This document shows, in pieces, positions 1 to 57,047 of a stretch of 57,047 nt of DNA. This DNA comes from a virus. Taxonomy: Duplodnaviria; Caudoviricetes. The position numbers and the translations under genes are program-made. The notes beneath the pieces were generated by a model. The model was not told the DNA's origin. It ran no database searches and was given only the letters and a program-made list of their open reading frames with translations. How positions within the stretch are numbered: position 1 is the stretch's first letter; every line of letters starts with the position of its first letter. Location of the stretch: positions 1-57,047 of IMG/VR virus record IMGVR_UViG_3300018080_000022, one strand, 5' to 3'.

Positions 1-123
1 AAACCCCCTTCAAGCGCTTCGTCCGCCCGCAATACACGCAGCGTTTATGAGTCGGCTCCGGCAGGTTTTTGTTAATCATGGTTATTCCCCGAGCAGCTTA
101 GTCAATCCGCTTCGAATTTTCTT
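1..123. repeat. Terminal direct repeat (identical to 56925-57047); circular-assembly overlap
   Basis: 123-bp exact match between the two ends; minus-strand genes read continuously across the junction. Confidence 0.95.
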
Positions 124-1053
124 GGCTTTCGGTGAAACCTTCTTCTTTCCGAGGCTCTTCATCACCGCCGCCGCGCAGTCGCTTAAAAAATCATAGGTGC
201 TTATCTTCTCATCCTTGCGCCGTCTGTCCCTCTTGTTTTCGTCCTTTATTTTCTTGCGGAGATTTTCAATCATCTCCTCGTCGAAGCCGCCCCATCGGCT
301 AACTACGAACTTGCCCGCTTCGTTGCGTTCGAGGAGAGAAACATGGGCGAGCACGGCAAAAGTTTCGAAAAGCCCCGTTATCTTTTCCTGGAAGTGCTGA
401 AGATATTCGATTACCTGCTCTCTGTCGTGCTGGACTTCCTTGTCGAACGTCGCCTCGACAAGCATTTTGAATACTTCTTCTTCGCTCTCATTGCCATAAT
501 AATAGCCGTCGCGGTCATTTATAAAGCGTTTCACGGCATTTTTGCAGGCGAGGGCATTCTGATGTTCGCGCGAGTTTTTAAGCACTTCGGCTTTGGCGGT
601 TCTAAAATATGTCTGCTTGTCATCCTGAAAGCTGCGGGCCAGCGAGGCTACGAGGGAATCGTCTATGGTGGGGTTTTCGAGCCGCCTCGCCGCCTTGACT
701 ATCTTGAGCGTTTTGCCATGCGGGGCCATCCAGCCGCATCCCTCGGGGAGCTCGTCGGGAGTGTTTATAACGCCTTTCGGCGCTACATACCAGAATTCAT
801 GAAAACATTCCCGCGCCCAGGCGTTCTTGCGTGGGTTTTGGATTTCCCGCAGGTAGTCATTGCGGCTTACTTTTATTTCAAAGGCCGAACGCATCAAGCC
901 TTTTGAGGGCCACAAGCCTATCACTACTGCATCAATCCATGACTGATAAGCCGCGCCGGTACAATCGGCAACCTGCTCAAAAACCACATAAGCCTCGTGA
1001 CCATAGCGGTTGCGAAGCTTCTCGATTAAGTCTTCAGCTTTATATTCTTTCAT
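82..1053 (-). CDS. MmcB-like PD-(D/E)XK nuclease domain protein
   Basis: WIDAVVIGLWPS..AFEIKVSRNDYLRE..K..W....HEFWYVAP pattern typical of MmcB-like phage proteins. Confidence 0.7.
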   Translation of the reverse strand: MKEYKAEDLIEKLRNRYGHEAYVVFEQVADCTGAAYQSWIDAVVIGLWPSKGLMRSAFEIKVSRNDYLREIQNPRKNAWARECFHEFWYVAPKGVINTPDELPEGCGWMAPHGKTLKIVKAARRLENPTIDDSLVASLARSFQDDKQTYFRTAKAEVLKNSREHQNALACKNAVKRFINDRDGYYYGNESEEEVFKMLVEATFDKEVQHDREQVIEYLQHFQEKITGLFETFAVLAHVSLLERNEAGKFVVSRWGGFDEEMIENLRKKIKDENKRDRRRKDEKISTYDFLSDCAAAVMKSLGKKKVSPKAKKIRSGLTKLLGE

Positions 1054-1427
1054 TTTTCCACTTCCGCTTCGACGTTATCGGCTATCCGCTCCAATTGCTG
1101 CCAACAGGCCCCGTTTTTGGGACAACCCAGGCAGGCAAGCGTACATATCTTATAACTCTTGATATCCTCTTTCTTATTGTTGCAGTACTTCCTTATCGCG
1201 GTTCGCATCACCCATATGATGTTGTCGAGCTCTTCGACGCGCTTTTTCATGTCTTTACCGTCCTGAATCTTTTTTATCTCCGCCTCGACTTTTGCTTCCG
1301 CGCTTTCAAGCTGCGCCTTGTCTACCTGGTGGCCGCATTCGCACGGCGGTCTGTCGGTAAGCTTGCCAGTCCAGCTAACCCGTTCGCCGCACTTCGGGCA
1401 CGTCGCGTCATTGAACCCGTTTATCAT
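1050..1427 (-). CDS. Hypothetical zinc-ribbon protein
   Basis: CPKC, CECG and C-rich C-terminus; start/stop overlap with the downstream gene. Confidence 0.6.
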   Translation of the reverse strand: MINGFNDATCPKCGERVSWTGKLTDRPPCECGHQVDKAQLESAEAKVEAEIKKIQDGKDMKKRVEELDNIIWVMRTAIRKYCNNKKEDIKSYKICTLACLGCPKNGACWQQLERIADNVEAEVEK

Positions 1428-1580
1428 CTTTTTTCTCCTCCTCCAACATCTTTTCCCAATGCGCTATCGACTCTTCCAGGGTCGTTATCTTCTCGCCTCA
1501 GTTCACACAACTGCCATGCCGAAGGCTCGCAAGCATAAGCCGCGTGACAACGGACTTGTCCCTCGTTTTTGGAGTATGTC

Positions 1581-1922
1581 TCATTGTTCTTTCCCGCTCA
1601 CTACCTTTTCCATCCAGGCGACGTAATCGGGGCCGGTTTCAGAAATGCCTTCCGGTACATCCTCGTAGAGAATGTACTTGCCCGGCACGTCGTCCGCGCC
1701 GTCAAGCTTGTCCTCGCGCGCGAACAAGACCTTGCGCCCGAGCTCCTTTTCAATATAGTCGATTACCCGCTGTCGCAGGCCGGGGTTTTCGCAGAAGTTC
1801 CTCTTGCTCCACCCTACGACATAAGCGATGTCTTTGTTCGGCGGCCTTTCAAGGTCTTCGAGCAGTTCAACGAGCTTCACCCGGCCGTCGAACAACAGGT
1901 TCGACCGCAGTTCTTCGTTCAT
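1581..1922 (-). CDS. Hypothetical protein
   Basis: Fits the tightly packed minus-strand run. Confidence 0.55.
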   Translation of the reverse strand: MNEELRSNLLFDGRVKLVELLEDLERPPNKDIAYVVGWSKRNFCENPGLRQRVIDYIEKELGRKVLFAREDKLDGADDVPGKYILYEDVPEGISETGPDYVAWMEKVVSGKEQ

Positions 1923-1925
1923 GAT

Positions 1926-2462
1926 TTACCCCTTCAACAGGTTTTCCGCCTCTACATTTGTTTCGCTGAGCATTATCAACTTGTCTTTTGGATGCCCGTG
2001 AACCAAGCCTATCAGGAATATCGCTATCCCCACCTGGCCCCATTTCTTCGGCGAATAGCGTTTCCGCTTGTCCCAAACCACTTCCATCCTCATCTTCGTG
2101 AAGTCGTTTATAACCATAGTCACCTGCGGAATAGGCTTGCCGTTCTCGGGATTGGGCTCGCTGTTTTTCCCGTCGCCTTCGAGCGGCATCACCGCCATCG
2201 GAACATTGCACTCCGGGTGACCGTCGTTTTCATATCTTATAAAAGCGTCTTGAAGGAACGGCCTGGCATCGTCTTCGCTCATAATCAACCCGTAACCCAT
2301 GTCATCTTTGCGGTAGTAGCAGCGCACCGCTATCCTGCCCCATATAAATGGGGCTTCCTGCACCGGAGCGGGGAAGAAGGTTAGCTTCTTCGCGCCGTAA
2401 GGGCTTAACAGCCGCGTCACGCCGATTACCTGCCATGATTCCTGTAGTTTACGAGTTCTCAT
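1926..2462 (-). CDS. Hypothetical protein
   Basis: Fits the minus-strand run, overlapping the upstream stop. Confidence 0.55.
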   Translation of the reverse strand: MRTRKLQESWQVIGVTRLLSPYGAKKLTFFPAPVQEAPFIWGRIAVRCYYRKDDMGYGLIMSEDDARPFLQDAFIRYENDGHPECNVPMAVMPLEGDGKNSEPNPENGKPIPQVTMVINDFTKMRMEVVWDKRKRYSPKKWGQVGIAIFLIGLVHGHPKDKLIMLSETNVEAENLLKG

Positions 2463-2964
2463 ATAATTCCAGTTTCGCCGAATAAGGAACGTAAAGCGGA
2501 TGTTTCGGGGAGCCGTTCTTGGTCTTCCCGAGGCAGTAGAGCTTGTCGCGGTGTTTCCTCAGCAACTTCAAGACCTTTTCGGCCCGCTCGCACGCCGCCT
2601 TGTGAGCGCCCCAGGCCACGACGACTTCTCCGTTCGGGTATTCGCGGGCAAGGCGGCTTATGTACCTGCCGTTCAAGGGGCCTACCGGGTCGGGATGGTC
2701 GAGCAGGGCCTTCGGGTCGGTCGAGATAAGCGCGAAGAGATTGACGACATGAAATCCGCCATTGCCATTGCGGATAGCAAATTTCATACACCTGGTCACG
2801 GTCGGGTCGAGCTTGTTTTCGTCTGCGGTGCTCGGATTGAGCATTATGAAAACAATCATGGGCCGGTCGTCCCACTTCCGAAACAAATCATAGCGATACT
2901 CGCCGTCGAAGTCGGCCCCCGCCTCGGTAAACAAGTCCGCCTTTTTCCTTCGCTTATGTACCAT
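2449..2964 (-). CDS. DUF1643 family protein
   Basis: YRYDL.R.W, FIMLNPSTAD...DPT..RC, VNLFA..ST.P, VVAWG, LGKTKNGSPKHPLY; start reassigned to the ATG at 2964. Confidence 0.9.
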   Translation of the reverse strand: MVHKRRKKADLFTEAGADFDGEYRYDLFRKWDDRPMIVFIMLNPSTADENKLDPTVTRCMKFAIRNGNGGFHVVNLFALISTDPKALLDHPDPVGPLNGRYISRLAREYPNGEVVVAWGAHKAACERAEKVLKLLRKHRDKLYCLGKTKNGSPKHPLYVPYSAKLELYENS

Positions 2965-3371
2965 TACGCCCTCTTCTTGTATCCGACGCAGACAATGCTC
3001 GCGCGGTCGCGCTTCTTGTCGTACCTTATTTGCACGCGGCCACGGCGAACGCACTTGCCGTCCATGCCGAGCGCGCCGCCATGTTTAATCGCGTGAACGC
3101 AGTCGATACAGTTGCTTATCTCCCTGCCGACGTGGCCGATGGCGACTCCCTTGCCCGAAAGCCTGAACCACGCGACGAAGCCGATTATTGCGAGCACGTT
3201 GTAGGCTGCAAACAACGCCGCCTGGCTGTAGATGTTCATGTTGATGTCGATGATTATCCAGACGGTATTGGCTATAAACCACAAGACGAAGCCGAGCCAA
3301 TGCTTCTTGATAACAAACCAGTTCCCGCCAAGCGATAGCGCGGTTGTAAACCATCCTATTATATTATACAT
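2964..3371 (-). CDS. Short PnuC-like (nicotinamide riboside transporter-like) membrane protein
   Basis: Three hydrophobic helices with GF.LW..AN..WI and AIIGF.AW; start at 3371 behind GAGAGGAGAGG. Confidence 0.6.
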   Translation of the reverse strand: MYNIIGWFTTALSLGGNWFVIKKHWLGFVLWFIANTVWIIIDINMNIYSQAALFAAYNVLAIIGFVAWFRLSGKGVAIGHVGREISNCIDCVHAIKHGGALGMDGKCVRRGRVQIRYDKKRDRASIVCVGYKKRA

Positions 3372-3804
3372 TGCCTCTCCTCTCTCCTCTTGCCACGTTA
3401 AGCATTGTACTGTAAACCAAACTATTAGGTAAAAATGTCTTGAAATACTCGCTGTCATCGCCGTGAAGAACCTTTGCAATCGCCGCGGCGACGGCGGGGC
3501 TCCGGGAAAGCCCGGCTTCGCAATGGCATATAATCGCCTCGACTTTATCCTTGTACTCGTTTACAAAACTCCATATGCGCCCGGCTATCTCCTCGTTGAA
3601 GATAGGCTTTAGCTTTGGATGCGGCTCGCCGAGGTCATAGAACTGGACGTAAAGGATGTCAAACCGGCCGGGAGAAGCTTTCACAAGGGGATAACTGCTT
3701 TTGGGGTCGGTGATAGAGATGAGCACATGATGAATCTCGAAAGGCGTCGTTTCAACCATAATGCGATTGCTTACCAAGACAAGCGGTTTCGGCCTGTTAG
3801 CCAT
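3364..3804 (-). CDS. Protein-tyrosine/dual-specificity phosphatase-like protein
   Basis: HCEAGLSRS (CX5R) catalytic loop; ISITDP and F.D motifs. Confidence 0.85.
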   Translation of the reverse strand: MANRPKPLVLVSNRIMVETTPFEIHHVLISITDPKSSYPLVKASPGRFDILYVQFYDLGEPHPKLKPIFNEEIAGRIWSFVNEYKDKVEAIICHCEAGLSRSPAVAAAIAKVLHGDDSEYFKTFLPNSLVYSTMLNVARGERRGNV

Positions 3805-4279
3805 CTTCCTTCTCCTTTCCCGGCGTTTGCCAGGCGTAGTCGCTCATATCCTCGTGGACGAAGATGGGGTGTTCGAGCTTCTGCAAGAGGCAGAACGGCA
3901 CGAGCCATCGCAGGTTGGTGATAGTGTCTATTGGAAGAATGTAGGCGTTCTTCCAGTCGATTTCTTCGCCAGTATCGTTTGCCCGCGGAAAGTTGCCGCA
4001 GAATATGTGCGTTTTGGCGACGGCCCTGAAGAAGAAGACGGTGCCTCCGGGGCAGACCAGCGTTACCATATGTTTCCATTCCTTCGGGGAGACGCTTATT
4101 CCGGTTTCTTCCTTGAATTCGCGCGACATCGCCTGCTCGGGCGATTCGCCGCTCTCCACCTTGCCGCCTATGCCGTTCCAATACCCGGCCTGCCATTCGG
4201 GCTTAAGCTTGTTGACGAGCAAGACGTGCGGCGCGTCCTTTATGTTGGAATATAAAAATCCGACTACGTAACACTTCAT
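3797..4279 (-). CDS. NUDIX hydrolase
   Basis: GGKVESGESPEQAMSREFKEETG Nudix box. Confidence 0.95.
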   Translation of the reverse strand: MKCYVVGFLYSNIKDAPHVLLVNKLKPEWQAGYWNGIGGKVESGESPEQAMSREFKEETGISVSPKEWKHMVTLVCPGGTVFFFRAVAKTHIFCGNFPRANDTGEEIDWKNAYILPIDTITNLRWLVPFCLLQKLEHPIFVHEDMSDYAWQTPGKEKEDG

Positions 4280-4290
4280 GCTTTTTCTCC

Positions 4291-4875
4291 TTACTTGTAT
4301 TTCATCATTTCCATCAGCGTGACGACGATATCCTCGCCGTTGAGCCCCTTGCCCATCGCTTCTATTCGAAGCCCTAATCGCCTGTCTTCCCCTTCCTTCC
4401 TGGCCACGAAAAGCTCTACCGCGCTGTCCTTCTTGGTCATTTTTACAAGCGCGTCGATGCAGGTCTTGAGAAGTTCGAGGTTCACATATGCGCTCGCGCA
4501 GTTTTCTCGCTTCTTGGGGTTGTTGGCTTCATCCGTGGAGGCTGCCACGTCCGGGAAGTCGCCTTTATCCTCTTTCAGCGTGATGGTAGTTTTGCCATCA
4601 TAGAGAATAAAGGTGTCGTTTCCGCAATCAGAGACGGTGAAATGTTTACCTTCTATCATCTCCGCAAAACCCAACGCCACATCCTTGTCTATAAGGGCGG
4701 TTTCTTTCCTTAGCTTTTCCTGCAAATTGAGGCCGCTTACCACGACGGCATATTTGCCCGTCGTGGCTATCGCTTTACCGTCCCTGGTTAATTGGAGTTT
4801 GCGGAATTTGTACCTCGTGTTTTCATCGGCGGCGAACTGCGCCGCGAGTAAATGTGTTCTTGAGAACATAGTCAC
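4291..4875 (-). CDS. Possible partial DNA polymerase III beta-clamp-like protein
   Basis: FAADENTRYKF..LQL....AIATTGKYAV and GDFPDV resemble the central domain of DnaN (FA.S.DE.R..L....ATDGHRL, G.FPDY). Confidence 0.45.
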   Translation of the reverse strand: MTMFSRTHLLAAQFAADENTRYKFRKLQLTRDGKAIATTGKYAVVVSGLNLQEKLRKETALIDKDVALGFAEMIEGKHFTVSDCGNDTFILYDGKTTITLKEDKGDFPDVAASTDEANNPKKRENCASAYVNLELLKTCIDALVKMTKKDSAVELFVARKEGEDRRLGLRIEAMGKGLNGEDIVVTLMEMMKYK

Positions 4876-5079
4876 TCCTTTTCCAGTATAAGCACATATC
4901 CGTATGTTTTACGTTCGAGCGTTGCTTTCAGCTTTACATGGGCAAATGGGAATATTCCGAGTTGCTTCAGCGCGTGGTCATCCTCCGGCGGGATATCTAT
5001 TGCGAGCCTGCCCTGCTCGTCGAGCTCCACTTCCGGTATTCTCGCAAAAGCGCCGCAATGTGGACATTCCTTCCTCATC

Positions 5080-6027
5080 TCACTCCTCGAACAATGAACA
5101 GTTGCAAACGGGCTGCTCGGGATTTAACCCGAAGTGCTCGTAAACTTTTACCACTTCCTTGCAAAACCCTATCGGGCCGCCGTATCCGAAAGTGCGAAGG
5201 CCCGCGCTAACATCTTCGTAAAGCCTTATCCGCTCCTGGAAAGGCAGGCGCATCTTGAACGCCTTGCCGTACCTGCCGCAGTTGTCGCTTTCGGTTGTCG
5301 CCGCGCGAAGCTTCCTGTCATACCGCCATCCGAAGGCGAAGCGAAGAGAGCCGAGCGTTATCCTTTCGGCCCCGACGCCCGCGCAAGCTTCCATGAAGTT
5401 CATGGGCGACGGCGTACCGCCGAGGTCTTCCGGAATTATAGGGTCTAAGCGAAGCCTTATCCGCCATCCCATGTCTCTAATCTTCTTCGCCGCAATGAGA
5501 CGCTTGGCGACATGCGGCGCGCCGTTTTCGTAATTCGCCGCATTCGGCGACGCGCTGAAGGACACTATAACGTTGTCCTGGGGCTCGTAATTGCGAAGCA
5601 CTTCCACGACGTTTGCGGCCCCTTTAGTGACGAGTAGCATCGTATGACTTTCGAAATGTTTATCCTGCACGATGCCCTTAAGCATCATATCAAGATATCG
5701 CGGGTCGAGGAAGCTGTCCGAAAGCTCGCCAGCATTTAGCATGGCCTTCGGGGTCTTCGCCGCCCACTTCCTAACCTGCTCTTTCATCTCGCTTATGTTG
5801 GTAAAGACGGTCGGGATGGGCTTGTTGTTTTCGAGGGTGTTTCGCATGGTATGCTTCAAGTAGCAGTACGAGCAGTTATATAAACACCCGTTCGCATGCG
5901 AAAGCACGTGGAAGTGCGGACACACGACGCCCTCCGGCGTGGAATCGAACTTCTTCACGAACGGACTAACCCGCCGTCTAAATATCACCCTCGCCTGTGC
6001 TGTGGGTTTCGTCATTTTCAACCTCAT
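5080..6027 (-). CDS. Radical SAM protein, spore photoproduct lyase (SplB)-like
   Basis: GCLYNCSYCYL (CxxxCxxC), GELSDS, LVTK, RLDPII, ITLGSLR, CKE. Confidence 0.85.
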   Translation of the reverse strand: MRLKMTKPTAQARVIFRRRVSPFVKKFDSTPEGVVCPHFHVLSHANGCLYNCSYCYLKHTMRNTLENNKPIPTVFTNISEMKEQVRKWAAKTPKAMLNAGELSDSFLDPRYLDMMLKGIVQDKHFESHTMLLVTKGAANVVEVLRNYEPQDNVIVSFSASPNAANYENGAPHVAKRLIAAKKIRDMGWRIRLRLDPIIPEDLGGTPSPMNFMEACAGVGAERITLGSLRFAFGWRYDRKLRAATTESDNCGRYGKAFKMRLPFQERIRLYEDVSAGLRTFGYGGPIGFCKEVVKVYEHFGLNPEQPVCNCSLFEE

Positions 6028-6376
6028 CTACAAGTTTAAGTGGTCTTAGGGCTTCTTCCCTGGCTTTCGCTTCTTCCCTGGCTTTTTCTGCCGCCCTGGC
6101 TTTTTCTGCCTCGGCTTCTGCCGACGTTTTGTGATGTTTGTACCAGTCCTCTATGTCAAAAATATGACAGATTTCTCCGCCTTCACGAATGCAGATAAAT
6201 ACCTGGTTTGGGTCGAGAAGCGTTCCCTGCGGGCTGCCGGGCCTCACTCTCAAGAAGCCCTTGGTGCATATCACAAGGTCTTTGTTGCCGCACTTCGGGC
6301 ACTCGACGAGCACGGAGCCGATTTCGTGAATACCCTCAGCCCCTTTAATATCTTCGCTGGCCCTGGGGTTTCCCAT
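5978..6376 (-). CDS. Hypothetical zinc-ribbon protein
   Basis: CPKC; GGAGG RBS. Confidence 0.55.
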   Translation of the reverse strand: MGNPRASEDIKGAEGIHEIGSVLVECPKCGNKDLVICTKGFLRVRPGSPQGTLLDPNQVFICIREGGEICHIFDIEDWYKHHKTSAEAEAEKARAAEKAREEAKAREEALRPLKLVDEVENDETHSTGEGDI

Positions 6377-6594
6377 GATTACCTCCCTTTCTAAAGAAGC
6401 TTATCGCCGCATATACAAGCGCTTCGAGGCGGCATTCGCTCCTCTTCTTGTTCCAAAAATGACACGTTTCGTTCTGCACGCACTTTTCCGTGCCCTGCAA
6501 CGCCGCTATCATACAATGTTTTTCTTTGTCAACGGACACATCCACATCCCTTCGTTTGAAAGGTTCCTTGCTAATCGCCCTGCCGCGTCGCCTG

Positions 6595-6987
6595 TCATTG
6601 CCTGGCATTTTTCTTCACCATGTCTTCGAGGATGTTTAGTATCCCGAATTTTTTCACTTTTTCATACAAGTCCGTCAGCTTACCGAGGACTCCGGGGGCC
6701 AGAAAAGTCTTTGTCCGGTTGTATCCCTCCGCTACATTATTTCTTGCATGGGATATCGCATCGACGAGTTCATTCGCTGCATCAAGGGCCTTCCTGCCCT
6801 TGTCAAGAATGTTGTAGCCGGACGAAATCAAGACCTTCGCCTTCCTTATCATCTCCTCGCCGTCAGGCCCTAAAAACTGTTCGACAACCTTCTCCGCATC
6901 CGCCATCTCATCTCCTTTCGATATTCTCCCAAATAGAATTATCAGTTTTAACTTCGTTTTAATCCATAATATCTTCAATCGTGCCAT
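6595..6987 (-). CDS. Hypothetical helical protein
   Basis: Fits the operon; the true start may be the internal ATG of MADAEK. Confidence 0.5.
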   Translation of the reverse strand: MARLKILWIKTKLKLIILFGRISKGDEMADAEKVVEQFLGPDGEEMIRKAKVLISSGYNILDKGRKALDAANELVDAISHARNNVAEGYNRTKTFLAPGVLGKLTDLYEKVKKFGILNILEDMVKKNARQ

Positions 6988-9965
6988 TATGGCTCGCTAT
7001 CCACATCTTTGTCACTTTCCACCCCATCCGCGTCAGAATCTTGCGGGGTTGCGGGGTTAGATGCCGGGTCTGTAAGGATAATTGGAATTTTTCCGTTTTT
7101 GTCCTTCGAGGGTGGTTTTTGCGGGGTTGCGGGGTTAGATGCCGGGTCTGCAAGCCTTTTTTCAGATTTCTCAGGCTCGATTTCTTGCGGGGTTGCGGGG
7201 TTAGATGCCGGGTCTGCAAGCCTTTTTTCAGATTTCGAGCTCGTTTTTCCGGGGGTTTGTGTGGGATTTTCGGCCGATTCTGCGGGGTTGCGGTATTGCG
7301 GTATTAAGTTTGCTATTGCAGCCCCGTCTCGCAAGTTCTTATCATCGTCATCAGGATAAGAACTTGTCCCCATGCGTTGCATACACACATCATAACCCCG
7401 CAACCCCGCAGAGCCATGAAAATCTACTATATCTTGTGGTTTAGAGCCCTCGGTTACACCATCCGTTGGCGGGGTTATGCCGTTTTCCATAACCCCGCAA
7501 GATTTTTCATAACCCCGCAACCCCGCAGAATCCTCTTTTACCTCTGAAAGCACCCAAAGCTTTGTTTTCGCTCGCAGGTCTTGAGCGAAGTCGAGCTTGC
7601 GGGAATTAAAAATCTTACCCGTTAATCTTGAGAGCCGCCTGCCGAGGGAGCGTTTTAAGGAAGCCTCGCCGCGCTCTTTCGCAGACAGAAGGACATCGGG
7701 GACAACCTCGGAAAGCTCGGTTCCTTCCGTGAATATCTGAGAGACAACATCCGCCGTGCTCACGCTGCTTTCGCCGAGGTCGAGATTCCAGGCGTTGAAG
7801 AAAGCGCGCCATTGAAGCCATTCGTCATCCTGATAATTCGAAAGCTTCTTCTGGTTGCTGAGAAAACCCTCTATCCCGGCATTCTGCAAAACCCCTCCGA
7901 CTACCTCGCTCCACTCGACGAAGCTTCCTATAACCGGGATATCCTTCGCCGCCGGTTTGCCAGCGGCATACCACGCCCTGATTATCACGAAAGCCGCCCG
8001 GAGAAGTTCGTATCTGTTTTCACGGACATACCTTTCGAGGTTCGGATGGAGGAAGCTGTTGGGGTCTCGCTCCCACGGTTTTTCGAGATTGCTGTCCAGG
8101 CGCACGGAATAGCAGCGGCGAGGCATATCGCCGGTGACCTTGACGTTGTTGCCCGTGGCAACCCACGTGAGGTTGACCTTGAATTCGAGATTTTTCGACT
8201 GGCCTAAAACGCGGCCCGTGTATCTGTCTGTAGTGAGTATGCTTGCAAGCGGCGCGCTGTCGAGAACTTCGCGCTCGGAGATGTTGTCGAAGAGAACGGC
8301 GGGGCTGCCTTGGTCGAGGATGGCTATAAGCAGCTTTCGCCATTCCTCTTCGGCATACCTGCCGTGCGGAGCGGACTGGCTTGCGAGCTCGTCCCCGAGG
8401 GCGATGATGCTAAGGCTCTTGACGAGCTTACCCTTGCCCGTGCCTTGTGAAGGCGCGTCTACGATACAAAGAGGAACATAGCCATCGATAACACTTCGCA
8501 TCAACATAGTAAAAAGCAGGGAGAGCGAATTCGCCGGGCCGCTTTTATCCGCAAACGGGAAGTCTCGTATCACGTCGAGCAATAATTCGCGGGCGACGGC
8601 GACATCTTCCTCGGATGGCTCGCTTGGAATGGCCTCCATCTTAAAGTCGTCGGGCGGGACGTAGTACATCGCGGTCGCTTCGTCGTAACCGGGCTCAAGG
8701 CAAATAGAGCCGTCGTCGCGCAGAATGGGAGCGCCGGTTATAGCCCTCAAGGGAGGGAATGGCCATGAGCCGCAAACAAGGACGGACTCCACCACGGCAT
8801 CGGGAGGGGATTTGAAATGTTCGCCTTCCTCGCTTATATAAACGAAGCGCGCGCACTCGGCCAGCCGCAGTCTCATAGATGCCTTCGAGTATATATCTAC
8901 GGAAATATGACCGTCTTCGTCGCGGAGCACGCGCGTGAGCCTTCCCATTCGAACGAAAATACATGGCGGGTCGTTCTTCTCGTCGAGGGCGTTAATCGCC
9001 TGGCGGGTCAGCGAATCGAGCAGGTAGTCGTTCATGACTATCTTCGGGAGCTTGAAATCTGTTTCGGGGTCAACGGGAACAAAATCGACGGCCTTGTCGA
9101 GCAGTTCTTTCAGCTTCTTACGCAAATCTTTTTCATGGCGGAGCTTTTCATCGAGGTCTTTCTTGTCCGCGGGGACATATTTTACCTTACATTGCACGTT
9201 GAGAAGCAATTCCCCGAGCGTGTTAAGCCACTTTCGGCCCGAGGCCCGCGGGTCGGGGAAGAGGATAGCCTCGCGGTTGGCGAGCAGTTTTTGCAGGGCC
9301 GCGTCGCCAATTGGCCCGGCGCTGCTGCCCGCCGTACCGATTACGCTGTTGGCCCCGGCGGAAATCGCCGCAAGCGTGTCGGCCTCGCCTTCGAGGACGA
9401 GCACGGGGCCTTCAGCGGGGAGCTCCTTCGGGTAGAAGAGGCCGTGCTTGTTGCCGCGCGGCGTATAGCTTTTCACGGATTTGTTATACCATTGGAACAT
9501 GGTATTGTTGCCCTTGCGCTTCTTAATTCCGACGACGTTCCCGTCGCCGTCGCGCATCGGGAAGATAACGCAGTCCTTATCCGAACGGCAGTCGATGAGC
9601 TCGAAAGCGTGAATGCTCCAATTACGCAGGCTTGCGAGCATGTTAATCGGGTCAACAGGCTTATAAGCCTTGTCGGTCGGGCCGGGAATTCCAAACTCCG
9701 TCCTGAGCCAGTTGGCTGCATCGCGGGCTTCGAGGCCGAGCACCTGCATGGTTAGCCCGAGGTTGTCCTTGGCTATTCCGCACTTGAAGCATCTAACGAG
9801 ATTCTTGTTGCCGCCGACTTCGCAGGCCGGGCTCTCGTCGTCATGCTCGTGATGGGTAAACGGGCACTTTATCCAAACCTTGTCGCCGTGCTCACGGGTA
9901 GGGATGTTGAGCGCCTGGACAACCTTTAACACGGGGATATCAAGTATGTTCGTTTCGAGAGTCAA
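6987..9965 (-). CDS. Primase-helicase replication protein (CHC2-type zinc finger, TOPRIM, P-loop ATPase)
   Basis: CPF..H.H.D..P.C...CFKC zinc finger; IFPMRD..G..VG; LEGEADTLA and FPDP TOPRIM motifs; APSQGTGKG Walker A, LFDN Walker B, ATGNN, DM.RR. Confidence 0.85.
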   Translation of the reverse strand: MTLETNILDIPVLKVVQALNIPTREHGDKVWIKCPFTHHEHDDESPACEVGGNKNLVRCFKCGIAKDNLGLTMQVLGLEARDAANWLRTEFGIPGPTDKAYKPVDPINMLASLRNWSIHAFELIDCRSDKDCVIFPMRDGDGNVVGIKKRKGNNTMFQWYNKSVKSYTPRGNKHGLFYPKELPAEGPVLVLEGEADTLAAISAGANSVIGTAGSSAGPIGDAALQKLLANREAILFPDPRASGRKWLNTLGELLLNVQCKVKYVPADKKDLDEKLRHEKDLRKKLKELLDKAVDFVPVDPETDFKLPKIVMNDYLLDSLTRQAINALDEKNDPPCIFVRMGRLTRVLRDEDGHISVDIYSKASMRLRLAECARFVYISEEGEHFKSPPDAVVESVLVCGSWPFPPLRAITGAPILRDDGSICLEPGYDEATAMYYVPPDDFKMEAIPSEPSEEDVAVARELLLDVIRDFPFADKSGPANSLSLLFTMLMRSVIDGYVPLCIVDAPSQGTGKGKLVKSLSIIALGDELASQSAPHGRYAEEEWRKLLIAILDQGSPAVLFDNISEREVLDSAPLASILTTDRYTGRVLGQSKNLEFKVNLTWVATGNNVKVTGDMPRRCYSVRLDSNLEKPWERDPNSFLHPNLERYVRENRYELLRAAFVIIRAWYAAGKPAAKDIPVIGSFVEWSEVVGGVLQNAGIEGFLSNQKKLSNYQDDEWLQWRAFFNAWNLDLGESSVSTADVVSQIFTEGTELSEVVPDVLLSAKERGEASLKRSLGRRLSRLTGKIFNSRKLDFAQDLRAKTKLWVLSEVKEDSAGLRGYEKSCGVMENGITPPTDGVTEGSKPQDIVDFHGSAGLRGYDVCMQRMGTSSYPDDDDKNLRDGAAIANLIPQYRNPAESAENPTQTPGKTSSKSEKRLADPASNPATPQEIEPEKSEKRLADPASNPATPQKPPSKDKNGKIPIILTDPASNPATPQDSDADGVESDKDVDSEP
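7041..7527. repeat. Iteron-like GCGGGGTT octamer array (putative replication origin) within the primase-helicase 3' end
   Basis: GCGGGGTT at 7043, 7051, 7121, 7129, 7187, 7195, 7282, 7469; inverted AACCCCGC at 7394, 7402, 7491, 7511, 7519; three 32-bp direct repeats at 7041, 7119, 7185. Confidence 0.75.
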
Positions 9966-9973
9966 CGCCGCCT

Positions 9974-10174
9974 CTATTTGCTTACGAGCTCATCTGTCTT
10001 AAGGTTAAGCAGGGCCGCTATGCGCAGGAGACGATGAAGCGCGGGGTTCTTGGTGCCCTCGACGTAGCAGTAGAGGGTGCGGCGGCTTATTCCAACCGCT
10101 TTTGCGAAGGCTTTCATGGTGTAACCGGCCTTCTTGATATGTTCCCGAAGCGCTTTACCGTCTATAAGGTTCAT
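9974..10174 (-). CDS. XRE-family HTH regulator
   Basis: GYTMKAFAKAVGISRRTLY.Y.EG.KNP....L.RIA.LL; start reassigned to 10174. Confidence 0.85.
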   Translation of the reverse strand: MNLIDGKALREHIKKAGYTMKAFAKAVGISRRTLYCYVEGTKNPALHRLLRIAALLNLKTDELVSK

Positions 10175-10187
10175 ACGGCCCCCGGAG

Positions 10188-10586
10188 TTATTTTTTCGAC
10201 TCCGGCGTCTTCTCGGGCTCGGCTTTCGGTGATTCCGCCTTCCGGGACGGCTGAGCCGCATCGCTCGACGGCATTGCCGCATCGCTCGACGGCATTGCCG
10301 CAGTTTTGCTTTTTCTTATAAACTGCTCTTCCGAGCGTAGAAGCTTGCGGTATTTCATGGAGAAATTAACGGCAAGCTGGTTGACCTCTATGATATTTTG
10401 AAGAATTTCCTTCGATTCCTCGTCGGCGTCTTCGACGAGGCCCTTCGTGAGCTCTATCTGCTGCATGTAAAAGTCCGGCGGGATGGTCGAGATAATCGCG
10501 GCCCCCGTTTTGAACTGCGAGCCGAAGCCTATGCCGCGTCCCATCTCCTCCAGCATAGCTACCATTTCCTCATTAACCTGCGTCAT
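10188..10586 (-). CDS. Hypothetical protein with a 21-bp (AAMPSSD) tandem repeat
   Basis: GGAGG RBS; repeat at 10255-10302. Confidence 0.6.
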   Translation of the reverse strand: MTQVNEEMVAMLEEMGRGIGFGSQFKTGAAIISTIPPDFYMQQIELTKGLVEDADEESKEILQNIIEVNQLAVNFSMKYRKLLRSEEQFIRKSKTAAMPSSDAAMPSSDAAQPSRKAESPKAEPEKTPESKK

Positions 10587-10610
10587 TACAACCTCCCAAT
10601 CAGTTCCGTT

Positions 10611-10652
10611 ACACTTGGGGCTACCGCCCTCACACCTGGGGCTACCGCCCTC
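10611..10652. repeat. Intergenic 2 x 21-bp tandem repeat
   Basis: ACAC(T/C)TGGGGCTACCGCCCTC twice. Confidence 0.85.
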
Positions 10653-10706
10653 ACATTTAGACGTGTCGTTTTTAAGGTAAACGCGCCGTCTTTTCCTCGC
10701 ATCTGC

Positions 10707-10735
10707 AATTTACACCCGGTTTTCCGCTTTGTCAA
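10707..10735 (-). promoter_or_regulatory. Putative sigma70 promoter for the replication module
   Basis: TTGACA-17 bp-TAAATT on the minus strand in an intergenic gap. Confidence 0.55.
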
Positions 10736-10765
10736 ACTCTACATCTGTACATAAGAAAAAATTTT

Positions 10766-11077
10766 TCAGTTTTCCCTCCATTCGTCTATCAGTTCCGATA
10801 TTGCCATGCCGTCGCCGTCGATGCGCTCAAGCGTTTCGTTGTCCTTGACGATTATCAATGTAGGCACCGATTTGACGTTGTGAAACGCCGCCTCGGCAAG
10901 CCCGTCAACCGTCGCGGTGTCTAAAATCTCGAAGTCCTCGGCGATAAGTTGAGGCCGCAGGGAAAGCATATCAACCTGGTCTTCGGAGATAAGGCCCTTG
11001 CCGACCATATCCTCGACAAGCTTCGTACATGTGGGGCACTCATCGCCAACAAACAACAATAGTCTCGCTTCACCCAT
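10766..11077 (-). CDS. Thioredoxin/glutaredoxin-like protein
   Basis: CPTC; V.SVPTLII cis-Pro motif. Confidence 0.8.
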   Translation of the reverse strand: MGEARLLLFVGDECPTCTKLVEDMVGKGLISEDQVDMLSLRPQLIAEDFEILDTATVDGLAEAAFHNVKSVPTLIIVKDNETLERIDGDGMAISELIDEWREN

Positions 11078-11156
11078 ACATGTTCCCTTCTGCGCCCGGA
11101 TAACGGGCTACATCAAGATATTTTTAGCCCGGCGAGGAGTCCCCGCCGGGCAATTT

Positions 11157-11798
11157 TTAACCTAACAGCGCGTCGAGGCCGGTAGAAGAGCCCTTCGGCT
11201 TCTTCGGCGTCGTGAAGCGCTCCTCGTCGGGAACGCTCATGACATCGATGCCTTTTTCTTCGAGCTCCTTCACCTTCTCGTCGGTAATGTCCTTTTCCTT
11301 CATTACTTTGACGAGCTTTGTCGGCCTGCATGCCATTATTACACCCGGAACATTCCTTGTCTTCCCGTCTTCGATGCGCTTCAGCGCCTTTTTATGCGCA
11401 AGAAACAGCCACGTCTTACCGACCTCGAAGAACTCGGGAAGCTTGCTTATTCGCTTGGACACGCCCATCTCGGCGGCCTCGCCGACGAACTCTCCCGGCG
11501 AGTAGAAGGAGTCGCCGACCCACATCAGGCCCGCGGGGTCATCCCCCGGCTGGCATGCCGGGCAGGGCCGCAGGGCTTTGGGGTCTGTGCAACCCTCGTG
11601 CTCGCCGAAGAGCTTTTTGGCGTTGATTTGCTGCATGCTTCGCGTGAAGCGAATGGTCTCGCCGCAAACGGGGCACACGGGAATCTCGTAAGGCATCCTG
11701 TCGCACGGAGCCCCGACCGGGCTCGTGAGCAGGTACATACCGCCTTCCTGGGGATACCCGCAGCCCCTTTCTTTTCCGTTAAACTTAATTACCGCCAT
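11157..11798 (-). CDS. Cys-rich hypothetical phage protein
   Basis: RGCGYP..GG.YL, CPVC, CPAC, LMWVG..FY; GGAG RBS. Confidence 0.65.
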   Translation of the reverse strand: MAVIKFNGKERGCGYPQEGGMYLLTSPVGAPCDRMPYEIPVCPVCGETIRFTRSMQQINAKKLFGEHEGCTDPKALRPCPACQPGDDPAGLMWVGDSFYSPGEFVGEAAEMGVSKRISKLPEFFEVGKTWLFLAHKKALKRIEDGKTRNVPGVIMACRPTKLVKVMKEKDITDEKVKELEEKGIDVMSVPDEERFTTPKKPKGSSTGLDALLG

Positions 11799-11978
11799 GA
11801 TTTTCTCCTTTCCGGCATATCCCGGCATGGCTGCAACCGGGGCAAAAGTTCTTCTTCACATACTCTTCGCCGTAGGTCTTGAAGCAGTACTCTCGAAGCC
11901 TTCCCTCTCTGACCGCTTTTTCGGTATGATGCTTGGCAATCTTCGAGGGAGATATTTTCGCTGCTATTTGCTTTTTCA

Positions 11979-12416
11979 TTATCCCCCCAACAGAAAATCG
12001 AGACCGCTGACGCTCTTGCCGTTTCGCCTCTTCGGCGGCGGGGGCGGCGGTTTGTCCTCGTCGAGGGCTTTTTTGACCGCTTCCCGGTGCGCTTCGAGCG
12101 CTTCGGTCTCTCGTTTCTCGCGCCTGGCCCGCTCTCTCGCCTCGGCCTTGGCCTTGTATTTCTTGACGGCTCTTCGGCGTTCGGCTTCGCTTGTGGCTAT
12201 CTGCGCATCGATTGGGTTGATAAATGAACGCTCCTTCAGCTTCAACTTAGCTTCTTCGAGCTCCTTGCCGCAGCGCCTTATCTCGGACTTCGCGGCCCCG
12301 ATTTCTTCGCCAGTCATGGACTTGCGGAAGTGTTTCAAAAACCATTTCAGTTCCCCGATAAAGCGCCTAAAGGCACCTATCGACCGAATGTACAATCTTC
12401 GCGCTTCTTCGCTCAT
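11979..12416 (-). CDS. Hypothetical charged coiled-coil protein
   Basis: AAGGAG RBS before the ATG at 12416. Confidence 0.6.
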   Translation of the reverse strand: MSEEARRLYIRSIGAFRRFIGELKWFLKHFRKSMTGEEIGAAKSEIRRCGKELEEAKLKLKERSFINPIDAQIATSEAERRRAVKKYKAKAEARERARREKRETEALEAHREAVKKALDEDKPPPPPPKRRNGKSVSGLDFLLGG

Positions 12417-12524
12417 ACATTCTCCTTTCAAATTGTCAAAGAACGGGAGGATTAAGGCCCTCATCCCGCCGCCCCTGGGCCGGACGATTAAGAAACCATC
12501 CAGCTTAGGCGGCGAGTGAAGGTC

Positions 12525-12896
12525 TTAGTTTTTGGAAACCTTATTAATTGCTTTAGAGGCAGCTTCTTGAGCCTTCAAAACCCCGTGACATGCGAGGCAG
12601 TAAATTAAACCCCTACAATCAACAACCTCATCATCTCTAAATAATCTTTCACATCGACAACAAACATGATTACTTGTTAGTTCCCGGAAAAGAACTTTGA
12701 AGTCTTCCATGAGCTCAAGGATGTTACCGTCGATATCTTTTTCCAAGACGGTAGTACCATCAGACCATCGGATAAACTTGAGGGAACTGCCGCATTTCTC
12801 CACTTCCCATCCAAGTTTCCTTGCGTATTTCGCGGCCTGGTCAACATTCTCGTTTTTCTCGAATACGATAGTCTTATTCTCGCTATCGAACTTCAT
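12525..12896 (-). CDS. Hypothetical protein with a C-terminal zinc finger
   Basis: GGAGG RBS; CCRC...CLAC. Confidence 0.6.
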   Translation of the reverse strand: MKFDSENKTIVFEKNENVDQAAKYARKLGWEVEKCGSSLKFIRWSDGTTVLEKDIDGNILELMEDFKVLFRELTSNHVCCRCERLFRDDEVVDCRGLIYCLACHGVLKAQEAASKAINKVSKN

Positions 12897-13316
12897 GATT
12901 ACCTCCCAAATTTTCAAAGAACGGAAAGGAACAAGGCCCTTATCTCTTCGCCCTGGGGATTAGTCGCTTAAGGCGGGTAGTGGTTTTTTCTGTATGTGGT
13001 TGTGGAGAAAAAGCCCGCTTAGCGCCGCAGGACGAAGAGTAAAGGTCTTATCTCATAGGCATCCTCCCTTCGAATCGCCTATTTTTTCGGAAGCTTTACG
13101 GTCATTCCGAAAAACTTTGCATCCTTGTCGAGGTTCGCCTTGCCGTGGGTGCGCGGAAGAAAGCACATTTCCTCCGCTTCCTTCAGGCCCCCGTGCTCGA
13201 ATATTCCGTTCACATCATGCCCTATCTGAGAGAGGGTTTCCGTGAACTTCAAGCCCCTCATCCCGCCGCCCCGTTCGGACGTAGCATAGAAATGCTCAAG
13301 GCGGCGAGTGAAGGTC

Positions 13317-13574
13317 TTAAATGAAGAAACGGTACTTGGCGCGGCCAATCAGGACGGCCTCTCCGTTGCGCCTGAGCGTCATGAGCGCGCTTCTAATCCG
13401 GATGCGGTGTTTTTCCTCGTTTCGCCACATCTCATACTCGTCAGGGCGAAGCGCCCCGGCTTCCTTCCGGTGCTTCATGGTGATGTCCACTATCTCATCA
13501 AGAACAAGAACGTCCTTGGACTGCGCCTTGACGGCTTCGCGGATGCTGTCCGCATAGCTCTCCGTCTTTTCCAT
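13317..13574 (-). CDS. Small, possibly winged-helix protein
   Basis: IRSALMTLRRNGEAVLIGRAKY resembles a wHTH wing; RBS present. Confidence 0.5.
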   Translation of the reverse strand: MEKTESYADSIREAVKAQSKDVLVLDEIVDITMKHRKEAGALRPDEYEMWRNEEKHRIRIRSALMTLRRNGEAVLIGRAKYRFFI

Positions 13575-13657
13575 ATAAACCCCTTTCCGTTTTGTCAAAG
13601 AACAAGGCACAAGGCCACTATCGCATCCCCCGTTCCACCGGGGGATGAGTAGTGGTC

Positions 13658-13861
13658 TTATTTTTCGGGCTTCGGCTCGCAAGCTTCCAGAAATTTTCCG
13701 ACCTTGAAAAGCTTGTTATCTTCCGTGAACATGAAAGAGAACTCGTTCCGGATATAGTTTACAACCCTTAATTCTTCCGGGGTTTTGAACTCTTCCTTGG
13801 CTTCGCGGATGATTCTCGCCGCATCCTCGTAGTGGCGCTTTGCGTACCTCGGTTTGGACAT
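13658..13861 (-). CDS. Small conserved-looking phage protein
   Basis: KRHYE..A.II...F.EDN..F...KFLEAC; AGGAGG RBS. Confidence 0.65.
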   Translation of the reverse strand: MSKPRYAKRHYEDAARIIREAKEEFKTPEELRVVNYIRNEFSFMFTEDNKLFKVGKFLEACEPKPEK

Positions 13862-13878
13862 GTTCGCCTCCTTAAAAA

Positions 13879-13914
13879 GCAAAAGGGACAGGCCATCACC
13901 CCGTCCCCTTTTGC
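13879..13914 (-). terminator. Putative intrinsic terminator after the first early gene
   Basis: GCAAAAGGGGAC...GTCCCTTTTGC hairpin followed by a T-run on the minus strand. Confidence 0.55.
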
Positions 13915-13931
13915 CTCGTAGAACTCGCGTT

Positions 13932-14372
13932 CTACTTCTTGGTTTTGGACTTTGCCTTGGAGCTCTTCTTCGCCGCTTTCTTCGCGGGCTTCTTGGCCTT
14001 TGACGGCTTCGCAGCCTTTGACTTCTTCGCGGGTTTGCTCCCGGCATTCTTCGGCTTGGCCTCATTCTTGGCCTTCGCCGCCTTTGGAGGCTTGAACCAG
14101 CTTAACACCTTCTCCCACGTCACTTCGCCCTCTTGGAGGCCGTGCATCAGGCAAATCAGCGCGTGCGCGACCGCCCAATTCTTGCCGACGTACTTCGGCG
14201 CGCCCTTGTCGTCTTCGCCGACCGGCAGCTTGCCGATGTATTCCCGGCTCTCGTGGCACATCTTCATGTATTCCACCTTCACCGGGCTGGGATTTTTGTC
14301 AAGCTTTACCTGGTTTGTACTAACCGGGTTCACTTGCGCCCCTGGATTGCCATGCGCTTTTTCTGCGTCCAT
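13932..14372 (-). CDS. Protein with a Lys/Ala-rich histone H1-like tail
   Basis: AAGGAG RBS; C-terminal KPAKKSKAAKPSKAKKPAKKAAKK. Confidence 0.7.
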   Translation of the reverse strand: MDAEKAHGNPGAQVNPVSTNQVKLDKNPSPVKVEYMKMCHESREYIGKLPVGEDDKGAPKYVGKNWAVAHALICLMHGLQEGEVTWEKVLSWFKPPKAAKAKNEAKPKNAGSKPAKKSKAAKPSKAKKPAKKAAKKSSKAKSKTKK

Positions 14373-14483
14373 AGCATTCTCCTTTCGGGTAAAAAAGAAA
14401 TTAGAGTGTATAGAAACGCAGACGGTGATGGCGTCTGCATGGCATCCTGCCTTATTGTCAAAGAACATGATTACTACTCCGAT

Positions 14484-14512
14484 AGTGTACCACAGGGTCA
14501 CACTAAAGTCCA
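14484..14512 (-). promoter_or_regulatory. Putative leftward early promoter (extended -10)
   Basis: TGGACT-17 bp-TACACT with TG at the extended -10 position, followed by a boxA-like GTTCTTTGACAA (14466-14455). Confidence 0.6.
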
Positions 14513-14836
14513 GAATTATTTTTGAAATATTTTGCGAATCGTCATAAGTCCTTACGACATAAGTACTTACGACGATAAAAATATTTCCCGAGACGCCTGA
14601 AAAATCTTTCATGGGCTTGATGTAATCTCTTCCGGCACAAGGGTTTACATCTCGCATGCTTTTTTGGGGCAGTTCCCGTCATTGTTCCATGACGCTTCCG
14701 CCGATATCGGCGACGGATATCGGGGCCAATAAATTTTTAGCTTTCGGCGGATTTTCGCTTGACGAAACGAGATGCGGGATGCACTATGTGATGCGAAGAA
14801 AAGACCGTAGCCAAGAGAGAAAAGCCTTGTTGGTTT

Positions 14837-14886
14837 CCAAGTTACCGCCAAGTTATTCCCAAGCCAGAGCCAAGTTACCGCCAAGT
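14837..14886 (+). repeat. Five phased 11-bp repeats (CCAAG core) upstream of the virion operon
   Basis: CCAAG at 14837, 14848, 14859, 14870, 14881. Confidence 0.8.
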
Positions 14887-14926
14887 GAAAAGATGTTGGA
14901 TTAACCCCATTGTTTGTGGAAGGGAG

Positions 14927-16987
14927 ATGGATGTGCCTAAGAAAACGCAGAAGCGAAAGAAGATAGTCACGACGGAAGAAATTGAGGGCGACGAGGCCGA
15001 GACAAAAATAGAAGAGGAAGAAGAGGAGCCCAAACGGAAAACAGAACTCCCATATGAAGTAGTCGAAATTCTAAACGGCGACAGACAGGAAGTGCCCCCC
15101 GACCTGGAAAACTGGTCGATGTGCATAATGCGTTTCAGCCCCAAATTTACACCCGACAATAAATTCGAGTTAATTACGGGCAAGATACGCGAAGTCGAAA
15201 CTTTAACCTCGTATAAAAATGTCGAGGATATAATTAGAAGGGAGCATCGCGGCGGTATTTACCACGTCAATGTTTTGAATGGCCTAAAGCAGGCCGCTAC
15301 CAGGGCGAAGATAGTCATCGAGGGCTTCCCAAAAGTGACAATGGCGGATATGCAGCATACCGCCGAAAAATACCCCGCCGTCAATGAGCAAGGCAAAAAA
15401 GAAGAAGGAGCCGAGTACTGGCGAAACAAGCGAGCCGAGTATGAAGCGAAGGCCGAGGCCGAAAAGGCCAAGGCGGATTACGAAAAAACCACGAAAAAGC
15501 TTCAGGATGACGACGAAGACGAAGAGGATATCGACATGAACTACCGCTCCCCTTTCGCGGTTCCCGGATTCCCGCAGCCCGGCTTCGAGCCTATAGACAG
15601 GAAGGCCCTCGAAGCCGAGCTTGAAAAGAAAATCCTCGACAGGTTCACTCGCGAAGAAGAGCTCAAGGAAAACCGCCGCGAGCTCAAGGAGATGCGAGAA
15701 GAGCTCCGCCGCCTGCGCGAAGAAGGGCTGAAAAAACCCGACGACAACGGGCTCAATATGAAAGACGTTCTTAAAATGATGAGCGACATGACAACGAAGC
15801 TCGTCGAAGCGAAAACCGCTCCGCCAGCGCCGCAATCCGAGGACAAGAAAATCGAAGCCTTCGCGACAATGCTCACCGGCGCTATGTCGAGCGTCAACTC
15901 GATGATGATGAACACCTTGCAGCAGACGGCCTCGGCGCAACAGCAAATTCTCATGGAAACCATCAAAAATGCAATGTCCCCGCCAGGCGACAAGGACTGG
16001 AAGCTCGAACTCATTGAAAAGGGCGCGGACACGGTGAAGGAGTTCGTCGGAAGCATAGTCGATGCCAACAAGAGCAAGCACGAAGTCCAGAAAAAACAAC
16101 TCGAAGTCATGGGAAGCGGCAAAATAAAGCCGATGATGTTGCCGAAGGGAATGATAAAGACCGGCAAGCCAGCCGCGCCAGCCCCGAGACCGCAACCGCC
16201 AAGACCCGCGACTGCCCCTGCATCAGCCGCCGCCGCGCCAGCCGCCCCCGCGCAGGCATCAGCCGCCCCACAGCCCGATGCGAATGCCCAGGAAATCTTC
16301 AAGCGCGCCGAGAAATTACAGCAGGAAGCGATAGCGGCATATCTGACGGGCACGAGCCCGGCGTTCTTCGCCCGCAAGACACTTGACATAGCGGGCCAGG
16401 AAGTTACGATGTTCTTGCGCGAAAGCCCGACCCTCGAAAGCCTTCGCAGCCTCGCTTTCGAGCAAAAAGGCGACGAAGGCGTCGCCGAGTTCGACAAGTA
16501 CATTACCAACAATGCACCGGCGCGGCAATGGGTAGAAACGTGGTTGCACGAAATCACGCTCAACTTCCGGCCCGTCGCCCCGGACGGCACGCCCATAGAA
16601 GAGCCCCAGGCCCCTGCGCCGCCGACACCTCCGGGAGCGGCCCAAGCCGCGCCGCAGTATCAACCGCCGATGCCGCCCGGCACGGAAATCGACGACGCCG
16701 ATTATGAAATAGAAGAGGAAGAGTTTGTCGATGTGGACGACTATGAAGCGCCGCTCGACTACGAAGCGCCGATGCTTACGCCGCCCCCGGTGACCTTCGC
16801 CGAGGATGCGCAGGTCACATTTTCTCCGCCCGATATCGAAAAAAATAAAAAAAATATCGACGGCCCGGAAAGCCCCGAGTCGTCAATGAGCGGCGAGCCG
16901 CAAACCCTTGTCTCGTCTGCACTTAAGACCGGCGACGGCAATGAAGCGGACGGCGGCGGCGCTGCGAAAAATACGCCCCCGAAGTAA
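14927..16987 (+). CDS. Large coiled-coil, Pro/Ala-rich protein; first gene of the virion arm
   Basis: Long ORF after GGAAGGGAG; charged coiled-coil, Met-rich and Pro-rich segments; start approximate. Confidence 0.75.
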   Translation: MDVPKKTQKRKKIVTTEEIEGDEAETKIEEEEEEPKRKTELPYEVVEILNGDRQEVPPDLENWSMCIMRFSPKFTPDNKFELITGKIREVETLTSYKNVEDIIRREHRGGIYHVNVLNGLKQAATRAKIVIEGFPKVTMADMQHTAEKYPAVNEQGKKEEGAEYWRNKRAEYEAKAEAEKAKADYEKTTKKLQDDDEDEEDIDMNYRSPFAVPGFPQPGFEPIDRKALEAELEKKILDRFTREEELKENRRELKEMREELRRLREEGLKKPDDNGLNMKDVLKMMSDMTTKLVEAKTAPPAPQSEDKKIEAFATMLTGAMSSVNSMMMNTLQQTASAQQQILMETIKNAMSPPGDKDWKLELIEKGADTVKEFVGSIVDANKSKHEVQKKQLEVMGSGKIKPMMLPKGMIKTGKPAAPAPRPQPPRPATAPASAAAAPAAPAQASAAPQPDANAQEIFKRAEKLQQEAIAAYLTGTSPAFFARKTLDIAGQEVTMFLRESPTLESLRSLAFEQKGDEGVAEFDKYITNNAPARQWVETWLHEITLNFRPVAPDGTPIEEPQAPAPPTPPGAAQAAPQYQPPMPPGTEIDDADYEIEEEEFVDVDDYEAPLDYEAPMLTPPPVTFAEDAQVTFSPPDIEKNKKNIDGPESPESSMSGEPQTLVSSALKTGDGNEADGGGAAKNTPPK

Positions 16988-17033
16988 CGATGGTCGAAAT
17001 TTTATTTGACTTCGCTTCGTGGGAGTGTATTCT

Positions 17034-17258
17034 ATGTCGCGTGACGATAAGCCCAAGCTCGACGACGTAGTTGACAAGGGGCTTGAGGCAATTGAAAATG
17101 AAGAAAGTATCCGAGACCTTAAGGCAAGGAAGGAGTTCCTTGGCGAAATAAAGCGTCATGGGTTGGCTATTTGGCGTGCTCTCGTCTTGTATGTTTTGAG
17201 GGAACACCCGAAGGAACAAGACACACATACGAAGACGACCCCGCGCCGGAAAAAGTAA
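17034..17258 (+). CDS. Small hypothetical protein
   Basis: GGAG RBS; fits the plus-strand operon. Confidence 0.55.
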   Translation: MSRDDKPKLDDVVDKGLEAIENEESIRDLKARKEFLGEIKRHGLAIWRALVLYVLREHPKEQDTHTKTTPRRKK

Positions 17259-17286
17259 GTCGCCTCCCTGGAGTCCCAGGCCCGCG

Positions 17287-17910
17287 ATGAACCAACAGCG
17301 TTCATGGCGGGCTTTCTCTTTAGGGATGGCGATGCCGATAAACGAACTTTGCACTACGATGGGAGATGGAACGCCGGTCAGAGTCCGGCGCATCCTTATC
17401 CCCAACGGCAATGCCGGAATAATGGTAAGCGCTGGCAAGATAGTCGAGCTTATCCGCGAGTATTCCGGCAACGAAGACCCCGCCTCGCAGACGCGCATCC
17501 GCTTCCTCGCCGAAGACATCACCCGCCCATGCCGTTCGAAGGACTACCTCTGCAACGTCCGTAAAATTTACGACTGGATGCTCAGGAACATCAAATGGGA
17601 CAGAGACCCGGACGGCAAAGAAATGCTCCGCTCGCCCATCGTCACGCTCGACCGCCGCGTCGGCGACTGCGACGACCATACCATTCTTATGGGCTCTCTG
17701 ATAAAGAGCATGGGAATTCCGGTGCGAATCGTATTAGTGGCGTCATATAAGCCCGAGGTCTTCAACCACGTCCTAATAGAAGCGCTTGTCCCGGTCGAAG
17801 GAAAAATGAAATGGATTGCGGTCGATACAACGCCGTTAAATGTAAACGGCAAGCTATTCCCGTTCGGCGTGAGGCCGCGAGCATACAAGTACAAGGTTCT
17901 GGAGGTATAA
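17287..17910 (+). CDS. Transglutaminase-like (papain-fold Cys-His-Asp) protein
   Basis: I.W.RDP.G.E.L.SP..TL....GDCDDH..L..SL..S.G, FNHV, W.AVDTT. Confidence 0.85.
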   Translation: MNQQRSWRAFSLGMAMPINELCTTMGDGTPVRVRRILIPNGNAGIMVSAGKIVELIREYSGNEDPASQTRIRFLAEDITRPCRSKDYLCNVRKIYDWMLRNIKWDRDPDGKEMLRSPIVTLDRRVGDCDDHTILMGSLIKSMGIPVRIVLVASYKPEVFNHVLIEALVPVEGKMKWIAVDTTPLNVNGKLFPFGVRPRAYKYKVLEV

Positions 17911-18708
17911 ATGCAATACAGGGAAAACCCGCTGGCATTGATACTTATCCCGATAGCGCTGCTTGCCGCGGGTGGAACGGCGGCGGCAATCGCGCTCAAA
18001 CGCCGGAAGAAAACGATGGCACCTTCCGGCCCGAGCGAACCGTCATATCCCTATGCCTCGCAGCCGACTATGGTTCCGTCGTCTTCGGAGCCCCCGGCCA
18101 ACGACCCCATGAAACAGATTCAGCAATTCCAGGACAAGTACGGGAAAACCGCACCGGCAGCGGCGTCGGCGGCAAAAAAGGCATGGGAAATACTCGTAAG
18201 TCCGCCGACCTCGGCCGAGAAAATAAAGGAAGCCGCCAAGGAGACCTCCGAACAAAAGGCCGCCATCGATAAGCTCGCGCTCGAAGTCAAACAGAGCGGC
18301 GGGAAACTGCCCGAAGGCGAGAAGATTCCCGGCATAGACGACCCGAGTCTTGAAACCGACAATGAAAAGACAGCCGCGTCGCCAGCCTCGGCGGCAGCGG
18401 GGGCCAAGCAGGCGGCCACGGGCGCATCCGCCGCCGCTACCGGCGCGAAGGTCTTAGGGGTTGGCCTCGGAACGGTGGCCCTTGTCGGGGCCGCGGTCGC
18501 GGTCGCGGTCGCCGGTTTCGAGGCATACCGCAGCCAGCAAAAACAGTTGAAGAAGCTTCACGCCGACTACAAGCTCTGGCGCGCGATGGCCGTGCAGTAT
18601 GTCACGCAGACGACTGACACAAACAAACACATCAAGGCAGTCCAGGGAGAAGTGGACTTCATGAAACAGGCTATACCGAAAATGCAGGCCGCTTTACAGG
18701 GAGCTTAA
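17911..18708 (+). CDS. Putative virion membrane protein (2 hydrophobic segments)
   Basis: N-terminal RENP then a TM helix; second TM near the C-terminus. Confidence 0.7.
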   Translation: MQYRENPLALILIPIALLAAGGTAAAIALKRRKKTMAPSGPSEPSYPYASQPTMVPSSSEPPANDPMKQIQQFQDKYGKTAPAAASAAKKAWEILVSPPTSAEKIKEAAKETSEQKAAIDKLALEVKQSGGKLPEGEKIPGIDDPSLETDNEKTAASPASAAAGAKQAATGASAAATGAKVLGVGLGTVALVGAAVAVAVAGFEAYRSQQKQLKKLHADYKLWRAMAVQYVTQTTDTNKHIKAVQGEVDFMKQAIPKMQAALQGA

Positions 18709-18710
18709 AG

Positions 18711-19019
18711 ATGCCGATGCAATATGTTAGGGTTGGGAAGCCAGCCGTCGATGGCCTCGGGAGCAACCGCAGCAAGCTCCGCAAGCACAGACGGCAAGCG
18801 TGGGCCTTGATGAACCTGCGACTCGACGAGTTCAACAAGGCAAAGGCAAAGCTCGAAGAACTGATGGCCGAGCACGAATTGCTCACCAAGCAGTTCAGCC
18901 TTTTGGCAAACCAGCTAAAGGCGAAGGGGCTCGACTTCGACCAGATTCGCGTTATAACCGGCGCTCCGAAGAGCGTCGTCGAGGCCAACATGAAAAAACA
19001 GGTCAAGCTAATCGCGTAA
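18711..19019 (+). CDS. Hypothetical coiled-coil virion-arm protein
   Basis: GGAG RBS; DGLGS motif. Confidence 0.65.
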   Translation: MPMQYVRVGKPAVDGLGSNRSKLRKHRRQAWALMNLRLDEFNKAKAKLEELMAEHELLTKQFSLLANQLKAKGLDFDQIRVITGAPKSVVEANMKKQVKLIA

Positions 19020-19030
19020 GGAGGCGACGG

Positions 19031-19261
19031 ATGAGAAGAGGAAGGTCGAAACTTCCGAGGGGGTATTACCTCGTGAAGACCGCCAAGCACGGCGGACTTG
19101 AGCTTGAGGATTCCATGCCCGCGCTAACCGGCATGGGCCAGGTGAGCGAAGAGGCGGTCGAAAAAGTCGAGGCCGGGCTAACCGCGGCGAAGGTCATCGG
19201 TTACGGCCTGCTCGGCGTCGTGGGATACTTCATCGTCAAGGCAATAGCCCGGAGTCAGTAA
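19031..19261 (+). CDS. Small membrane protein
   Basis: AAGGAGG RBS; TGMGQ motif; C-terminal TM. Confidence 0.65.
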   Translation: MRRGRSKLPRGYYLVKTAKHGGLELEDSMPALTGMGQVSEEAVEKVEAGLTAAKVIGYGLLGVVGYFIVKAIARSQ

Positions 19262-20241
19262 TGCCCTTTCACAGAAACGAAAGCGATTTGGCCTCGGATA
19301 TAAGAATGCACCGGCTCAACAGCGCGTATAAAAATGGCACGCGCCGCGAGCACGCGAGGCCATCTCAGTTCAATAGAGGCCCGCGGGCCACGATGACGCC
19401 GAAGGTCATCGCTAACAAAAACAGGGTCAAAAATGCGTTTAACTTCGAGCATCCGGCCAGGGATACGGAGCTCGGGGCATACAAGGAGGTAGGTATGATA
19501 AGGGGAAGAGTCAAAAGCTCATACAACCTGATGACCGGCAAGGGCGTCAAGTCGGTCAAGCAGATGGTTCTCACCGCCCAGGACAGCGGCCAGCCCGCGG
19601 GGGTAAGCGACTACGTGACGTTGCCCCGCCAGTTGGGCAGCTATGTCACCGTGCCCGAGGGCATGATGGGCGAGGTCACGGCGGAAGAACTGTGGAAGCG
19701 AGACCTCGAAGACCTCAGCAAGGATATTCGCGGCATGCACATGTTCACGACGAATAGCCAGGAAATCCGATACTACAACAAGGCGAAGACCCTCGTGGAT
19801 AACGGCAAGAAAATCTTCGCCAACAACCCGCAGATGTTAGCGGCCATAGCCCCGCTCAACGGCGAGCTCGTCAGGTGGCGAAACGACCGGGCGTGGGCCT
19901 TGACGCAGCAGCAAGGCACGGCCAACGACAAGAGCATCGGAAAAATCCAAGAGAGAATGGTCAACGCAATCAACTATGCCCGCACGGCGATGGGGATTGC
20001 GGCCATCCCAAGCGGCAGCATCCTGCCCGAGATGAACATTCCCAAGGGGCAGTTGCCGAACCTGCCGGGCGCGACGGGCACTCCGGAGCCGACACCGCCT
20101 GCGGTTCCGATTGCGCCGACCCCGGCTGAGAAGGCGCTTGCGCCGCAGTCATGGTTTCAGAAAAACAAAACGCTCGTTGCAGGGGCGGCGCTGCTCGCGA
20201 CGCTCTTAGGCGGATATGTCTGGTATCGCCAGAGGAGCTAA
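19261..20241 (+). CDS. C-terminally anchored membrane protein
   Basis: C-terminal TM (LVAGAALLATLLGGYVWY); GVSDYVTLP and LGSYVTVP motifs. Confidence 0.7.
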   Translation: MPFHRNESDLASDIRMHRLNSAYKNGTRREHARPSQFNRGPRATMTPKVIANKNRVKNAFNFEHPARDTELGAYKEVGMIRGRVKSSYNLMTGKGVKSVKQMVLTAQDSGQPAGVSDYVTLPRQLGSYVTVPEGMMGEVTAEELWKRDLEDLSKDIRGMHMFTTNSQEIRYYNKAKTLVDNGKKIFANNPQMLAAIAPLNGELVRWRNDRAWALTQQQGTANDKSIGKIQERMVNAINYARTAMGIAAIPSGSILPEMNIPKGQLPNLPGATGTPEPTPPAVPIAPTPAEKALAPQSWFQKNKTLVAGAALLATLLGGYVWYRQRS

Positions 20242-20595
20242 ATGGGAACTCCCGCATACATAAAGATAAACGGGAAGACGGTCGAGGGCGAGTGGATTTC
20301 GCCCGAGGAAGTTCCGTTCATAGCCAATCCGCGCGTGGCGAACACGGCGATGTTTCTTGCCGGTGCTGGCCTTGCGGCTCTCAAGGCGGTGCGCAATATT
20401 GCAAATGCTTCACTCAATCCGCCGCTGAAATCCAAGGTAGTGAGGGCGCTCCCGTGGGCATTCGCGGCGGGGTTGACCGCGGCGATAGCCCCGGCGCTCG
20501 GAAAGGCCAAGAACCCGGTTCGCATCGGTGCCGCGCTGTTGGGGCTCAAGGCGGTAAACGAGATTGTGAGAAAGCCCGAAGAGGAGAGGGCATAA
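20242..20595 (+). CDS. Small membrane protein of three NP-led hydrophobic segments
   Basis: ANP, LNP and KNP each precede a hydrophobic helix. Confidence 0.65.
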   Translation: MGTPAYIKINGKTVEGEWISPEEVPFIANPRVANTAMFLAGAGLAALKAVRNIANASLNPPLKSKVVRALPWAFAAGLTAAIAPALGKAKNPVRIGAALLGLKAVNEIVRKPEEERA

Positions 20596-21333
20596 ATGAC
20601 ATACAGACATAACAGAGCTTACCTGATAGGAAGTAACGAGAGGGCCGTAACCGTTACTTATGATGGGCTCGCAAAGATGTCTCAGGAAAACGCGCTCAAA
20701 GACCCGACATTTTCCGCGGCTTACACCTTGAGAAACCAGATGTCGGCCAGGCGCGACATAGTAGAAACGCTTGCCGCCGAGCTCGAAAAGCAGTACAGGG
20801 AAAAGACGATTGCGCCCGCCGATTATGTCGAAAGACTCAACAAGGCGGAGGCGCTTATCGATGCGTACAACTCCGACATAGCCGAAATGAACGTGGCGCT
20901 TGCGGCGGCGTTAAGCGATGTTCGCACGGAGACATTGAAGGCCCTTATTGACCAGGGCTATGAGCTTCCGCAGGAATGGCTTAAGCAAGCGGGATTGTCG
21001 GGAGTAGTAGTTCTCACTATCGCCGCCGTCGCGCTTATCGCGGCGATGACCGCGGGGATTGCGGTCGCCGCGCCGAAGATATCCGAAATTTTTGCGGCCA
21101 AGGAAAAAATTGAGCTCGAAAGAGAAAAGGTCGCCGCCGAGCTTGCAAAGACTGTTCTCGAAAAAGCTCCCGAAGGCGAAAAGGTGAAGTTCCTCGAAGC
21201 TATTGGCAAAGGACGGCCCCCGAGGATACGGGCGTGGTATGAATATCTTTTCTGGACGGCGCTGGCGGGAGCAACCGCCCTCACGGCGGTGAAGCTTGCT
21301 CCGATGGCGATTAAACCGAGAAGGAAAAAATAA
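20596..21333 (+). CDS. Membrane protein (coiled coil plus 2 TM)
   Basis: GLSG immediately before the first TM. Confidence 0.7.
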   Translation: MTYRHNRAYLIGSNERAVTVTYDGLAKMSQENALKDPTFSAAYTLRNQMSARRDIVETLAAELEKQYREKTIAPADYVERLNKAEALIDAYNSDIAEMNVALAAALSDVRTETLKALIDQGYELPQEWLKQAGLSGVVVLTIAAVALIAAMTAGIAVAAPKISEIFAAKEKIELEREKVAAELAKTVLEKAPEGEKVKFLEAIGKGRPPRIRAWYEYLFWTALAGATALTAVKLAPMAIKPRRKK

Positions 21334-21334
21334 G

Positions 21335-22180
21335 ATGGCCAATTATCTTTTTAAGGAAAACCCGAGAAGAAAAGGCCGGAGATTGCCGCCAAAGGAACGG
21401 TTCTACTACATGGTCGAGCGGGTGAAGAAGAACCTACATAAGCGCGGATTCCGCCCGAGACCCGACAGCCCGCATCGCACCATCCCGCAGGTCGCCAAGG
21501 CGATAACAGGTGGCATGTGGTGGGGGACTTTCGACGGCATTTCTCCCACAATGAAACGAAAAATTCTCAAGGAAGTTATCAGCAACCGCGCGAAGGGCAA
21601 GGTCGCCGTCGTAACCGGGCGCAAGGGTTCCATATCAAAGGCCGCCGTCAAACGGGCGATAGGCGAAACGGCTGCAAAGCGGCTCTACAACAAGCTCGAA
21701 CTCACCAAGACGGAAATCGACGAAGCCAGGCAACTTCTTAAACGCGGTATGCCCGCAATCGAACGTGCGCGAAGGCGCGTCGCCGCAAACCCCGAGCTTC
21801 TTATCATCACCGGCAATCCGGGCGTTGACCTCATGGACAAGAAAAAGCCGCCGACGCTCGCGGACTTCAAGAAAGCCTACCCCGAGCTCTGGAAAAAAGC
21901 GCTTAAGATGCACAGGCGTTTCCACGGCGTTGACCCCGAAACCGTCCAGCTTCAATGGGTGGAGTCGGATGTGCCGCCGATAATGGTTAAGATGGGCGAT
22001 GCGCCCGACGTAACCTACCACGTCAAGGGGAATTCGAGAAAGCAGAAAAAGATACCATTTAAGCACGACTACAAAGGCAAGGTGCATGTTTGCACCGACA
22101 TAAACGGCAAGGCGATTTTTCATATCCCTGATGCAAAGAAGGGAAGGAATGTTCGCGTAAGTGATTGGGTGCGAGGTTAG
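21335..22180 (+). CDS. Basic NP-motif protein
   Basis: KENP, AANP, TGNP; K/R-rich. Confidence 0.7.
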   Translation: MANYLFKENPRRKGRRLPPKERFYYMVERVKKNLHKRGFRPRPDSPHRTIPQVAKAITGGMWWGTFDGISPTMKRKILKEVISNRAKGKVAVVTGRKGSISKAAVKRAIGETAAKRLYNKLELTKTEIDEARQLLKRGMPAIERARRRVAANPELLIITGNPGVDLMDKKKPPTLADFKKAYPELWKKALKMHRRFHGVDPETVQLQWVESDVPPIMVKMGDAPDVTYHVKGNSRKQKKIPFKHDYKGKVHVCTDINGKAIFHIPDAKKGRNVRVSDWVRG

Positions 22181-22188
22181 GAGGGGAC

Positions 22189-23376
22189 ATGTGGACTTTT
22201 CTCGTCAATCCGCCCGAGAAGGGAGGCAAGAAGGTGAAGATGTCGAAGGCAGGCAGAAAATACAAGAGCCTGGTAAAGAAACTTGGCGTCACGAAGGGGG
22301 CCAAAGCATATAGAAAGTGGAAAAGGGAAGAGAAGGCGAAGGGAAAACCTTCCAAGGCCAAAGCGAAAGGAGGAAATCGTATGGCCAAGAAAACCAAGAA
22401 GAGGGCAACGGGCTACAAGGCGCTCGTCAAGAAACATGGCGTGACGAAAGCCGCAAAGATGTGGCGCGCAAAGGGCCACAAGCCTGCCAAGAAAAAGGCG
22501 GGGAAAAAGAAGTATGCCGCCAACCCGAAGAAGAGGGCGAGCGGCTACAGGGCTCTCGTCAAGAAGCACGGCGTCACGAAAGCCGCAAAGATGTGGCGCG
22601 CTCGCGGCCACAAGCCCGCGAAGAAATACGCGGCCAACGCATGGAAGAAAGACAGGAAGGGGCATGCAATTGCCTCGGCCGCCGGATGGGCGCGGCGTAA
22701 GGGCATTCCCGTCCCCATCTACCTCGCTCAGCGCGGATACAGCAAGAGCGCAATCGACCGCTACATCAAGAAGCATGGCGCGGTCGGTTCGAGCAAGAGG
22801 TCATACACCAAGAGCTACCCGGTGAGAAGCGCCAGGTACGCCATGAATCCGCTCGAAGGCGCGGTCGAAACCGTCAAGAGCGTGTTCGCGGTCGAGACCG
22901 TGAAGACGGTCATGGGCGTCGGCGTAGGCTTCATGGGAATGGCGCTCGGCAACGCGGTAGTAAGACGCCTCAAGCCGGACGCCGGAACCCCGGTCGTCAT
23001 CGCCGGAGAGTTCGGCGGTTCGCTCGTTGCGGGCGCGGTTTACGCCGTCGCCACGAAGGATGTCGCCAAGGGCGTCTTGACGGCAACATCCGGCATCGCG
23101 CTTTCCGTCTTCAAGATGGCCTGGACGAAGTACGTCGCCGGAAGAACCATTCTCGGCCTGGCTATGCCGGGACTGTCCGATTACGTCGAGCTCCCGTACA
23201 CCGCCGGGATGGGCGATTACGTCGAGCTCCCGTACACGGCGGGAATGGGTCAGTCGCTTGACACGGGCATGGGCCAGTTCCTTCCGCCCGAGGCGGCAGA
23301 GATAGGCCAGTTCATTCCCGAGCAGTTCGGGGAGTACAGCGTCGGCATCGGCGAGGAAGCCGAAGTCGAATACTAA
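22189..23376 (+). CDS. Very basic repeat protein fused to a membrane domain and an acidic GMG-repeat tail (candidate core/nucleoprotein precursor)
   Basis: Repeated YKALVKKHGVTKAAKMWR; YAANP/YAMNP; hydrophobic helices; DYVELPYTAGMG twice (36-bp repeat 23178-23249). Confidence 0.75.
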   Translation: MWTFLVNPPEKGGKKVKMSKAGRKYKSLVKKLGVTKGAKAYRKWKREEKAKGKPSKAKAKGGNRMAKKTKKRATGYKALVKKHGVTKAAKMWRAKGHKPAKKKAGKKKYAANPKKRASGYRALVKKHGVTKAAKMWRARGHKPAKKYAANAWKKDRKGHAIASAAGWARRKGIPVPIYLAQRGYSKSAIDRYIKKHGAVGSSKRSYTKSYPVRSARYAMNPLEGAVETVKSVFAVETVKTVMGVGVGFMGMALGNAVVRRLKPDAGTPVVIAGEFGGSLVAGAVYAVATKDVAKGVLTATSGIALSVFKMAWTKYVAGRTILGLAMPGLSDYVELPYTAGMGDYVELPYTAGMGQSLDTGMGQFLPPEAAEIGQFIPEQFGEYSVGIGEEAEVEY

Positions 23377-23384
23377 CAAATGTA

Positions 23385-23436
23385 ACGGAATAGGGCGCAT
23401 TCCAAGCGGCCCTTGCTTGCGCCCGATAGCAGGGGC
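23385..23436 (+). promoter_or_regulatory. Two-hairpin kissing-loop element upstream of capsid gene 1
   Basis: GGAAT-AGGGCGC-ATTCC and GCCCTTGC-TTGCGCCCGATA-GCAGGGGC; loops complementary; homolog at 24088-24143. Confidence 0.65.
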
Positions 23437-23459
23437 AGAAAGTTGACAGGAGGAGTAGT

Positions 23460-24080
23460 ATGACCAGGAGAATCGCACCCGCGCCAGCGGGCGTACCGGC
23501 GCTTGAGCCCGTTCGTCAAGACCTGTACGACACCAAGCTTCAGGACGGCACGGTGTCAACGCTCGAATTCTTCCGGAATCCGGGCATCGCGGGCCTCGCG
23601 GAGCTTGCAACCAACATGCAGGCGAACGGACAGCTTCCGTATCCGCAGCAGTTCCACGTCTTCGGTCTCAATCTGGAGCTCGTCCCGTATTTCCCCGAGG
23701 AAGCTCAGACCGGCGTGGATGAGGCGCATTGGCAGAACAAGAAGAAGGTTCTCGAAACCGCCTTCTTCCGCTTCCACATCGGGAGCAAGACCTATCTCAT
23801 CGACCCGGCGAAGAGAATTCCGGCTTCGCTCGGCCCGGTCGGCTTCGGAACGGGCGCGCAGGCGGGCATAAACGCCTTCCCGACGAACGGGTTGCAGGAC
23901 ATCCAGCATTACTACGATGTCACAATCCGCCAGGGCGGGAAGATTAAGCCCATCCACATTCCCGCGCAGCAGTCGTTCTACGTCCAGGTCGTGTGGCCGT
24001 TCGGCAACCCGGCCGTCGAGGGCGGCGGATGGGAAGTCAGGGCATACCTCGTCGGTATTCTCTGGAGAGAAGTTCAATAG
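23460..24080 (+). CDS. Candidate single-jelly-roll major capsid protein 1
   Basis: 206 aa, beta-strand pattern, Q.LYDT...L.FF.NP...TNM...GQLP.PQ.F...G; strong AGGAGGAG RBS; tandem paralog; fold inferred. Confidence 0.65.
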   Translation: MTRRIAPAPAGVPALEPVRQDLYDTKLQDGTVSTLEFFRNPGIAGLAELATNMQANGQLPYPQQFHVFGLNLELVPYFPEEAQTGVDEAHWQNKKKVLETAFFRFHIGSKTYLIDPAKRIPASLGPVGFGTGAQAGINAFPTNGLQDIQHYYDVTIRQGGKIKPIHIPAQQSFYVQVVWPFGNPAVEGGGWEVRAYLVGILWREVQ

Positions 24081-24087
24081 CATTTTG

Positions 24088-24143
24088 ACGGGATAGGGCG
24101 TATCCTGTTTTCCTTTTCCGCTTGCGCCCGAGTGCGGAGAGGA
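24088..24143 (+). promoter_or_regulatory. Two-hairpin kissing-loop element upstream of capsid gene 2
   Basis: GGAT-AGGGCGT-ATCC and TTCCGC-TTGCGCCCGAGT-GCGGAG. Confidence 0.65.
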
Positions 24144-24169
24144 ACAACCGTTTGAAAACGGAGGTCATT

Positions 24170-24793
24170 ATGACCAGGAGAGTTGCACCCGCGGCGGCGG
24201 GCGTACCGGCCCTTGAGCCGATAGCTCAGGAGCTTTACGACACGAAGGATTATCCCATCGCGGGAACCGGGACGCTGACGTTTTTCCAGAACCCGTCCGC
24301 GGTAGGGGAAATCGAGACCAACATGGTGGCTTCGGGACAGCTTCCGTATCCGCAGCAGTTTCATGCCTTCGGCATCTGCTTTGAGATATTCCCGAACTAC
24401 GACGAGGCCGCAGCAATCGGCACGGACGTCACCTGGGCCGTCGAGAAAGTCAAGCTTCGCGAGAAGTGTTTCGCGCGCCTGACAATCGGCTCCAAAGACT
24501 ACCTGACCCTTCCGGGAATCCACATTCCCGAGGGCGTCGGCCTGACCGGGGTAGCGGTCGGCGACAACGCCGGAAGCAACCAGGTCGTAGTCAATCACGG
24601 CTTCCAGGACATCAAGCACGGCTTCGAGCTGACCGTTCCCCAGCAGGGGAAAATCAAGCCCATCCACATCCCCGCGCAGCAGTCGTTCCGCGTGGAACTG
24701 AGATGGCCGATTCCGCTCGCGCTCACAAGCGTCCAGGAAGCCGTCAAAATCAGGATGTACCTGATTGGCGTGCTCTGGAGAGAAGTGCAGTAG
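24170..24793 (+). CDS. Candidate single-jelly-roll major capsid protein 2 (paralog of 23460-24080)
   Basis: Shared blocks MTRR.APA.AGVPALEP, GQLPYPQQFH, GKIKPIHIPAQQSF, LWREVQ; GGAGG RBS. Confidence 0.65.
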   Translation: MTRRVAPAAAGVPALEPIAQELYDTKDYPIAGTGTLTFFQNPSAVGEIETNMVASGQLPYPQQFHAFGICFEIFPNYDEAAAIGTDVTWAVEKVKLREKCFARLTIGSKDYLTLPGIHIPEGVGLTGVAVGDNAGSNQVVVNHGFQDIKHGFELTVPQQGKIKPIHIPAQQSFRVELRWPIPLALTSVQEAVKIRMYLIGVLWREVQ

Positions 24794-24956
24794 CAATAGC
24801 CGCGCAACTTCGGCTGTCTCACCGAAAAAGCGTGTCTTTTCTTCGCGGGGGCCGCTCCGTTGGAGCGGGGCGGCCCTTTGAAAAAACAACGAGACAAGCG
24901 ACGCTCCGGGTAGCAGGGGAGCGAATTATGTCAACCCTTTGTTAGGAGAAAGAGAC

Positions 24957-25724
24957 ATGGCAACAAGACTCGTGAAAACCCGAGACGGCAGAGTTATTAT
25001 GTATGGTTCGGTTCCGCATCCATTGCAGGGAATCGGCCAGCTTCCCGGCGAGCAGTATGCTTCGCCGTCGTCACCATCTCCGATATCCCCGGAGCTTTCC
25101 GCGCGCCTGCCTCAGAGCGTGCTTCAGCCCGTCCCGAGAAGCGCCGTTGACCCCAACAGGCGCGTCGAGTATCCGGTTCGCACCCGCGAAACGGAAGTCT
25201 ACCAGAGAAGTATGACGCCCGCGGAATACCTTCGCAAGAAGACCTTCGAGCGTCCGGGCTGGTATGCAATCCAAAGGCCGGTTCAGGAAACCGCGCCCTG
25301 GCAGAACTCCGTCCTCGTGGCCGGGCCTTCGGGCACGGCGGTCACCGGGACGTTCGAGATTACGAGTGAAGCCGATTTCGAAGCCGTGAAAATAATGCTT
25401 ACGGGAAGAAAGCTCGTAGACCAGGAATGGCTCGCGACCCGCAACTTCGCCGTGAACTTCAAAGACCTCGCAAGTGGCCGCGACCTCAACAACGTCCCCA
25501 TTTTCGGCGAGCACTTCGGGGGCGATGCCAACGAGCCGCTGATTTTCCCCGTGACCCTGTTTATAAACCGCAACTCGTCTGTGCAAGTCCAGTTCATCAA
25601 CCTTGAGCCGGTTGACACGGACATATACATCTACTTCTCGCTCCTGGGTATCAAGTACTACTACCGGGATGCGCTCAACCTGACCACGGGCATACCCGAG
25701 CAGGGCGAATACAAGAGCGTATAA
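24957..25724 (+). CDS. Candidate minor jelly-roll capsid protein
   Basis: Beta-rich C-terminal ~140 aa (I.SEADF...D..SGR.L...P...G....P...P......S.V.V...N...Y..L.G.K). Confidence 0.5.
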   Translation: MATRLVKTRDGRVIMYGSVPHPLQGIGQLPGEQYASPSSPSPISPELSARLPQSVLQPVPRSAVDPNRRVEYPVRTRETEVYQRSMTPAEYLRKKTFERPGWYAIQRPVQETAPWQNSVLVAGPSGTAVTGTFEITSEADFEAVKIMLTGRKLVDQEWLATRNFAVNFKDLASGRDLNNVPIFGEHFGGDANEPLIFPVTLFINRNSSVQVQFINLEPVDTDIYIYFSLLGIKYYYRDALNLTTGIPEQGEYKSV

Positions 25725-25748
25725 CAGTAGAGACAAAGGGGTGAGAAC

Positions 25749-26381
25749 ATGAACGAGCGAGAACTATACCACAAGCTCGCGGGCCTCGGCGACGTTCCCG
25801 AGGACAGGAATTGGTTTTGGCGCGAGGGTTTTCCCGAGCTTATGCGACTCAGCCTCGGTAGAGGCCACAAAAAAGACTGGCTCGGGAATGAAAAAGACAA
25901 CCTCGGGGCCATGATGCTCCGGCTTGCCGAAAACTACATCATGGCGCCGCAGAATGTCGTGCCCGCGTTTGCAGAGCCCCTGAAAATTACCACGCCTCCG
26001 GGCGACGGGCTCGAAATTCCGCCGAGTGGCGCTGCGCCTGGGCAGACATTTTATACCGGCGTAACATTTACGGTTCCCGAGAGCTCGGCGGCGATAATTA
26101 CCAACATTCACCAGGAGCTTGAAAGTCCGGGAGCTTACAACGATGTAAACATACGGCTATGGTACAGGGGCGGCCACAAGCAGTTCTGGAATCCGCGCAA
26201 GCCCGAGATAGACCCCGTGACTATCGTGGTTTTCGAAAAGGAAACCTTCGAGATTCAATGGGAGAACAACGGGCTCATAAGCCATTGGCTCAAGGCGGAG
26301 ATATTAGGTTATTGGTTCGGCGTTCCTAAGCCCGACAAGAGCCAGCGCGGGTTGACGGTGCCCACGCAATCACAAGGATAG
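25749..26381 (+). CDS. Beta-rich structural protein
   Basis: GLGD/NLGA leader, then alternating beta strands. Confidence 0.55.
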   Translation: MNERELYHKLAGLGDVPEDRNWFWREGFPELMRLSLGRGHKKDWLGNEKDNLGAMMLRLAENYIMAPQNVVPAFAEPLKITTPPGDGLEIPPSGAAPGQTFYTGVTFTVPESSAAIITNIHQELESPGAYNDVNIRLWYRGGHKQFWNPRKPEIDPVTIVVFEKETFEIQWENNGLISHWLKAEILGYWFGVPKPDKSQRGLTVPTQSQG

Positions 26382-26389
26382 GAGGGAGC

Positions 26390-27337
26390 ATGGGAACTGA
26401 GATAGTCAGAATACTGCCCGTGCAGGGAGTTTTCGTACCCCGAATTAGCCATGACTCCCAGGGAAACAGGGTGATTCCTCTTCTCGCGGGAGGGCAGAGC
26501 TACGACAGCGGGGTTTTTCAGGTTCGAGGCTATAACAAGCTCGACATCATCACGCGCTCCAACGTCAACGCAGATATCTTCGTATACATGGGGCCAGACC
26601 CCGTTGCGCTTGCGGCGATGGTTCCCGACGACAAGCGGGAGAAGGCGCGGTTTCCGTATGCCGAGCTCGCCATACCCAACGGCGACTTTCCGCCCGAGCA
26701 GTACAGCGTGCAGGTGAGCGGCGAATTCGCGCGTGTGGTGTATCGCAACAATACCATCGAGGCTCAGACGGTTTGGGATTACCAAATCAACCTCAAGCCC
26801 ATCGGCGAAGGACAATGTTTCCGGCAGTTCAATGAAGAGGATACCAACCCGCTTCAATTCCCGATATACCGATATCTTACCATGACGCCGGACTACCGGC
26901 TTCGCGTGGAAGTGGCGAGCGGCGGCAGTTCAGACCCGGTGAGCGTCCGCGGCGAGCAGGAAGTAGCCGTATGGGCGGCGAACAACGCGAGCCCTCTCGT
27001 GGGCAATTCGATTCCGGCCAACCCGGACGACGGCAGGTTCGCGATAGCATCCGCCGCGCTCCCGAGTATGGCTGGCTCGATTAAAGAATTTACCATATAC
27101 GCCGAAATACTACCCGGCCCTTCGGGCGCGGGCGCGGGTCATATAATAATCGAGGCCGAGTCCGCCGAAGGCGTCGCCCCGTGGGTCGAGTTCGACAGGC
27201 TTCCGGTCGCTTCCGGGCAAAGGATACTGAGGACATACAAGCTTCAGGCGCAATCCTATCGCGTTTATTTCCTCAACACGGGAGCCGCCCAGGTAACGGG
27301 GTTTTATGGTAATGTTTACATAAAACCGCAGACGTAA
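26390..27337 (+). CDS. Two-domain beta-sandwich protein (vertex/spike candidate)
   Basis: Two similar beta-rich halves (FARVVYRN and SYRVYFLN). Confidence 0.55.
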   Translation: MGTEIVRILPVQGVFVPRISHDSQGNRVIPLLAGGQSYDSGVFQVRGYNKLDIITRSNVNADIFVYMGPDPVALAAMVPDDKREKARFPYAELAIPNGDFPPEQYSVQVSGEFARVVYRNNTIEAQTVWDYQINLKPIGEGQCFRQFNEEDTNPLQFPIYRYLTMTPDYRLRVEVASGGSSDPVSVRGEQEVAVWAANNASPLVGNSIPANPDDGRFAIASAALPSMAGSIKEFTIYAEILPGPSGAGAGHIIIEAESAEGVAPWVEFDRLPVASGQRILRTYKLQAQSYRVYFLNTGAAQVTGFYGNVYIKPQT

Positions 27338-27347
27338 GGAGATTCAT

Positions 27348-27689
27348 ATGGGTGAGGAAATTATCGGCAGCGACAGCCTGAACATTATAGCCAACAATCA
27401 AGCCCTCGCAGGCGGCGGCAACATAGCTGGCGCGGTCGAAAACCTGCGAAACCACGCCTTTTACGGCGTATCGGTTTTCAGCACGCAGGCGGGCACGCTG
27501 AGCATCCAGTATCGCATGGCAGGCGGCGTCTTAAGGCACATAAACGGCTCGCCATTCGTGATAGCGGCGAATTCCGCCTTCGACAGGGTGTTTCGCAAGA
27601 CGCGCGAAGAATACCAGGTAACATATACCGATACGTCGCTCGTGGCGAGCAATGTCGATATCGAGACGCTTAGAACAAACGTGAACTAA
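27348..27689 (+). CDS. Small beta-sandwich structural protein
   Basis: AAGGAG RBS; YQVTYTD strand like the preceding gene. Confidence 0.55.
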   Translation: MGEEIIGSDSLNIIANNQALAGGGNIAGAVENLRNHAFYGVSVFSTQAGTLSIQYRMAGGVLRHINGSPFVIAANSAFDRVFRKTREEYQVTYTDTSLVASNVDIETLRTNVN

Positions 27690-27699
27690 GGAGAACATA

Positions 27700-28041
27700 A
27701 TGGCCAAAACCGCTTTAGAATGGGTCGAGCGGGTTTTCAAGCCCGTCATACGAGATGGCAGGATAATCATCGCCGAGGGCAAAAGAAAAATCAAGGTCGG
27801 CGGCAGGGTAGAGGAGCGCCCGACCGGGGCCGGTATTTTTGTGGAGGTTGACACGTTCGCATATATCTTCAAGGAAGAAATTCTTGCTGGCGGCGAGGAT
27901 GCCGAGATAGCCGCACGGATAGCGACCAAGAAGGTCAAGCGGGCCGTCGTCAACCCCGAGACGGGCGAGCAGGAAGACAAAGAGTTCGATGTCGGCTACG
28001 GCGATTTTATTGAAAAGATGACGGAGAAAGGGCTGTTTTAA
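27700..28041 (+). CDS. Hypothetical protein
   Basis: AAGGAG RBS. Confidence 0.6.
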   Translation: MAKTALEWVERVFKPVIRDGRIIIAEGKRKIKVGGRVEERPTGAGIFVEVDTFAYIFKEEILAGGEDAEIAARIATKKVKRAVVNPETGEQEDKEFDVGYGDFIEKMTEKGLF

Positions 28042-28661
28042 TGGGGCCTCGCGTCTACCCGAACAACATAGAAGTCGAGGTAAACGCCGTACCGATAGCG
28101 ATTAGGCCAGCGTTCAACCTCATCGCCGGTGCCGGGATTGCGCTCGCGGGCGTTGACAACCCCGGCGCGGACAGGGTAGACGTTACGGTGAGCACCATCG
28201 CGGGCTCCGTCCGAGACATCTTCATAGCGGCGACCGACTACAATTCGAGCAACCCATCGCCTTACCGCAGCCGCAACGTCGGCGGCACGGGAGCTCATGA
28301 CTTCACTTTCTACGTGCCGACCGACTTCCAGATAGCCAACCTCGTTGCCCTTGAACTTATCTATTTTAATGCGGGGGCCAATGTCGGCGTGACGGTTCAG
28401 ATAGACTTTGCGAGCGAATATTGCCTTAACGGGCAGGCGAAGAACTTCAACTTCGTCAACAATCCCGACCCCGCGGGCGCGGTGGGTTCGTACCTTGTAG
28501 GTGCGGTAAATGTGAGGAGCTTCTTCGACCTAACCAATCTCGCGGGTACGAACATGTATCCTAACCTCGCGGCGGGGCACCTATGCGGCTTGAATATAAA
28601 TCACAGGGGAATAGGCGGCGCTATCAATTACGAAGGCATTCGCCTCGCTTACACGGTGTGA
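28041..28661 (+). CDS. Beta-rich structural/spike protein
   Basis: Gly/Asn-rich beta pattern; coupled start. Confidence 0.55.
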   Translation: MGPRVYPNNIEVEVNAVPIAIRPAFNLIAGAGIALAGVDNPGADRVDVTVSTIAGSVRDIFIAATDYNSSNPSPYRSRNVGGTGAHDFTFYVPTDFQIANLVALELIYFNAGANVGVTVQIDFASEYCLNGQAKNFNFVNNPDPAGAVGSYLVGAVNVRSFFDLTNLAGTNMYPNLAAGHLCGLNINHRGIGGAINYEGIRLAYTV

Positions 28662-28662
28662 C

Positions 28663-28908
28663 ATGGAATACCAATATGAAAGAGAGCTAATCGACGGGGT
28701 TTACAACCTCCCCAATCCGTATCGTGATATCGACCCGGCGACGGGTAACCCTATTCTACCGTGCAAGGATATCTATGACGCGATTGGCATAATTGTAATG
28801 ATAGAAGGTTGCTCAAGTGATTTCTGCGTGACGACGCCCGTCGAGCTCGACGCGGGCCAGAAGGCGGCGATGGACACGGCGATAGCGAATCATAAAAACA
28901 ACTTATAG
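28663..28908 (+). CDS. Hypothetical protein
   Basis: Fits the operon. Confidence 0.55.
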   Translation: MEYQYERELIDGVYNLPNPYRDIDPATGNPILPCKDIYDAIGIIVMIEGCSSDFCVTTPVELDAGQKAAMDTAIANHKNNL

Positions 28909-28915
28909 GTGAGAC

Positions 28916-29305
28916 ATGGCAGCACAAGTATACCCGCCCGGCTTCGAAGAAATGCAGTATATATTCACCATTCCAGGCGATTTGGTCGTCGGCGACGACC
29001 TGACGTTGTGGCTCCCCGTGGGCCAGGAAGTCCAGGCGTTTGAAGCGCTCGCAGTTATAAAGACCGTTCCGACCGGGGCGGCGGTAACGATTGAGATAGA
29101 GAAGTCGAGCAACTTCGGCGGCGCGTGGACTACTGTAGTTTCATCGGCAGACCTGCAAATCGCAGCCGCGGCGCAGTCGGGGGTTAAAACCGGCCTCGCC
29201 GTAAAGCTTCTTAAGAATGACGTGCTTCGAATAAACATAGACCAGATAGGCAGCGGCGTAGCAGGCGCGGATTTAACGGTTGGGTTGAGAGTAAACAATG
29301 GCTAA
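28916..29305 (+). CDS. Beta-sandwich spike-associated domain protein
   Basis: PTGA...I.I......D.L.I.IDQIGS..AGADL.V pattern seen in viral structural proteins. Confidence 0.55.
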   Translation: MAAQVYPPGFEEMQYIFTIPGDLVVGDDLTLWLPVGQEVQAFEALAVIKTVPTGAAVTIEIEKSSNFGGAWTTVVSSADLQIAAAAQSGVKTGLAVKLLKNDVLRINIDQIGSGVAGADLTVGLRVNNG

Positions 29306-29711
29306 GTACATTTTTATAGCGATGGTCAAGGACAACGGCAATTACAAGGCCGGTGATGTCGTTTCCATCCGCGAGCCGGGTTCGAAGGTGACCGCCCTTG
29401 AAAGGAAGCTTTTTATATGTACGGAAGTGGAGTTGACAAAAACGGAAGCCCAAACCTTTATAGCCAAACTTCGACCGCAGGCAAATTATTCTCACAAAAC
29501 AGAGCCGATTCCCCCCGTTACCGCCGACTTGGCAGTAGCTCAAAAATGGTGCGACGATGTTGAAGCGGGGCGGGCGAAGCTTCCCGTGAATGGCGTTCAA
29601 ACCAATTTAAGCAACATTGAGATAGTTGCGAGACTGTCCGACTTGCAGGATGAGAAGAAGGAAGTCCCGGTTTTTACCGTAGACAAAACGACTATAAGCT
29701 TGAAGGTGTAG
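29298..29711 (+). CDS. Hypothetical protein
   Basis: Fits the operon. Confidence 0.55.
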   Translation: MAKYIFIAMVKDNGNYKAGDVVSIREPGSKVTALERKLFICTEVELTKTEAQTFIAKLRPQANYSHKTEPIPPVTADLAVAQKWCDDVEAGRAKLPVNGVQTNLSNIEIVARLSDLQDEKKEVPVFTVDKTTISLKV

Positions 29712-29713
29712 CG

Positions 29714-30694
29714 ATGGCGACGTATTATATGCCCGACGATTTTGCCGATATAGCGACATTTATTGCCGCAGCGGTGTCGGGCGCAGACAAGCTTATTGTT
29801 CGCGACGGCACGTGGACGGGGGCCAATAACCGTGGGCTTTCTCCCGGCAAAAATGTTGTTATCGAGAGCGAGAATGGATGGGTTAATTGCATACTCGACG
29901 CTGAAAATCTCGACCGCCACTTCGTTTTTTCGGCTGGCGAATCCACGGCGTTTGTAGTAGATGGATTCCAGATTATAAACGGCAATCCGGGCGGAACTAG
30001 CTTCGGAGGCTCGATTGTCGTTACAAACGGCGCACCCAAATTCCAGAATATAGTCTTTTTCGACAACTCGACGAACGGAAATCATGGCGGTTGTATCTTT
30101 TGTTCGGGCGGCAGCGCAGACCCGTCATTCTGGAATTGCCTGTTTTTTAACAATGTTGCAGGCGGCGGTGGAAAAGGCGGTTGCTGCTATGCGTATAATG
30201 CCGGGTGCAATCCCGGCTTTGCAAGTTGCACGATAACCGCAAATTCGGCTCCGGGCGGAAATGGCGGAGGACTTGCCGGTGATTCGTGGGGCGGTGCTTA
30301 TATCTACAACACCATTCTTTGGGGGAATACGGCAGGCACATCAGCCCCGAACTTCTATCTCGGCTCAAGTCCCGTTGGCCGCGCCTACAACTCCTGTTAT
30401 GACCTGGTTGGAATGATAGGTAACTTTATAAGCAATACCGCGTGCGTTTTTACAGACCCGCTCTTGGTCGCCGGGGGCTTGGGCAATTATTATCTAAGCC
30501 ATATCGCGGCGGGCCAGGGCGCGGACAGCCCTTGCATCGACGCGGGCAACCCCGCTTACGCATTGGCGGATTGGAACACCTTAACGACGAGGACGGATGA
30601 CGCTTTGGATGTCGCCCCGGTTGACATAGGCTTTCATTGGCCGCTGAGCGGCTCCGGAGTCGCCAATACTATGATGATGCAGATGGTGCCTTAG
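29714..30694 (+). CDS. Right-handed beta-helix (pectin-lyase-like) protein, probable receptor-binding spike
   Basis: Repeated F..N....GG.I coils, NTILWGN, DPL.V and SPCIDAG motifs. Confidence 0.75.
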   Translation: MATYYMPDDFADIATFIAAAVSGADKLIVRDGTWTGANNRGLSPGKNVVIESENGWVNCILDAENLDRHFVFSAGESTAFVVDGFQIINGNPGGTSFGGSIVVTNGAPKFQNIVFFDNSTNGNHGGCIFCSGGSADPSFWNCLFFNNVAGGGGKGGCCYAYNAGCNPGFASCTITANSAPGGNGGGLAGDSWGGAYIYNTILWGNTAGTSAPNFYLGSSPVGRAYNSCYDLVGMIGNFISNTACVFTDPLLVAGGLGNYYLSHIAAGQGADSPCIDAGNPAYALADWNTLTTRTDDALDVAPVDIGFHWPLSGSGVANTMMMQMVP

Positions 30695-30710
30695 CAACAA
30701 GGAGAGTAGA

Positions 30711-30992
30711 GTGGAAGAGGTACAGAAAAACGGAAAAGTGGTGAGCCTGTCATTGTCGGTGGTGGTTATACTGATAACGGCCTTCGCGACATTGCTAACC
30801 TCCTCGCTCCTGGCCTACAGCGACGCTTGCGCCGACATCCGGGCCAACAGCGAGAACATAAAGTCGATAAAAGAGCAGATGACCGCGCAGTTACGCAACA
30901 TCGACGGCAAGATAGACCTCGTGCGCGAGGATGTGAAGTCATTAAATGACAAGCTCGATAGAATCTGGCCGTGGTCTCTCAAGGAGAAATAA
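30711..30992 (+). CDS. TM plus coiled-coil protein (holin-like)
   Basis: N-terminal TM then heptad repeats. Confidence 0.5.
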   Translation: MEEVQKNGKVVSLSLSVVVILITAFATLLTSSLLAYSDACADIRANSENIKSIKEQMTAQLRNIDGKIDLVREDVKSLNDKLDRIWPWSLKEK

Positions 30993-31217
30993 ATGCCAGA
31001 GCAGGAAGGCTACAAAGCGGTATTAAAGGCCAACAACCTGAAAGGTGCGCTGGTCTCTGTCCGCGAAGCCTCTGAGCATCTGGAAAGGGCGGTCGCTCCC
31101 GCCCTTCATAAAAAATGTAAGGAGCTCATCGCAGATATAAAGCAACATGCCTTCGACGAGCTCCACCGCGAATACCCGGAACTATGGAAAGGATTTAGTG
31201 ATGAAGTGGTTGACTGA
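30993..31217 (+). CDS. Hypothetical protein
   Basis: AGGAG RBS. Confidence 0.55.
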   Translation: MPEQEGYKAVLKANNLKGALVSVREASEHLERAVAPALHKKCKELIADIKQHAFDELHREYPELWKGFSDEVVD

Positions 31218-31536
31218 AAATTACATGGTAGTCGTGTTTCTCGTGACAACGCTTATCTCCGTCATTACCGCGCTTCTCAAGCACATGGGCAAGAAGAACG
31301 CCGCTGAGGCGCTTGAGAAGGTCAAGGACATGCTGCATCAAACCTTCGGCAATGTCGAGGCTTTGAAGGTGCAATGGAAGAAGAGCGGCATGGAGGACAA
31401 ATACGGGCACATAGGCGAAATCTTCGCGTCGATAAACAGCGAAGCGCAGCTTGAAGATATTCTTAAAGTCGCGTATACTGAGTGGCAGAAGGAGCGCGAG
31501 AAGAACTGGAGGCCGGTTAAAATCGAGGAAAAATGA
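31201..31536 (+). CDS. N-terminal TM protein (lysis-module candidate)
   Basis: MKWLTENY followed by a hydrophobic helix. Confidence 0.55.
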   Translation: MKWLTENYMVVVFLVTTLISVITALLKHMGKKNAAEALEKVKDMLHQTFGNVEALKVQWKKSGMEDKYGHIGEIFASINSEAQLEDILKVAYTEWQKEREKNWRPVKIEEK

Positions 31537-31578
31537 AAATATACTTTGACAGCGAAACAGGTTTCAAGGAGGTTAAGT

Positions 31579-31875
31579 ATGAAGAGGCTTTGCTTGATAG
31601 CGATATTGGCGGTTATCTGCACGGGCTGCATCCCGCTGATGCACAAGACGGTGGCGGAGCAAACGGTGAGGATGGACAAGAACCTTCACGAGCTCCTTCC
31701 CGATTATCGCCTCGTGCTGAATGACGAGCTCGCGGCGGTGAAAGGCATGGATGACGGCGAGGAGAAGACGAAGCTTCTCGAAGATATCAGCCATGACCTT
31801 CTCCTTCTCGATGCCACGCTGATGCTCAGCGAGGACATGCGAAAGACCGCGGACGTGACGCTGGAAGGAAAATGA
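31579..31875 (+). CDS. Lipoprotein
   Basis: MKRLCLIAILAVICTG-C lipobox-like signal; AGGAGG RBS. Confidence 0.7.
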   Translation: MKRLCLIAILAVICTGCIPLMHKTVAEQTVRMDKNLHELLPDYRLVLNDELAAVKGMDDGEEKTKLLEDISHDLLLLDATLMLSEDMRKTADVTLEGK

Positions 31876-33803
31876 AAAAAGCTCCGAAAGTAAGGATAGA
31901 ATACTACAACGAGTATACCCGCAAAATGAAGTACTCGATAGGGGACTATCGCTATGAGGCGACCGGCATACCAGTCGAATTTTTCAAGCACGTTCGTTAC
32001 CAGATAGATAAGAAGCGATTTGGCCGCGCCATCAAGCTCCTCGACGGCATACCCGGGGAGATGAAGAAACGCATTAACGCGGAGGAAAACATGAAAAACT
32101 TAGTCCAGCGGGCGACGGCCCATGCGATAAACGAATACGGCGAGAGATGCAAGCCCAAGAAGGCATCGAGGAAAAAGAATCCCGCAGGAAACCTCACCAA
32201 AGAACAAGAAAAATTTCTCAACATGAATTGGCAGGCAATCAGAAAGCACATCGACGGCCTGCAATACAGCGTACATATTACCCGCAAGCCAGAATGGACA
32301 TCCGACCATAGCGGCAAGGTTGAGGTAAAAATAATCGACAAGGAAACGGGCGAGGAGTACCCGAGAGAAGCCGATATAATGGTTACCGGGGGCGGCTTCA
32401 GGGTGCATGTCACGTTTATGGGCAAGCTCTACGAAATACATGAAATAGCGGCCCTGATAAACCCTTTTCACAAAGTGCCCAAACACGAAAGACACGTAAG
32501 AAACCCCCTCAACCGGCGCGAATGGAACTCGCGGATAAACAAGGTTCAAGCCTACATTGAAAAAGCGCGCGGATATCTCGCCAGCGACCCTCACAAGGCC
32601 GAGGAGGAAGCTTATCAAGCGCTCGGACTCCTCGAAGGCATCGAACAAGAGGGCAAGTCAATTATAGGCGCTTCGCGTGAGAAACGCGAAATCGTCATAA
32701 AGCTCCGCGCCATGCTCAATCAGATAATCGGGTACGCCGACAAAAGCCAGGGCAGGGGAGTCCCGAATCCGCTTACCCAAAGCGAATATGATGCTCTTCT
32801 TGCCAAGATTTACCATTCCGTTGACTTGGCCGAAAAGGAAGTGGGATGGGGTAATATCAGAGATGCAGTCGAGCGCATTAACCGTGCTGATGGATTGATG
32901 GATGCCGCCTTCGGGGCACCATTGGTTAAGGGCGTCAAGCTGAAAAAGAAATATAGCGGCTTAAATGCCAGGTTGAGAGATTTACAGCAGAAGGTGCGAA
33001 GGTACATCCCTAAAACCGCCCCAAATCCGGGAGAGGAATCATTCGAAGAAAAAATGGAAAGACTTGCGCAACATATAGGCATAGATAAGTTGCGTAAAAT
33101 CATTCCCGTCAAAAAAGAAAGAATAGCTGCGGCCCTTGCGGCTGGAGATGAACATCTGAACTCCATACCGCTTTATTTGTGGGACATAGCGGCGGGCAGA
33201 TTGGTAACGAGCAGATATGCAACGGGCAAACCAAGGTTCGGAAGCAAAGTCAAAGTAGGTTTTGAGGAGCCCTGGGGCAAGAAAGCAAGAGGGCTGTCGC
33301 TCTCCGAAAGAGTTTGTATTCTGAAGCATGTGGCCAAATATCATTTAGGAAAACAAGCCCCGAATCCGGGAGGGACGGAATCGAAGCCATTAAAGGTGAA
33401 GGGTGCTCCCAATTTAAGAATTAGCTATGAATTCCTCGGGTACGACAGCCCGCAATGGCAAACGAGACAAGGCTGGATGCATCCTCATTACCGTATAATC
33501 GTCCATCACAAGCGCAAGAAAGAAGCCTTCGATTATTGGGGCAGCTACCGCGACTACCAGGAAGGCAAGACGACGCTCGACCGTATCGAGCTCATCGAAG
33601 CGTTTATCATGGTTATCGAAACCGTCGTATACGGCAGGATGACCTTGCGCGACTTCACGCTTGAGTTCGGGTACGCCTCCGCCGACGCCGCGAAAATGCC
33701 GTGGCACGCCTCCAAGTTATACGGAAAGAAATGGAGTAAATTGGGGTATCGCAAGAACCTCTACAATCTTATTAACAATGTCAGGGAAGCTTACGACCTT
33801 TAG
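31872..33803 (+). CDS. Multi-domain NP-punctuated protein (643 aa)
   Basis: Six NP motifs separate 50-150-aa modules. Confidence 0.8.
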   Translation: MKKAPKVRIEYYNEYTRKMKYSIGDYRYEATGIPVEFFKHVRYQIDKKRFGRAIKLLDGIPGEMKKRINAEENMKNLVQRATAHAINEYGERCKPKKASRKKNPAGNLTKEQEKFLNMNWQAIRKHIDGLQYSVHITRKPEWTSDHSGKVEVKIIDKETGEEYPREADIMVTGGGFRVHVTFMGKLYEIHEIAALINPFHKVPKHERHVRNPLNRREWNSRINKVQAYIEKARGYLASDPHKAEEEAYQALGLLEGIEQEGKSIIGASREKREIVIKLRAMLNQIIGYADKSQGRGVPNPLTQSEYDALLAKIYHSVDLAEKEVGWGNIRDAVERINRADGLMDAAFGAPLVKGVKLKKKYSGLNARLRDLQQKVRRYIPKTAPNPGEESFEEKMERLAQHIGIDKLRKIIPVKKERIAAALAAGDEHLNSIPLYLWDIAAGRLVTSRYATGKPRFGSKVKVGFEEPWGKKARGLSLSERVCILKHVAKYHLGKQAPNPGGTESKPLKVKGAPNLRISYEFLGYDSPQWQTRQGWMHPHYRIIVHHKRKKEAFDYWGSYRDYQEGKTTLDRIELIEAFIMVIETVVYGRMTLRDFTLEFGYASADAAKMPWHASKLYGKKWSKLGYRKNLYNLINNVREAYDL

Positions 33804-33816
33804 AAAGGAGTCGGTT

Positions 33817-43280: not shown

Positions 43281-43825
43281 ATTACCCCCGTTTGTATGTT
43301 AAGCCCGAAGATATCGAGAGTTTCGGTGAGCGTATGCGCAAGCTCGATTTCCCTCGGGGCGTCGATGTCGGAAATTACAAGCGTCTTCGCGTATTCAATC
43401 ATGTACCCGGTATAATCCATGTGCTCATATGGCCAGTAGGTTCCGGCCAGCAGCACGGCGTTGATAAGCTCTATTTCGCGCTTCTTGTCGAGGAAGACCC
43501 CCGCGTTCACGCTGGCGATGACGTACTTGTCGGCCTTGCCCATCGAAAACAGGGGCATGTGCTCTTCCCTGCGGGCCTTGAAGCCGAAGACGCGAGCGAG
43601 CCTCACTAAAGTTTTCATATGCTCGTATTGTTCCGGGAGCTTCTTGAGAATCTTGTTTTCCCTGATATCGAGCCGGTTCGTGGATGCGCCGCCCTCGATG
43701 TGGACGTACATGCTCATTGGCCCGGTCGGCATACCATTAGCCTTCTTGGCCATGTTGCTCCAATCGACCATGACCCTGAACTTCTGGACTTCGAGGTCTG
43801 TGTCGGCCCTAAGAATCAGTTTCAT
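43259..43825 (-). CDS. Hypothetical protein
   Basis: Fits the operon. Confidence 0.55.
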   Translation of the reverse strand: MKLILRADTDLEVQKFRVMVDWSNMAKKANGMPTGPMSMYVHIEGGASTNRLDIRENKILKKLPEQYEHMKTLVRLARVFGFKARREEHMPLFSMGKADKYVIASVNAGVFLDKKREIELINAVLLAGTYWPYEHMDYTGYMIEYAKTLVISDIDAPREIELAHTLTETLDIFGLNIQTGVICPSMDT

Positions 43826-44138
43826 CTTCGACTCCCCATATCCCCGATATGTTTTCGTCCCTGTATTTAGGGTCTTTCTCGCTGCACCTGTCAGACCATT
43901 CGTTTGACGGGTGGCCCTCTATGATATCTTCGACGGCCTGCCCTTTATGGAGGCAGCCGTTACATAGCGCGCGGTAGAGCTCGCCCTTGTATTCGCTCTG
44001 CACGATACGTTTTATTTCTATCGTCACCGAGTGCTTGTCGCAGAACACGCCGCCGCAGATTGCGCAGGTCACGACCTGGTTACCGCTTTTACAGATATCG
44101 CAGTAGGCGACGTGAATCACTTCGTTTATTATGGGCAT
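43809..44138 (-). CDS. Zinc-finger protein
   Basis: CDIC, CAIC, C..H, CNGC. Confidence 0.6.
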   Translation of the reverse strand: MPIINEVIHVAYCDICKSGNQVVTCAICGGVFCDKHSVTIEIKRIVQSEYKGELYRALCNGCLHKGQAVEDIIEGHPSNEWSDRCSEKDPKYRDENISGIWGVEDETDS

Positions 44139-44139
44139 C

Positions 44140-44766
44140 TTATTTTCCTTTCCGCCGAGAGACCTTCTTCTTTTTCGAAACAACCAGGTTCACTTTGGCC
44201 CTTGTGAGTTCGGCGAGTTTTTCGCCGAGCTTCGGCGTTCTGGCTTTCTCGAACATTTTGAATAGGAGCTCGTTGAGTTCTTCCTTGAGCTCGCCGATTC
44301 GCTTGCATCCGAGCCACGCTTCGGGGCTGTAGGGAATGTAGATGGTGTCTTTTCTCGGATAATTGTAGCGCCGCCTGTTGCTTACATCGCCAATCTCTTC
44401 TTCGAGGTCTTCGGGGTCGGTGCTGCGGTCATTGCCTTTGAATTCCCTAAAAAGATAGGTGCCGTCAGGGAGTTTGCAGCGGAAATGACGCTCGAATGTG
44501 AAGCTGTACTTGTCGTTTTCGAAGTTGTATCTTCTTATCTCCGCGCCTATCACGCCTTCCCATTCGCGGTCTTTGCTGATTTCCTTGAGGCGTTCGAGCA
44601 CCTTCGCCTTGAGCTCGTCGAGGTTCTTGCCCGAGAAATCCTTTCCATGAATCATCGCCATAAACGTGCCGGTCGCTTTCTCAAGCTTGATAGGATACTT
44701 GCTCTTCTCGAACTCGATTTCATCGACCTTGACTACGCCGCGCTGTCTTCGCGTTCCGAAGTCCAT
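44140..44766 (-). CDS. Hypothetical protein
   Basis: AAGGAG RBS. Confidence 0.6.
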   Translation of the reverse strand: MDFGTRRQRGVVKVDEIEFEKSKYPIKLEKATGTFMAMIHGKDFSGKNLDELKAKVLERLKEISKDREWEGVIGAEIRRYNFENDKYSFTFERHFRCKLPDGTYLFREFKGNDRSTDPEDLEEEIGDVSNRRRYNYPRKDTIYIPYSPEAWLGCKRIGELKEELNELLFKMFEKARTPKLGEKLAELTRAKVNLVVSKKKKVSRRKGK

Positions 44767-45413
44767 TTTTTCTCCTTTCCTAATCCCATTTTCATAAGCC
44801 TCGTTATCTGATGAACTATCTTTTTCTCCCTGCCACAACGCCAGGTGTTTACATGTACTATCTTCTTGGTGACCCAATTCAAACTATGTATGTCGGGCAG
44901 GTTAAGTATTGCATGGCCGAGTTCCGAGTCGGGCTCGATATCTTCTTCGAAGTAGCAGAGCATGTCGCCCGTTCCGCATGTTTCCCATTCGAAGCCATTC
45001 TTTTTGGTTTCTCGGTCGCGAGTGAGTTTTATCATCCGGCAAAGCGTGTATATCATAACCGCGCTGAGCGCGAGCAGGTGCGCAAACATAAATATAATTA
45101 CAATTGTAAGCTCGTTATTGCTCATTCTTCCTCCGTACCGTGCTCAGCTTCATCTTCTTCCCGCAGGCGTTACACTCGACTATCCGGCAATCCCTGATAA
45201 CTGCATTAAAGTCGCTGTCCTTCCACTTTCCGTTCGGGTCGTAATGCTCCTCGTACAGGTGCAGCGAAGTCCCCGTATACCCGTCGAGCGCGCCGCAATG
45301 CGGACAACCGTCGGACTGCTCGCAACCGTGAATCCTTCTAATATGCCCCATCATCTTCTTCCGGTACTCGGGGTTTTTCCAGCGCTCCTTCATTCTCTCG
45401 CTGTGCCGCTTGC

Positions 45414-45758
45414 TCATTTCTTCTTTTTTGCCTTTTCTTCTCTTTTCTTCTTGCTGTCGAGGTCGAACCATCCCGTGCCATAACAGGATGGGCACGGCTC
45501 CGCGGAGTCGGGCCTGAAGCCGCTGCCCTTGCACGCCGGGCACTTCACGCGCGGACTGTCCGCTACCCCGCTCATCACGAGCTCGCTTGCCGCCATCAGG
45601 CGCGTATGCTTGTCCACGAGAACATGCCTGCGCCCGCAGTTAGTGCACTCAAGCACGGCCCTTTCGAGGCCCACTATAAAGTTGAACGAACTACTCGTGC
45701 AGCCCGGTTCCTCGCAATACTGTCTCGCAAGGCCGTCTTTTCCAATCACGCCTATCAT
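45414..45758 (-). CDS. Zinc-finger protein with DnaJ-type CxxCxGxG repeats
   Basis: CPACKGSG and CPSCYGTG. Confidence 0.65.
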   Translation of the reverse strand: MIGVIGKDGLARQYCEEPGCTSSSFNFIVGLERAVLECTNCGRRHVLVDKHTRLMAASELVMSGVADSPRVKCPACKGSGFRPDSAEPCPSCYGTGWFDLDSKKKREEKAKKKK

Positions 45759-46057
45759 TCCCCCTCCGTTTTCTCGGGCTCAACCATCTTGAAAAATCCC
45801 AACTCTACTGCGGCATCTACGATTTTCCGGACATTCTTCGGCCTCGTGTTGTTGGCCTGTCTCGCCACAGCCTCCTTGTAGCAGGCGTTGCAGATGTCGA
45901 ACTCGCCGTCCTCGTCCGGCGCAAGCTCAAGGCCGGTCTCGTCGAGGTTGTCGTCGCCGTCGTAGCGTTCGACGACAAAGCTTATCCCCCAATACGAATC
46001 GAGCTTGCCGTTCCGGCGAATCTTCTTGCCGCAGCAATCGCATTTAATCGTTATCAT
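45755..46057 (-). CDS. Small CDxC...ICxxC zinc-finger protein
   Basis: IKCDCCGK...DICNAC. Confidence 0.6.
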   Translation of the reverse strand: MITIKCDCCGKKIRRNGKLDSYWGISFVVERYDGDDNLDETGLELAPDEDGEFDICNACYKEAVARQANNTRPKNVRKIVDAAVELGFFKMVEPEKTEGE

Positions 46058-46069
46058 GTTACCCCTCCA

Positions 46070-46175
46070 CGTTGCCTTTGGCAACGGCGTCGCCAGCCGG
46101 GCGGTTTTTACCGCCTGCCCCCGCCAGTCTTTTCTGCGCAGCAGAAACGACGAGAGGGTTCACGGCGAGAGACAT
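46070..46175 (-). ncRNA. Nested double copy of the structured motif
   Basis: ATGTCTCTCGCCG...CCCTCTCGTC...GACTGGCGGGG...CGGCTGGCGACGC. Confidence 0.6.
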
Positions 46176-46855
46176 TAGTCTACCGGGTTAATCCCCGGCG
46201 CGAAATGGCAGTCGAGTTTGCGCTCGAATGTCTTCATAGCTATATCGAGCATCGCGGCGTCGCGGCCCCCGAGCTTATCTTCGTCGATATTATAGGCTAT
46301 GTATTCGAAGATGGTCTTGACTTCGTTTATGCACTTCCAGAATTCCTTGTACTTGTTGAGCACATTCGCAACTATAGTGGCGGGGTCATTGCTCAGGTTG
46401 TCGGTCGCGGTTTCGTTCAAGCCGAAGAACTTGCCGACCTTCTCGCGGGCGTTTTTGATGTCCTGGATGCGGAAGGTGGCGGCAAGTACGAAGAGCGAAC
46501 CGGCGCTGTATACGTCGTCGCCCTGGTATCCGAGGTAGTGCCTTGCGCCCCTGCGCACATCCTCGATTTCGGTTTTAAGATTTTTAATGACGATATTGGC
46601 GAGTTTGAGCGCGTCGGCGAGGTTCCTTTTCGTGGCTTTTTTGCCCGCCTCGATGGGCTCCGCCTTTGTCGCCATGAGAACCTTTAGGCTGAACTCTTCC
46701 TTGGAATTCTCGGGCACAACCCCGAGCTCCTTCCGAAGCGCCATCGCCACGGGCCGGATAAGCTGACTGTTGTCTTCCATCTCGGTTATCTTGGCCGCCA
46801 TGTTCTCGATAACCTTCATACACTCTTCTACGGTCGGTTTTTTCTCTTTGGTCAT
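46175..46855 (-). CDS. Hypothetical helical protein
   Basis: Long ORF in the operon. Confidence 0.6.
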   Translation of the reverse strand: MTKEKKPTVEECMKVIENMAAKITEMEDNSQLIRPVAMALRKELGVVPENSKEEFSLKVLMATKAEPIEAGKKATKRNLADALKLANIVIKNLKTEIEDVRRGARHYLGYQGDDVYSAGSLFVLAATFRIQDIKNAREKVGKFFGLNETATDNLSNDPATIVANVLNKYKEFWKCINEVKTIFEYIAYNIDEDKLGGRDAAMLDIAMKTFERKLDCHFAPGINPVD

Positions 46856-46859
46856 GATT

Positions 46860-47735
46860 TTACCCTTTACTTCTTTGCCATTGAGTTCCGTTAGTAACCT
46901 CTCTCCATTCGGAGACTTCGCTTCTGAAATCTCTCACCAGGGCGAAGTACCTTCCCGGCAACAATTTCGGGGGAACCGGCTTGCCGATAGAGATGAAGTT
47001 TTCGGCCTCCCTGATTTCATTTCTGATTATCCTTGTCATCAGCGGGTCGTCGCTCTCAAGCTCTTCCCAATTACCGGCAGGGTTGAGAATGAATATAGGC
47101 TTGGGGACTTTGACCGCCATCCCGGTAACCTGGAATTGAAGGCTGAGGCTTTCGTCCTTTTCAAGCGTTCCGTCCATCTTGAATTGTACCGGCAATTGCA
47201 TGTTCTCCGGGCCGATGGGGCCGATGGCGCGGATATGATTCTTAATCGCCTCGCTGAGAGCTTCCATGGAGTCTTCGGGGCAGTCCCTTTCCTCCACCGG
47301 CATTTTCAAAGGTTCGAGATGGCCCCGTGCCCTGATTTCGTTCATCTCTTCGTATTTATCCGGGTCAACGAACTCGCAGGTGCCATCCACCCTCGGGGTC
47401 ACCGGCTGGAGATGAAGGAGCTCCCTGAACCTGTTGATGTCCTTAAACGAGAACTCGAACTTCGCCATGCTTAGCATGCGGAAGACGGCTTCAACGAAGT
47501 CTTCCGCACAAACAACGTAGTGTGCGTCTTTTTCGAGGCTATATGCCCTTAACTTTTCTCCCTTAAAAACCGACTCGAAGCTAAGTCCGTTTTCGCTTAC
47601 GCTGAACTTCCGCTTGCTTGCGGGGGTCATGAATCCTGGGGGCATAGAACAACTCCTTTCATTTCTTTTTCTTGGTCTCCATAAGCATTCGAATAAGCTC
47701 GTCGAGCGTAATCCTTTCCTTGTACTTCGAGGCAT
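46860..47735 (-). CDS. Hypothetical protein (start uncertain)
   Basis: Long ORF; AGGAG before the internal MPPGF start. Confidence 0.55.
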   Translation of the reverse strand: MPRSTRKGLRSTSLFECLWRPRKRNERSCSMPPGFMTPASKRKFSVSENGLSFESVFKGEKLRAYSLEKDAHYVVCAEDFVEAVFRMLSMAKFEFSFKDINRFRELLHLQPVTPRVDGTCEFVDPDKYEEMNEIRARGHLEPLKMPVEERDCPEDSMEALSEAIKNHIRAIGPIGPENMQLPVQFKMDGTLEKDESLSLQFQVTGMAVKVPKPIFILNPAGNWEELESDDPLMTRIIRNEIREAENFISIGKPVPPKLLPGRYFALVRDFRSEVSEWREVTNGTQWQRSKG

Positions 47736-47798
47736 AGGTAGCTTTCATTCTTACAAGCTTAACCCAGGTCTTTTCTTTTACCTTGATGCTCTTGTATT

Positions 47799-48068
47799 TC
47801 ATTGCCCTATAAACTCCAGTTGCATTATACAGTAGCCGTCCGGGAGCCCAAAGGCTGGCGGCGCGTTTTCGAGAATAAATATCACTTTAGCGATGAGAAC
47901 GTCGCCGGTGTACTTGCCGGTGTTTCGCTTCCCCGGTATGTACTCGTAGAGCTTCAACCTATCGCCGACTTGAAAGCCTCTGTCGTTCTTCCGGTACTCG
48001 AAGCTCTTCTTGCCTTCGACCATCGCCCTGAAGGCGCTTGGCCACGTTTTTAGTTCATGAACGGTCAT
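47799..48068 (-). CDS. DUF3850/ASCH-like protein
   Basis: HELK.WP..F.A...G.K.FE.R.NDR.FQVGD.L.L.EY....YTG. Confidence 0.85.
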   Translation of the reverse strand: MTVHELKTWPSAFRAMVEGKKSFEYRKNDRGFQVGDRLKLYEYIPGKRNTGKYTGDVLIAKVIFILENAPPAFGLPDGYCIMQLEFIGQ

Positions 48069-48663
48069 TTATTCTCCGTGCTTAATACGGTCGAGCTCGC
48101 CGCAATCCTTTAAGTACTTCTCGATGTGGTTCATGGTATTCGCGGGGCCGCGAAGCCATCCGACGCGCGCCTTGCCTTCTTTCTGAAAGTCTTCCGAAGC
48201 GCTACACCATATCAGCCCGTCGTAAGCTTCCATGAGCAGGTCGTAGAGCCTGCGGCAATCGCATTTGCTACAGACTTCGCGGTTAATCAGGCTCCGGCCC
48301 GGCAGGGCCATGAAAGCAATCCCGCACGCGGGACAGCGGGCATGGTCGCGGTTCCTACACTCGCGCCAAACGAGCGCGACGATGACGAAGAATAACGCCA
48401 CTACGATTGAGAGCGATATAATTACCTCGGTCATGACTACTTCCCTTCGTACCATTCACCGATTATCTGAACATCTTTCAGCCCGGTCACCGACTCGATT
48501 GCTATGCCGTCTACGCCCTCGCTCGCTTGTAAACGACAGCAAGTCCCGCGAAAAGCTATTTTAGGCTCGTCGCAGATAAAATCTCTTATGTTATTTTTGT
48601 GGTCTACATATCTCACGAACACGGCGCGCTTGCCCGTTATAAATCTCTCGATATCCGCCTTGG

Positions 48664-48888
48664 TCATTTCTTCCTCCCGTAATTTTTTGTGCTAATCGGG
48701 CCGCCTGCATCTCTGTAGGCTTCGCCGCGGACTATGTGGCTTATCGTCGTATACCAGACGCCGTAGCGTTTTGCGAGTTTGCCCATCTTCCACTTTCCGG
48801 TCGCGTAGAGCTCGCGGATACGCTTCGCCTTCTCGGGACTCAGCTTTCCTTGTACTCCGGTCTTATTGGACATTACGATTTTCTCCAT
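48664..48888 (-). CDS. Small HTH DNA-binding protein
   Basis: KL......IR.LY.......LA.RYGV...TIS.IV.G..Y. Confidence 0.7.
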   Translation of the reverse strand: MEKIVMSNKTGVQGKLSPEKAKRIRELYATGKWKMGKLAKRYGVWYTTISHIVRGEAYRDAGGPISTKNYGRKK

Positions 48889-48980
48889 GTTGCCTCTGGC
48901 AACGGCGCTGTATCACGCTCATCTCGCTCCACATCTTGTTGAACTCGGCGTCCTTGCGCCTGCGCTCGTCGATTCGCCGC

Positions 48981-49580
48981 TTATTCTCGGCTATCTTCTT
49001 TTCGAGCCGCCGCTTCATCCCTCTTTTCTCTTTCGAGCTCATCGCATGCTCCACAAGCAAGGCATTCGCGCAATCTCTCCCGTCTCTCTACTTCTTCTCT
49101 TGCCAGCGCCGCATCATCGATAAATTCGACCACAAGCCCCTTCGGGGGCCGCTTTCTTCTCTTCGCCTGGCAACTCTGTATCTTCAAGTGCCTGAAATAT
49201 TTTCTCCAGAACTCGGCGCGGATACGCTTGAATGTCTTTTTGACGGCGGCTCCGGTTGAAGCTTCTTCCGGTGTTACATAAATAAGATACGGAAGTTTCA
49301 CGAGCGCCTTGGCAAGCGCGATGCGGCGGCCTTTTTCCTTGTCGAAGTTGTCCCTCGGGTTGCAAACCGCATCGCCGCCTACCGCCAGAGGAGTTTCGAA
49401 GTCCTGCGGTTCGACGCTCAGAATCGCGGTAACGGTTCTGCGCCTGTCTATCGCGTTGGAAGGTGGAACATCGGAAGCTATGAAAGAATACTTTACTTTT
49501 TTACACCCTTCCTTGACGGCCCAGGCATAACCGTACCTGAACTTAACCTTTATCTTCCGGCCTTTGACGAGCAGTATCAT
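48981..49580 (-). CDS. Conserved phage protein (gp49/66-like motif)
   Basis: G.AVCNP.DNFDKEKGRRIAL.KAL. Confidence 0.55.
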   Translation of the reverse strand: MILLVKGRKIKVKFRYGYAWAVKEGCKKVKYSFIASDVPPSNAIDRRRTVTAILSVEPQDFETPLAVGGDAVCNPRDNFDKEKGRRIALAKALVKLPYLIYVTPEEASTGAAVKKTFKRIRAEFWRKYFRHLKIQSCQAKRRKRPPKGLVVEFIDDAALAREEVERRERLRECLACGACDELEREKRDEAAARKEDSRE

Positions 49581-49662
49581 TCTTCCTCCAAAAAGGATGG
49601 GGCTTGGCTATCCGCAATACAACCATGCTCACGCGCAGAAACACACAAAGCGAAGTCTCGGC

Positions 49663-49998
49663 TCATACCCCACCCTTACATTCACATCCTTTGGCCTTGA
49701 GTATCGCCATCTGCTCTGCTATTGTATTCACGAAGATATCCTGGACGGCGCTTCCCGTTGCGCGCCTGCGGTCGAGAGGGCTGTTATGGTTGTAGCCTCG
49801 GCGCTGCATCTCCTTCACGAGCTCTTCGTGTCGGTTGTAGAGCGCCTTGAGCTTGCCGCGCCAGCGCAAGGTCTCGGGATGAAGCGAATAGCCCGCCTTG
49901 CCGTTTACGAGGACGCTCCATATCGCGTGAAGCTCCCGGTGCTCTCCGAGGAGATGCTGTCGGCAAAGTATTTGCGGCTCTAAATCCCAAATTCTCAT
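49663..49998 (-). CDS. Pyrimidine-dimer DNA glycosylase (T4 endonuclease V/DenV-like)
   Basis: MRIWD.....LCRQHLLGEHRELH...HPE..RW...EM.RRGY.H.SP. Confidence 0.88.
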   Translation of the reverse strand: MRIWDLEPQILCRQHLLGEHRELHAIWSVLVNGKAGYSLHPETLRWRGKLKALYNRHEELVKEMQRRGYNHNSPLDRRRATGSAVQDIFVNTIAEQMAILKAKGCECKGGV

Positions 49999-50247
49999 GT
50001 CCGCCTTCCTTTTGCAATCTTCAGCCCCGGGCACCCGTCCTTGCCGCCGCGGCGTTTGCCCGCACGGAACGGGCCTCTCCAGCCGCCCGGAGCCTTGCGG
50101 TGCTGTCTGCCGCAGGCGCAGGTTATTATCGGCGGGTTGTCGTCAACCGACTGCCCCAAGCCTATCACTCTTCCGCACGCGCATTTCGTTCGAACGGCGT
50201 TGCTCGGATGGCAAAAACCTATTGATTCGGAGAAATCCATCGTTTCC

Positions 50248-50553
50248 TTAGCTTTTTTCATTCACGACTACCTCGTAGAAGTCGGGGTTGAGCCGGATGC
50301 CGCGCGAGGCGTCCTTGTCCTTCTTGAGATATTTCTTGCCCACGAGCTTGTCGATTACCTGCGCGGCGTAGGTATGGTGCCACTTCAGCTTTGCGGCGAT
50401 TTCGCGGAGCGTCGGCGGGCGGTGTACCTTGCTAATATTCATTATGATGAGGTCTACCACCTTGCGTTCGGTCGGGTCGAGCACTTCGAGCGCCTTCCGC
50501 CGCTTCGCCTTGGTGTTCCGGATATGCTTACGCATCCCCTTGCTTTTCTTCAA
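50248..50553 (-). CDS. LexA-type winged-helix DNA-binding protein (no peptidase domain)
   Basis: PPTLREIA.......A...I.KL..K.YL......RGI. Confidence 0.8.
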   Translation of the reverse strand: MKKSKGMRKHIRNTKAKRRKALEVLDPTERKVVDLIIMNISKVHRPPTLREIAAKLKWHHTYAAQVIDKLVGKKYLKKDKDASRGIRLNPDFYEVVVNEKS

Positions 50554-50848
50554 GTTCGTCTCCTTTGATTTTTTTATCTTCTATAATACCCAGGGCGAGT
50601 AATACTTTTATCAAGGCTTCAGGAGTGGGAACATTAGCCGACTTTGCAAACTGTATCCCGTGATTAGCCCTGTATACGCAGTCCTGGCATATGTCCAAGT
50701 GTGTATCGCGGGTATCCGGATATTTGTTTTCGTAATTGCAAGCCGTTCCTTTTAATTTAATTGACCAGAAACGGCTTTTTGGTGCTAACGGCTCTTCGCC
50801 GAGGTCGCTACCGCAGATGTCACAATAGCGTATTTGTTTTACAGTCAT
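50528..50848 (-). CDS. Small CDxC...ICxxC zinc-finger protein
   Basis: YCDICG...LDICQDC. Confidence 0.6.
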   Translation of the reverse strand: MTVKQIRYCDICGSDLGEEPLAPKSRFWSIKLKGTACNYENKYPDTRDTHLDICQDCVYRANHGIQFAKSANVPTPEALIKVLLALGIIEDKKIKGDELEEKQGDA

Positions 50849-50872
50849 GTCTCGCCTCTTTTCTTCGCTATT

Positions 50873-50966
50873 AAGTTGCCTTGGATTGGAAGAATCGAAC
50901 TTCCGCAGCTACCCCGAGCTTCTTACGGGACTCGAACCCGCGCGCGTCCTGCACCCAAAGCAACTT
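50873..50966 (-). ncRNA. tRNA-like RNA with two T-arms
   Basis: Closing stem GTTGCTTTGGGT/ATCCAAGGCAAC around CGGG-TTCGAGT-CCCG and GGAAG-TTCGATT-CTTCC. Confidence 0.6.
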
Positions 50967-50971
50967 TTTTG

Positions 50972-51243
50972 AAAAAGGAACGGGAGGCTCCGCTACCTGG
51001 CTACAATCCGCGAATGCCCTACGAGCAATATTAGACGCGGCGGTATCTGTTTTTCACCAGAAGGTTTTCGGCTCTCGCACGGTCGCTCTCTCAGTTCTAC
51101 AGGAAAATCCTGGCGGTGACCCGATTCCGCTACGGAGTAGTATGACGCCACTACTGGCGGCTTGCGCTTACGCGAGTTCACGCAAACTGCGGTGCGTATC
51201 CGCTTGCCTCGGCCTCAGCCTTTCTTCTCGGCCATTCCCTTTT
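50972..51243 (-). ncRNA. Putative ~270-nt multi-branched structured RNA
   Basis: Ends pair (AAAAGGGAATGG/CCGTTCCTTTTT); several internal hairpins; lies in a ~500-bp gap in the gene run. Confidence 0.5.
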
Positions 51244-51694
51244 CAAAGAACTTTATTATTGGGGGAGCTTCAAGGTCTCTCTTCTTCGCTTAAGTGTTTC
51301 CTTGCGAGCTCCCCCACGAAAGCTGCTATAACAAGTTACATCGTTACTCTACACTTGTCCAGAACTTTTTTCAAAAATTCGCCGCATGCCTACTTTCTTG
51401 ACAATCTTCACATGGTGGCACTTGTCGCATTGCAATATATTCGCGTTGGCGCTCGCTGATATTATCCTGTACTTGTGCTTGCACATACCTTGAAGGCATT
51501 TCCCGCAGACGCGGGGCTTCCCTTTTTCCTTATAGAATTCCTTGCCGCAGAGACGGCACGTTGCGAACGCGAAGCTCAAATATAACCTCCAAACAGGGCT
51601 AAAAACACCCGAATGCGGCCCGGCTTCCTGCCCGAAAACGCTACATGTAGCTCCTTTTCGTGGAATCGGTCGAATCGGCAGTTTTCCAGCTACA

Positions 51695-52213
51695 TTACCC
51701 TTCGGGCTCTCCGGCGTTTTTCTCGATTTCGTCGAAGCGCTTGTCGATGAAGCTAAAGAATTCCTCGGACAGTTTTTGCAGGCCGATTTTCTGGATTTTC
51801 TGCACGCGCTCTTTTAGCCCGGCGAGCTTGCCGTCCGGTATGGTGTCCACGAGGTTGAGCAGGATGCGCTTGAAGTCCTGTTTTTCCTCGTCTTCGCCGC
51901 TCGGAAAAGACTGGCCGACAAACGGGTCGGTCTTCTTCTTGAACTTCCCCGTGAGAATCATAGCTCCGATAATGATTTCGTCGCCTTTGCGCTGAGCTTC
52001 CGGGGTATTTTTGATGCGCTCGATGCATTCCTCGCAGATAATCATCTCGCTGCCCGGCTCGACTAAAACGCCGTATCTCCGGTCGCCATGAAAGCTCGTG
52101 GTCGCGCTCGCACTCCAATAGGGTTTAGGCTCTTCCTCGGAGTCCCCGAGAAAGACATGCCCCTTTTGCCTGCTTACCACCTTGTCACAAAAATCACACT
52201 TGTACTCCAGCAT
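51695..52213 (-). CDS. CDxC...ICxxC zinc-finger protein
   Basis: YKCDFCDK...IICEEC; GGAGG RBS. Confidence 0.6.
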   Translation of the reverse strand: MLEYKCDFCDKVVSRQKGHVFLGDSEEEPKPYWSASATTSFHGDRRYGVLVEPGSEMIICEECIERIKNTPEAQRKGDEIIIGAMILTGKFKKKTDPFVGQSFPSGEDEEKQDFKRILLNLVDTIPDGKLAGLKERVQKIQKIGLQKLSEEFFSFIDKRFDEIEKNAGEPEG

Positions 52214-52235
52214 AGCTACCTCCCTAAAAAAGTTC

Positions 52236-52622
52236 TTACGACATCAACATTTTCAACATCTCGGTTCGGCTTTCCAGAAGCCCTTTAAGGTCTTCGGCGC
52301 ATTGTTCGCATATAGATATCGGGCTCAGCGAACCGGCATATACAAGCCAGCCCCGGTCTCCTCGCTTTCTCTCGGCATTGCAAAGATGGCAATTCTCCAG
52401 GCAAGTATTTTCCTGCGGCCTTCTCGTTATCTTTTTTTGGAGCTTTTCTATTATGTTGGTGTTGTTGAGCTTGATTTTTTTTGTGCAAGATTCGCATATA
52501 TCAAGCTTCGGCATCGCAAGCCCCCCGGCGTCGGGCGGATGCACGGTAAGCAATGAATACTTTTCTCCCCATTTGATTTCTTTCTCGCAGACATCGCATA
52601 TCACTCTTATTTCTTCAGCCAT
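52236..52622 (-). CDS. Double zinc-finger protein
   Basis: CDVC..DICESC and CHLC..SICEQC. Confidence 0.6.
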   Translation of the reverse strand: MAEEIRVICDVCEKEIKWGEKYSLLTVHPPDAGGLAMPKLDICESCTKKIKLNNTNIIEKLQKKITRRPQENTCLENCHLCNAERKRGDRGWLVYAGSLSPISICEQCAEDLKGLLESRTEMLKMLMS

Positions 52623-52624
52623 GT

Positions 52625-52864
52625 TTACCTTCCCAAAAAAGCCTTAATTGCCTCGATTGTGCCGGGCTCCTTTTGCTCTTCCGCAATCTTCAGCACACAC
52701 TTTCTCACCTGGTGAAGCTCTTCCTTGAGCTTCTTTACCTCGTCATAGTTGTGAGCCGCGATGATACAAGCCATGAACGCCATGACAAACGCGCCAATCG
52801 CAGCAATCCACAAGACCACCCTCGTCATGAACTTCTCTACTATCTTTTTCTCCGTTTTGTTCAT
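52625..52864 (-). CDS. Small membrane protein
   Basis: One TM plus a coiled coil. Confidence 0.55.
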   Translation of the reverse strand: MNKTEKKIVEKFMTRVVLWIAAIGAFVMAFMACIIAAHNYDEVKKLKEELHQVRKCVLKIAEEQKEPGTIEAIKAFLGR

Positions 52865-52873
52865 AGCATTCTC

Positions 52874-53275
52874 CTAAAACAGAGTGCCCGGCGTCGCCGG
52901 TTTCGGGTCTTTCCAGTCGCCTATTACTTTATAGGGTTGCTTCATTAAGCGCATGCCTTGGAAGCCGCGCATAGCTATCGGTTTAATCCACTTCCAGCTT
53001 GAAGCTTCCATAATCGCGTATATCCCCTTCGGCCATTCCCTGCCCGTAGTATCGCAGAGAAACTTGCCGGTTGCTATCCTGCTCACTTCGGCATATCCGC
53101 GGACAAACCCATCCTCGACGTAGAAAACTTTGGAGCCGGGGCCAAAGTCATGAGGAACGAAGGGGAGTTTTCTGAAATACTCTCCACCGCCATCGCGAAT
53201 GCAGTTTGCGGCTTCGCGGGCCGCGTTCTCCATTTCGCTTTTCGGCGTGGTTACAATGACATCTACCTGTGCCAT
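52874..53275 (-). CDS. PUA/ASCH-like protein
   Basis: PG.KV.YV..G.VRGYA...W.W.KPI.MRGFQG.R. Confidence 0.5.
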   Translation of the reverse strand: MAQVDVIVTTPKSEMENAAREAANCIRDGGGEYFRKLPFVPHDFGPGSKVFYVEDGFVRGYAEVSRIATGKFLCDTTGREWPKGIYAIMEASSWKWIKPIAMRGFQGMRLMKQPYKVIGDWKDPKPATPGTLF

Positions 53276-53685
53276 TTTTTGTTCTCCGTTATTATATTCG
53301 CTACTTTGCGTTCGACTTCGAGGAGCCTGCTTTCTATGTCCACGACGCGGGAAAGTAGATGGTTGAAGTTCTCTACGAGCTTGTCAATCGTAGCGGCATT
53401 CGTCCACCTTTCTACCCGCAACCCCATCACGCTCCTGCGCGTCAGCCTGCTTATCTGCTCGGTCGCCGCGGCGGCGTCGTGCTTTCGCAGACTCTTCAAT
53501 CTCTCGTTTTCGCACATACCAAACTCCTCTAATAATCGACTTCCACTTCGCCGTCCGGATTGATGTATTGCATGCCGAACTCGGTCAGTTCCGGCTCGGC
53601 AATGAGTTTATCGCGGAGCTCTTCGAGGCCCTCGATAAGCTTGTTTACCTTGCCGACGTGGCCGCAATATTCCGTTTTAAGAAAA

Positions 53686-54189
53686 TCAATCGCATCCTGG
53701 ATTACCTTCATTTTTCCACCTCAGTAATTCCTTGTTCTCAAAGCGATTGCCGAGCACATCATATTCTTTACGGCAAGTATCCCCCCACGGCAATCCCATC
53801 TGTGATTCTGGATATGTATTTACATCTTTTTCAAGAAATTGCGCTTTTGTCTTACCTATCTCCCAAAGGAAAAACTCGTCATGTTCGATGACCACTTCAT
53901 ATTTATCGCCATAACCATCCCACACTATATCGTGTTCGAAGATTTCTTTATTATCCCTGTCCCTGCGATTAGATGAAAGCATCACTACGAAGTGCGAAGG
54001 GTCGAGCTTTGTTATCATGTCATAACCGCTAATTCCATGTTCGTTTCTTCTAACAAGAAGATGAAGCGCGCCATCGGTATGCATGGCGAAACAAGCACTT
54101 TCATCCGGGCCGCAAAGATAATCTGCGGACTCGCCCGGATAAGTCATTATCTTGCGCTCTTTATCCCAAATTCGCACTCTCGGTTTCAT
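53686..54189 (-). CDS. YopX-family protein
   Basis: R.WDK..K.M, D...KEIFE.DIV, V.GN.FEN.ELL. Confidence 0.85.
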   Translation of the reverse strand: MKPRVRIWDKERKIMTYPGESADYLCGPDESACFAMHTDGALHLLVRRNEHGISGYDMITKLDPSHFVVMLSSNRRDRDNKEIFEHDIVWDGYGDKYEVVIEHDEFFLWEIGKTKAQFLEKDVNTYPESQMGLPWGDTCRKEYDVLGNRFENKELLRWKNEGNPGCD

Positions 54190-54191
54190 CG

Positions 54192-54488
54192 TTATTCTCC
54201 GTCATAAGCTATACTTAGAAACTTATACAGGCAGTATATAACGCCCCTGCTTGACTCCTCTTCCATTATCTCCGATGCGACAGCAGCAGCGCACCACGGA
54301 ATATTAGGGTTTGAAACTTTAATGGAAGCCTCTACGAGTTGCACAAGCAAGCCAAACTGAAAAGAATTAGGATGAGCGGTTCCCCGCTCCCACTTGCTTA
54401 CCGTCATCGGGTGCACTCCCACAAGAGAGGCGAGTTGTTTTTGTGATATCCCGAGGGTTTCGCGCAGTTTTTTATAGTATATCAGCAT
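54192..54488 (-). CDS. XRE-family HTH regulator
   Basis: LRE.LGISQKQLA.LVGV...TVSKWERG...P. Confidence 0.88.
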   Translation of the reverse strand: MLIYYKKLRETLGISQKQLASLVGVHPMTVSKWERGTAHPNSFQFGLLVQLVEASIKVSNPNIPWCAAAVASEIMEEESSRGVIYCLYKFLSIAYDGE

Positions 54489-54975
54489 TTTCCCTCCCAA
54501 TACGGGCAAGTCCAGTCCTCGGTATGCGCGCGGTCGTATGCCTCGTAGAAGTCGAAGCCTTCGGGGATTTCCGGGCTCTCGCAATCGAAGCTGTCGGCCG
54601 GATAGCCATCGCCTTCCTCGTTGTAACCGGGGTTAAAAATCCCCGAGAACCACTTGCAGTTATCGCAAGTCTTGTAAGTCTTCTTCGGCGGCCTGTTGGT
54701 TTCCGTGAAAAGCGCGCAGACGAGCGCGCCGACTATAACACCCGTCATAAACCCGGCAAGCGATGCAATCCAGCCGTCTATCGCAAGCCCCAGGAGCCAT
54801 CCGCCTATCACCAACGATGTAAAATACACCCAGGGCGAAGCGTCTTCGCTGCAATCTTCGAGCGGATGACCGCAATGAGGGCACTTCATGTCCCTTATCG
54901 GCTCGCGGGTGCGTATCATGTACCCGAGCCCGCAGTACGCCTTGCAGAAGCTATTCCAGCAATGATACTTGTATT

Positions 54976-55209
54976 TCATGGCTTTATCTCTTTTGCGGTA
55001 AAAATAGGCTCCATCTCGACCGTTACGGAGAACTTTTTGACATTTCCGTTTTTGTCGCGCACGGACACATCCGCTTCCGAGAAGTAGTCGTGATGGGGAT
55101 GAACCTTTTCGGCATATATTTCCGCAGCCATCACCATGTCCAAAGCGGATATCTCTTCCGCCGTTTCCTCGTCGTTCCAGTCGTCCATCCAGCAAAAGTA
55201 ATTAGGCAT
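54976..55209 (-). CDS. Small acidic phage protein
   Basis: GGAGG RBS; fits the operon. Confidence 0.55.
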   Translation of the reverse strand: MPNYFCWMDDWNDEETAEEISALDMVMAAEIYAEKVHPHHDYFSEADVSVRDKNGNVKKFSVTVEMEPIFTAKEIKP

Positions 55210-55620
55210 TATACTTCCTCCGTGCTGGCTCTCAGAAGCCTGCTATTGCCCTTCTCCTCTTCGTAGAGAATCGCTCTGCGGCAGAGCTCGTTTGTCGCTT
55301 CCGCCTGCGTTCCCTCGAAAACACCGGCCTTCTCGAAGTCTATCTTCTCGCCGTTCTCGTTGAGGCTGAAGACCTTGCTACTCAGGTCGGCATACCGAAA
55401 CTTCCAGGTTTTAATGGTCTTTCTCGCCATCGGCTACATCCTTACTCCGGTAAGGTTCTTATGCGCGCGGGCGCGGAGTCGCTTCCACGTCTGCTCGTCG
55501 CTTTCCGTGTAGCCCGCGGCGCGAAGAGCCTCCGAAACCTTGCGGGTAACCTCCGGGCGCTTGGGGTAAATGGACACCCGTATAAACCCGTCGCGCATGT
55601 AGCTCCTGCCGATGAAATAT

Positions 55621-56046
55621 TTAATCGAGCTTTTCATCTTGGCCATCGCCTTCTCCTTTCAGCTCATCTTTTACCATGCCTGCTATGTTCTTGCCGCTGA
55701 AAAACACGGTCAAGTCGCTGTAGCGGGCGATTTTCGCCACGGCACGCTGATGCAGCTTCAGAAGCCCCTTCTTCTTGACCGGCCACTTGCCCTTGAAGTG
55801 TTTCACCATCGACTTGCTGTTAAGGTAGAGCTCGACCGGCGTGTTCGCGAGGCCAAACAGGCTCAGCCCATTCTCAAGTGCCTGGATGACGGCAATGTAC
55901 TGCGCCTCCTGGGCACTTCTACACTCCTCGGTAATCTCGCCGCGGCCCGCGGCGAGAAGAGCTCCATCCGCGTCGTAGGAAATCATATACATAATTCCCT
56001 CGTCGCCAAGCGCGCCATCGCAATAAATCTTTACCGGCTGTCCCAT
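55621..56046 (-). CDS. RNase HI-like protein, degenerate catalytic site
   Basis: IYCDGA; AQEAQY.A.I.ALE (usually N.AEY); NSK.MV (usually DS.LV); G.W.VK. Confidence 0.7.
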   Translation of the reverse strand: MGQPVKIYCDGALGDEGIMYMISYDADGALLAAGRGEITEECRSAQEAQYIAVIQALENGLSLFGLANTPVELYLNSKSMVKHFKGKWPVKKKGLLKLHQRAVAKIARYSDLTVFFSGKNIAGMVKDELKGEGDGQDEKLD

Positions 56047-56084
56047 AGTAGTTCCTTTCCGCGCAACCTCCGGTTACGGCATTT

Positions 56085-56780
56085 CTATTGCGCTCCCAGG
56101 TCGCCGAAGACGGCGGGCATGAGAACTTTGAATTTTTCGAGAACCGCTTGCATAATTTCTCTGATTTCCCATTGAGCGCGCGGGTTCAGCGCGCGGTGTT
56201 TGAAGACATGCCGCCATTGCCGCAGGTTGAAGGTGGTCACGACCTCGGTCTTCGTGGCATTCGGGAGCACGAAACGCGCGTTCTCGGGCCGCATTCCCTC
56301 TCTAAGCAGGTGGAGATAGGTGCTGTACGCCTGGTAAACCGTTTCGAGCCATTGCGCCTTGTTATTCATCTTGCACTTTATGTCCTTCTGGCGAGTCCAG
56401 TCGGCGAAGCCGTTGCGCTCATATTTGCCGCCGGGGAGCTCCAAGCCTCGCGGGGCTATCACCTGGAAGCCGAGCTTGCCGTAGTCGCAGTATCGCTGGC
56501 TTTCCTGGCTATACGCGGCGATGCGGTGCCTGACGAGTTGATGGCTACATGCGCGGCTGCAAAAGATTTTCACCGTGATGACGCAATGCTCGATTACGCT
56601 CTCGTGACCGCTCCTAATAAGCTTGCGCACGAAGTCTTCCGCGCTGCCCGCCTCGGCCCTGACCTCGCTTTTATAGCACGTCCGGCCCGCGAGCTCAAGA
56701 ATGTCCATCATCCCGTCGAACCACTTCACCGGCGTAAACAAAGAATACCCCGGTTCCACTACCGTTATCATTTCCGCCAT
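56085..56780 (-). CDS. thyX: FAD-dependent thymidylate synthase
   Basis: GHESVIEH; SR..SHQLVRHR...YSQESQRY; ARFVLPNA; AQWEIR. Confidence 0.97.
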   Translation of the reverse strand: MAEMITVVEPGYSLFTPVKWFDGMMDILELAGRTCYKSEVRAEAGSAEDFVRKLIRSGHESVIEHCVITVKIFCSRACSHQLVRHRIAAYSQESQRYCDYGKLGFQVIAPRGLELPGGKYERNGFADWTRQKDIKCKMNNKAQWLETVYQAYSTYLHLLREGMRPENARFVLPNATKTEVVTTFNLRQWRHVFKHRALNPRAQWEIREIMQAVLEKFKVLMPAVFGDLGAQ

Positions 56781-57003
56781 CCCTATTCCTCCTTTTCCTT
56801 GTCTTTGCGGCCCGGCACCAGGCGCAGGTGTAGAGCCAGTACGAAAACGCCTCTATCTCCTTTTTGGAACAAAAATCTATCCTGACCATCTTCTTCGTGT
56901 AATTCTCGTGCGGAAAATGATGCAAAACCCCCTTCAAGCGCTTCGTCCGCCCGCAATACACGCAGCGTTTATGAGTCGGCTCCGGCAGGTTTTTGTTAAT
57001 CAT
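56695..57003 (-). CDS. Small zinc-finger protein
   Basis: CVYC..CAWC; its start follows the stop of 82-1053 across the circular junction. Confidence 0.55.
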   Translation of the reverse strand: MINKNLPEPTHKRCVYCGRTKRLKGVLHHFPHENYTKKMVRIDFCSKKEIEAFSYWLYTCAWCRAAKTRKRRNRDGGNDNGSGTGVFFVYAGEVVRRDDGHS

Positions 57004-57047
57004 GGTTATTCCCCGAGCAGCTTAGTCAATCCGCTTCGAATTTTCTT

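What the first reader, a model, noticed from the sequence alone, without database searches (positions are those of the whole stretch)
12453..13660. Four covarying stem-loops separating early genes, each starting at a stop codon
Seen on the minus strand: TAAGACC.Y.ACTC...variable loop...G.GAT...GG(C/G)CTT, with ~20-bp stems sharing one bulged A and an A-C or A-G mismatch. The other variation is mostly compensatory or G-U. The TAA is the stop of ORFs ending at 12525, 13317 and 13658 and of a 4-codon mini-ORF (MPMR, with RBS) ending at 13048. Known: T7 early mRNA is cut by RNase III at intergenic stems. Inference: RNase III-type processing sites; alternatively attC-like cassette boundaries.
Basis: partly seen in the sequence, partly recalled or inferred. 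Interest (0 to 1): 0.7.

Follow-up and report, generated by a model that had tools for sequence, protein, structure and literature searches.

The report
Hairpin-plus-boxA modules between phage early genes
Four conserved RNA hairpins between small early genes of an uncultivated phage each sit just before a copy of the host-type "boxA" anti-termination signal, and these hairpin-boxA units are also the seams at which related phages have swapped genes.

Summary
Four minus-strand hairpins (13660-13610, 13319-13250, 13050-12932, 12527-12453) share a 21-pair stem, one A.C or A.G mismatch and a bulged A. With five homologues from two relatives, 97.4% of 189 cells pair and 9 of 21 pairs change on both sides.

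It lies 6-10 nt after three of the four hairpins and 12-18 nt before the next start codon. It occurs 5 times in the window against 0.04 expected, always on the sense strand. It matches the published boxA consensus at 10 of 11 positions. Its core lies upstream of 16S rRNA in 21 of 25 sampled genomes.

I therefore read the units as rrn-leader-like (hairpin, then boxA) Nus-factor modules repeated between cistrons. RNase III cleavage of the stems fits their anatomy but is untested.

The gene content between the conserved flanking genes differs in all three phages, and every breakpoint falls inside a module. This resembles T4 PeSL shuffling. attC membership fails.

All functional claims are inferred. 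No RNA data were available.

The parts
14484..14512 (-). Putative sigma-70-type early promoter: TGGACT, 17 nt, TG-n-TACACT, with an AT-rich stretch upstream.
   Evidence: Read. The -10 TACACT and the AT-rich upstream stretch are conserved in L005 and L129. The site falls below the threshold of the consensus scan, so it is an inference.
14455..14466 (-). Promoter-proximal boxA-like 12-mer GTTCTTTGACAA, 14 nt before an ATG. No hairpin lies upstream of it.
   Evidence: The 17 nt between the -10 and the motif do not fold. Counterparts reading GCTCTTTGACAA occur in L005 and L129.
13932..14372 (-). gA, the first early gene (146 aa). It has a conserved Cys/His-bearing domain and a Lys/Ala/Ser-rich basic tail.
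   Evidence: 53-55% identity to the L005 and L129 homologues. No Pfam or PHROG match.
13881..13911 (-). Canonical intrinsic-terminator-like hairpin followed by a T-run, between gA and gB.
   Evidence: 12 pairs, tail GCTTTTTAAG; -22.4 kcal/mol, z -3.94. A counterpart lies at L005 6875-6909 (I9).
13658..13861 (-). gB (67 aa). Its stop codon is the TAA at the foot of E1.
13610..13660 (-). Hairpin E1 (type 1).
   Evidence: 61.5 bits. Orthologues are L005 7113-7163 and L129 2098-2148.
13592..13603 (-). boxA-like 12-mer after E1, with a 7-nt spacer before it and 17 nt to the gC start codon.
13317..13574 (-). gC (85 aa), a cassette gene. It is present in L129 (75% aa identity, with synonymous differences) and absent from L005.
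13250..13319 (-). Hairpin E2 (type 4, with an A.G mismatch). It is the only copy with no boxA after it.
   Evidence: (73.5 bits).
13079..13252 (-). gD remnant. It is homologous to the full-length 69-aa gene of L005 but lacks the first ~24 codons and has no leader of its own.
13048..13062 (-). Mini-ORF ATG CCT ATG AGA TAA behind AAGGGAGG. Its TAA is the foot of E3.
   Evidence: There is no counterpart in L005.
12932..13050 (-). Hairpin E3 (type 3, with a long apical insert).
   Evidence: 64.4 bits. Orthologues are L005 7440-7542 and L129 2430-2530.
12911..12922 (-). boxA-like 12-mer GTTCTTTGAAAA after E3.
   Evidence: It is identical to the 16S-leader motif in L147, L148 and L155.
12525..12896 (-). 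gE (123 aa), a cassette gene. It shares a 76-aa domain (41% identity) with the 209-aa gene of L129 and is absent from L005.
12453..12527 (-). Hairpin E4 (type 4). Its stem is identical to that of E2 apart from the mismatch base.
   Evidence: 70.6 bits.
12433..12444 (-). boxA-like 12-mer after E4.
   Evidence: The 3' arm plus leader is 98.1% identical to L129 3222-3275.
11979..12416 (-). gF (145 aa), the conserved gene that closes the variable array in all three phages.
51240..51315 (-). A second hairpin-plus-boxA site built on an unrelated hairpin (51315-51261), a 9-nt spacer and GTTCTTTGAAAA (51251-51240). It lies upstream of tRNA-Ser (50963-50880).
   Evidence: -26.5 kcal/mol, z -4.47. A counterpart hairpin followed by GCTCTTTGACAA occurs in the L005 genome (L166).

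Best explanation
The four hairpins are the structured halves of a repeated intercistronic module in a host-RNA-polymerase-driven early operon. Reading 5' to 3', each module holds a stop codon built into the hairpin foot (UAAG...), a 21-pair hairpin with a sequence-conserved lower stem, a 6-10 nt pyrimidine-rich spacer, a boxA-like 12-mer (GUUCUUUGAMAA), a Shine-Dalgarno sequence and the next start codon.

Inferred mechanism. As each module is transcribed, the single-stranded boxA recruits the host NusB-S10 pair and the other Nus factors, as at rRNA-operon leaders and lambda nut sites. The elongation complex is thereby kept, or re-made, resistant to Rho and to terminators across the long untranslated gaps (90-160 nt) that open each time a ribosome stops at the hairpin foot. 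The hairpin occupies the place of boxB. Its invariant lower stem, bulged A and mismatch point to a protein partner. Host RNase III is the best candidate for that partner; cleavage would leave a protective 3' hairpin on the upstream message.

Because the module is the only sequence shared between otherwise unrelated cassettes, it also serves as the crossover point at which ORFan genes are gained, lost and replaced.

Shown here: the structure and its covariation; the identity of the 12-mer with the rRNA-leader motif; the hairpin-then-boxA order; and the cassette breakpoints. Inferred: Nus binding, antitermination, RNase III cutting and the recombination mechanism.
For: 1. Structure. Across nine copies in three genomes, 97.4% of 189 cells pair, 9 of 21 pairs change on both sides, and 0 of 500 shuffles reach the score.

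2. Frequency of the 12-mer. GYTCTTTGAMAA occurs exactly 5 times in the window, all on the sense strand and all non-coding, against 0.04 expected and 0 of 100 shuffles. The complete relative has 4 copies, all on one strand, with 0 for the reversed control.

3. Match to boxA. The 12-mer fits the published boxA consensus GYTCTTTAANA at 10 of 11 positions (PMC5725501, passages). All 8 nt that NusB-NusE recognise are kept (PMC3177189, abstract and section 10).

4. rRNA leaders. Of the 28 16S loci retrieved from the 61 genomes searched in the phylum of the MAG that holds L129, 25 had at least 170 nt upstream. In 21 of those 25, G[CT]TCTTT lies 20-170 nt before the 16S 5' end; the background is 0.042 per 150 nt. 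Three carry the exact 12-mer GTTCTTTGAAAA.

5. Hairpin before the motif. In 17 of 21 of those leaders a hairpin of -10 kcal/mol or better ends within 11 nt upstream of the motif, against 155 of 315 random positions. This is the boxB, boxA (5' to 3') order stated for rrn operons (PMC10250234, passages).

6. Other sites in the phage. The motif also follows the early promoter, and it follows an unrelated hairpin ahead of a tRNA gene. A canonical terminator sits inside the operon after gA.

7. Conservation. Modules are more conserved than the genes around them: 82-91% against 67%.

8. Breakpoints. L129 and L005 are collinear at about 82% identity, except that gC replaces gD exactly between a 12-mer and the next hairpin foot, and one extra cassette is bounded by two modules. 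The L005 leader is a chimera joined within the 12-mer.
Against: 1. No RNA or protein-binding data exist for this phage. No RNA run was listed.

2. boxA at position 8 of the published consensus is A, whereas the phage has G. The rRNA-leader evidence comes from one phylum, chosen because a relative was binned there, and the host is unknown.

3. E2 has no boxA, and the promoter-proximal boxA has no hairpin. The two parts are therefore separable.

4. In E. coli rrn operons boxB is dispensable (PMC10250234), so placing the hairpin at the boxB position explains little about why its lower stem is invariant.

5. A boxA this close to a Shine-Dalgarno sequence represses translation and promotes Rho termination in suhB (PMC5725501). 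That is the opposite outcome to the one proposed here.

6. Strand choice is not settled by energy. The sense strand folds better in 6 of 9 copies, with sums of -325 against -305 kcal/mol.

7. Only three genomes carry the family, so covariation counts rest on three hairpin types.
Confidence: 0.5

Rival explanations
1. T7-style RNase III processing sites and nothing more. Host RNase III cuts each stem, separating the cistrons and leaving a 3' hairpin that stabilises the upstream message. On this view the 12-mer is only a shared translation leader.
For: The conserved paired length is 21 pairs, about two helical turns. A conserved bulge and mismatch sit mid-stem. PMC1540722 (passages) names both features as determinants of RNase III reactivity: internal loops or bulges limit cleavage to one strand and yield protective 3' hairpins. 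The location is intercistronic within a polycistronic early operon. The apical parts vary freely while the lower stem is fixed.
Against: No cleavage data exist. No known sequence determinant was tested. The reading does not explain why the 12-mer equals the rRNA-leader boxA motif, or why that motif also occurs after a promoter and before a tRNA gene without this hairpin family. This rival is compatible with the best explanation rather than exclusive of it.
Confidence: 0.2
2. A translational operator. Nus factors, or a phage protein, bound at the 12-mer a few nucleotides from the Shine-Dalgarno sequence block ribosome loading. Each cassette gene is thereby shut off and Rho is allowed to terminate, as at E. 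coli suhB.
For: The 12-mer ends 12-18 nt before the start codon in 11 of 13 occurrences across the three genomes. [quoted passage not shown]
Against: Two occurrences, the window site ahead of the tRNA gene and its L005 counterpart, have no obvious start codon behind them. It is hard to see why a phage would repress all of its first genes with a host factor that is present from the outset. Folding of the leaders gives no sign of Shine-Dalgarno sequestration beyond chance (z from -0.96 to +1.14).
Confidence: 0.13
3. PeSL-like recombination scaffolds. On this view the repeats persist chiefly because they mediate homologous exchange of ORFan cassettes, and the hairpins act at most as attenuators.
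For: Three genomes carry three different cassette sets between the same flanking genes, and every breakpoint lies in a module. The T4-type PeSLs described in PMC2839356 (abstract and sections 13 and 16) have the same layout, running from stop codon through stem-loop to Shine-Dalgarno sequence and start codon.
Against: Recombination needs only sequence identity. It does not explain the compensatory changes that keep three different upper stems paired. The modules contain no promoter: no -10 partner for the TTGACA was found. They also lack a T-run terminator tail. gC differs at synonymous sites between genomes, so the exchanges are not recent.
Confidence: 0.1
4. DNA-level sites. The inverted repeats would be bound as duplex or cruciform DNA by a regulator, as proposed for Cluster K ESAS, or by a structure-specific recombinase acting on folded single strands, as at integron attC.
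For: The elements are palindromic DNA, and the antisense strand folds about as well in 3 of 9 copies. They carry extrahelical bases, as attC does, and they bound cassettes.
Against: No integrase, recombinase or transposase was found by Pfam in 96 ORFs or by PHROGs in 96 ORFs. The ends TAAGACC/GGCCTTR do not fit the attC core sites as I recall them. There are 20 G.U cells on the sense strand, which would be A.C mismatches in the antisense strand. ESAS repeats, unlike these, do not support base-pairing (PMC3203893, passages).
Confidence: 0.05

Closest known systems
rRNA-operon leader antitermination signals (boxB, boxA, boxC) and lambda nut sites
   Same: A single-stranded boxA motif lies on the nascent transcript with a stem-loop beside it, downstream of a promoter. 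The order is hairpin then boxA, as in rrn leaders (PMC10250234). The motif is identical to that found before 16S genes.
   Different: There are 4-5 copies per genome, placed between protein-coding cistrons 12-18 nt from start codons. The stems are 21 pairs long, with a conserved lower half and a built-in stop codon, in place of a short boxB. No N-like protein was identified and no boxC was looked for. In lambda the order is boxA then boxB (recalled).
[quoted passage not shown] 2017, PMC5725501)
   Same: A boxA lies within 50 nt of a start codon and a few nucleotides from the Shine-Dalgarno sequence of a protein-coding gene.
   Different: That boxA is a host autoregulatory site, single-copy and repressive. 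Here the boxA is phage-borne, repeated, paired with a hairpin, and of unknown sign.
T7 early-region RNase III sites (for example R1.1)
   Same: Intercistronic hairpins of about two helical turns, with an internal distortion, in a host-polymerase early operon (PMC1540722; the T7 layout is recalled).
   Different: There is no boxA in T7 (recalled). Here the lower stem is sequence-conserved, the apical part is freely variable in length (50-119 nt overall), and cleavage is untested.
PeSL cassettes of T4-type phages (Arbiol et al. 2010, PMC2839356; Comeau et al. 2014, PMC4122927, abstract only)
   Same: Composite intergenic motifs run from the upstream stop codon through a stem-loop to the Shine-Dalgarno sequence and start codon. 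They flank ORFans and mark insertion, deletion and replacement breakpoints between relatives.
   Different: PeSLs contain a strong sigma-70 promoter and a terminator stem-loop. These modules have neither a usable -10 nor a T-run, and they carry a boxA instead.
SAS/ESAS of Cluster K mycobacteriophages (Pope et al. 2011, PMC3203893)
   Same: A short conserved start-associated motif is preceded in about half the cases by imperfect inverted repeats with a variable spacer. All are in one orientation and of unknown function.
   Different: ESAS departures do not support RNA pairing, and the authors favour DNA-binding sites. Here pairing covaries strongly. The sequences are unrelated.
Integron attC sites
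   Same: An imperfect hairpin of variable length with extrahelical bases lies directly after each cassette ORF.
   Different: The core-site sequences are absent, no integrase was found, and the breakpoints are spread over a ~50-bp shared stretch rather than fixed at one nucleotide.

Membership tests
boxA (NusB-NusE/S10 binding element) | Sequence fits the boxA consensus and keeps the 8 recognised nucleotides. | tested here: met
   GTTCTTTGACA matches GYTCTTTAANA at 10 of 11 positions (PMC5725501), and the 8-nt core is kept (PMC3177189). The G[CT]TCTTT core lies before 16S in 21 of 25 loci, and the exact 12-mer in 3 of them. The supplementary table of boxA sequences could not be seen.
boxA (NusB-NusE/S10 binding element) | Lies on the sense transcript, downstream of a promoter, in unpaired RNA. 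| tested here: met
   All 5 of 5 window copies and all 4 of 4 copies in the complete relative are on the gene strand and non-coding. The leaders are not structured beyond shuffles. The promoter itself is inferred.
boxA (NusB-NusE/S10 binding element) | Binds NusB-S10 and confers termination resistance. | not testable with these tools
   This needs a gel shift and a terminator read-through reporter.
rrn-type boxB-boxA signal | A stem-loop lies immediately 5' of boxA. | tested here: met
   4 of 5 window boxA copies have a hairpin ending 7-10 nt upstream. The same holds in 17 of 21 16S leaders, against 155 of 315 controls.
lambda-type nut site | A phage N-like protein that binds the boxB loop, with boxA 5' of boxB. 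| tested here: not met
   The order is reversed here. The loops are not conserved among copies. No annotated antiterminator was found. An unrecognised one cannot be excluded.
RNase III processing site | About two helical turns of duplex, with an internal loop or bulge at the cleavage region. | tested here: met
   The stem has 21 conserved pairs plus one mismatch and one bulged A in 9 of 9 copies. The criteria come from PMC1540722.
RNase III processing site | Cleaved by RNase III. | not testable with these tools
   No RNA run was available. An in vitro cleavage assay is required.
Intrinsic terminator | A G+C-rich stem followed at once by a T/U run. | tested here: not met
   None of the four full hairpins is called by the scan, which does call the true terminator-like site at 13911-13881.
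PeSL (T4-type promoter-early stem-loop) | Contains a sigma-70 promoter (-35 and -10) that drives the downstream ORF. | tested here: not met
   The TTGACA inside the 12-mer has no -10 partner at 16-18 nt, and the start codon follows within 12-18 nt.
PeSL (T4-type promoter-early stem-loop) | Flanks variable ORFans and marks recombination breakpoints between close relatives. | tested here: met
Integron attC | Inverse-core and core sites at the two ends, and a cognate integron integrase. | tested here: not met
   The ends are TAAGACC and GGCCTTR, whereas the attC cores as I recall them are RYYYAAC and GTTRRRY. No tyrosine recombinase was found.

The most novel reading that the evidence does not exclude
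The array is a recombinase-independent, integron-like cassette system of a phage. Every ORFan cassette travels with a portable adaptor (stop codon, hairpin, boxA, Shine-Dalgarno) that terminates the incoming ORF, enlists the host Nus machinery to carry transcription across the junction, and offers a homologous landing pad. The invariant lower stem is read by a phage early protein: either the basic-tailed gA or the small gB, acting as an N-like factor on a boxB of a new kind.
Probability: 0.22. Interest if true: 0.75.

Novelty: new variant of a known kind. Interest (0 to 1): 0.6.

Why it matters
boxA-dependent control is textbook for rRNA operons and for the two nut sites of lambdoid phages, and has recently been found at a handful of host mRNAs. 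A phage that places a hairpin-plus-boxA unit in front of each small early gene would show Nus-factor capture used as a general, modular expression adaptor.

This phage lineage is almost without annotated relatives. Of the 30 ORFs of the structural arm, 1 has a PHROG match.

The finding also offers a concrete, testable explanation for how long untranslated gaps between phage cistrons escape Rho. It gives a second, sequence-unrelated example, after the T4 PeSLs, of regulatory repeats serving as seams for ORFan shuffling. In addition, a match between phage and host boxA could be used as a host-prediction signal.

Tried and rejected
- **RNA evidence.** No RNA holder was listed. Laying contigs of four DNA runs gave pieces identical to the window, with no joints, so nothing was learned about cassette variants or ends.
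- **Rfam.** No match at gathering scores over the whole window, and none at E up to 1 over 12300-14600.
- **GenBank phages.** No match to 4 kb of the region. A 117-nt module query gave only a 26-nt chance-level hit.
- **Relatives.** The primase, as a single sequence and as an alignment, found one IMG/VR relative. It found three metagenome loci: one identical to L005 and two too short. gC found none.
- **A looser DNA pattern.** It returned more than 119 loci, presumably chance matches, and was not analysed.
- **The ungapped inverted-repeat finder.** It misses the hairpins because of the bulge.
- **A whole-genome sliding fold.** It ranks E4 second, but the G+C-rich genome has many equally stable coding-region folds, so it does not discriminate.
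- **Shine-Dalgarno sequestration by the pyrimidine spacer or the 12-mer.** The folds are no better than shuffles.
- **TTGACA of the 12-mer as a -35.** No -10 partner was found.
- **A T4 gene-60-style ribosome bypass** (a stop in a 50-nt hairpin). Rejected by inspection: each downstream gene has its own Shine-Dalgarno sequence and start, and hairpin lengths vary from 50 to 119 nt.
- **Strand assignment by folding energy.** Inconclusive.
- **Host REP-like origin.** The covariance model finds only the nine known copies in the window, the complete relative and the 1.5-Mb MAG.
- The earlier-findings tool, the protein Atlas and the relatives search for a virus record were unavailable.
- **Literature.** The searches listed no paper describing repeated hairpin-boxA modules in a phage. 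That is all that can be said about prior description.
Full report
**What the window is.** The window is a complete virus record of 57,047 bp with 123-bp direct terminal repeats. Genes run on the minus strand in 1-14,600 and 38,500-57,047, and on the plus strand between those regions. The phage is very poorly annotated. Of the 30 plus-strand structural-arm ORFs, 1 has a PHROG match at E 1e-5 or better, and 2 have a Pfam match at the cut-offs used (1e-4; 0.01 for the 700-aa ORF). In the 96 ORFs scanned, no integrase, recombinase, RNase III or RNA polymerase was recognised.

**The observation.** On the minus strand four hairpins start at a TAA:
- E1 13660-13611 (-29.9 kcal/mol, z -5.85)
- E2 13319-13251 (-35.6 kcal/mol, z -4.80)
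- E3 13050-12933 (-43.3 kcal/mol, z -5.70)
- E4 12527-12454 (-46.4 kcal/mol, z -6.15)

For each, 0 of 200 shuffles folded as well. The word TAAGACCNNNACTC occurs only at these four places in the genome.

The TAA ends the ORFs that stop at 13658, 13317 and 12525, and also the mini-ORF at 13062-13048. The base after the final CTT is A or G and pairs with the T of TAA, so the stop codon is part of the stem.

**Relatives.** Three searches yielded two independent relatives.
- A primase search in IMG/VR gave L005, a complete 55.5-kb genome with 62% primase identity. A metagenome locus, L127, is identical to it.
- A strict hairpin-plus-leader pattern over 185,579 species genomes gave one hit, L129. 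This is a 17.5-kb phage-like contig in a MAG whose record title names Candidatus Omnitrophota.

L005 has two homologous hairpins and L129 has three.

The nine copies fall into three types:
- type 1: E1, H1', K1
- type 3: E3, H3', K3
- type 4: E2, E4, K4

On their alignment, 97.4% of 189 cells form standard pairs and 9 of 21 pairs change on both sides. None of 500 shuffles reaches the covariation score, and slid controls pair only 39-53%. The upper stems of the three types differ entirely yet stay paired. The positions UAAGACY, ACUC, G-GAU and GG-CUU, together with the bulged A, are invariant or nearly so.

A covariance model built from the nine copies finds nothing else in the window, in the complete relative or in the 1.5-Mb MAG. 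The family is therefore confined to this one stretch of the early operon and is not a host repeat.

Energy does not decide which strand folds. The sense strand is better in 6 of 9 copies. All genes here are sense, and 20 G.U cells would become mismatches on the other strand.

A 12-mer, GTTCTTTGACAA or GTTCTTTGAAAA, lies 6-10 nt after E1, E3 and E4 (not E2) and 12-18 nt before the next start codon. The pattern GYTCTTTGAMAA occurs exactly 5 times in the window, all on the gene strand, against 0.04 expected.

The other two copies are:
- at 14466-14455, 17 nt after the -10 of the conserved early promoter;
- at 51251-51240, 9 nt after an unrelated stable hairpin (-26.5 kcal/mol, z -4.47) and ahead of tRNA-Ser.

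The complete relative has four copies in the corresponding places.

The motif looked to me like boxA, so I tested that in three ways.

1. The published gamma-proteobacterial consensus is GYTCTTTAANA (PMC5725501, passages). The phage motif fits it at 10 of 11 positions. It keeps all eight nucleotides that the NusB-NusE crystal structure shows to be read (PMC3177189, abstract and section 10).

2. I fetched 16S loci from 61 genomes of the phylum of the MAG, and 28 had a 16S gene. Two of the 28 lacked the 9-mer I used to find the 16S 5' end, and one had only 57 nt upstream, which left 25. In 21 of those 25, G[CT]TCTTT lies 20-170 nt before the 16S start; the background in the same loci is 0.042 per 150 nt. 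Three carry the exact GTTCTTTGAAAA.

3. In 17 of 21 of those leaders a hairpin of -10 kcal/mol or better ends within 11 nt upstream of the motif, against 155 of 315 random positions.

That arrangement is the boxB, boxA, boxC order (5' to 3') stated for rrn operons, where boxA is necessary and sufficient for the antitermination complex (PMC10250234, passages).

**Why antitermination makes sense here.** A canonical terminator-like hairpin with a T-run lies inside the operon after the first gene (13911-13881). It is conserved in L005. The four big hairpins lack such a tail and are not called as terminators.

The gaps between cistrons are 90-160 nt of untranslated RNA that open as the ribosome stops at the hairpin foot. 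Such gaps would be natural entry points for Rho. A structured RNA followed by a Nus-loading site would close them. The copy ahead of the tRNA gene fits the same logic, because that transcript is untranslated.

One result points the other way. [quoted passage not shown] The sign of the effect here is therefore open.

**Role of the stems.** Their conserved paired length of about two turns, with a fixed bulge and mismatch, matches what PMC1540722 (passages) lists as RNase III reactivity features, including single-strand cleavage that leaves a protective 3' hairpin. In rrn operons the RNase III site adjoins boxC. The RNase III reading and the boxA reading are therefore compatible. I put RNase III cleavage at roughly one in three. 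It could not be tested.

**Cassettes.** All three phages share gB and gF, the two genes that flank the hairpin array. Between them the layouts differ:
- window: E1, gC, E2, a 5'-truncated gD, the mini-ORF, E3, gE, E4
- L129: K1, gC, K3, a 209-aa gene, K4
- L005: H1', full-length gD, H3'

These layouts rest.

L129 and L005 are collinear at about 82% identity, with two exceptions. First, gC replaces gD exactly between the 12-mer and the next hairpin foot. Second, one cassette is present in L129 only, bounded by a ~47-bp stretch (3' arm, spacer and 12-mer) that aligns to both of its ends.

The L005 leader after H3' has the type-3 spacer but the type-4 Shine-Dalgarno region, joined within the 12-mer.

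Modules are 82-91% identical between the window and L005, where the genes are 67%. gC differs at synonymous sites between genomes. It is therefore a real gene, and the exchanges are not recent.

**Comparison with what is known.** The cassette pattern matches that reported for T4-type PeSLs, which run from stop codon through stem-loop to Shine-Dalgarno sequence and start, and which mediate ORFan shuffling (PMC2839356, abstract and sections 13 and 16). PeSLs, however, carry a promoter and a terminator, and these modules do not.

Cluster K SAS/ESAS are also similar in layout. Their repeats do not support RNA pairing (PMC3203893, passages).

attC membership fails, both on the core sites (as I recall them) and on the absence of an integrase.

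**Verdict.** The RNase III interpretation is plausible but untested. The cassette-boundary alternative is supported, though not as attC. The best-supported reading is a repeated rrn-leader-like hairpin-boxA module that also serves as a recombination seam.

All functional steps are inferred. The family is known from only three genomes, and the host is unresolved. Supplementary tables of the boxA papers could not be seen.

Noticed in passing
window 51240-51400 (minus) and 50880-50963: A sigma-70-like promoter-like stretch, an unrelated 55-nt hairpin and a boxA-like 12-mer lie upstream of tRNA-Ser(CGA). This looks like an rrn-style antitermination leader for an untranslated phage transcript. The complete relative has a counterpart (L166).
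   Followed up: partly
window 13881-13911 (minus); L005 6875-6909: A canonical intrinsic-terminator-like hairpin with a T-run sits between the first two early genes, directly before the gB ribosome-binding site. It is conserved in the relative. The layout recalls an immediate-early to delayed-early switch.
   Followed up: partly
L005 6333-6347 and the same place in L129; window 14417-14440: After the promoter-proximal 12-mer, L005 and L129 have a 4-codon mini-ORF (ATG CAG GCG CCC TAA). Its stop lies in the loop of a small hairpin. The window has a 36-codon frame there instead.
   Followed up: no
G002 contigs C25, C30, C47 (L165, L167, L169) and six others: The MAG that holds the relative L129 has nine further copies of the 12-mer outside the phage-like contig, against 2 for the reversed control. 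Three sit in an identical leader that follows a TATAAT and runs off contig ends within ~100 nt. Rfam finds no RNA gene in the pieces held.
   Followed up: partly
16S loci L135-L162: The 3'-arm pattern GATNNNGGNCTT hits one fixed place ~410-430 nt inside the 16S gene in 23 of 28 loci. The 5'-arm pattern AAGACYNNNACTC hits ~900 nt inside the gene in 6 of 28. This is probably a coincidence with conserved rRNA words.
   Followed up: no
window 13932-14372 (gA) and 13658-13861 (gB): gA has a conserved Cys/His-bearing domain and a long Lys/Ala/Ser-rich basic tail. gB begins with a short basic stretch. Both are family-less, and both are candidates for nucleic-acid binding.
   Followed up: partly
window 13079-13252: gD lacks the first ~24 codons of its L005 homologue and abuts the 3' end of hairpin E2 with no leader. 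It may be a decaying remnant, or it may start at a TTG using the purine-rich 3' arm as its ribosome-binding site.
   Followed up: partly
window 14885-38223: Almost the whole structural arm is without a family match. Exceptions are a transglutaminase-like domain at 17287-17910 and two DUFs in the 1187-aa protein at 34660-38223.
   Followed up: no
window 38341-38423: Two back-to-back hairpins with T-runs on both strands lie where the plus-strand and minus-strand gene blocks converge. This looks like a bidirectional terminator.
   Followed up: no

What the first reader, a model, noticed from the sequence alone, without database searches (positions are those of the whole stretch)
14927..31875. 57-kb tailless virus with twin candidate single-jelly-roll capsid genes and no recognisable packaging ATPase
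Seen: a complete circle with no terminase, portal, HK97 capsid or tail motifs that I can recognise. The only Walker A I find is in the primase-helicase. The virion arm has several membrane proteins, a very basic protein, two tandem ~207-aa paralogs with strong RBSs and further beta-rich ORFs. Known: Halopanivirales use two SJR capsid proteins plus an ATPase, portogloboviruses use an SJR capsid and nucleoprotein without an ATPase, and both have much smaller genomes. Inference: a large bacterial, membrane-containing SJR virus lineage that co-assembles around a condensed circular genome.
Basis: partly seen in the sequence, partly recalled or inferred. Interest (0 to 1): 0.85.

Follow-up and report, generated by a model that had tools for sequence, protein, structure and literature searches.

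The report
Tailless jelly-roll phage without packaging ATPase
This is a complete 57-kb virus genome, probably of a bacterium, whose shell seems to be built from two sister jelly-roll proteins like those of the salt-lake phage SSIP-1, and which shows no gene for the motor that most DNA viruses of this size use to fill their shell.

Summary
The window is a whole virus record of 56,924 bp plus a 123-nt terminal repeat. HMM scans of 94 ORFs and six-frame scans find no terminase, portal, HK97 capsid, tail gene or packaging ATPase.

The tandem paralogs (23460-24080 and 24170-24793, 51% identical) fold as jelly rolls. AF2 gave pLDDT 70.5. The best solved match is the capsid protein of Sulfolobus polyhedral virus 1 (Z 8.9), followed by capsid proteins of HHIV-2, SH1, HCIV-1 and P23-77.

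Their family is large: 928 cluster representatives, with no Pfam or PHROG model. A profile comparison links it to gp45/gp46 of Salisaeta phage SSIP-1 (hhalign 75%, E 2.5e-5). SSIP-1 is a described tailless, membrane-containing phage with two capsid proteins and a 44-kb genome. A transglutaminase-like virion protein and the gene order are shared as well.

SSIP-1 carries an AAA_25 ATPase. The window and five terminal-repeat-bounded relatives (16-56 kb) carry none.

Best reading: a distant, ATPase-less relative of SSIP-1 in a broad, undescribed lineage. Co-assembly of the capsid around DNA condensed by basic, membrane-anchored proteins is inferred, not shown.

The parts
1..123 (.). Terminal direct repeat; the second copy is at 56925-57047. 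It marks a complete genome of 56,924 bp.
   Evidence: D1 (100% identity); (IMG/VR class DTR, CheckV 100)
14927..16987 (+). First late gene. A ~686-aa acidic protein with coiled-coil and Pro/Ala/Gln-rich low-complexity regions. Possible scaffold or internal protein. It is the positional counterpart of SSIP-1 ORF33, which also lies upstream of the transglutaminase-like gene.
   Evidence: kept in L004, L005; SSIP-1 ORF33 is similar in character; no family hit. The role is inferred.
17287..17910 (+). Transglutaminase-like (papain-fold) protein, a homolog of the SSIP-1 structural protein gp34. It is conserved across the lineage.
   Evidence: Pfam Transglut_core 1.9e-12; blastp to gp34 1.35e-14; to L008 3.4e-19, L009 2.5e-15, L011 5.8e-14
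17911..21333 (+). Block of small proteins, mostly basic and several with membrane-spanning segments: 17911-18708, 18711-19019, 19261-20241, 20242-20595, 20596-21333. Candidate components of an internal membrane.
   Evidence: hydropathy and pI; sequences; conserved in L004/L005. The role is inferred.
21335..22180 (+). Very basic 281-aa protein (pI 10.5). Candidate DNA-condensing protein.
   Evidence: 70% identical in L004 and L005. The role is inferred.
22189..23376 (+). A 395-aa protein in three parts: an N-terminal half with basic repeats (2 x 106-nt repeat), then 2-3 membrane helices, then an acidic tail with a 12-aa tandem repeat. It always sits directly upstream of the capsid gene. Candidate link between DNA and membrane.
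   Evidence: (D3, D12); counterparts in L003-L006 and, with the same three-part build, in L008/L009
23460..24080 (+). Paralog A, 206 aa. Single jelly-roll protein and candidate major capsid protein.
   Evidence: AF2 pLDDT 70.5, pTM 0.69; SPV1 capsid Z 8.9, 133 aa, 3.4 A; family of 928 representatives; profile link to SSIP-1 gp46
24170..24793 (+). Paralog B, 207 aa, 51% identical to A. Candidate second major capsid protein.
   Evidence: both copies are kept in L003, L004, L005 and L006; the A and B orthologs form sister clades
24957..25724 (+). A 255-aa protein with a Pro-rich N-terminal arm and a conserved C-terminal domain. It is found directly after the capsid gene across the lineage. Candidate penton or minor capsid protein.
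   Evidence: alignment A2; the A2 profile hits the ORF after the capsid gene in L008 (3.2e-11), L009 (5.6e-11) and L011 (0.034). The fold was not tested.
25749..26381 (+). Conserved 210-aa acidic protein of the virion block.
   Evidence: alignment A3; present in L003-L006. The fold was not tested.
26390..27337 (+). A 315-aa protein with two beta-sandwich domains (about residues 30-137 and 231-313). It evolves faster than its neighbours, and the L006 homolog carries a ~300-aa repeat insertion. Candidate vertex or spike-base protein.
   Evidence: AF2 pLDDT 53.3, a low-confidence model; best match is the pentameric XepA, Z 11.8 but rmsd 16.1; insertion seen
27348..30694 (+). Variable block of small acidic ORFs and a Gly-rich 326-aa protein (29714-30694) whose sequence looks like a beta-helix. 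Candidate host-recognition parts.
   Evidence: partly absent or replaced in L004/L005; no family hit; a Beta_helix protein sits at the matching place in L011. Inferred.
30711..31875 (+). Lysis-like cassette: a membrane plus coiled-coil protein (30711-30992), a small ORF, a membrane protein (31147-31536), and a lipoprotein-like protein whose signal ends in Cys (31546-31875).
   Evidence: weak Rz-family hit 0.0063; conserved in L004/L005. Inferred.
31872..38223 (+). Two large basic multi-domain proteins (643 aa and 1187 aa, the latter with DUF7007 and DUF7249) plus two small ORFs. They may be virion-delivered 'polyvalent' proteins, like SSIP-1 gp43.
   Evidence: Pfam 2.7e-18 and 6.1e-09; SSIP-1 gp43 is a 2319-aa structural protein with MTase and ParB_N domains. 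The analogy is inferred.
6987..9965 (-). Primase-helicase. It holds the only P-loop-like motif in the genome.

Best explanation
The window is the complete genome of a tailless virus, most likely of a diderm bacterium. Its capsid is built from two paralogous single-jelly-roll proteins, A and B. [quoted passage not shown]

It belongs to a large, so far unannotated lineage with three signature genes. One is the jelly-roll capsid gene, present in one or two copies. The second, directly upstream of it, encodes a protein with a basic part, membrane helices and an acidic tail. The third is a transglutaminase-like virion protein.

Shown: the genome is complete; the paralogs have a jelly-roll fold; the family is large; there is a profile link to SSIP-1 and shared gene order; no recognisable terminase, portal, HK97 capsid or P-loop packaging ATPase is present here or in five relatives.

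Inferred: A and B form mixed pseudo-hexameric capsomers on an icosahedral shell over an internal membrane carrying the many small membrane proteins. The 255-, 210- and 315-aa proteins supply pentons and vertex parts. The variable block supplies spikes.

Inferred with less confidence (about 0.45): DNA is not pumped into a preformed shell. Instead it is condensed by the two very basic proteins, one of which is anchored in the membrane, and is enclosed as the membrane and shell assemble, as proposed for SPV1.
For: (1) Completeness: a 123-nt exact terminal repeat; DTR class and CheckV 100.

(2) Fold of paralog A: AF2 with 20 sequences gave pLDDT 70.5 and pTM 0.69, all-beta with one helix. The ESM Atlas's own model has pTM 0.71.
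- In the second-look alignment of 988 chains, the only match with Z>=8 is SPV1 capsid 6oj0_A (Z 8.9, 133 aa, 3.4 A). The next rows score 7.2.
- In the search of 48,161 chains, the only match with Z>=8 is SPV1 (8.2). It is followed by HHIV-2 (7.8), HCIV-1 (6.7), P23-77 VP17 (6.2) and VP16 (6.1). SH1 (7.1) and PRD1 P3 (6.8) appear.
- The nearest named clusters in the Atlas are the PM2 P2 and PRD1 P3 capsid families, at 0.75-0.77. That is a lead only.

(3) Family size: a profile of 20 sequences finds 928 representatives at E<=1e-3 and 252 at E<=1e-10, nearly all full-length and 190-280 aa. Of 150 members, 0 hit PHROGs. Pfam gives only 3 stray single-member hits.

(4) Link to SSIP-1:
- hhalign of the 150-member profile against gp46 + P0028 + gp45 gives Prob 75.1%, E 2.5e-5, over 157 columns.
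- hmmsearch gives gp46 E 1.9e-4.
- gp45 and gp46 are adjacent paralogous structural proteins of 210 and 211 aa (26% identical, E 1e-12).
- The transglutaminase-like proteins match at 1.35e-14.
- The gene order is similar: low-complexity protein, TGase-like protein, membrane proteins, capsid pair, then a ~255-aa protein.
- Reviews describe SSIP-1 as tailless, with an internal membrane, T=49, a circular 44-kb genome and two capsid protein types (passages read in PMC6356626, PMC6260650, PMC4958249, PMC5332951).

(5) No tailed-phage genes: 0 such hits in 94 window ORFs and in 86 ORFs of four distant relatives. Terminase_6N matches 0 of 5 relatives' whole records.

(6) No ATPase: six-frame scans of the window are negative. 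FtsK_SpoIIIE and AAA_25 match 0 of 5 relatives' records, all of which are bounded by terminal repeats. The same scan does find SSIP-1 gp40 at 6.4e-13, which serves as the positive control. The Walker A scan of all fetched loci finds a convincing P-loop only in gp40.

(7) Conservation: both paralogs and their neighbours keep the same order in four lineages at 45-83% identity.
Against: The fold scores are middling. The tool notes that models without a clear match typically reach a best Z of 7-8. Cellular jelly rolls (PHM 7.2, GOLD 6.9), a phage cement protein (KHP40, 7.1) and a tail-fibre domain (7.1) score close behind SPV1. Foldseek against the PDB found nothing at E<=1e-3.

The SSIP-1 link is weak as sequence evidence. 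The hhalign probability is 75%, not above 95%. With the narrow 20-sequence profile it was only 6.8%. gp45 alone is not significant. I could not confirm that the best BFVD hit, I1ZBH9 (211 aa, E 3.2e-5), is SSIP-1 gp46.

Which SSIP-1 proteins are the major capsid proteins comes from no text I could read. The original paper (Aalto et al. 2012) is not held.

Only 2 of about 30 late proteins were folded, and one of those poorly. An HK97-fold protein or an unusual ATPase could hide among the rest.

The Atlas labels the neighbouring clusters mostly 'Uroviricota', on the few members that carry a label.

SSIP-1, the one characterised relative, does carry an ATPase, so its absence here might be a failure of detection.

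There is no direct evidence of a virion, of lipid or of a host. The only host hint is a 6.5-kb contig binned into an Omnitrophota MAG.
Confidence: 0.7

Rival explanations
1. It is the same kind of virion (tailless, jelly-roll shell), but DNA is packaged by an ATPase that the scans miss. Candidates are a highly divergent or non-P-loop late protein, the P-loop-like domain of the primase-helicase, or a host translocase.
For: SSIP-1 has an AAA_25 protein among its structural proteins. Sphaerolipoviruses and double-jelly-roll viruses share packaging ATPases (abstract of bioRxiv 10.1101/741942; passages of PMC8812541). The primase-helicase carries 'GTGKGK'. About two thirds of the late ORFs have no assigned fold.
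Against: Canonical Walker A appears in no plausible gene of the window. P-loop family scans are negative in six frames here and in 5 of 5 relatives, with a working positive control. SPV1 and FLiP are accepted cases without packaging ATPases (passage of PMC8812541).
Confidence: 0.3
2. It is a very divergent tailed phage. Its terminase, portal, HK97 capsid and tail genes are too diverged for HMMs, and the paralogs are decoration, cement or fibre proteins.
For: Jelly-roll cement and tail-fibre domains score about Z 7 against the model. The Atlas labels neighbouring clusters mostly Uroviricota. The replication arm has ordinary phage genes such as YopX, DUF3850 and a Dam methylase. The BFVD matches of the 315-aa model are mostly tail or host-specificity proteins, though at TM 0.2-0.3.
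Against: No terminase appears in six frames here or in 5 relatives, although terminase is the best-conserved gene of tailed phages. No ORF above 331 aa lies on the - strand apart from the primase-helicase. The large + strand ORFs are low-complexity or multi-domain basic proteins. The relatives are as small as 15.7-16.6 kb and are bounded by terminal repeats; one has a protein-primed-type polymerase and inverted repeats. The link to SSIP-1, which reviews describe as tailless, also argues against it. The late block holds many membrane proteins.
Confidence: 0.1
3. It is not an icosahedral virus. It could be a pleomorphic or enveloped virus, or a plasmid-like element, whose jelly-roll proteins are envelope, adhesin or carbohydrate-binding proteins.
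For: There are many membrane proteins and no ATPase. Jelly rolls are common in cellular carbohydrate-binding proteins (PMC8812541). No virion has been seen.
Against: The best structural matches are overwhelmingly capsid proteins. There is a lysis-like cassette and a spike-like variable block. The kinship with SSIP-1 points the other way. Terminal repeats at discrete sizes in six records suggest packaged genomes.
Confidence: 0.05

Closest known systems
[quoted passage not shown]
   Same: Bacterial virus with a large genome for a tailless phage (43.8 kb). It has two adjacent paralogous structural proteins of about 210 aa (gp45, gp46), linked by profile to the window's paralogs. It has a homologous transglutaminase-like structural protein. 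A coiled-coil, low-complexity protein opens the late block. It has a huge multi-domain structural protein (gp43). The gene order is similar.
   Different: Sequence similarity is near the limit of detection: only 1 of 30 window late proteins matches by BLAST. SSIP-1 has an AAA_25 ATPase (gp40), an integrase, a resolvase and a GH108 lysin; the window has none of these. SSIP-1 proteins are acidic, fitting its halophilic host, whereas the window has very basic proteins. In a quick tree the capsid gene duplications are separate events.
Sulfolobus polyhedral virus 1 (Portogloboviridae)
   Same: It gives the best solved structural match to paralog A (Z 8.9 and 8.2). It has a single-jelly-roll capsid protein and no packaging ATPase (passage of PMC8812541). 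The single-copy relatives L008-L011 resemble its one-capsid-gene state.
   Different: It has an archaeal host and, from recall, a genome of about 20 kb. There is no sequence similarity. Its nucleoprotein was not compared here. The window has two capsid paralogs.
Halopanivirales / Helvetiavirae (P23-77, IN93, SH1, HHIV-2, HCIV-1)
   Same: They have two single-jelly-roll capsid proteins encoded side by side and an internal membrane, and they are tailless (PMC4958249, PMC5332951, PMC8812541). Their capsid proteins match the model at Z 6.1-7.8.
   Different: Their two capsid proteins differ in size and build: VP16 has one barrel and VP17 has two stacked barrels (PMC4958249). Here the two are equal-sized close paralogs. 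They have a conserved packaging ATPase, which was not found here. Their genomes are smaller: HHIV-2 is 30 kb (PMC6260650).
Double-jelly-roll phages (PRD1, PM2, FLiP)
   Same: They are tailless with an internal membrane and vertical jelly rolls. PRD1 P3 matches at Z 6.8. The PM2 P2 and PRD1 P3 families are the nearest named Atlas clusters. Relative L009 has a protein-primed-type polymerase and inverted terminal repeats, like tectiviruses.
   Different: Their capsid protein is one chain with two barrels. No such protein was found here: the two-domain 315-aa protein did not match any of them. According to PMC8812541, prokaryotic members are under 20 kb.

Membership tests
SSIP-1-like viruses (unclassified; one described member) | Two adjacent, paralogous structural proteins of about 210 aa (gp45/gp46) | tested here: met
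   The window has 206- and 207-aa paralogs, 51% identical, 90 nt apart. SSIP-1 gp45/gp46 are 26% identical, E 1e-12.
SSIP-1-like viruses (unclassified; one described member) | Homology of those proteins to gp45/gp46 | tested here: inconclusive
   hhalign of the 150-member profile against the gp46 family gives Prob 75.1%, E 2.5e-5, over 157 columns. hmmsearch gives gp46 1.9e-4 and gp45 0.55. The narrow profile gave only 6.8%. This is suggestive but not decisive.
SSIP-1-like viruses (unclassified; one described member) | Transglutaminase-like structural protein (gp34) | tested here: met
   blastp 1.35e-14, 31% over 99 aa. Both hit Transglut_core.
SSIP-1-like viruses (unclassified; one described member) | AAA_25 ATPase among the structural proteins (gp40) | tested here: not met
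   There is no match to PF13481 or to gp40 in six frames. The positive control on SSIP-1 gave 6.4e-13.
SSIP-1-like viruses (unclassified; one described member) | Tailless icosahedral virion with an internal membrane | not testable with these tools
   Only gene content is available: several predicted membrane proteins.
Halopanivirales (Helvetiavirae) | Two vertical single-jelly-roll capsid proteins | tested here: inconclusive
   The jelly-roll fold is supported, with Z 6.1-7.8 to HHIV-2, SH1, HCIV-1 and P23-77 proteins. Orientation in the shell cannot be tested, and there is no sequence similarity.
Halopanivirales (Helvetiavirae) | Conserved packaging ATPase next to the capsid genes | tested here: not met
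   No FtsK_SpoIIIE, Pox_A32 or AAA_25 match in six frames. No Walker A in any late ORF.
Portogloboviridae | Single-jelly-roll capsid protein of the SPV1 VP4 type | tested here: inconclusive
   It is the best solved match, and the only one with Z>=8 (8.9 over 133 aa at 3.4 A; 8.2). Identity is only 7-8%, and Z is close to the tool's background range.
Portogloboviridae | No packaging ATPase | tested here: met
   for the statement that SPV1 lacks one, see the passage of PMC8812541
Portogloboviridae | Archaeal (Sulfolobales) host | not tested
   The host is unknown. Shine-Dalgarno sites, the lipoprotein/Rz-like cassette, the XRE/LexA-type regulators and an Omnitrophota-binned contig point to bacteria. 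This is an inference.
Caudoviricetes (tailed phages) | Large terminase subunit | tested here: not met
   No PHROG or Pfam hit in 94 ORFs. Terminase_6N is absent in six frames. Only one terminase family was scanned in six frames.
Caudoviricetes (tailed phages) | HK97-fold capsid protein and portal | tested here: inconclusive
   No HMM hit. The two folded proteins are beta-sandwiches, not HK97 folds. The other late proteins were not folded.
Bamfordvirae (double-jelly-roll viruses) | Double-jelly-roll capsid protein | tested here: inconclusive
   The 315-aa protein has two beta-sandwich domains, but the model is poor (pLDDT 53.3) and no double-jelly-roll capsid protein is among its top 50 matches.

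The most novel reading that the evidence does not exclude
The window belongs to a broad, overlooked lineage of bacterial viruses. The lineage has at least 928 capsid-protein clusters. Its complete genomes range from 15.7 kb (linear, protein-primed type) to 57 kb (circular). Its shell protein is a single jelly roll nearest to SPV1 and the two-capsid-protein viruses.

On this reading the lineage packages DNA without any ATPase, by condensing it on basic, membrane-anchored proteins. It has duplicated its capsid gene more than once. It therefore holds, side by side, the one-gene and two-gene stages that have been proposed for the origin of Helvetiavirae. It would merit at least a new family or order, with SSIP-1 as its only cultured outlier.
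Probability: 0.35. Interest if true: 0.9.

Novelty: new variant of a known kind. Interest (0 to 1): 0.78.

Why it matters
Tailless, membrane-containing phages are rarely isolated. [quoted passage not shown]

This genome and its relatives give SSIP-1 a large family, and they give a capsid-protein profile that neither Pfam nor PHROGs holds. Automatic pipelines mislabel these viruses or call them incomplete: CheckV gives 9-38% for genomes that have terminal repeats.

The lineage bears on an open question in virus evolution, namely how shells made of two jelly-roll proteins arose from shells made of one, and whether ATP-driven packaging came later (PMC8812541). The lineage contains both one-copy and two-copy members. 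Apart from SSIP-1, it shows no ATPase, even at 57 kb, which is about three times the size of SPV1. A 57-kb genome enclosed without a motor would be unusual and can be tested.

Tried and rejected
- Complex prediction of paralog A (13-row alignment) with paralog B (11 rows): no answer. Median score 0.25, below the mark of 0.32; the three runs gave 0.47, 0.02 and 0.25. This is evidence neither way.
- tblastn of paralog A against 50,697 phage records at E<=10: no match.
- PDB sequence search with the 150-member profile: only a chance-level hit, Cry7Ca1 at E 0.86.
- phmmer of the 323-aa protein (82-1053, - strand) against the PDB: nothing relevant. Its 'HGKT' is not a canonical P-loop.
- NCBIfam on 24 proteins: only the primase and a weak transglutaminase hit.
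- ESM Atlas on the 255-aa protein: only unnamed viral clusters, and no Atlas model.
- BFVD search with the poor 315-aa model: many generic beta-sandwich tail or host-specificity hits at TM 0.2-0.3. I give this no weight.
- hhalign of the 255-, 210- and 315-aa family profiles against SSIP-1 late proteins. The best results were 255-aa family vs ORF55 at E 0.02 over 7 columns and vs gp47 at E 0.026 over 36 columns. These are not significant given about 100 comparisons.
- hhalign of the ORFs upstream of the capsid gene in L008-L011 against the capsid profile: no similarity. Those relatives therefore have one copy, not a diverged pair.
A 23-member subset was used instead.
- The motif CTGGCGACGC is not enriched: 11 matches against 6.6 expected.
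- The identity of BFVD entry I1ZBH9 could not be established.
- The original SSIP-1 paper (PMC3344969) is not held, and supplements are closed. Which SSIP-1 proteins are major, and what its authors say of gp40, rests on reviews and on my inference.
- Literature searches for 'SSIP-1-like' gave 0 papers. 'Salisaeta icosahedral phage 1' gave 20 papers, of which I saw the listing and read passages of 7. Helvetiavirae/jelly-roll/metagenome terms gave 4 papers. Portogloboviridae terms gave 17 papers. None of them describes metagenomic relatives of SSIP-1.

Full report
**What is there.** The window is a whole virus record: one contig of 57,047 nt. Its first 123 nt repeat exactly at its end (D1). The source classes it as having direct terminal repeats, and CheckV rates it 100% complete.

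Genes run on the - strand in 1-14.9 kb and 38.6-57 kb, and on the + strand in 14.9-38.2 kb.

The - strand arms hold ordinary phage replication and nucleotide-metabolism genes:
- a primase-helicase
- a Dam methylase
- ThyX
- YopX
- DUF3850
- a T4 endonuclease V-like glycosylase
- a radical-SAM/SPL-like protein
- NUDIX and DUF1643 proteins
- several HTH regulators

There is one tRNA-Ser gene.

**Checking the absence claims.** None of 31 + strand ORFs and none of 63 - strand ORFs hits a terminase, portal, HK97 capsid, tail, or packaging-ATPase family in PHROGs or Pfam. NCBIfam adds nothing for 24 of them.

Six-frame scans of the record found nothing at E<=10 for AAA_25, FtsK_SpoIIIE, Pox_A32, Terminase_6N, Phage_capsid or SSIP-1 gp40. 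Control genomes did respond to the five Pfam-family scans; the gp40 protein query had no such control.

The canonical Walker A motif occurs in no plausible gene. The primase-helicase has only 'SQGTGKGK'.

The only family hits in the late arm are a transglutaminase-like core in 17287-17910 (1.9e-12) and DUF7007/DUF7249 in the 1187-aa protein.

**The paralogs.** The ORFs 23460-24080 and 24170-24793 encode proteins of 206 and 207 aa that are 51% identical. They are still 70-82% alike in DNA blocks. Each follows a GGAGG-type ribosome-binding site.

A word-indexed search found only 20 relatives, all unnamed. With that alignment, AF2 gave pLDDT 70.5 and pTM 0.69: an all-beta protein with one helix. 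The ESM Atlas holds its own model of the same sequence, with pTM 0.71.

Structure searches gave these results:
- Foldseek against the PDB found nothing at E<=1e-3. Its list is nonetheless almost entirely small viral jelly-roll capsid proteins. The SPV1 capsid has probability 1.00 at E 0.01.
- The aligner run on 48,161 representative chains gave one match with Z>=8: SPV1 (8.2; 138 aa; 3.4 A). It was followed by HHIV-2 (7.8), HCIV-1 (6.7), and P23-77 VP17 (6.2) and VP16 (6.1).
- The second look at Foldseek's top 988 chains again gave one match with Z>=8: SPV1 6oj0_A (8.9; 133 aa; 3.4 A). The next rows scored 7.2. SH1 scored 7.1 and PRD1 P3 scored 6.8.

These scores lie near the tool's stated background for unmatched models. 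Cellular jelly rolls (PHM, GOLD), a phage cement protein and a fibre domain come close behind. I therefore take the fold as established, and the capsid role as likely but not proven by structure alone.

**A much larger family.** An exhaustive profile search found 928 cluster representatives at E<=1e-3. Of these, 252 are at E<=1e-10 and 12 at E<=1e-30. Nearly all are full-length matches of 190-280 aa.

Of 150 members, none hits a PHROG. Pfam gives three unrelated single-member hits. The family is thus large and undescribed in those libraries.

**The link to SSIP-1.** The best BFVD match of the model was an unnamed 211-aa protein, I1ZBH9 (E 3.2e-5). That made me recall Salisaeta icosahedral phage 1, and I fetched its record.

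SSIP-1 has two adjacent structural proteins, gp45 (210 aa) and gp46 (211 aa). They are paralogs of each other (26% identical, E 1e-12). I could not confirm that I1ZBH9 is gp46.

Independent tests gave the following:
- The narrow profile against gp46 gave only E 0.0053 and probability 6.8%, although conserved N-terminal motifs aligned.
- The 150-member profile against gp46 + P0028 + gp45 gave probability 75.1% and E 2.5e-5 over 157 columns.
- hmmsearch gave gp46 E 1.9e-4.
- The window's transglutaminase-like protein matches the SSIP-1 structural protein gp34 at 1.35e-14.
- In both genomes that gene follows a coiled-coil, low-complexity protein and precedes membrane proteins, the capsid pair and a ~255-aa protein.

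Reviews describe SSIP-1 as tailless, with an internal membrane, T=49, about 100 nm across, with a circular 44-kb genome and two capsid protein types. [quoted passage not shown] The original paper is not held. That gp45 and gp46 are the major proteins is therefore my inference.

**Relatives.** Four closer lineages (L001/L002/L004, L003, L005, L006) keep both paralogs and their neighbours in the same order, at 45-83% identity.

Four distant IMG/VR genomes (L008-L011) have one capsid-family gene each. In L008 and L009 the ORF just upstream has a strongly basic N-terminus, membrane helices and an acidic repeat tail. That is the same build as the window's 395-aa protein.

The 255-aa family's profile hits the ORF just downstream of the capsid gene in L008 (3.2e-11) and L009 (5.6e-11). 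The transglutaminase-like protein is present in L008, L009 and L011.

None of 86 ORFs in these loci hits a terminase, portal or HK97 capsid family. L009 has a type-B polymerase of the protein-primed kind (PF03175, 3.9e-21) and a lysozyme. L010 and L011 have SLT lysins.

All five IMG/VR relatives have terminal repeats. Four have direct repeats (55.5, 16.6, 33.9 and 35.6 kb). L009's record (15.7 kb) has inverted repeats. None matches FtsK_SpoIIIE, AAA_25 or Terminase_6N at E<=1. The same scan finds SSIP-1 gp40 at 6.4e-13.

A Walker A scan of all ORFs of 100 aa or more in every fetched locus finds a convincing P-loop only in gp40.

A quick tree places the A orthologs and the B orthologs of the window, L003, L004 and L005 as sister clades. 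The careful search did not finish, the tree has long branches, and it is midpoint-rooted. SSIP-1 gp45/gp46/P0028 form a separate clade. This suggests separate duplications.

**Other late proteins.** The 315-aa protein gave a poor model (5 sequences; pLDDT 53.3). It has two beta-sandwich domains at moderate confidence. Its best match is the two-domain PBSX protein XepA (Z 11.8, but rmsd 16.1), followed by generic sandwiches. No HK97 or double-jelly-roll capsid protein appears in the top 50.

This protein diverges faster than its neighbours. In L006 it carries a ~300-aa repeat insertion. Both facts fit an exposed vertex part.

**How it most likely works.** Two steps are shown:
- The genome is complete, with a jelly-roll pair of capsid-like fold.
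- A conserved module is shared with a characterised tailless, membrane-containing phage.

The following steps are inferred:
- A and B form mixed pseudo-hexamers over a lipid core that carries the small membrane proteins.
- The 255-, 210- and 315-aa proteins and the variable block form the vertices and spikes.
- The transglutaminase-like protein rides in the virion, either as a cell-wall peptidase or as a maturation protease.
- The membrane/lipoprotein cassette at 30.7-31.9 kb serves lysis of a diderm host.

The boldest inference concerns packaging. No motor is detectable in six terminal-repeat-bounded genomes. A membrane-anchored basic protein always sits next to the capsid gene, and in the window and its close relatives a second very basic protein lies just upstream. 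I therefore propose condensation of the DNA on these proteins and enclosure during assembly, as is held for SPV1, which lacks a packaging ATPase (PMC8812541). I put this at about 0.45, because SSIP-1 does have an ATPase and absence of a match is weak evidence.

**Comparison and novelty.** The virus works like the two-capsid-protein, internal-membrane viruses. It fails the ATPase criterion of Halopanivirales and of SSIP-1. It has no double-jelly-roll protein. It differs from portogloboviruses in its probable host domain, its size and its capsid gene copy number.

I file it as a new variant of a known kind: a distant, ATPase-less relative of SSIP-1 and the largest genome of this kind that I know of.

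My searches found no description of metagenomic relatives of SSIP-1. The library lacks many subscription papers, and supplements were closed.

Noticed in passing
window 21335-23376, 17911-18708, 31872-38223; L008 9263-9910; L009 9208-9906: The dipeptide Asn-Pro is over-represented: 45 against 18.9 expected in the late proteins, 11 against 2.4 in the 1187-aa protein, and 6 against 1.2 in the 643-aa protein. A short N-terminal motif, 'hydrophobic-x-N-P-(P/R/K)', sits at residues 6-9 of the 265-, 281- and 395-aa proteins. It is kept in their homologs and in the basic proteins of L008 and L009. It may be a cutting or targeting site for the conserved transglutaminase-like protein. The - strand genes also show about 1.9-fold enrichment, so part of this is compositional.
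   Followed up: partly
window 34244-34274 and 38563-38593: A 31-nt inverted repeat (90% complementary) brackets the 124-aa and 1187-aa (DUF7007/DUF7249) genes. Its core, CTGGCGACGC, recurs exactly at 18376, 38386 and 46087, but is not enriched overall (11 against 6.6 expected with one mismatch).
   Followed up: partly
window 7038-7236 (- strand gene 6987-9965): The primase-helicase ends in three copies of a ~22-aa repeat containing ADPASNPATPQ. The DNA copies are 78-98% alike.
   Followed up: no
window 22396-22633 and 23178-23249: The 395-aa protein holds a 2 x 106-nt repeat (85% alike) encoding basic 44-aa units, and a 2 x 36-nt tandem repeat (92% alike) encoding DYVELPYTAGMG in its acidic tail. 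L008's counterpart has a similar acidic repeat (DDGMSAYV).
   Followed up: partly
L006 4110-5960: The homolog of the 315-aa protein is 616 aa long. It carries an insertion of about 300 aa made of repeats such as 'YVYAGL..SPAQVIKID', which look like propeller blades, after the first strand. It is followed by three fibre-like genes that share N-termini (6313-9015, 9529-10638, 10646-11737).
   Followed up: no
L009 (IMG/VR record of 15,658 nt): A small relative with inverted terminal repeats and a protein-primed-type DNA polymerase B (PF03175, 3.9e-21). It carries the same capsid family, the basic membrane protein and the transglutaminase-like protein. The capsid module therefore travels with very different replication modules.
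   Followed up: partly
IMG/VR records behind L008-L011: CheckV rates these genomes, which are bounded by terminal repeats, only 9-38% complete. ESM Atlas neighbours of the capsid protein are mostly labelled Uroviricota. Automatic tools seem to misjudge this lineage for lack of references.
   Followed up: no
window 5080-6027 (-), 49663-50034 (-), 56085-56780 (-), 38623-39576 (-): The genome carries a radical-SAM protein like spore photoproduct lyase (2.6e-07), a pyrimidine-dimer glycosylase (5.4e-29), ThyX and a Dam methylase. Having two UV-damage repair genes may hint at a sunlit habitat.
   Followed up: no
window 42285-43280 (-): A 331-aa protein with four WG-containing beta repeats (PF14903, 4.1e-55) lies among the early genes. 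Its role is unknown.
   Followed up: no
L012 (WJKZ01000027.1, 6,547 nt): A short contig binned into an Omnitrophota MAG carries the capsid pair (82% identical) and the 315-aa homolog. It is probably a viral contig caught by binning, so it is only a weak hint at the host.
   Followed up: no

Follow-up and report, generated by a model that had tools for sequence, protein, structure and literature searches.

The window, a complete virus record of 57 kb (57,047 nucleotides) with a genome G+C content of 53.6%, carries two tandem paralogous genes on the plus strand, paralog A at 23460-24080 (206 amino acids) and paralog B at 24170-24793 (207 amino acids, 51% identity to paralog A). Both products are capsid-like, and paralog A encodes a putative major capsid protein with a jelly-roll model (mean pLDDT of 71.8). 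The best structural matches were the capsid proteins of HHIV-2, SPV1, HCIV-1, and P23-77, with Z-scores of 4.7-7.0, a range that is also reached by unrelated folds. With VIA-align, 6h82_b (rmsd 3.7, 116 aligned) and 6oj0_T both reached a Z of 7.0, followed by 6h9c_D, 3zmn_A, and 3zmo_A with 6.1, 5.2, and 4.7, respectively, where models that lack true relatives typically reach a Z of 7-8. Foldseek returned no match against the PDB at E<=0.001, the best match in BFVD was I1ZBH9 (E 4.3e-4), and neither Pfam nor PHROG held a match for the paralog proteins. The original prediction had named both as capsid genes; the jelly-roll model and the capsid proteins among its best matches speak for this, while the matches themselves are weak. 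Judged from the predicted fold, the proteins are plausibly capsid proteins, closest to those of membrane-containing viruses. Viruses of the Sphaerolipoviridae type with vertical single jelly rolls have two capsid proteins per virus, and here two adjacent paralogous genes with weak jelly-roll matches occur.

Each paralog is preceded, on the same strand, by an element of about 50 nt composed of two hairpins with mutually complementary loops. In leader 1, hairpin 1 (23387-23403) has the stem GGAAU/AUUCC, formed by 23387-23391 (GGAAT) and 23399-23403 (ATTCC), and a loop of A (23392) and GGGCGC (23393-23398). Hairpin 2 of this leader (23409-23436) pairs 23409-23416 with 23429-23436 (GCCCUUGC/GCAGGGGC) around a loop of UU, GCGCCC (23419-23424), and GAUA. 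In leader 2, hairpin 1 (24090-24106) has the stem GGGAU/AUCCU, formed by 24090-24094 (GGGAT) and 24102-24106 (ATCCT) and extendable to 8 bp, and a loop of A and GGGCGU (24096-24101). The core of its hairpin 2 (24118-24137) pairs CCGC (24118-24121) with GCGG (24134-24137), is extendable (24110-24144), and encloses a loop of UU, GCGCCC (24124-24129), and GAGU. In leader 1 the loop-loop helix comprises six Watson-Crick pairs, while in leader 2 five such pairs are joined by one U-G pair. The stem sequences differ between the leaders, with pairing kept in both.

The Shine-Dalgarno (SD) sequence AGGAGG of paralog A (23448-23453) and its ATG (23460; 23448-23462 together) lie outside this structure and are unsequestered in the minimum free energy (MFE) fold. 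Leader 2 carries a small third hairpin, CCGUUU-GA-AAACGG (24148-24161), that does not occur in all relatives; it abuts the SD GGAGG (24160-24164), and the ATG follows at 24170. The end of hairpin 2 lies 23 nt from the ATG in leader 1 (23436 to 23460), and the end of the extended hairpin 2 lies 25 nt from it in leader 2 (24144 to 24170). Across 12 leaders of the comparative set, the 4-bp core of stem 2 is 21-37 nt from the ATG, and hairpin 1 has 5 bp and a 7-nt loop, while hairpin 2 has 4-12 bp and a loop of 12-13 nt. The structure, here called the knot, starts 8-35 nt downstream of the stop codon of the preceding gene, and its distance to the SD varies from 5 to 35 nt. The 12 nt on the 5' side of stem 1 have a G+C content of 17-42% against the 53.6% of the genome.

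The comparative set comprised 12 leaders (11 of them distinct) from six genomes, two of which are near-identical; L005 was omitted, as it is the same as L002 in the leader region. The predicted architecture, two hairpins with a conserved loop-loop contact before both genes, was recovered in all 12 leaders and all six genomes. Complementarity of the loops, which the original prediction had made its touchstone in homologs, was likewise kept in 12 of 12, and 98.5% of cells in the loop-loop helix were paired, with both sides changed in a compensatory manner in four of six pairs. Here, position 1 occurs as G-C, A-U, or G-U, positions 3 and 5 as G-C or A-U, and position 6 as C-G, U-A, or U-G. In stem 1, 100% of cells were paired and both sides changed in four of five pairs, while only 81.8% were paired in fixed columns of the stem 2 core, a shortfall due to shifted registers and to 2x2 internal loops in part of the leader-1 copies. 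Overall, 94.5% of cells were paired compared to 32-58% with partners slid by one to three columns, and pairs with both sides changed numbered 11 compared to 4.7 +/- 1.3 in shuffled alignments (0 of 500 shuffles reached 11). One of the five covariation measures, the number of further pair types, showed no excess (16 compared to 15.8 in shuffles, with 294 of 500 reaching it).

Pairing of the loops within a leader held at 71 of 72 positions, and mismatches across leaders appeared in four of six genomes. Pairing between leader 1 and leader 2 was rejected, since the compensatory changes fall within one leader. G-U cells outnumbered A-C cells by six to one (helices 1 and 2, pair 35-54), which places the structure on the plus (mRNA) strand. 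RNAalifold without a supplied structure gave the loop-loop helix plus A18-U40 as consensus. The unpaired A of loop 1, the UU of loop 2, and the U-A closing pair are invariant and most of the loop sequence is conserved, while the four nucleotides on the 3' side of the loop-2 strand vary (GAUA, GAGU, GAAC, GAAU, CAGU, AUGU, GUCU, CUUG, and AUUA).

Folding of single sequences gave a z-score of +0.09 when leader 1 was folded whole and one of -2.6 for leader 2; this is weak evidence, and the case therefore rests on the comparative data. Hairpin 1 was present in 11 of 12 single-sequence MFE structures and a hairpin around the loop-2 strand in all 12. The two-hairpin state was more stable than the nested fold with the loop-loop helix alone in 12 of 12 leaders, by 1.0-11.8 kcal/mol, and the loop-loop duplex by itself amounted to -7.3 to -11.7 kcal/mol.

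As a structure, two hairpins joined by a loop-loop helix, the element is very probably real. We infer that an H-type pseudoknot describes it best, one in which the three helices are able to coexist, an argument that follows general rules for H-type geometry and not a 3D model. Stacking of stem 1 on the loop-loop helix is probable and would give about 11 bp. The invariant single A would then serve as loop 1 and span the deep groove, hairpin 2 would be an insertion in the long loop, packed beside stem 1, and the invariant UU before the loop-2 strand may form a U-turn that presents the strand for pairing. In leader 2 of the window, the linker would be about 2 nt if both stems take their full predicted length, which is tight for a pseudoknot.

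In the window, the strict motif occurred at the two leader sites only. A covariance model (R1) scored both leaders at 62-64 bits, while the next match in the window reached 11.2 bits (E 0.07). With the covariance model, exactly two copies were found per genome, always on the 5' side of the two paralogs, and no further copies were detected in the genome. The weak R1 matches (position 51132 of the window with 11.2 bits, position 4181 of the window, and position 2710 of L007) were at chance level, as was a match of 21.3 bits in G002 C20, which looked unstructured. Rfam 15 gave no match in any part of the window at gathering thresholds. When 23300-24250 was searched with E relaxed to 10, the leaders again gave none, and the coding region gave two chance matches (SNORD39 and IRES_Bip).

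As an RNA motif, the element appears to be new but of a familiar kind, and it has no Rfam family. A literature search returned no description of it; the models of candidate structured RNAs (csRNAs) in PMC10690425 may bear on its novelty. That study describes csRNAs found by comparative genomics upstream of phage genes, five of them upstream of a major capsid protein family, and mentions the gene 32 leader pseudoknot, for which Rfam has no model. The present element resembles these csRNAs in being a structured RNA upstream of phage structural genes. At about 50 nt it is a compact natural RNA in which a contact between two hairpin loops is visible by covariation alone, and such support is rare among phage leader structures. 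It marks genes that are presumably expressed more strongly than any others in a virus group without a cultured member and without Pfam or PHROG models, and offers a handle on how these viruses set capsid protein output.

Several known RNAs share parts of this design. In the leader of the strongly expressed T4/T2 gene 32, an H-type pseudoknot with a single-nucleotide loop 1 precedes an open A/U-rich stretch before the SD and serves as an autogenous translational operator. The knot likewise fits an H-type pseudoknot whose loop 1 is 1 nt long, and an unstructured ribosome-binding region lies downstream of it (open in the MFE fold of leader 1), but here a whole hairpin is inserted in the long loop, the element is duplicated, and there is no sequence similarity. 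While the product of gene 32 binds single-stranded DNA, the genes here encode jelly-roll capsid-like proteins. Guanidine-II (mini-ykkC) has two adjacent leader hairpins with ACGR tetraloops in a loop-loop contact, which is ligand-dependent, consists of two C-G pairs, and has the SD in or next to hairpin 2. In contrast, the knot has loops of 7 and 12 nt, a 6-bp Watson-Crick helix, a free SD, and no visible ligand logic; ACGR tetraloops are not present, the loops being A plus GGGCGY and UU plus GCGCCC plus 4 nt.

In the pistol ribozyme, which is phage-associated, the loop of a 5-bp hairpin pairs with a strand farther downstream to give a 6-bp pseudoknot, and a hairpin-loop pseudoknot of about 6 bp is also present here (the loop-loop helix above). 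Here, however, the pairing strand sits in a hairpin loop, whereas that of pistol belongs to an internal loop that precedes a third helix; the knot has no third helix, conserved linker, or G-U cleavage site. CopA/CopT, RNA I/RNA II, and the phi29 pRNA form G+C-rich loop-loop helices of 6-7 nt in which a U-led loop presents the strand. These act between molecules, whereas the covarying partners of the knot share one leader and an intramolecular fold is feasible.

The element probably acts in cis in post-transcriptional control. As its leading function, at a rough probability of 40% and argued from sequence features, we suggest that the knot forms a 5' boundary resistant to nucleases and so stabilises the capsid cistrons. 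Cleavage of a late polycistronic transcript would fall in the A/U-rich stretch directly on the 5' side of the knot, and the 5' end thus created on each capsid cistron would be protected by the knot against 5'-end-dependent decay. Conserved hairpins past the second gene would close the 3' end, and both capsid messages would be equally long-lived and abundant. The low G+C content of the upstream 12 nt, the position of the knot close after a stop codon, its variable distance to the ATG, the free SD, and the 3' hairpins were counted in favor of this function. The region 3' of paralog B (24796-24878, plus strand) is conserved and structured; its z-score is -3.4 for the window and ranges from -3.8 to -5.5 across four relatives. 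It contains a G+C-rich hairpin of 14 bp (24847-24878), after which comes UUUGAAAAAA. Strong conserved hairpins occurred 3' of the second gene in all five lineages folded. This structure is terminator-like or a 3' stabiliser, and the capsid transcript probably ends there. At the leaders, no promoter or cleavage site was identified. The absence of the element from every other gene of the virus was counted against a stabiliser. A passive stabiliser would have no need of the invariant unpaired nucleotides (A and UU), of the never-changing closing pair U-A, or of a loop conserved for the most part; these fit specific recognition, either by a protein or in a defined tertiary fold.

This conservation feeds the main rival, in which a protein-bound translational operator on the knot would repress or tune both cistrons in parallel; the binder may be capsid protein still unassembled or a different viral factor, so that synthesis is coupled to assembly and the paralog ratio is fixed. 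Confinement of the element to the two paralogs points the same way, as does the stretch from knot to SD, which is unstructured and rich in purines and A/U like that of the gene 32 leader. A search of the two proteins and of 81 ORF translations of the virus, however, returned no RNA-binding domain, and the distance from knot to SD varies as given above; such an operator appears possible and on the unlikely side. Its narrower form, an assembly-sensing operator in which unassembled capsid protein or a viral assembly factor binds the same loop-loop surface on both leaders, is somewhat more doubtful. If true, both paralogs would be throttled jointly and held at the ratio of the shell, giving RNA-based stoichiometry control in a two-capsid-protein virus from a large uncultivated group (903 protein clusters related to the two paralogs). 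A role in translation as an enhancer or standby site is improbable: the knot would keep the downstream A/U- and purine-rich region single-stranded or land the 30S subunit, and initiation on both cistrons would rise. The MFE fold of leader 1 does leave SD and start codon free, and the knot absorbs G+C-rich sequence on the 5' side of an open ribosome-binding region. However, the strong consensus SD (GGAGG) already explains initiation, the small hairpin abuts the SD in leader 2 of the window, and no precedent-specific feature is present. Quite improbable, too, is a conformational switch between the loop-loop helix and the two hairpins as alternative states, with temperature, a ligand, or the kinetics of transcription as the trigger. 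Topology lets the helices exist together, and in all 12 leaders the nested alternative is the less stable. There is no expression platform, as the SD is covered in neither state and a terminator-like shape occurs in leader 2 of the window only, and no Rfam riboswitch matched; for a switch speak the nested RNAalifold consensus, with the long-range helix alone, and the choice of U10 or U40 as partner of A18.

Covariation is blind to the difference between intramolecular and homotypic intermolecular pairing, a fully coaxial intramolecular kiss is impossible with short linkers, and the UU-led loop resembles antisense recognition loops. Loop 1 and loop 2 of separate copies of the same leader might kiss in trans, in the manner of the phi29 pRNA, and join mRNAs into dimers or multimers, or the loops might be targets of antisense RNA; this is very improbable, as the H-type arrangement removes the steric problem, pairing across leaders is not the conserved one, and the genome holds no third copy or partner. 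A self-cleaving, pistol-like ribozyme that processes the polycistronic RNA would fit the 5-bp hairpin 1 with its loop in a 6-bp pseudoknot and the location between cistrons, but is highly unlikely: the Rfam ribozyme models gave no match with E relaxed to 10, the invariant unpaired nucleotides number only three, there is variation in the 4 nt on the 3' side of the loop-2 strand with no third hairpin after them, and no signs of self-cleavage were found. Equally unlikely is a site at the level of DNA. The two conserved blocks do form an inverted repeat (GGGCGCA/TGCGCCC), which could bind a dimeric regulator or belong to a promoter, and TTGAC(A/G) lies 0-20 nt on the 5' side of hairpin 1 in five of six leader-2 copies. 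Yet the spacing of the arms varies (20-23 nt), a change in one arm is answered in the other arm of that leader, with the consensus retained by the genome's second leader, G-U pairs are allowed, and the local stems covary; the promoter reading of TTGAC(A/G) was rejected, as no -10 element lies at a constant distance. An intrinsic terminator (G+C-rich hairpin plus U run) was also rejected, since the scan fits only hairpin 1 of leader 2 in the window, and the U run is absent from leader 1 of the window and from the leader-2 copies of L002, L008, L006, and L007.

If the knot is a nuclease block or a capsid-protein target, it would be a portable module for mRNA stabilisation or coupled expression and a clean system for intramolecular kissing folds. 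If it is merely a passive structure, it is still a useful marker for the capsid genes of this group.

Relatives were sought in several collections. A search for RNA runs that contain the virus returned none. DNA contigs from four runs gave no usable leader variants, because diverged relatives skip the leader region, and tblastn against 50,697 phage records gave no match. Protein-pattern scans of viral contigs with L007, L006, or P0022 as queries returned no relatives. Alignments of distant family members were too variable for scanning. A DNA pattern scan of viral contigs returned the known relative and L018; the latter is a plain hairpin that lacks both stem 1 and stem 2 and belongs to an unrelated A+T-rich phage, and it was set aside as chance. 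Among 401 genomes of the phylum of the MAG from the genome scan, the protein occurred in the MAG itself only. One relative virus came from a protein-pattern scan of viral contigs, while the metagenome scan contributed four loci and the genome scan one.

The 57,047-bp virus record, complete with direct terminal repeats and 53.6% G+C, carries two head-to-tail paralogs on the + strand, A (23460-24080, 206 aa) and B (24170-24793, 207 aa), which are 51% identical and share the N-terminus MTRR(I/V)APA.AGVPALEP. The original prediction of two hairpins with complementary loops in front of each gene was borne out by direct reading of the sequence. In leader 1, stem 1 (GGAAU/AUUCC) encloses the loop A-GGGCGC and is followed after 5 nt by stem 2 (GCCCUUGC/GCAGGGGC) around UU-GCGCCC-GAUA. 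In leader 2, the corresponding stems are GGGAU/AUCCU around A-GGGCGU and CCGC/GCGG (extendable) around UU-GCGCCC-GAGU. Single-sequence folding recovered both hairpins, with z-scores of +0.09 and -2.6 for leaders 1 and 2, respectively, which are unimpressive taken alone. Across the whole window, the strict two-block motif was found at the two leader sites and nowhere else, and loose matches to its halves (72 and 16) were no more frequent than expected (82 and 23).

Protein searches returned 20 relatives of paralog A, and DNA of relatives was compared from one IMG/VR virus (L002), four metagenome contigs (L004-L007), and one MAG contig (L008); L005 was left out of the counts because it is identical to L002 in the element region. 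Among the sequencing runs searched, no RNA run contained the virus, and DNA contigs aligned to the record contributed no leader variants. The tandem pair was present in 6 of 6 genomes, and the covariance check upstream of the homologous genes found the element kept in 12 of 12 leaders. In alignment A4 of the 12 leader cores (11 distinct rows), stem 1, the 4-bp core of stem 2, and the loop-loop helix, the last counted as a pseudoknot, had 100, 81.8, and 98.5% of their cells paired, with double-sided changes at 4 of 5, 3 of 4, and 4 of 6 pairs, respectively; the closing U-A pair of stem 1 is invariant. The lower value for stem 2 is due to one-base register shifts in leader 1 of L002 and L008 and 2x2 internal loops in leader 1 of L004 and L006. 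Position 1 of the loop-loop helix appears as G-C, A-U, G-U, and once A-C, positions 3 and 5 as G-C and A-U, and position 6 as C-G, U-A, and U-G.

Over the whole structure, 94.5% of cells were paired vs 32-58% with partners slid by 1-3 columns, and 11 pairs had double-sided changes vs 4.7 ± 1.3 in shuffles (0 of 500 reached 11). This count is the robust covariation measure and lies clearly above the shuffles, with the caveat that related sequences may beat shuffles even without structure. The number of further pair types does not exceed the shuffles (16 vs 15.8, with 294 of 500 reaching 16). RNAalifold without an imposed structure returned a consensus of the loop-loop helix and the invariant A18-U40 pair, together with which the hairpins cannot be displayed.

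A nested fold with the loop-loop helix alone was less stable than the two hairpins in all 12 leaders, by 1.0-11.8 kcal/mol, and the loop-loop duplex had energies of -7.3 to -11.7 kcal/mol. Covariation is seen in each of the three helices and their topology lets them coexist, so a pseudoknot is the simplest reading, and sequence comparison supports the element well as a real and conserved RNA pseudoknot. By the general rules of pseudoknot geometry, linkers of 2-9 nt would rule out a coaxial kiss with stem 1, the kissing helix, and stem 2 in line, and the loop-loop pairs would form a standard H-type pseudoknot with stem 1. Stem 1 (5 bp) would then directly abut the loop-loop helix (6 bp) with zero nt between, the single invariant A would be the pseudoknot's loop 1 across the deep groove, and the linker with the 5' half of stem 2 would make up the long loop, placing hairpin 2 beside stem 1. 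The invariant UU preceding the loop-2 strand fits a U-turn, and the invariant U10-A18 pair may form a junction triple with U40. The geometry in leader 2 of the window would be tight if both stems reach their full predicted length.

Covariance model R1 found exactly two copies per genome (49-70 bits), including the two whole records searched, and every other match scored at or below about 21 bits. Rfam held no match to the element, and scanning 2.9 million viral contigs with a sequence pattern recovered only the known relative and one chance hairpin. No description was found in the literature searched, which included main-text passages of PMC10690425; that paper reports thousands of candidate viral RNAs, of which five precede a capsid family. 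The general kind of element, a cis-acting phage leader structure, is already known; this one belongs to no described family and occurs in a small clade within a group of uncultivated viruses.

Paralogs A and B and nine neighbouring ORFs had no match in Pfam or PHROGs. The AlphaFold model (input alignment of 19 rows) is an all-beta sandwich with a mean pLDDT of 71.8. Foldseek gave no PDB match at E<=0.001, its top rows being jelly-roll capsid proteins, and the best BFVD match was I1ZBH9 (E 4.3e-4). VIA-align was led by capsid proteins of HHIV-2, SPV1, and HCIV-1 (Z 7.0, 7.0, and 6.1, respectively), with VP17 and VP16 of P23-77 at 5.2 and 4.7, values within the range common for unrelated folds. 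These weak jelly-roll matches make it plausible that the paralogs are capsid genes of the type found in viruses that have two single-jelly-roll capsid proteins. ESM Atlas neighbours were viral hypothetical proteins (80-93% viral), and a profile search found 903, 251, and 11 related clusters (50% identity) at E<=0.001, <=1e-10, and <=1e-30, respectively. A family of this size suggests a sizeable group of uncultivated viruses that Pfam and PHROGs do not model. L008, a 6.5 kb contig from a virus closely related to this one (82% protein identity), was binned into an Omnitrophota MAG; this is weak host evidence, since none of 400 other genomes sampled across Omnitrophota has a paralog-type protein.

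Few families were matched among the 81 ORF translations of the record, and Pfam gave no terminase, portal, or HK97-type capsid. Pfam assigned a radical SAM/SPL-like protein (5080-6027), a 992-aa DnaG-type zinc finger and Toprim protein (6987-9965, minus strand), a transglutaminase-like protein (17287-17910), a D12 methyltransferase (38623-39576), and a WG-repeat protein (42285-43280); DUF1643, DUF3850, and YopX were also found. The gene upstream of leader 1 (22165-23376, 403 aa, no Pfam or PHROG match) encodes three basic repeats of ~29 aa (..YKALVKKHGVTKAAKMWRAKGHKPAKK..), then hydrophobic segments and a duplicated DYVELPYTAGMG near the C-terminus, and its product may be a virion protein associated with membrane or DNA.

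The knot begins 8-35 nt downstream of the preceding stop codon, behind 12 nt of A/U-rich sequence (17-42% G+C), and ends 21-37 nt before the ATG. A consensus Shine-Dalgarno sequence (GGAGG) is free in the predicted fold of leader 1, and a sigma-70 scan found no promoter in the leaders. Very stable, conserved hairpins lie directly 3' of paralog B (24796-24885; z -3.4 to -5.5 in each of the 5 lineages folded), including a 14-bp G+C-rich stem at 24847-24878 followed by UUUGAAAAAA. Equivalent hairpins of different sequence occur in L002, L004, L006, and L007 (z -3.8 to -5.5). The hairpins after paralog B are probably where the capsid message ends, or serve to stabilise its 3' side.

Beyond structure, strand, position, and restriction to the two paralogs, the role of the element is a matter of interpretation. 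The favoured reading, with a probability of about 0.4, is that the knot would give each capsid cistron a nuclease-resistant 5' boundary, working with the 3' hairpins. It is suggested by the A/U-rich single strand beside a stable knot, the varying distance between knot and Shine-Dalgarno sequence, and the structured 3' end after paralog B. The main rival, a protein-bound operator, accounts better for the invariant unpaired nucleotides and for the confinement to two paralogs, and is less likely. A translation enhancer appears improbable and a conformational switch slightly more so, and a ribozyme is very improbable.

The loop complementarity on which the original prediction turned is kept in the homologs, as 71 of 72 loop-loop positions pair within their own leader. 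Loop 1 mismatches loop 2 of the other leader in L002, L008, L006, and L007, so the selected contact lies within a leader. Contact between identical molecules would also be compatible with the covariation, and kissing in trans ranks just below the conformational switch. G-U pairs are tolerated in six cells and A-C in one, which places the structure on the + strand, that is, in the mRNA; a DNA-level site is as improbable as a ribozyme.

Two further hairpin arrangements were observed. In leader 2, a small extra hairpin (24148-24164, CCGUUU-GA-AAACGG) has a 3' arm running into the Shine-Dalgarno GGAGG; a similar sequence occurs in L004 and is not clearly present in other relatives. Upstream of the third gene in L007 (2695-2756), with no counterpart in the window at 24880-24956, two similar hairpins stand in tandem and score only 7.6 bits with the covariance model. 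Their loops, GCGCUAG and GCGCCAG, resemble the loop-2 strand of the element, and the second hairpin covers the Shine-Dalgarno sequence (GGAAGGAGG).
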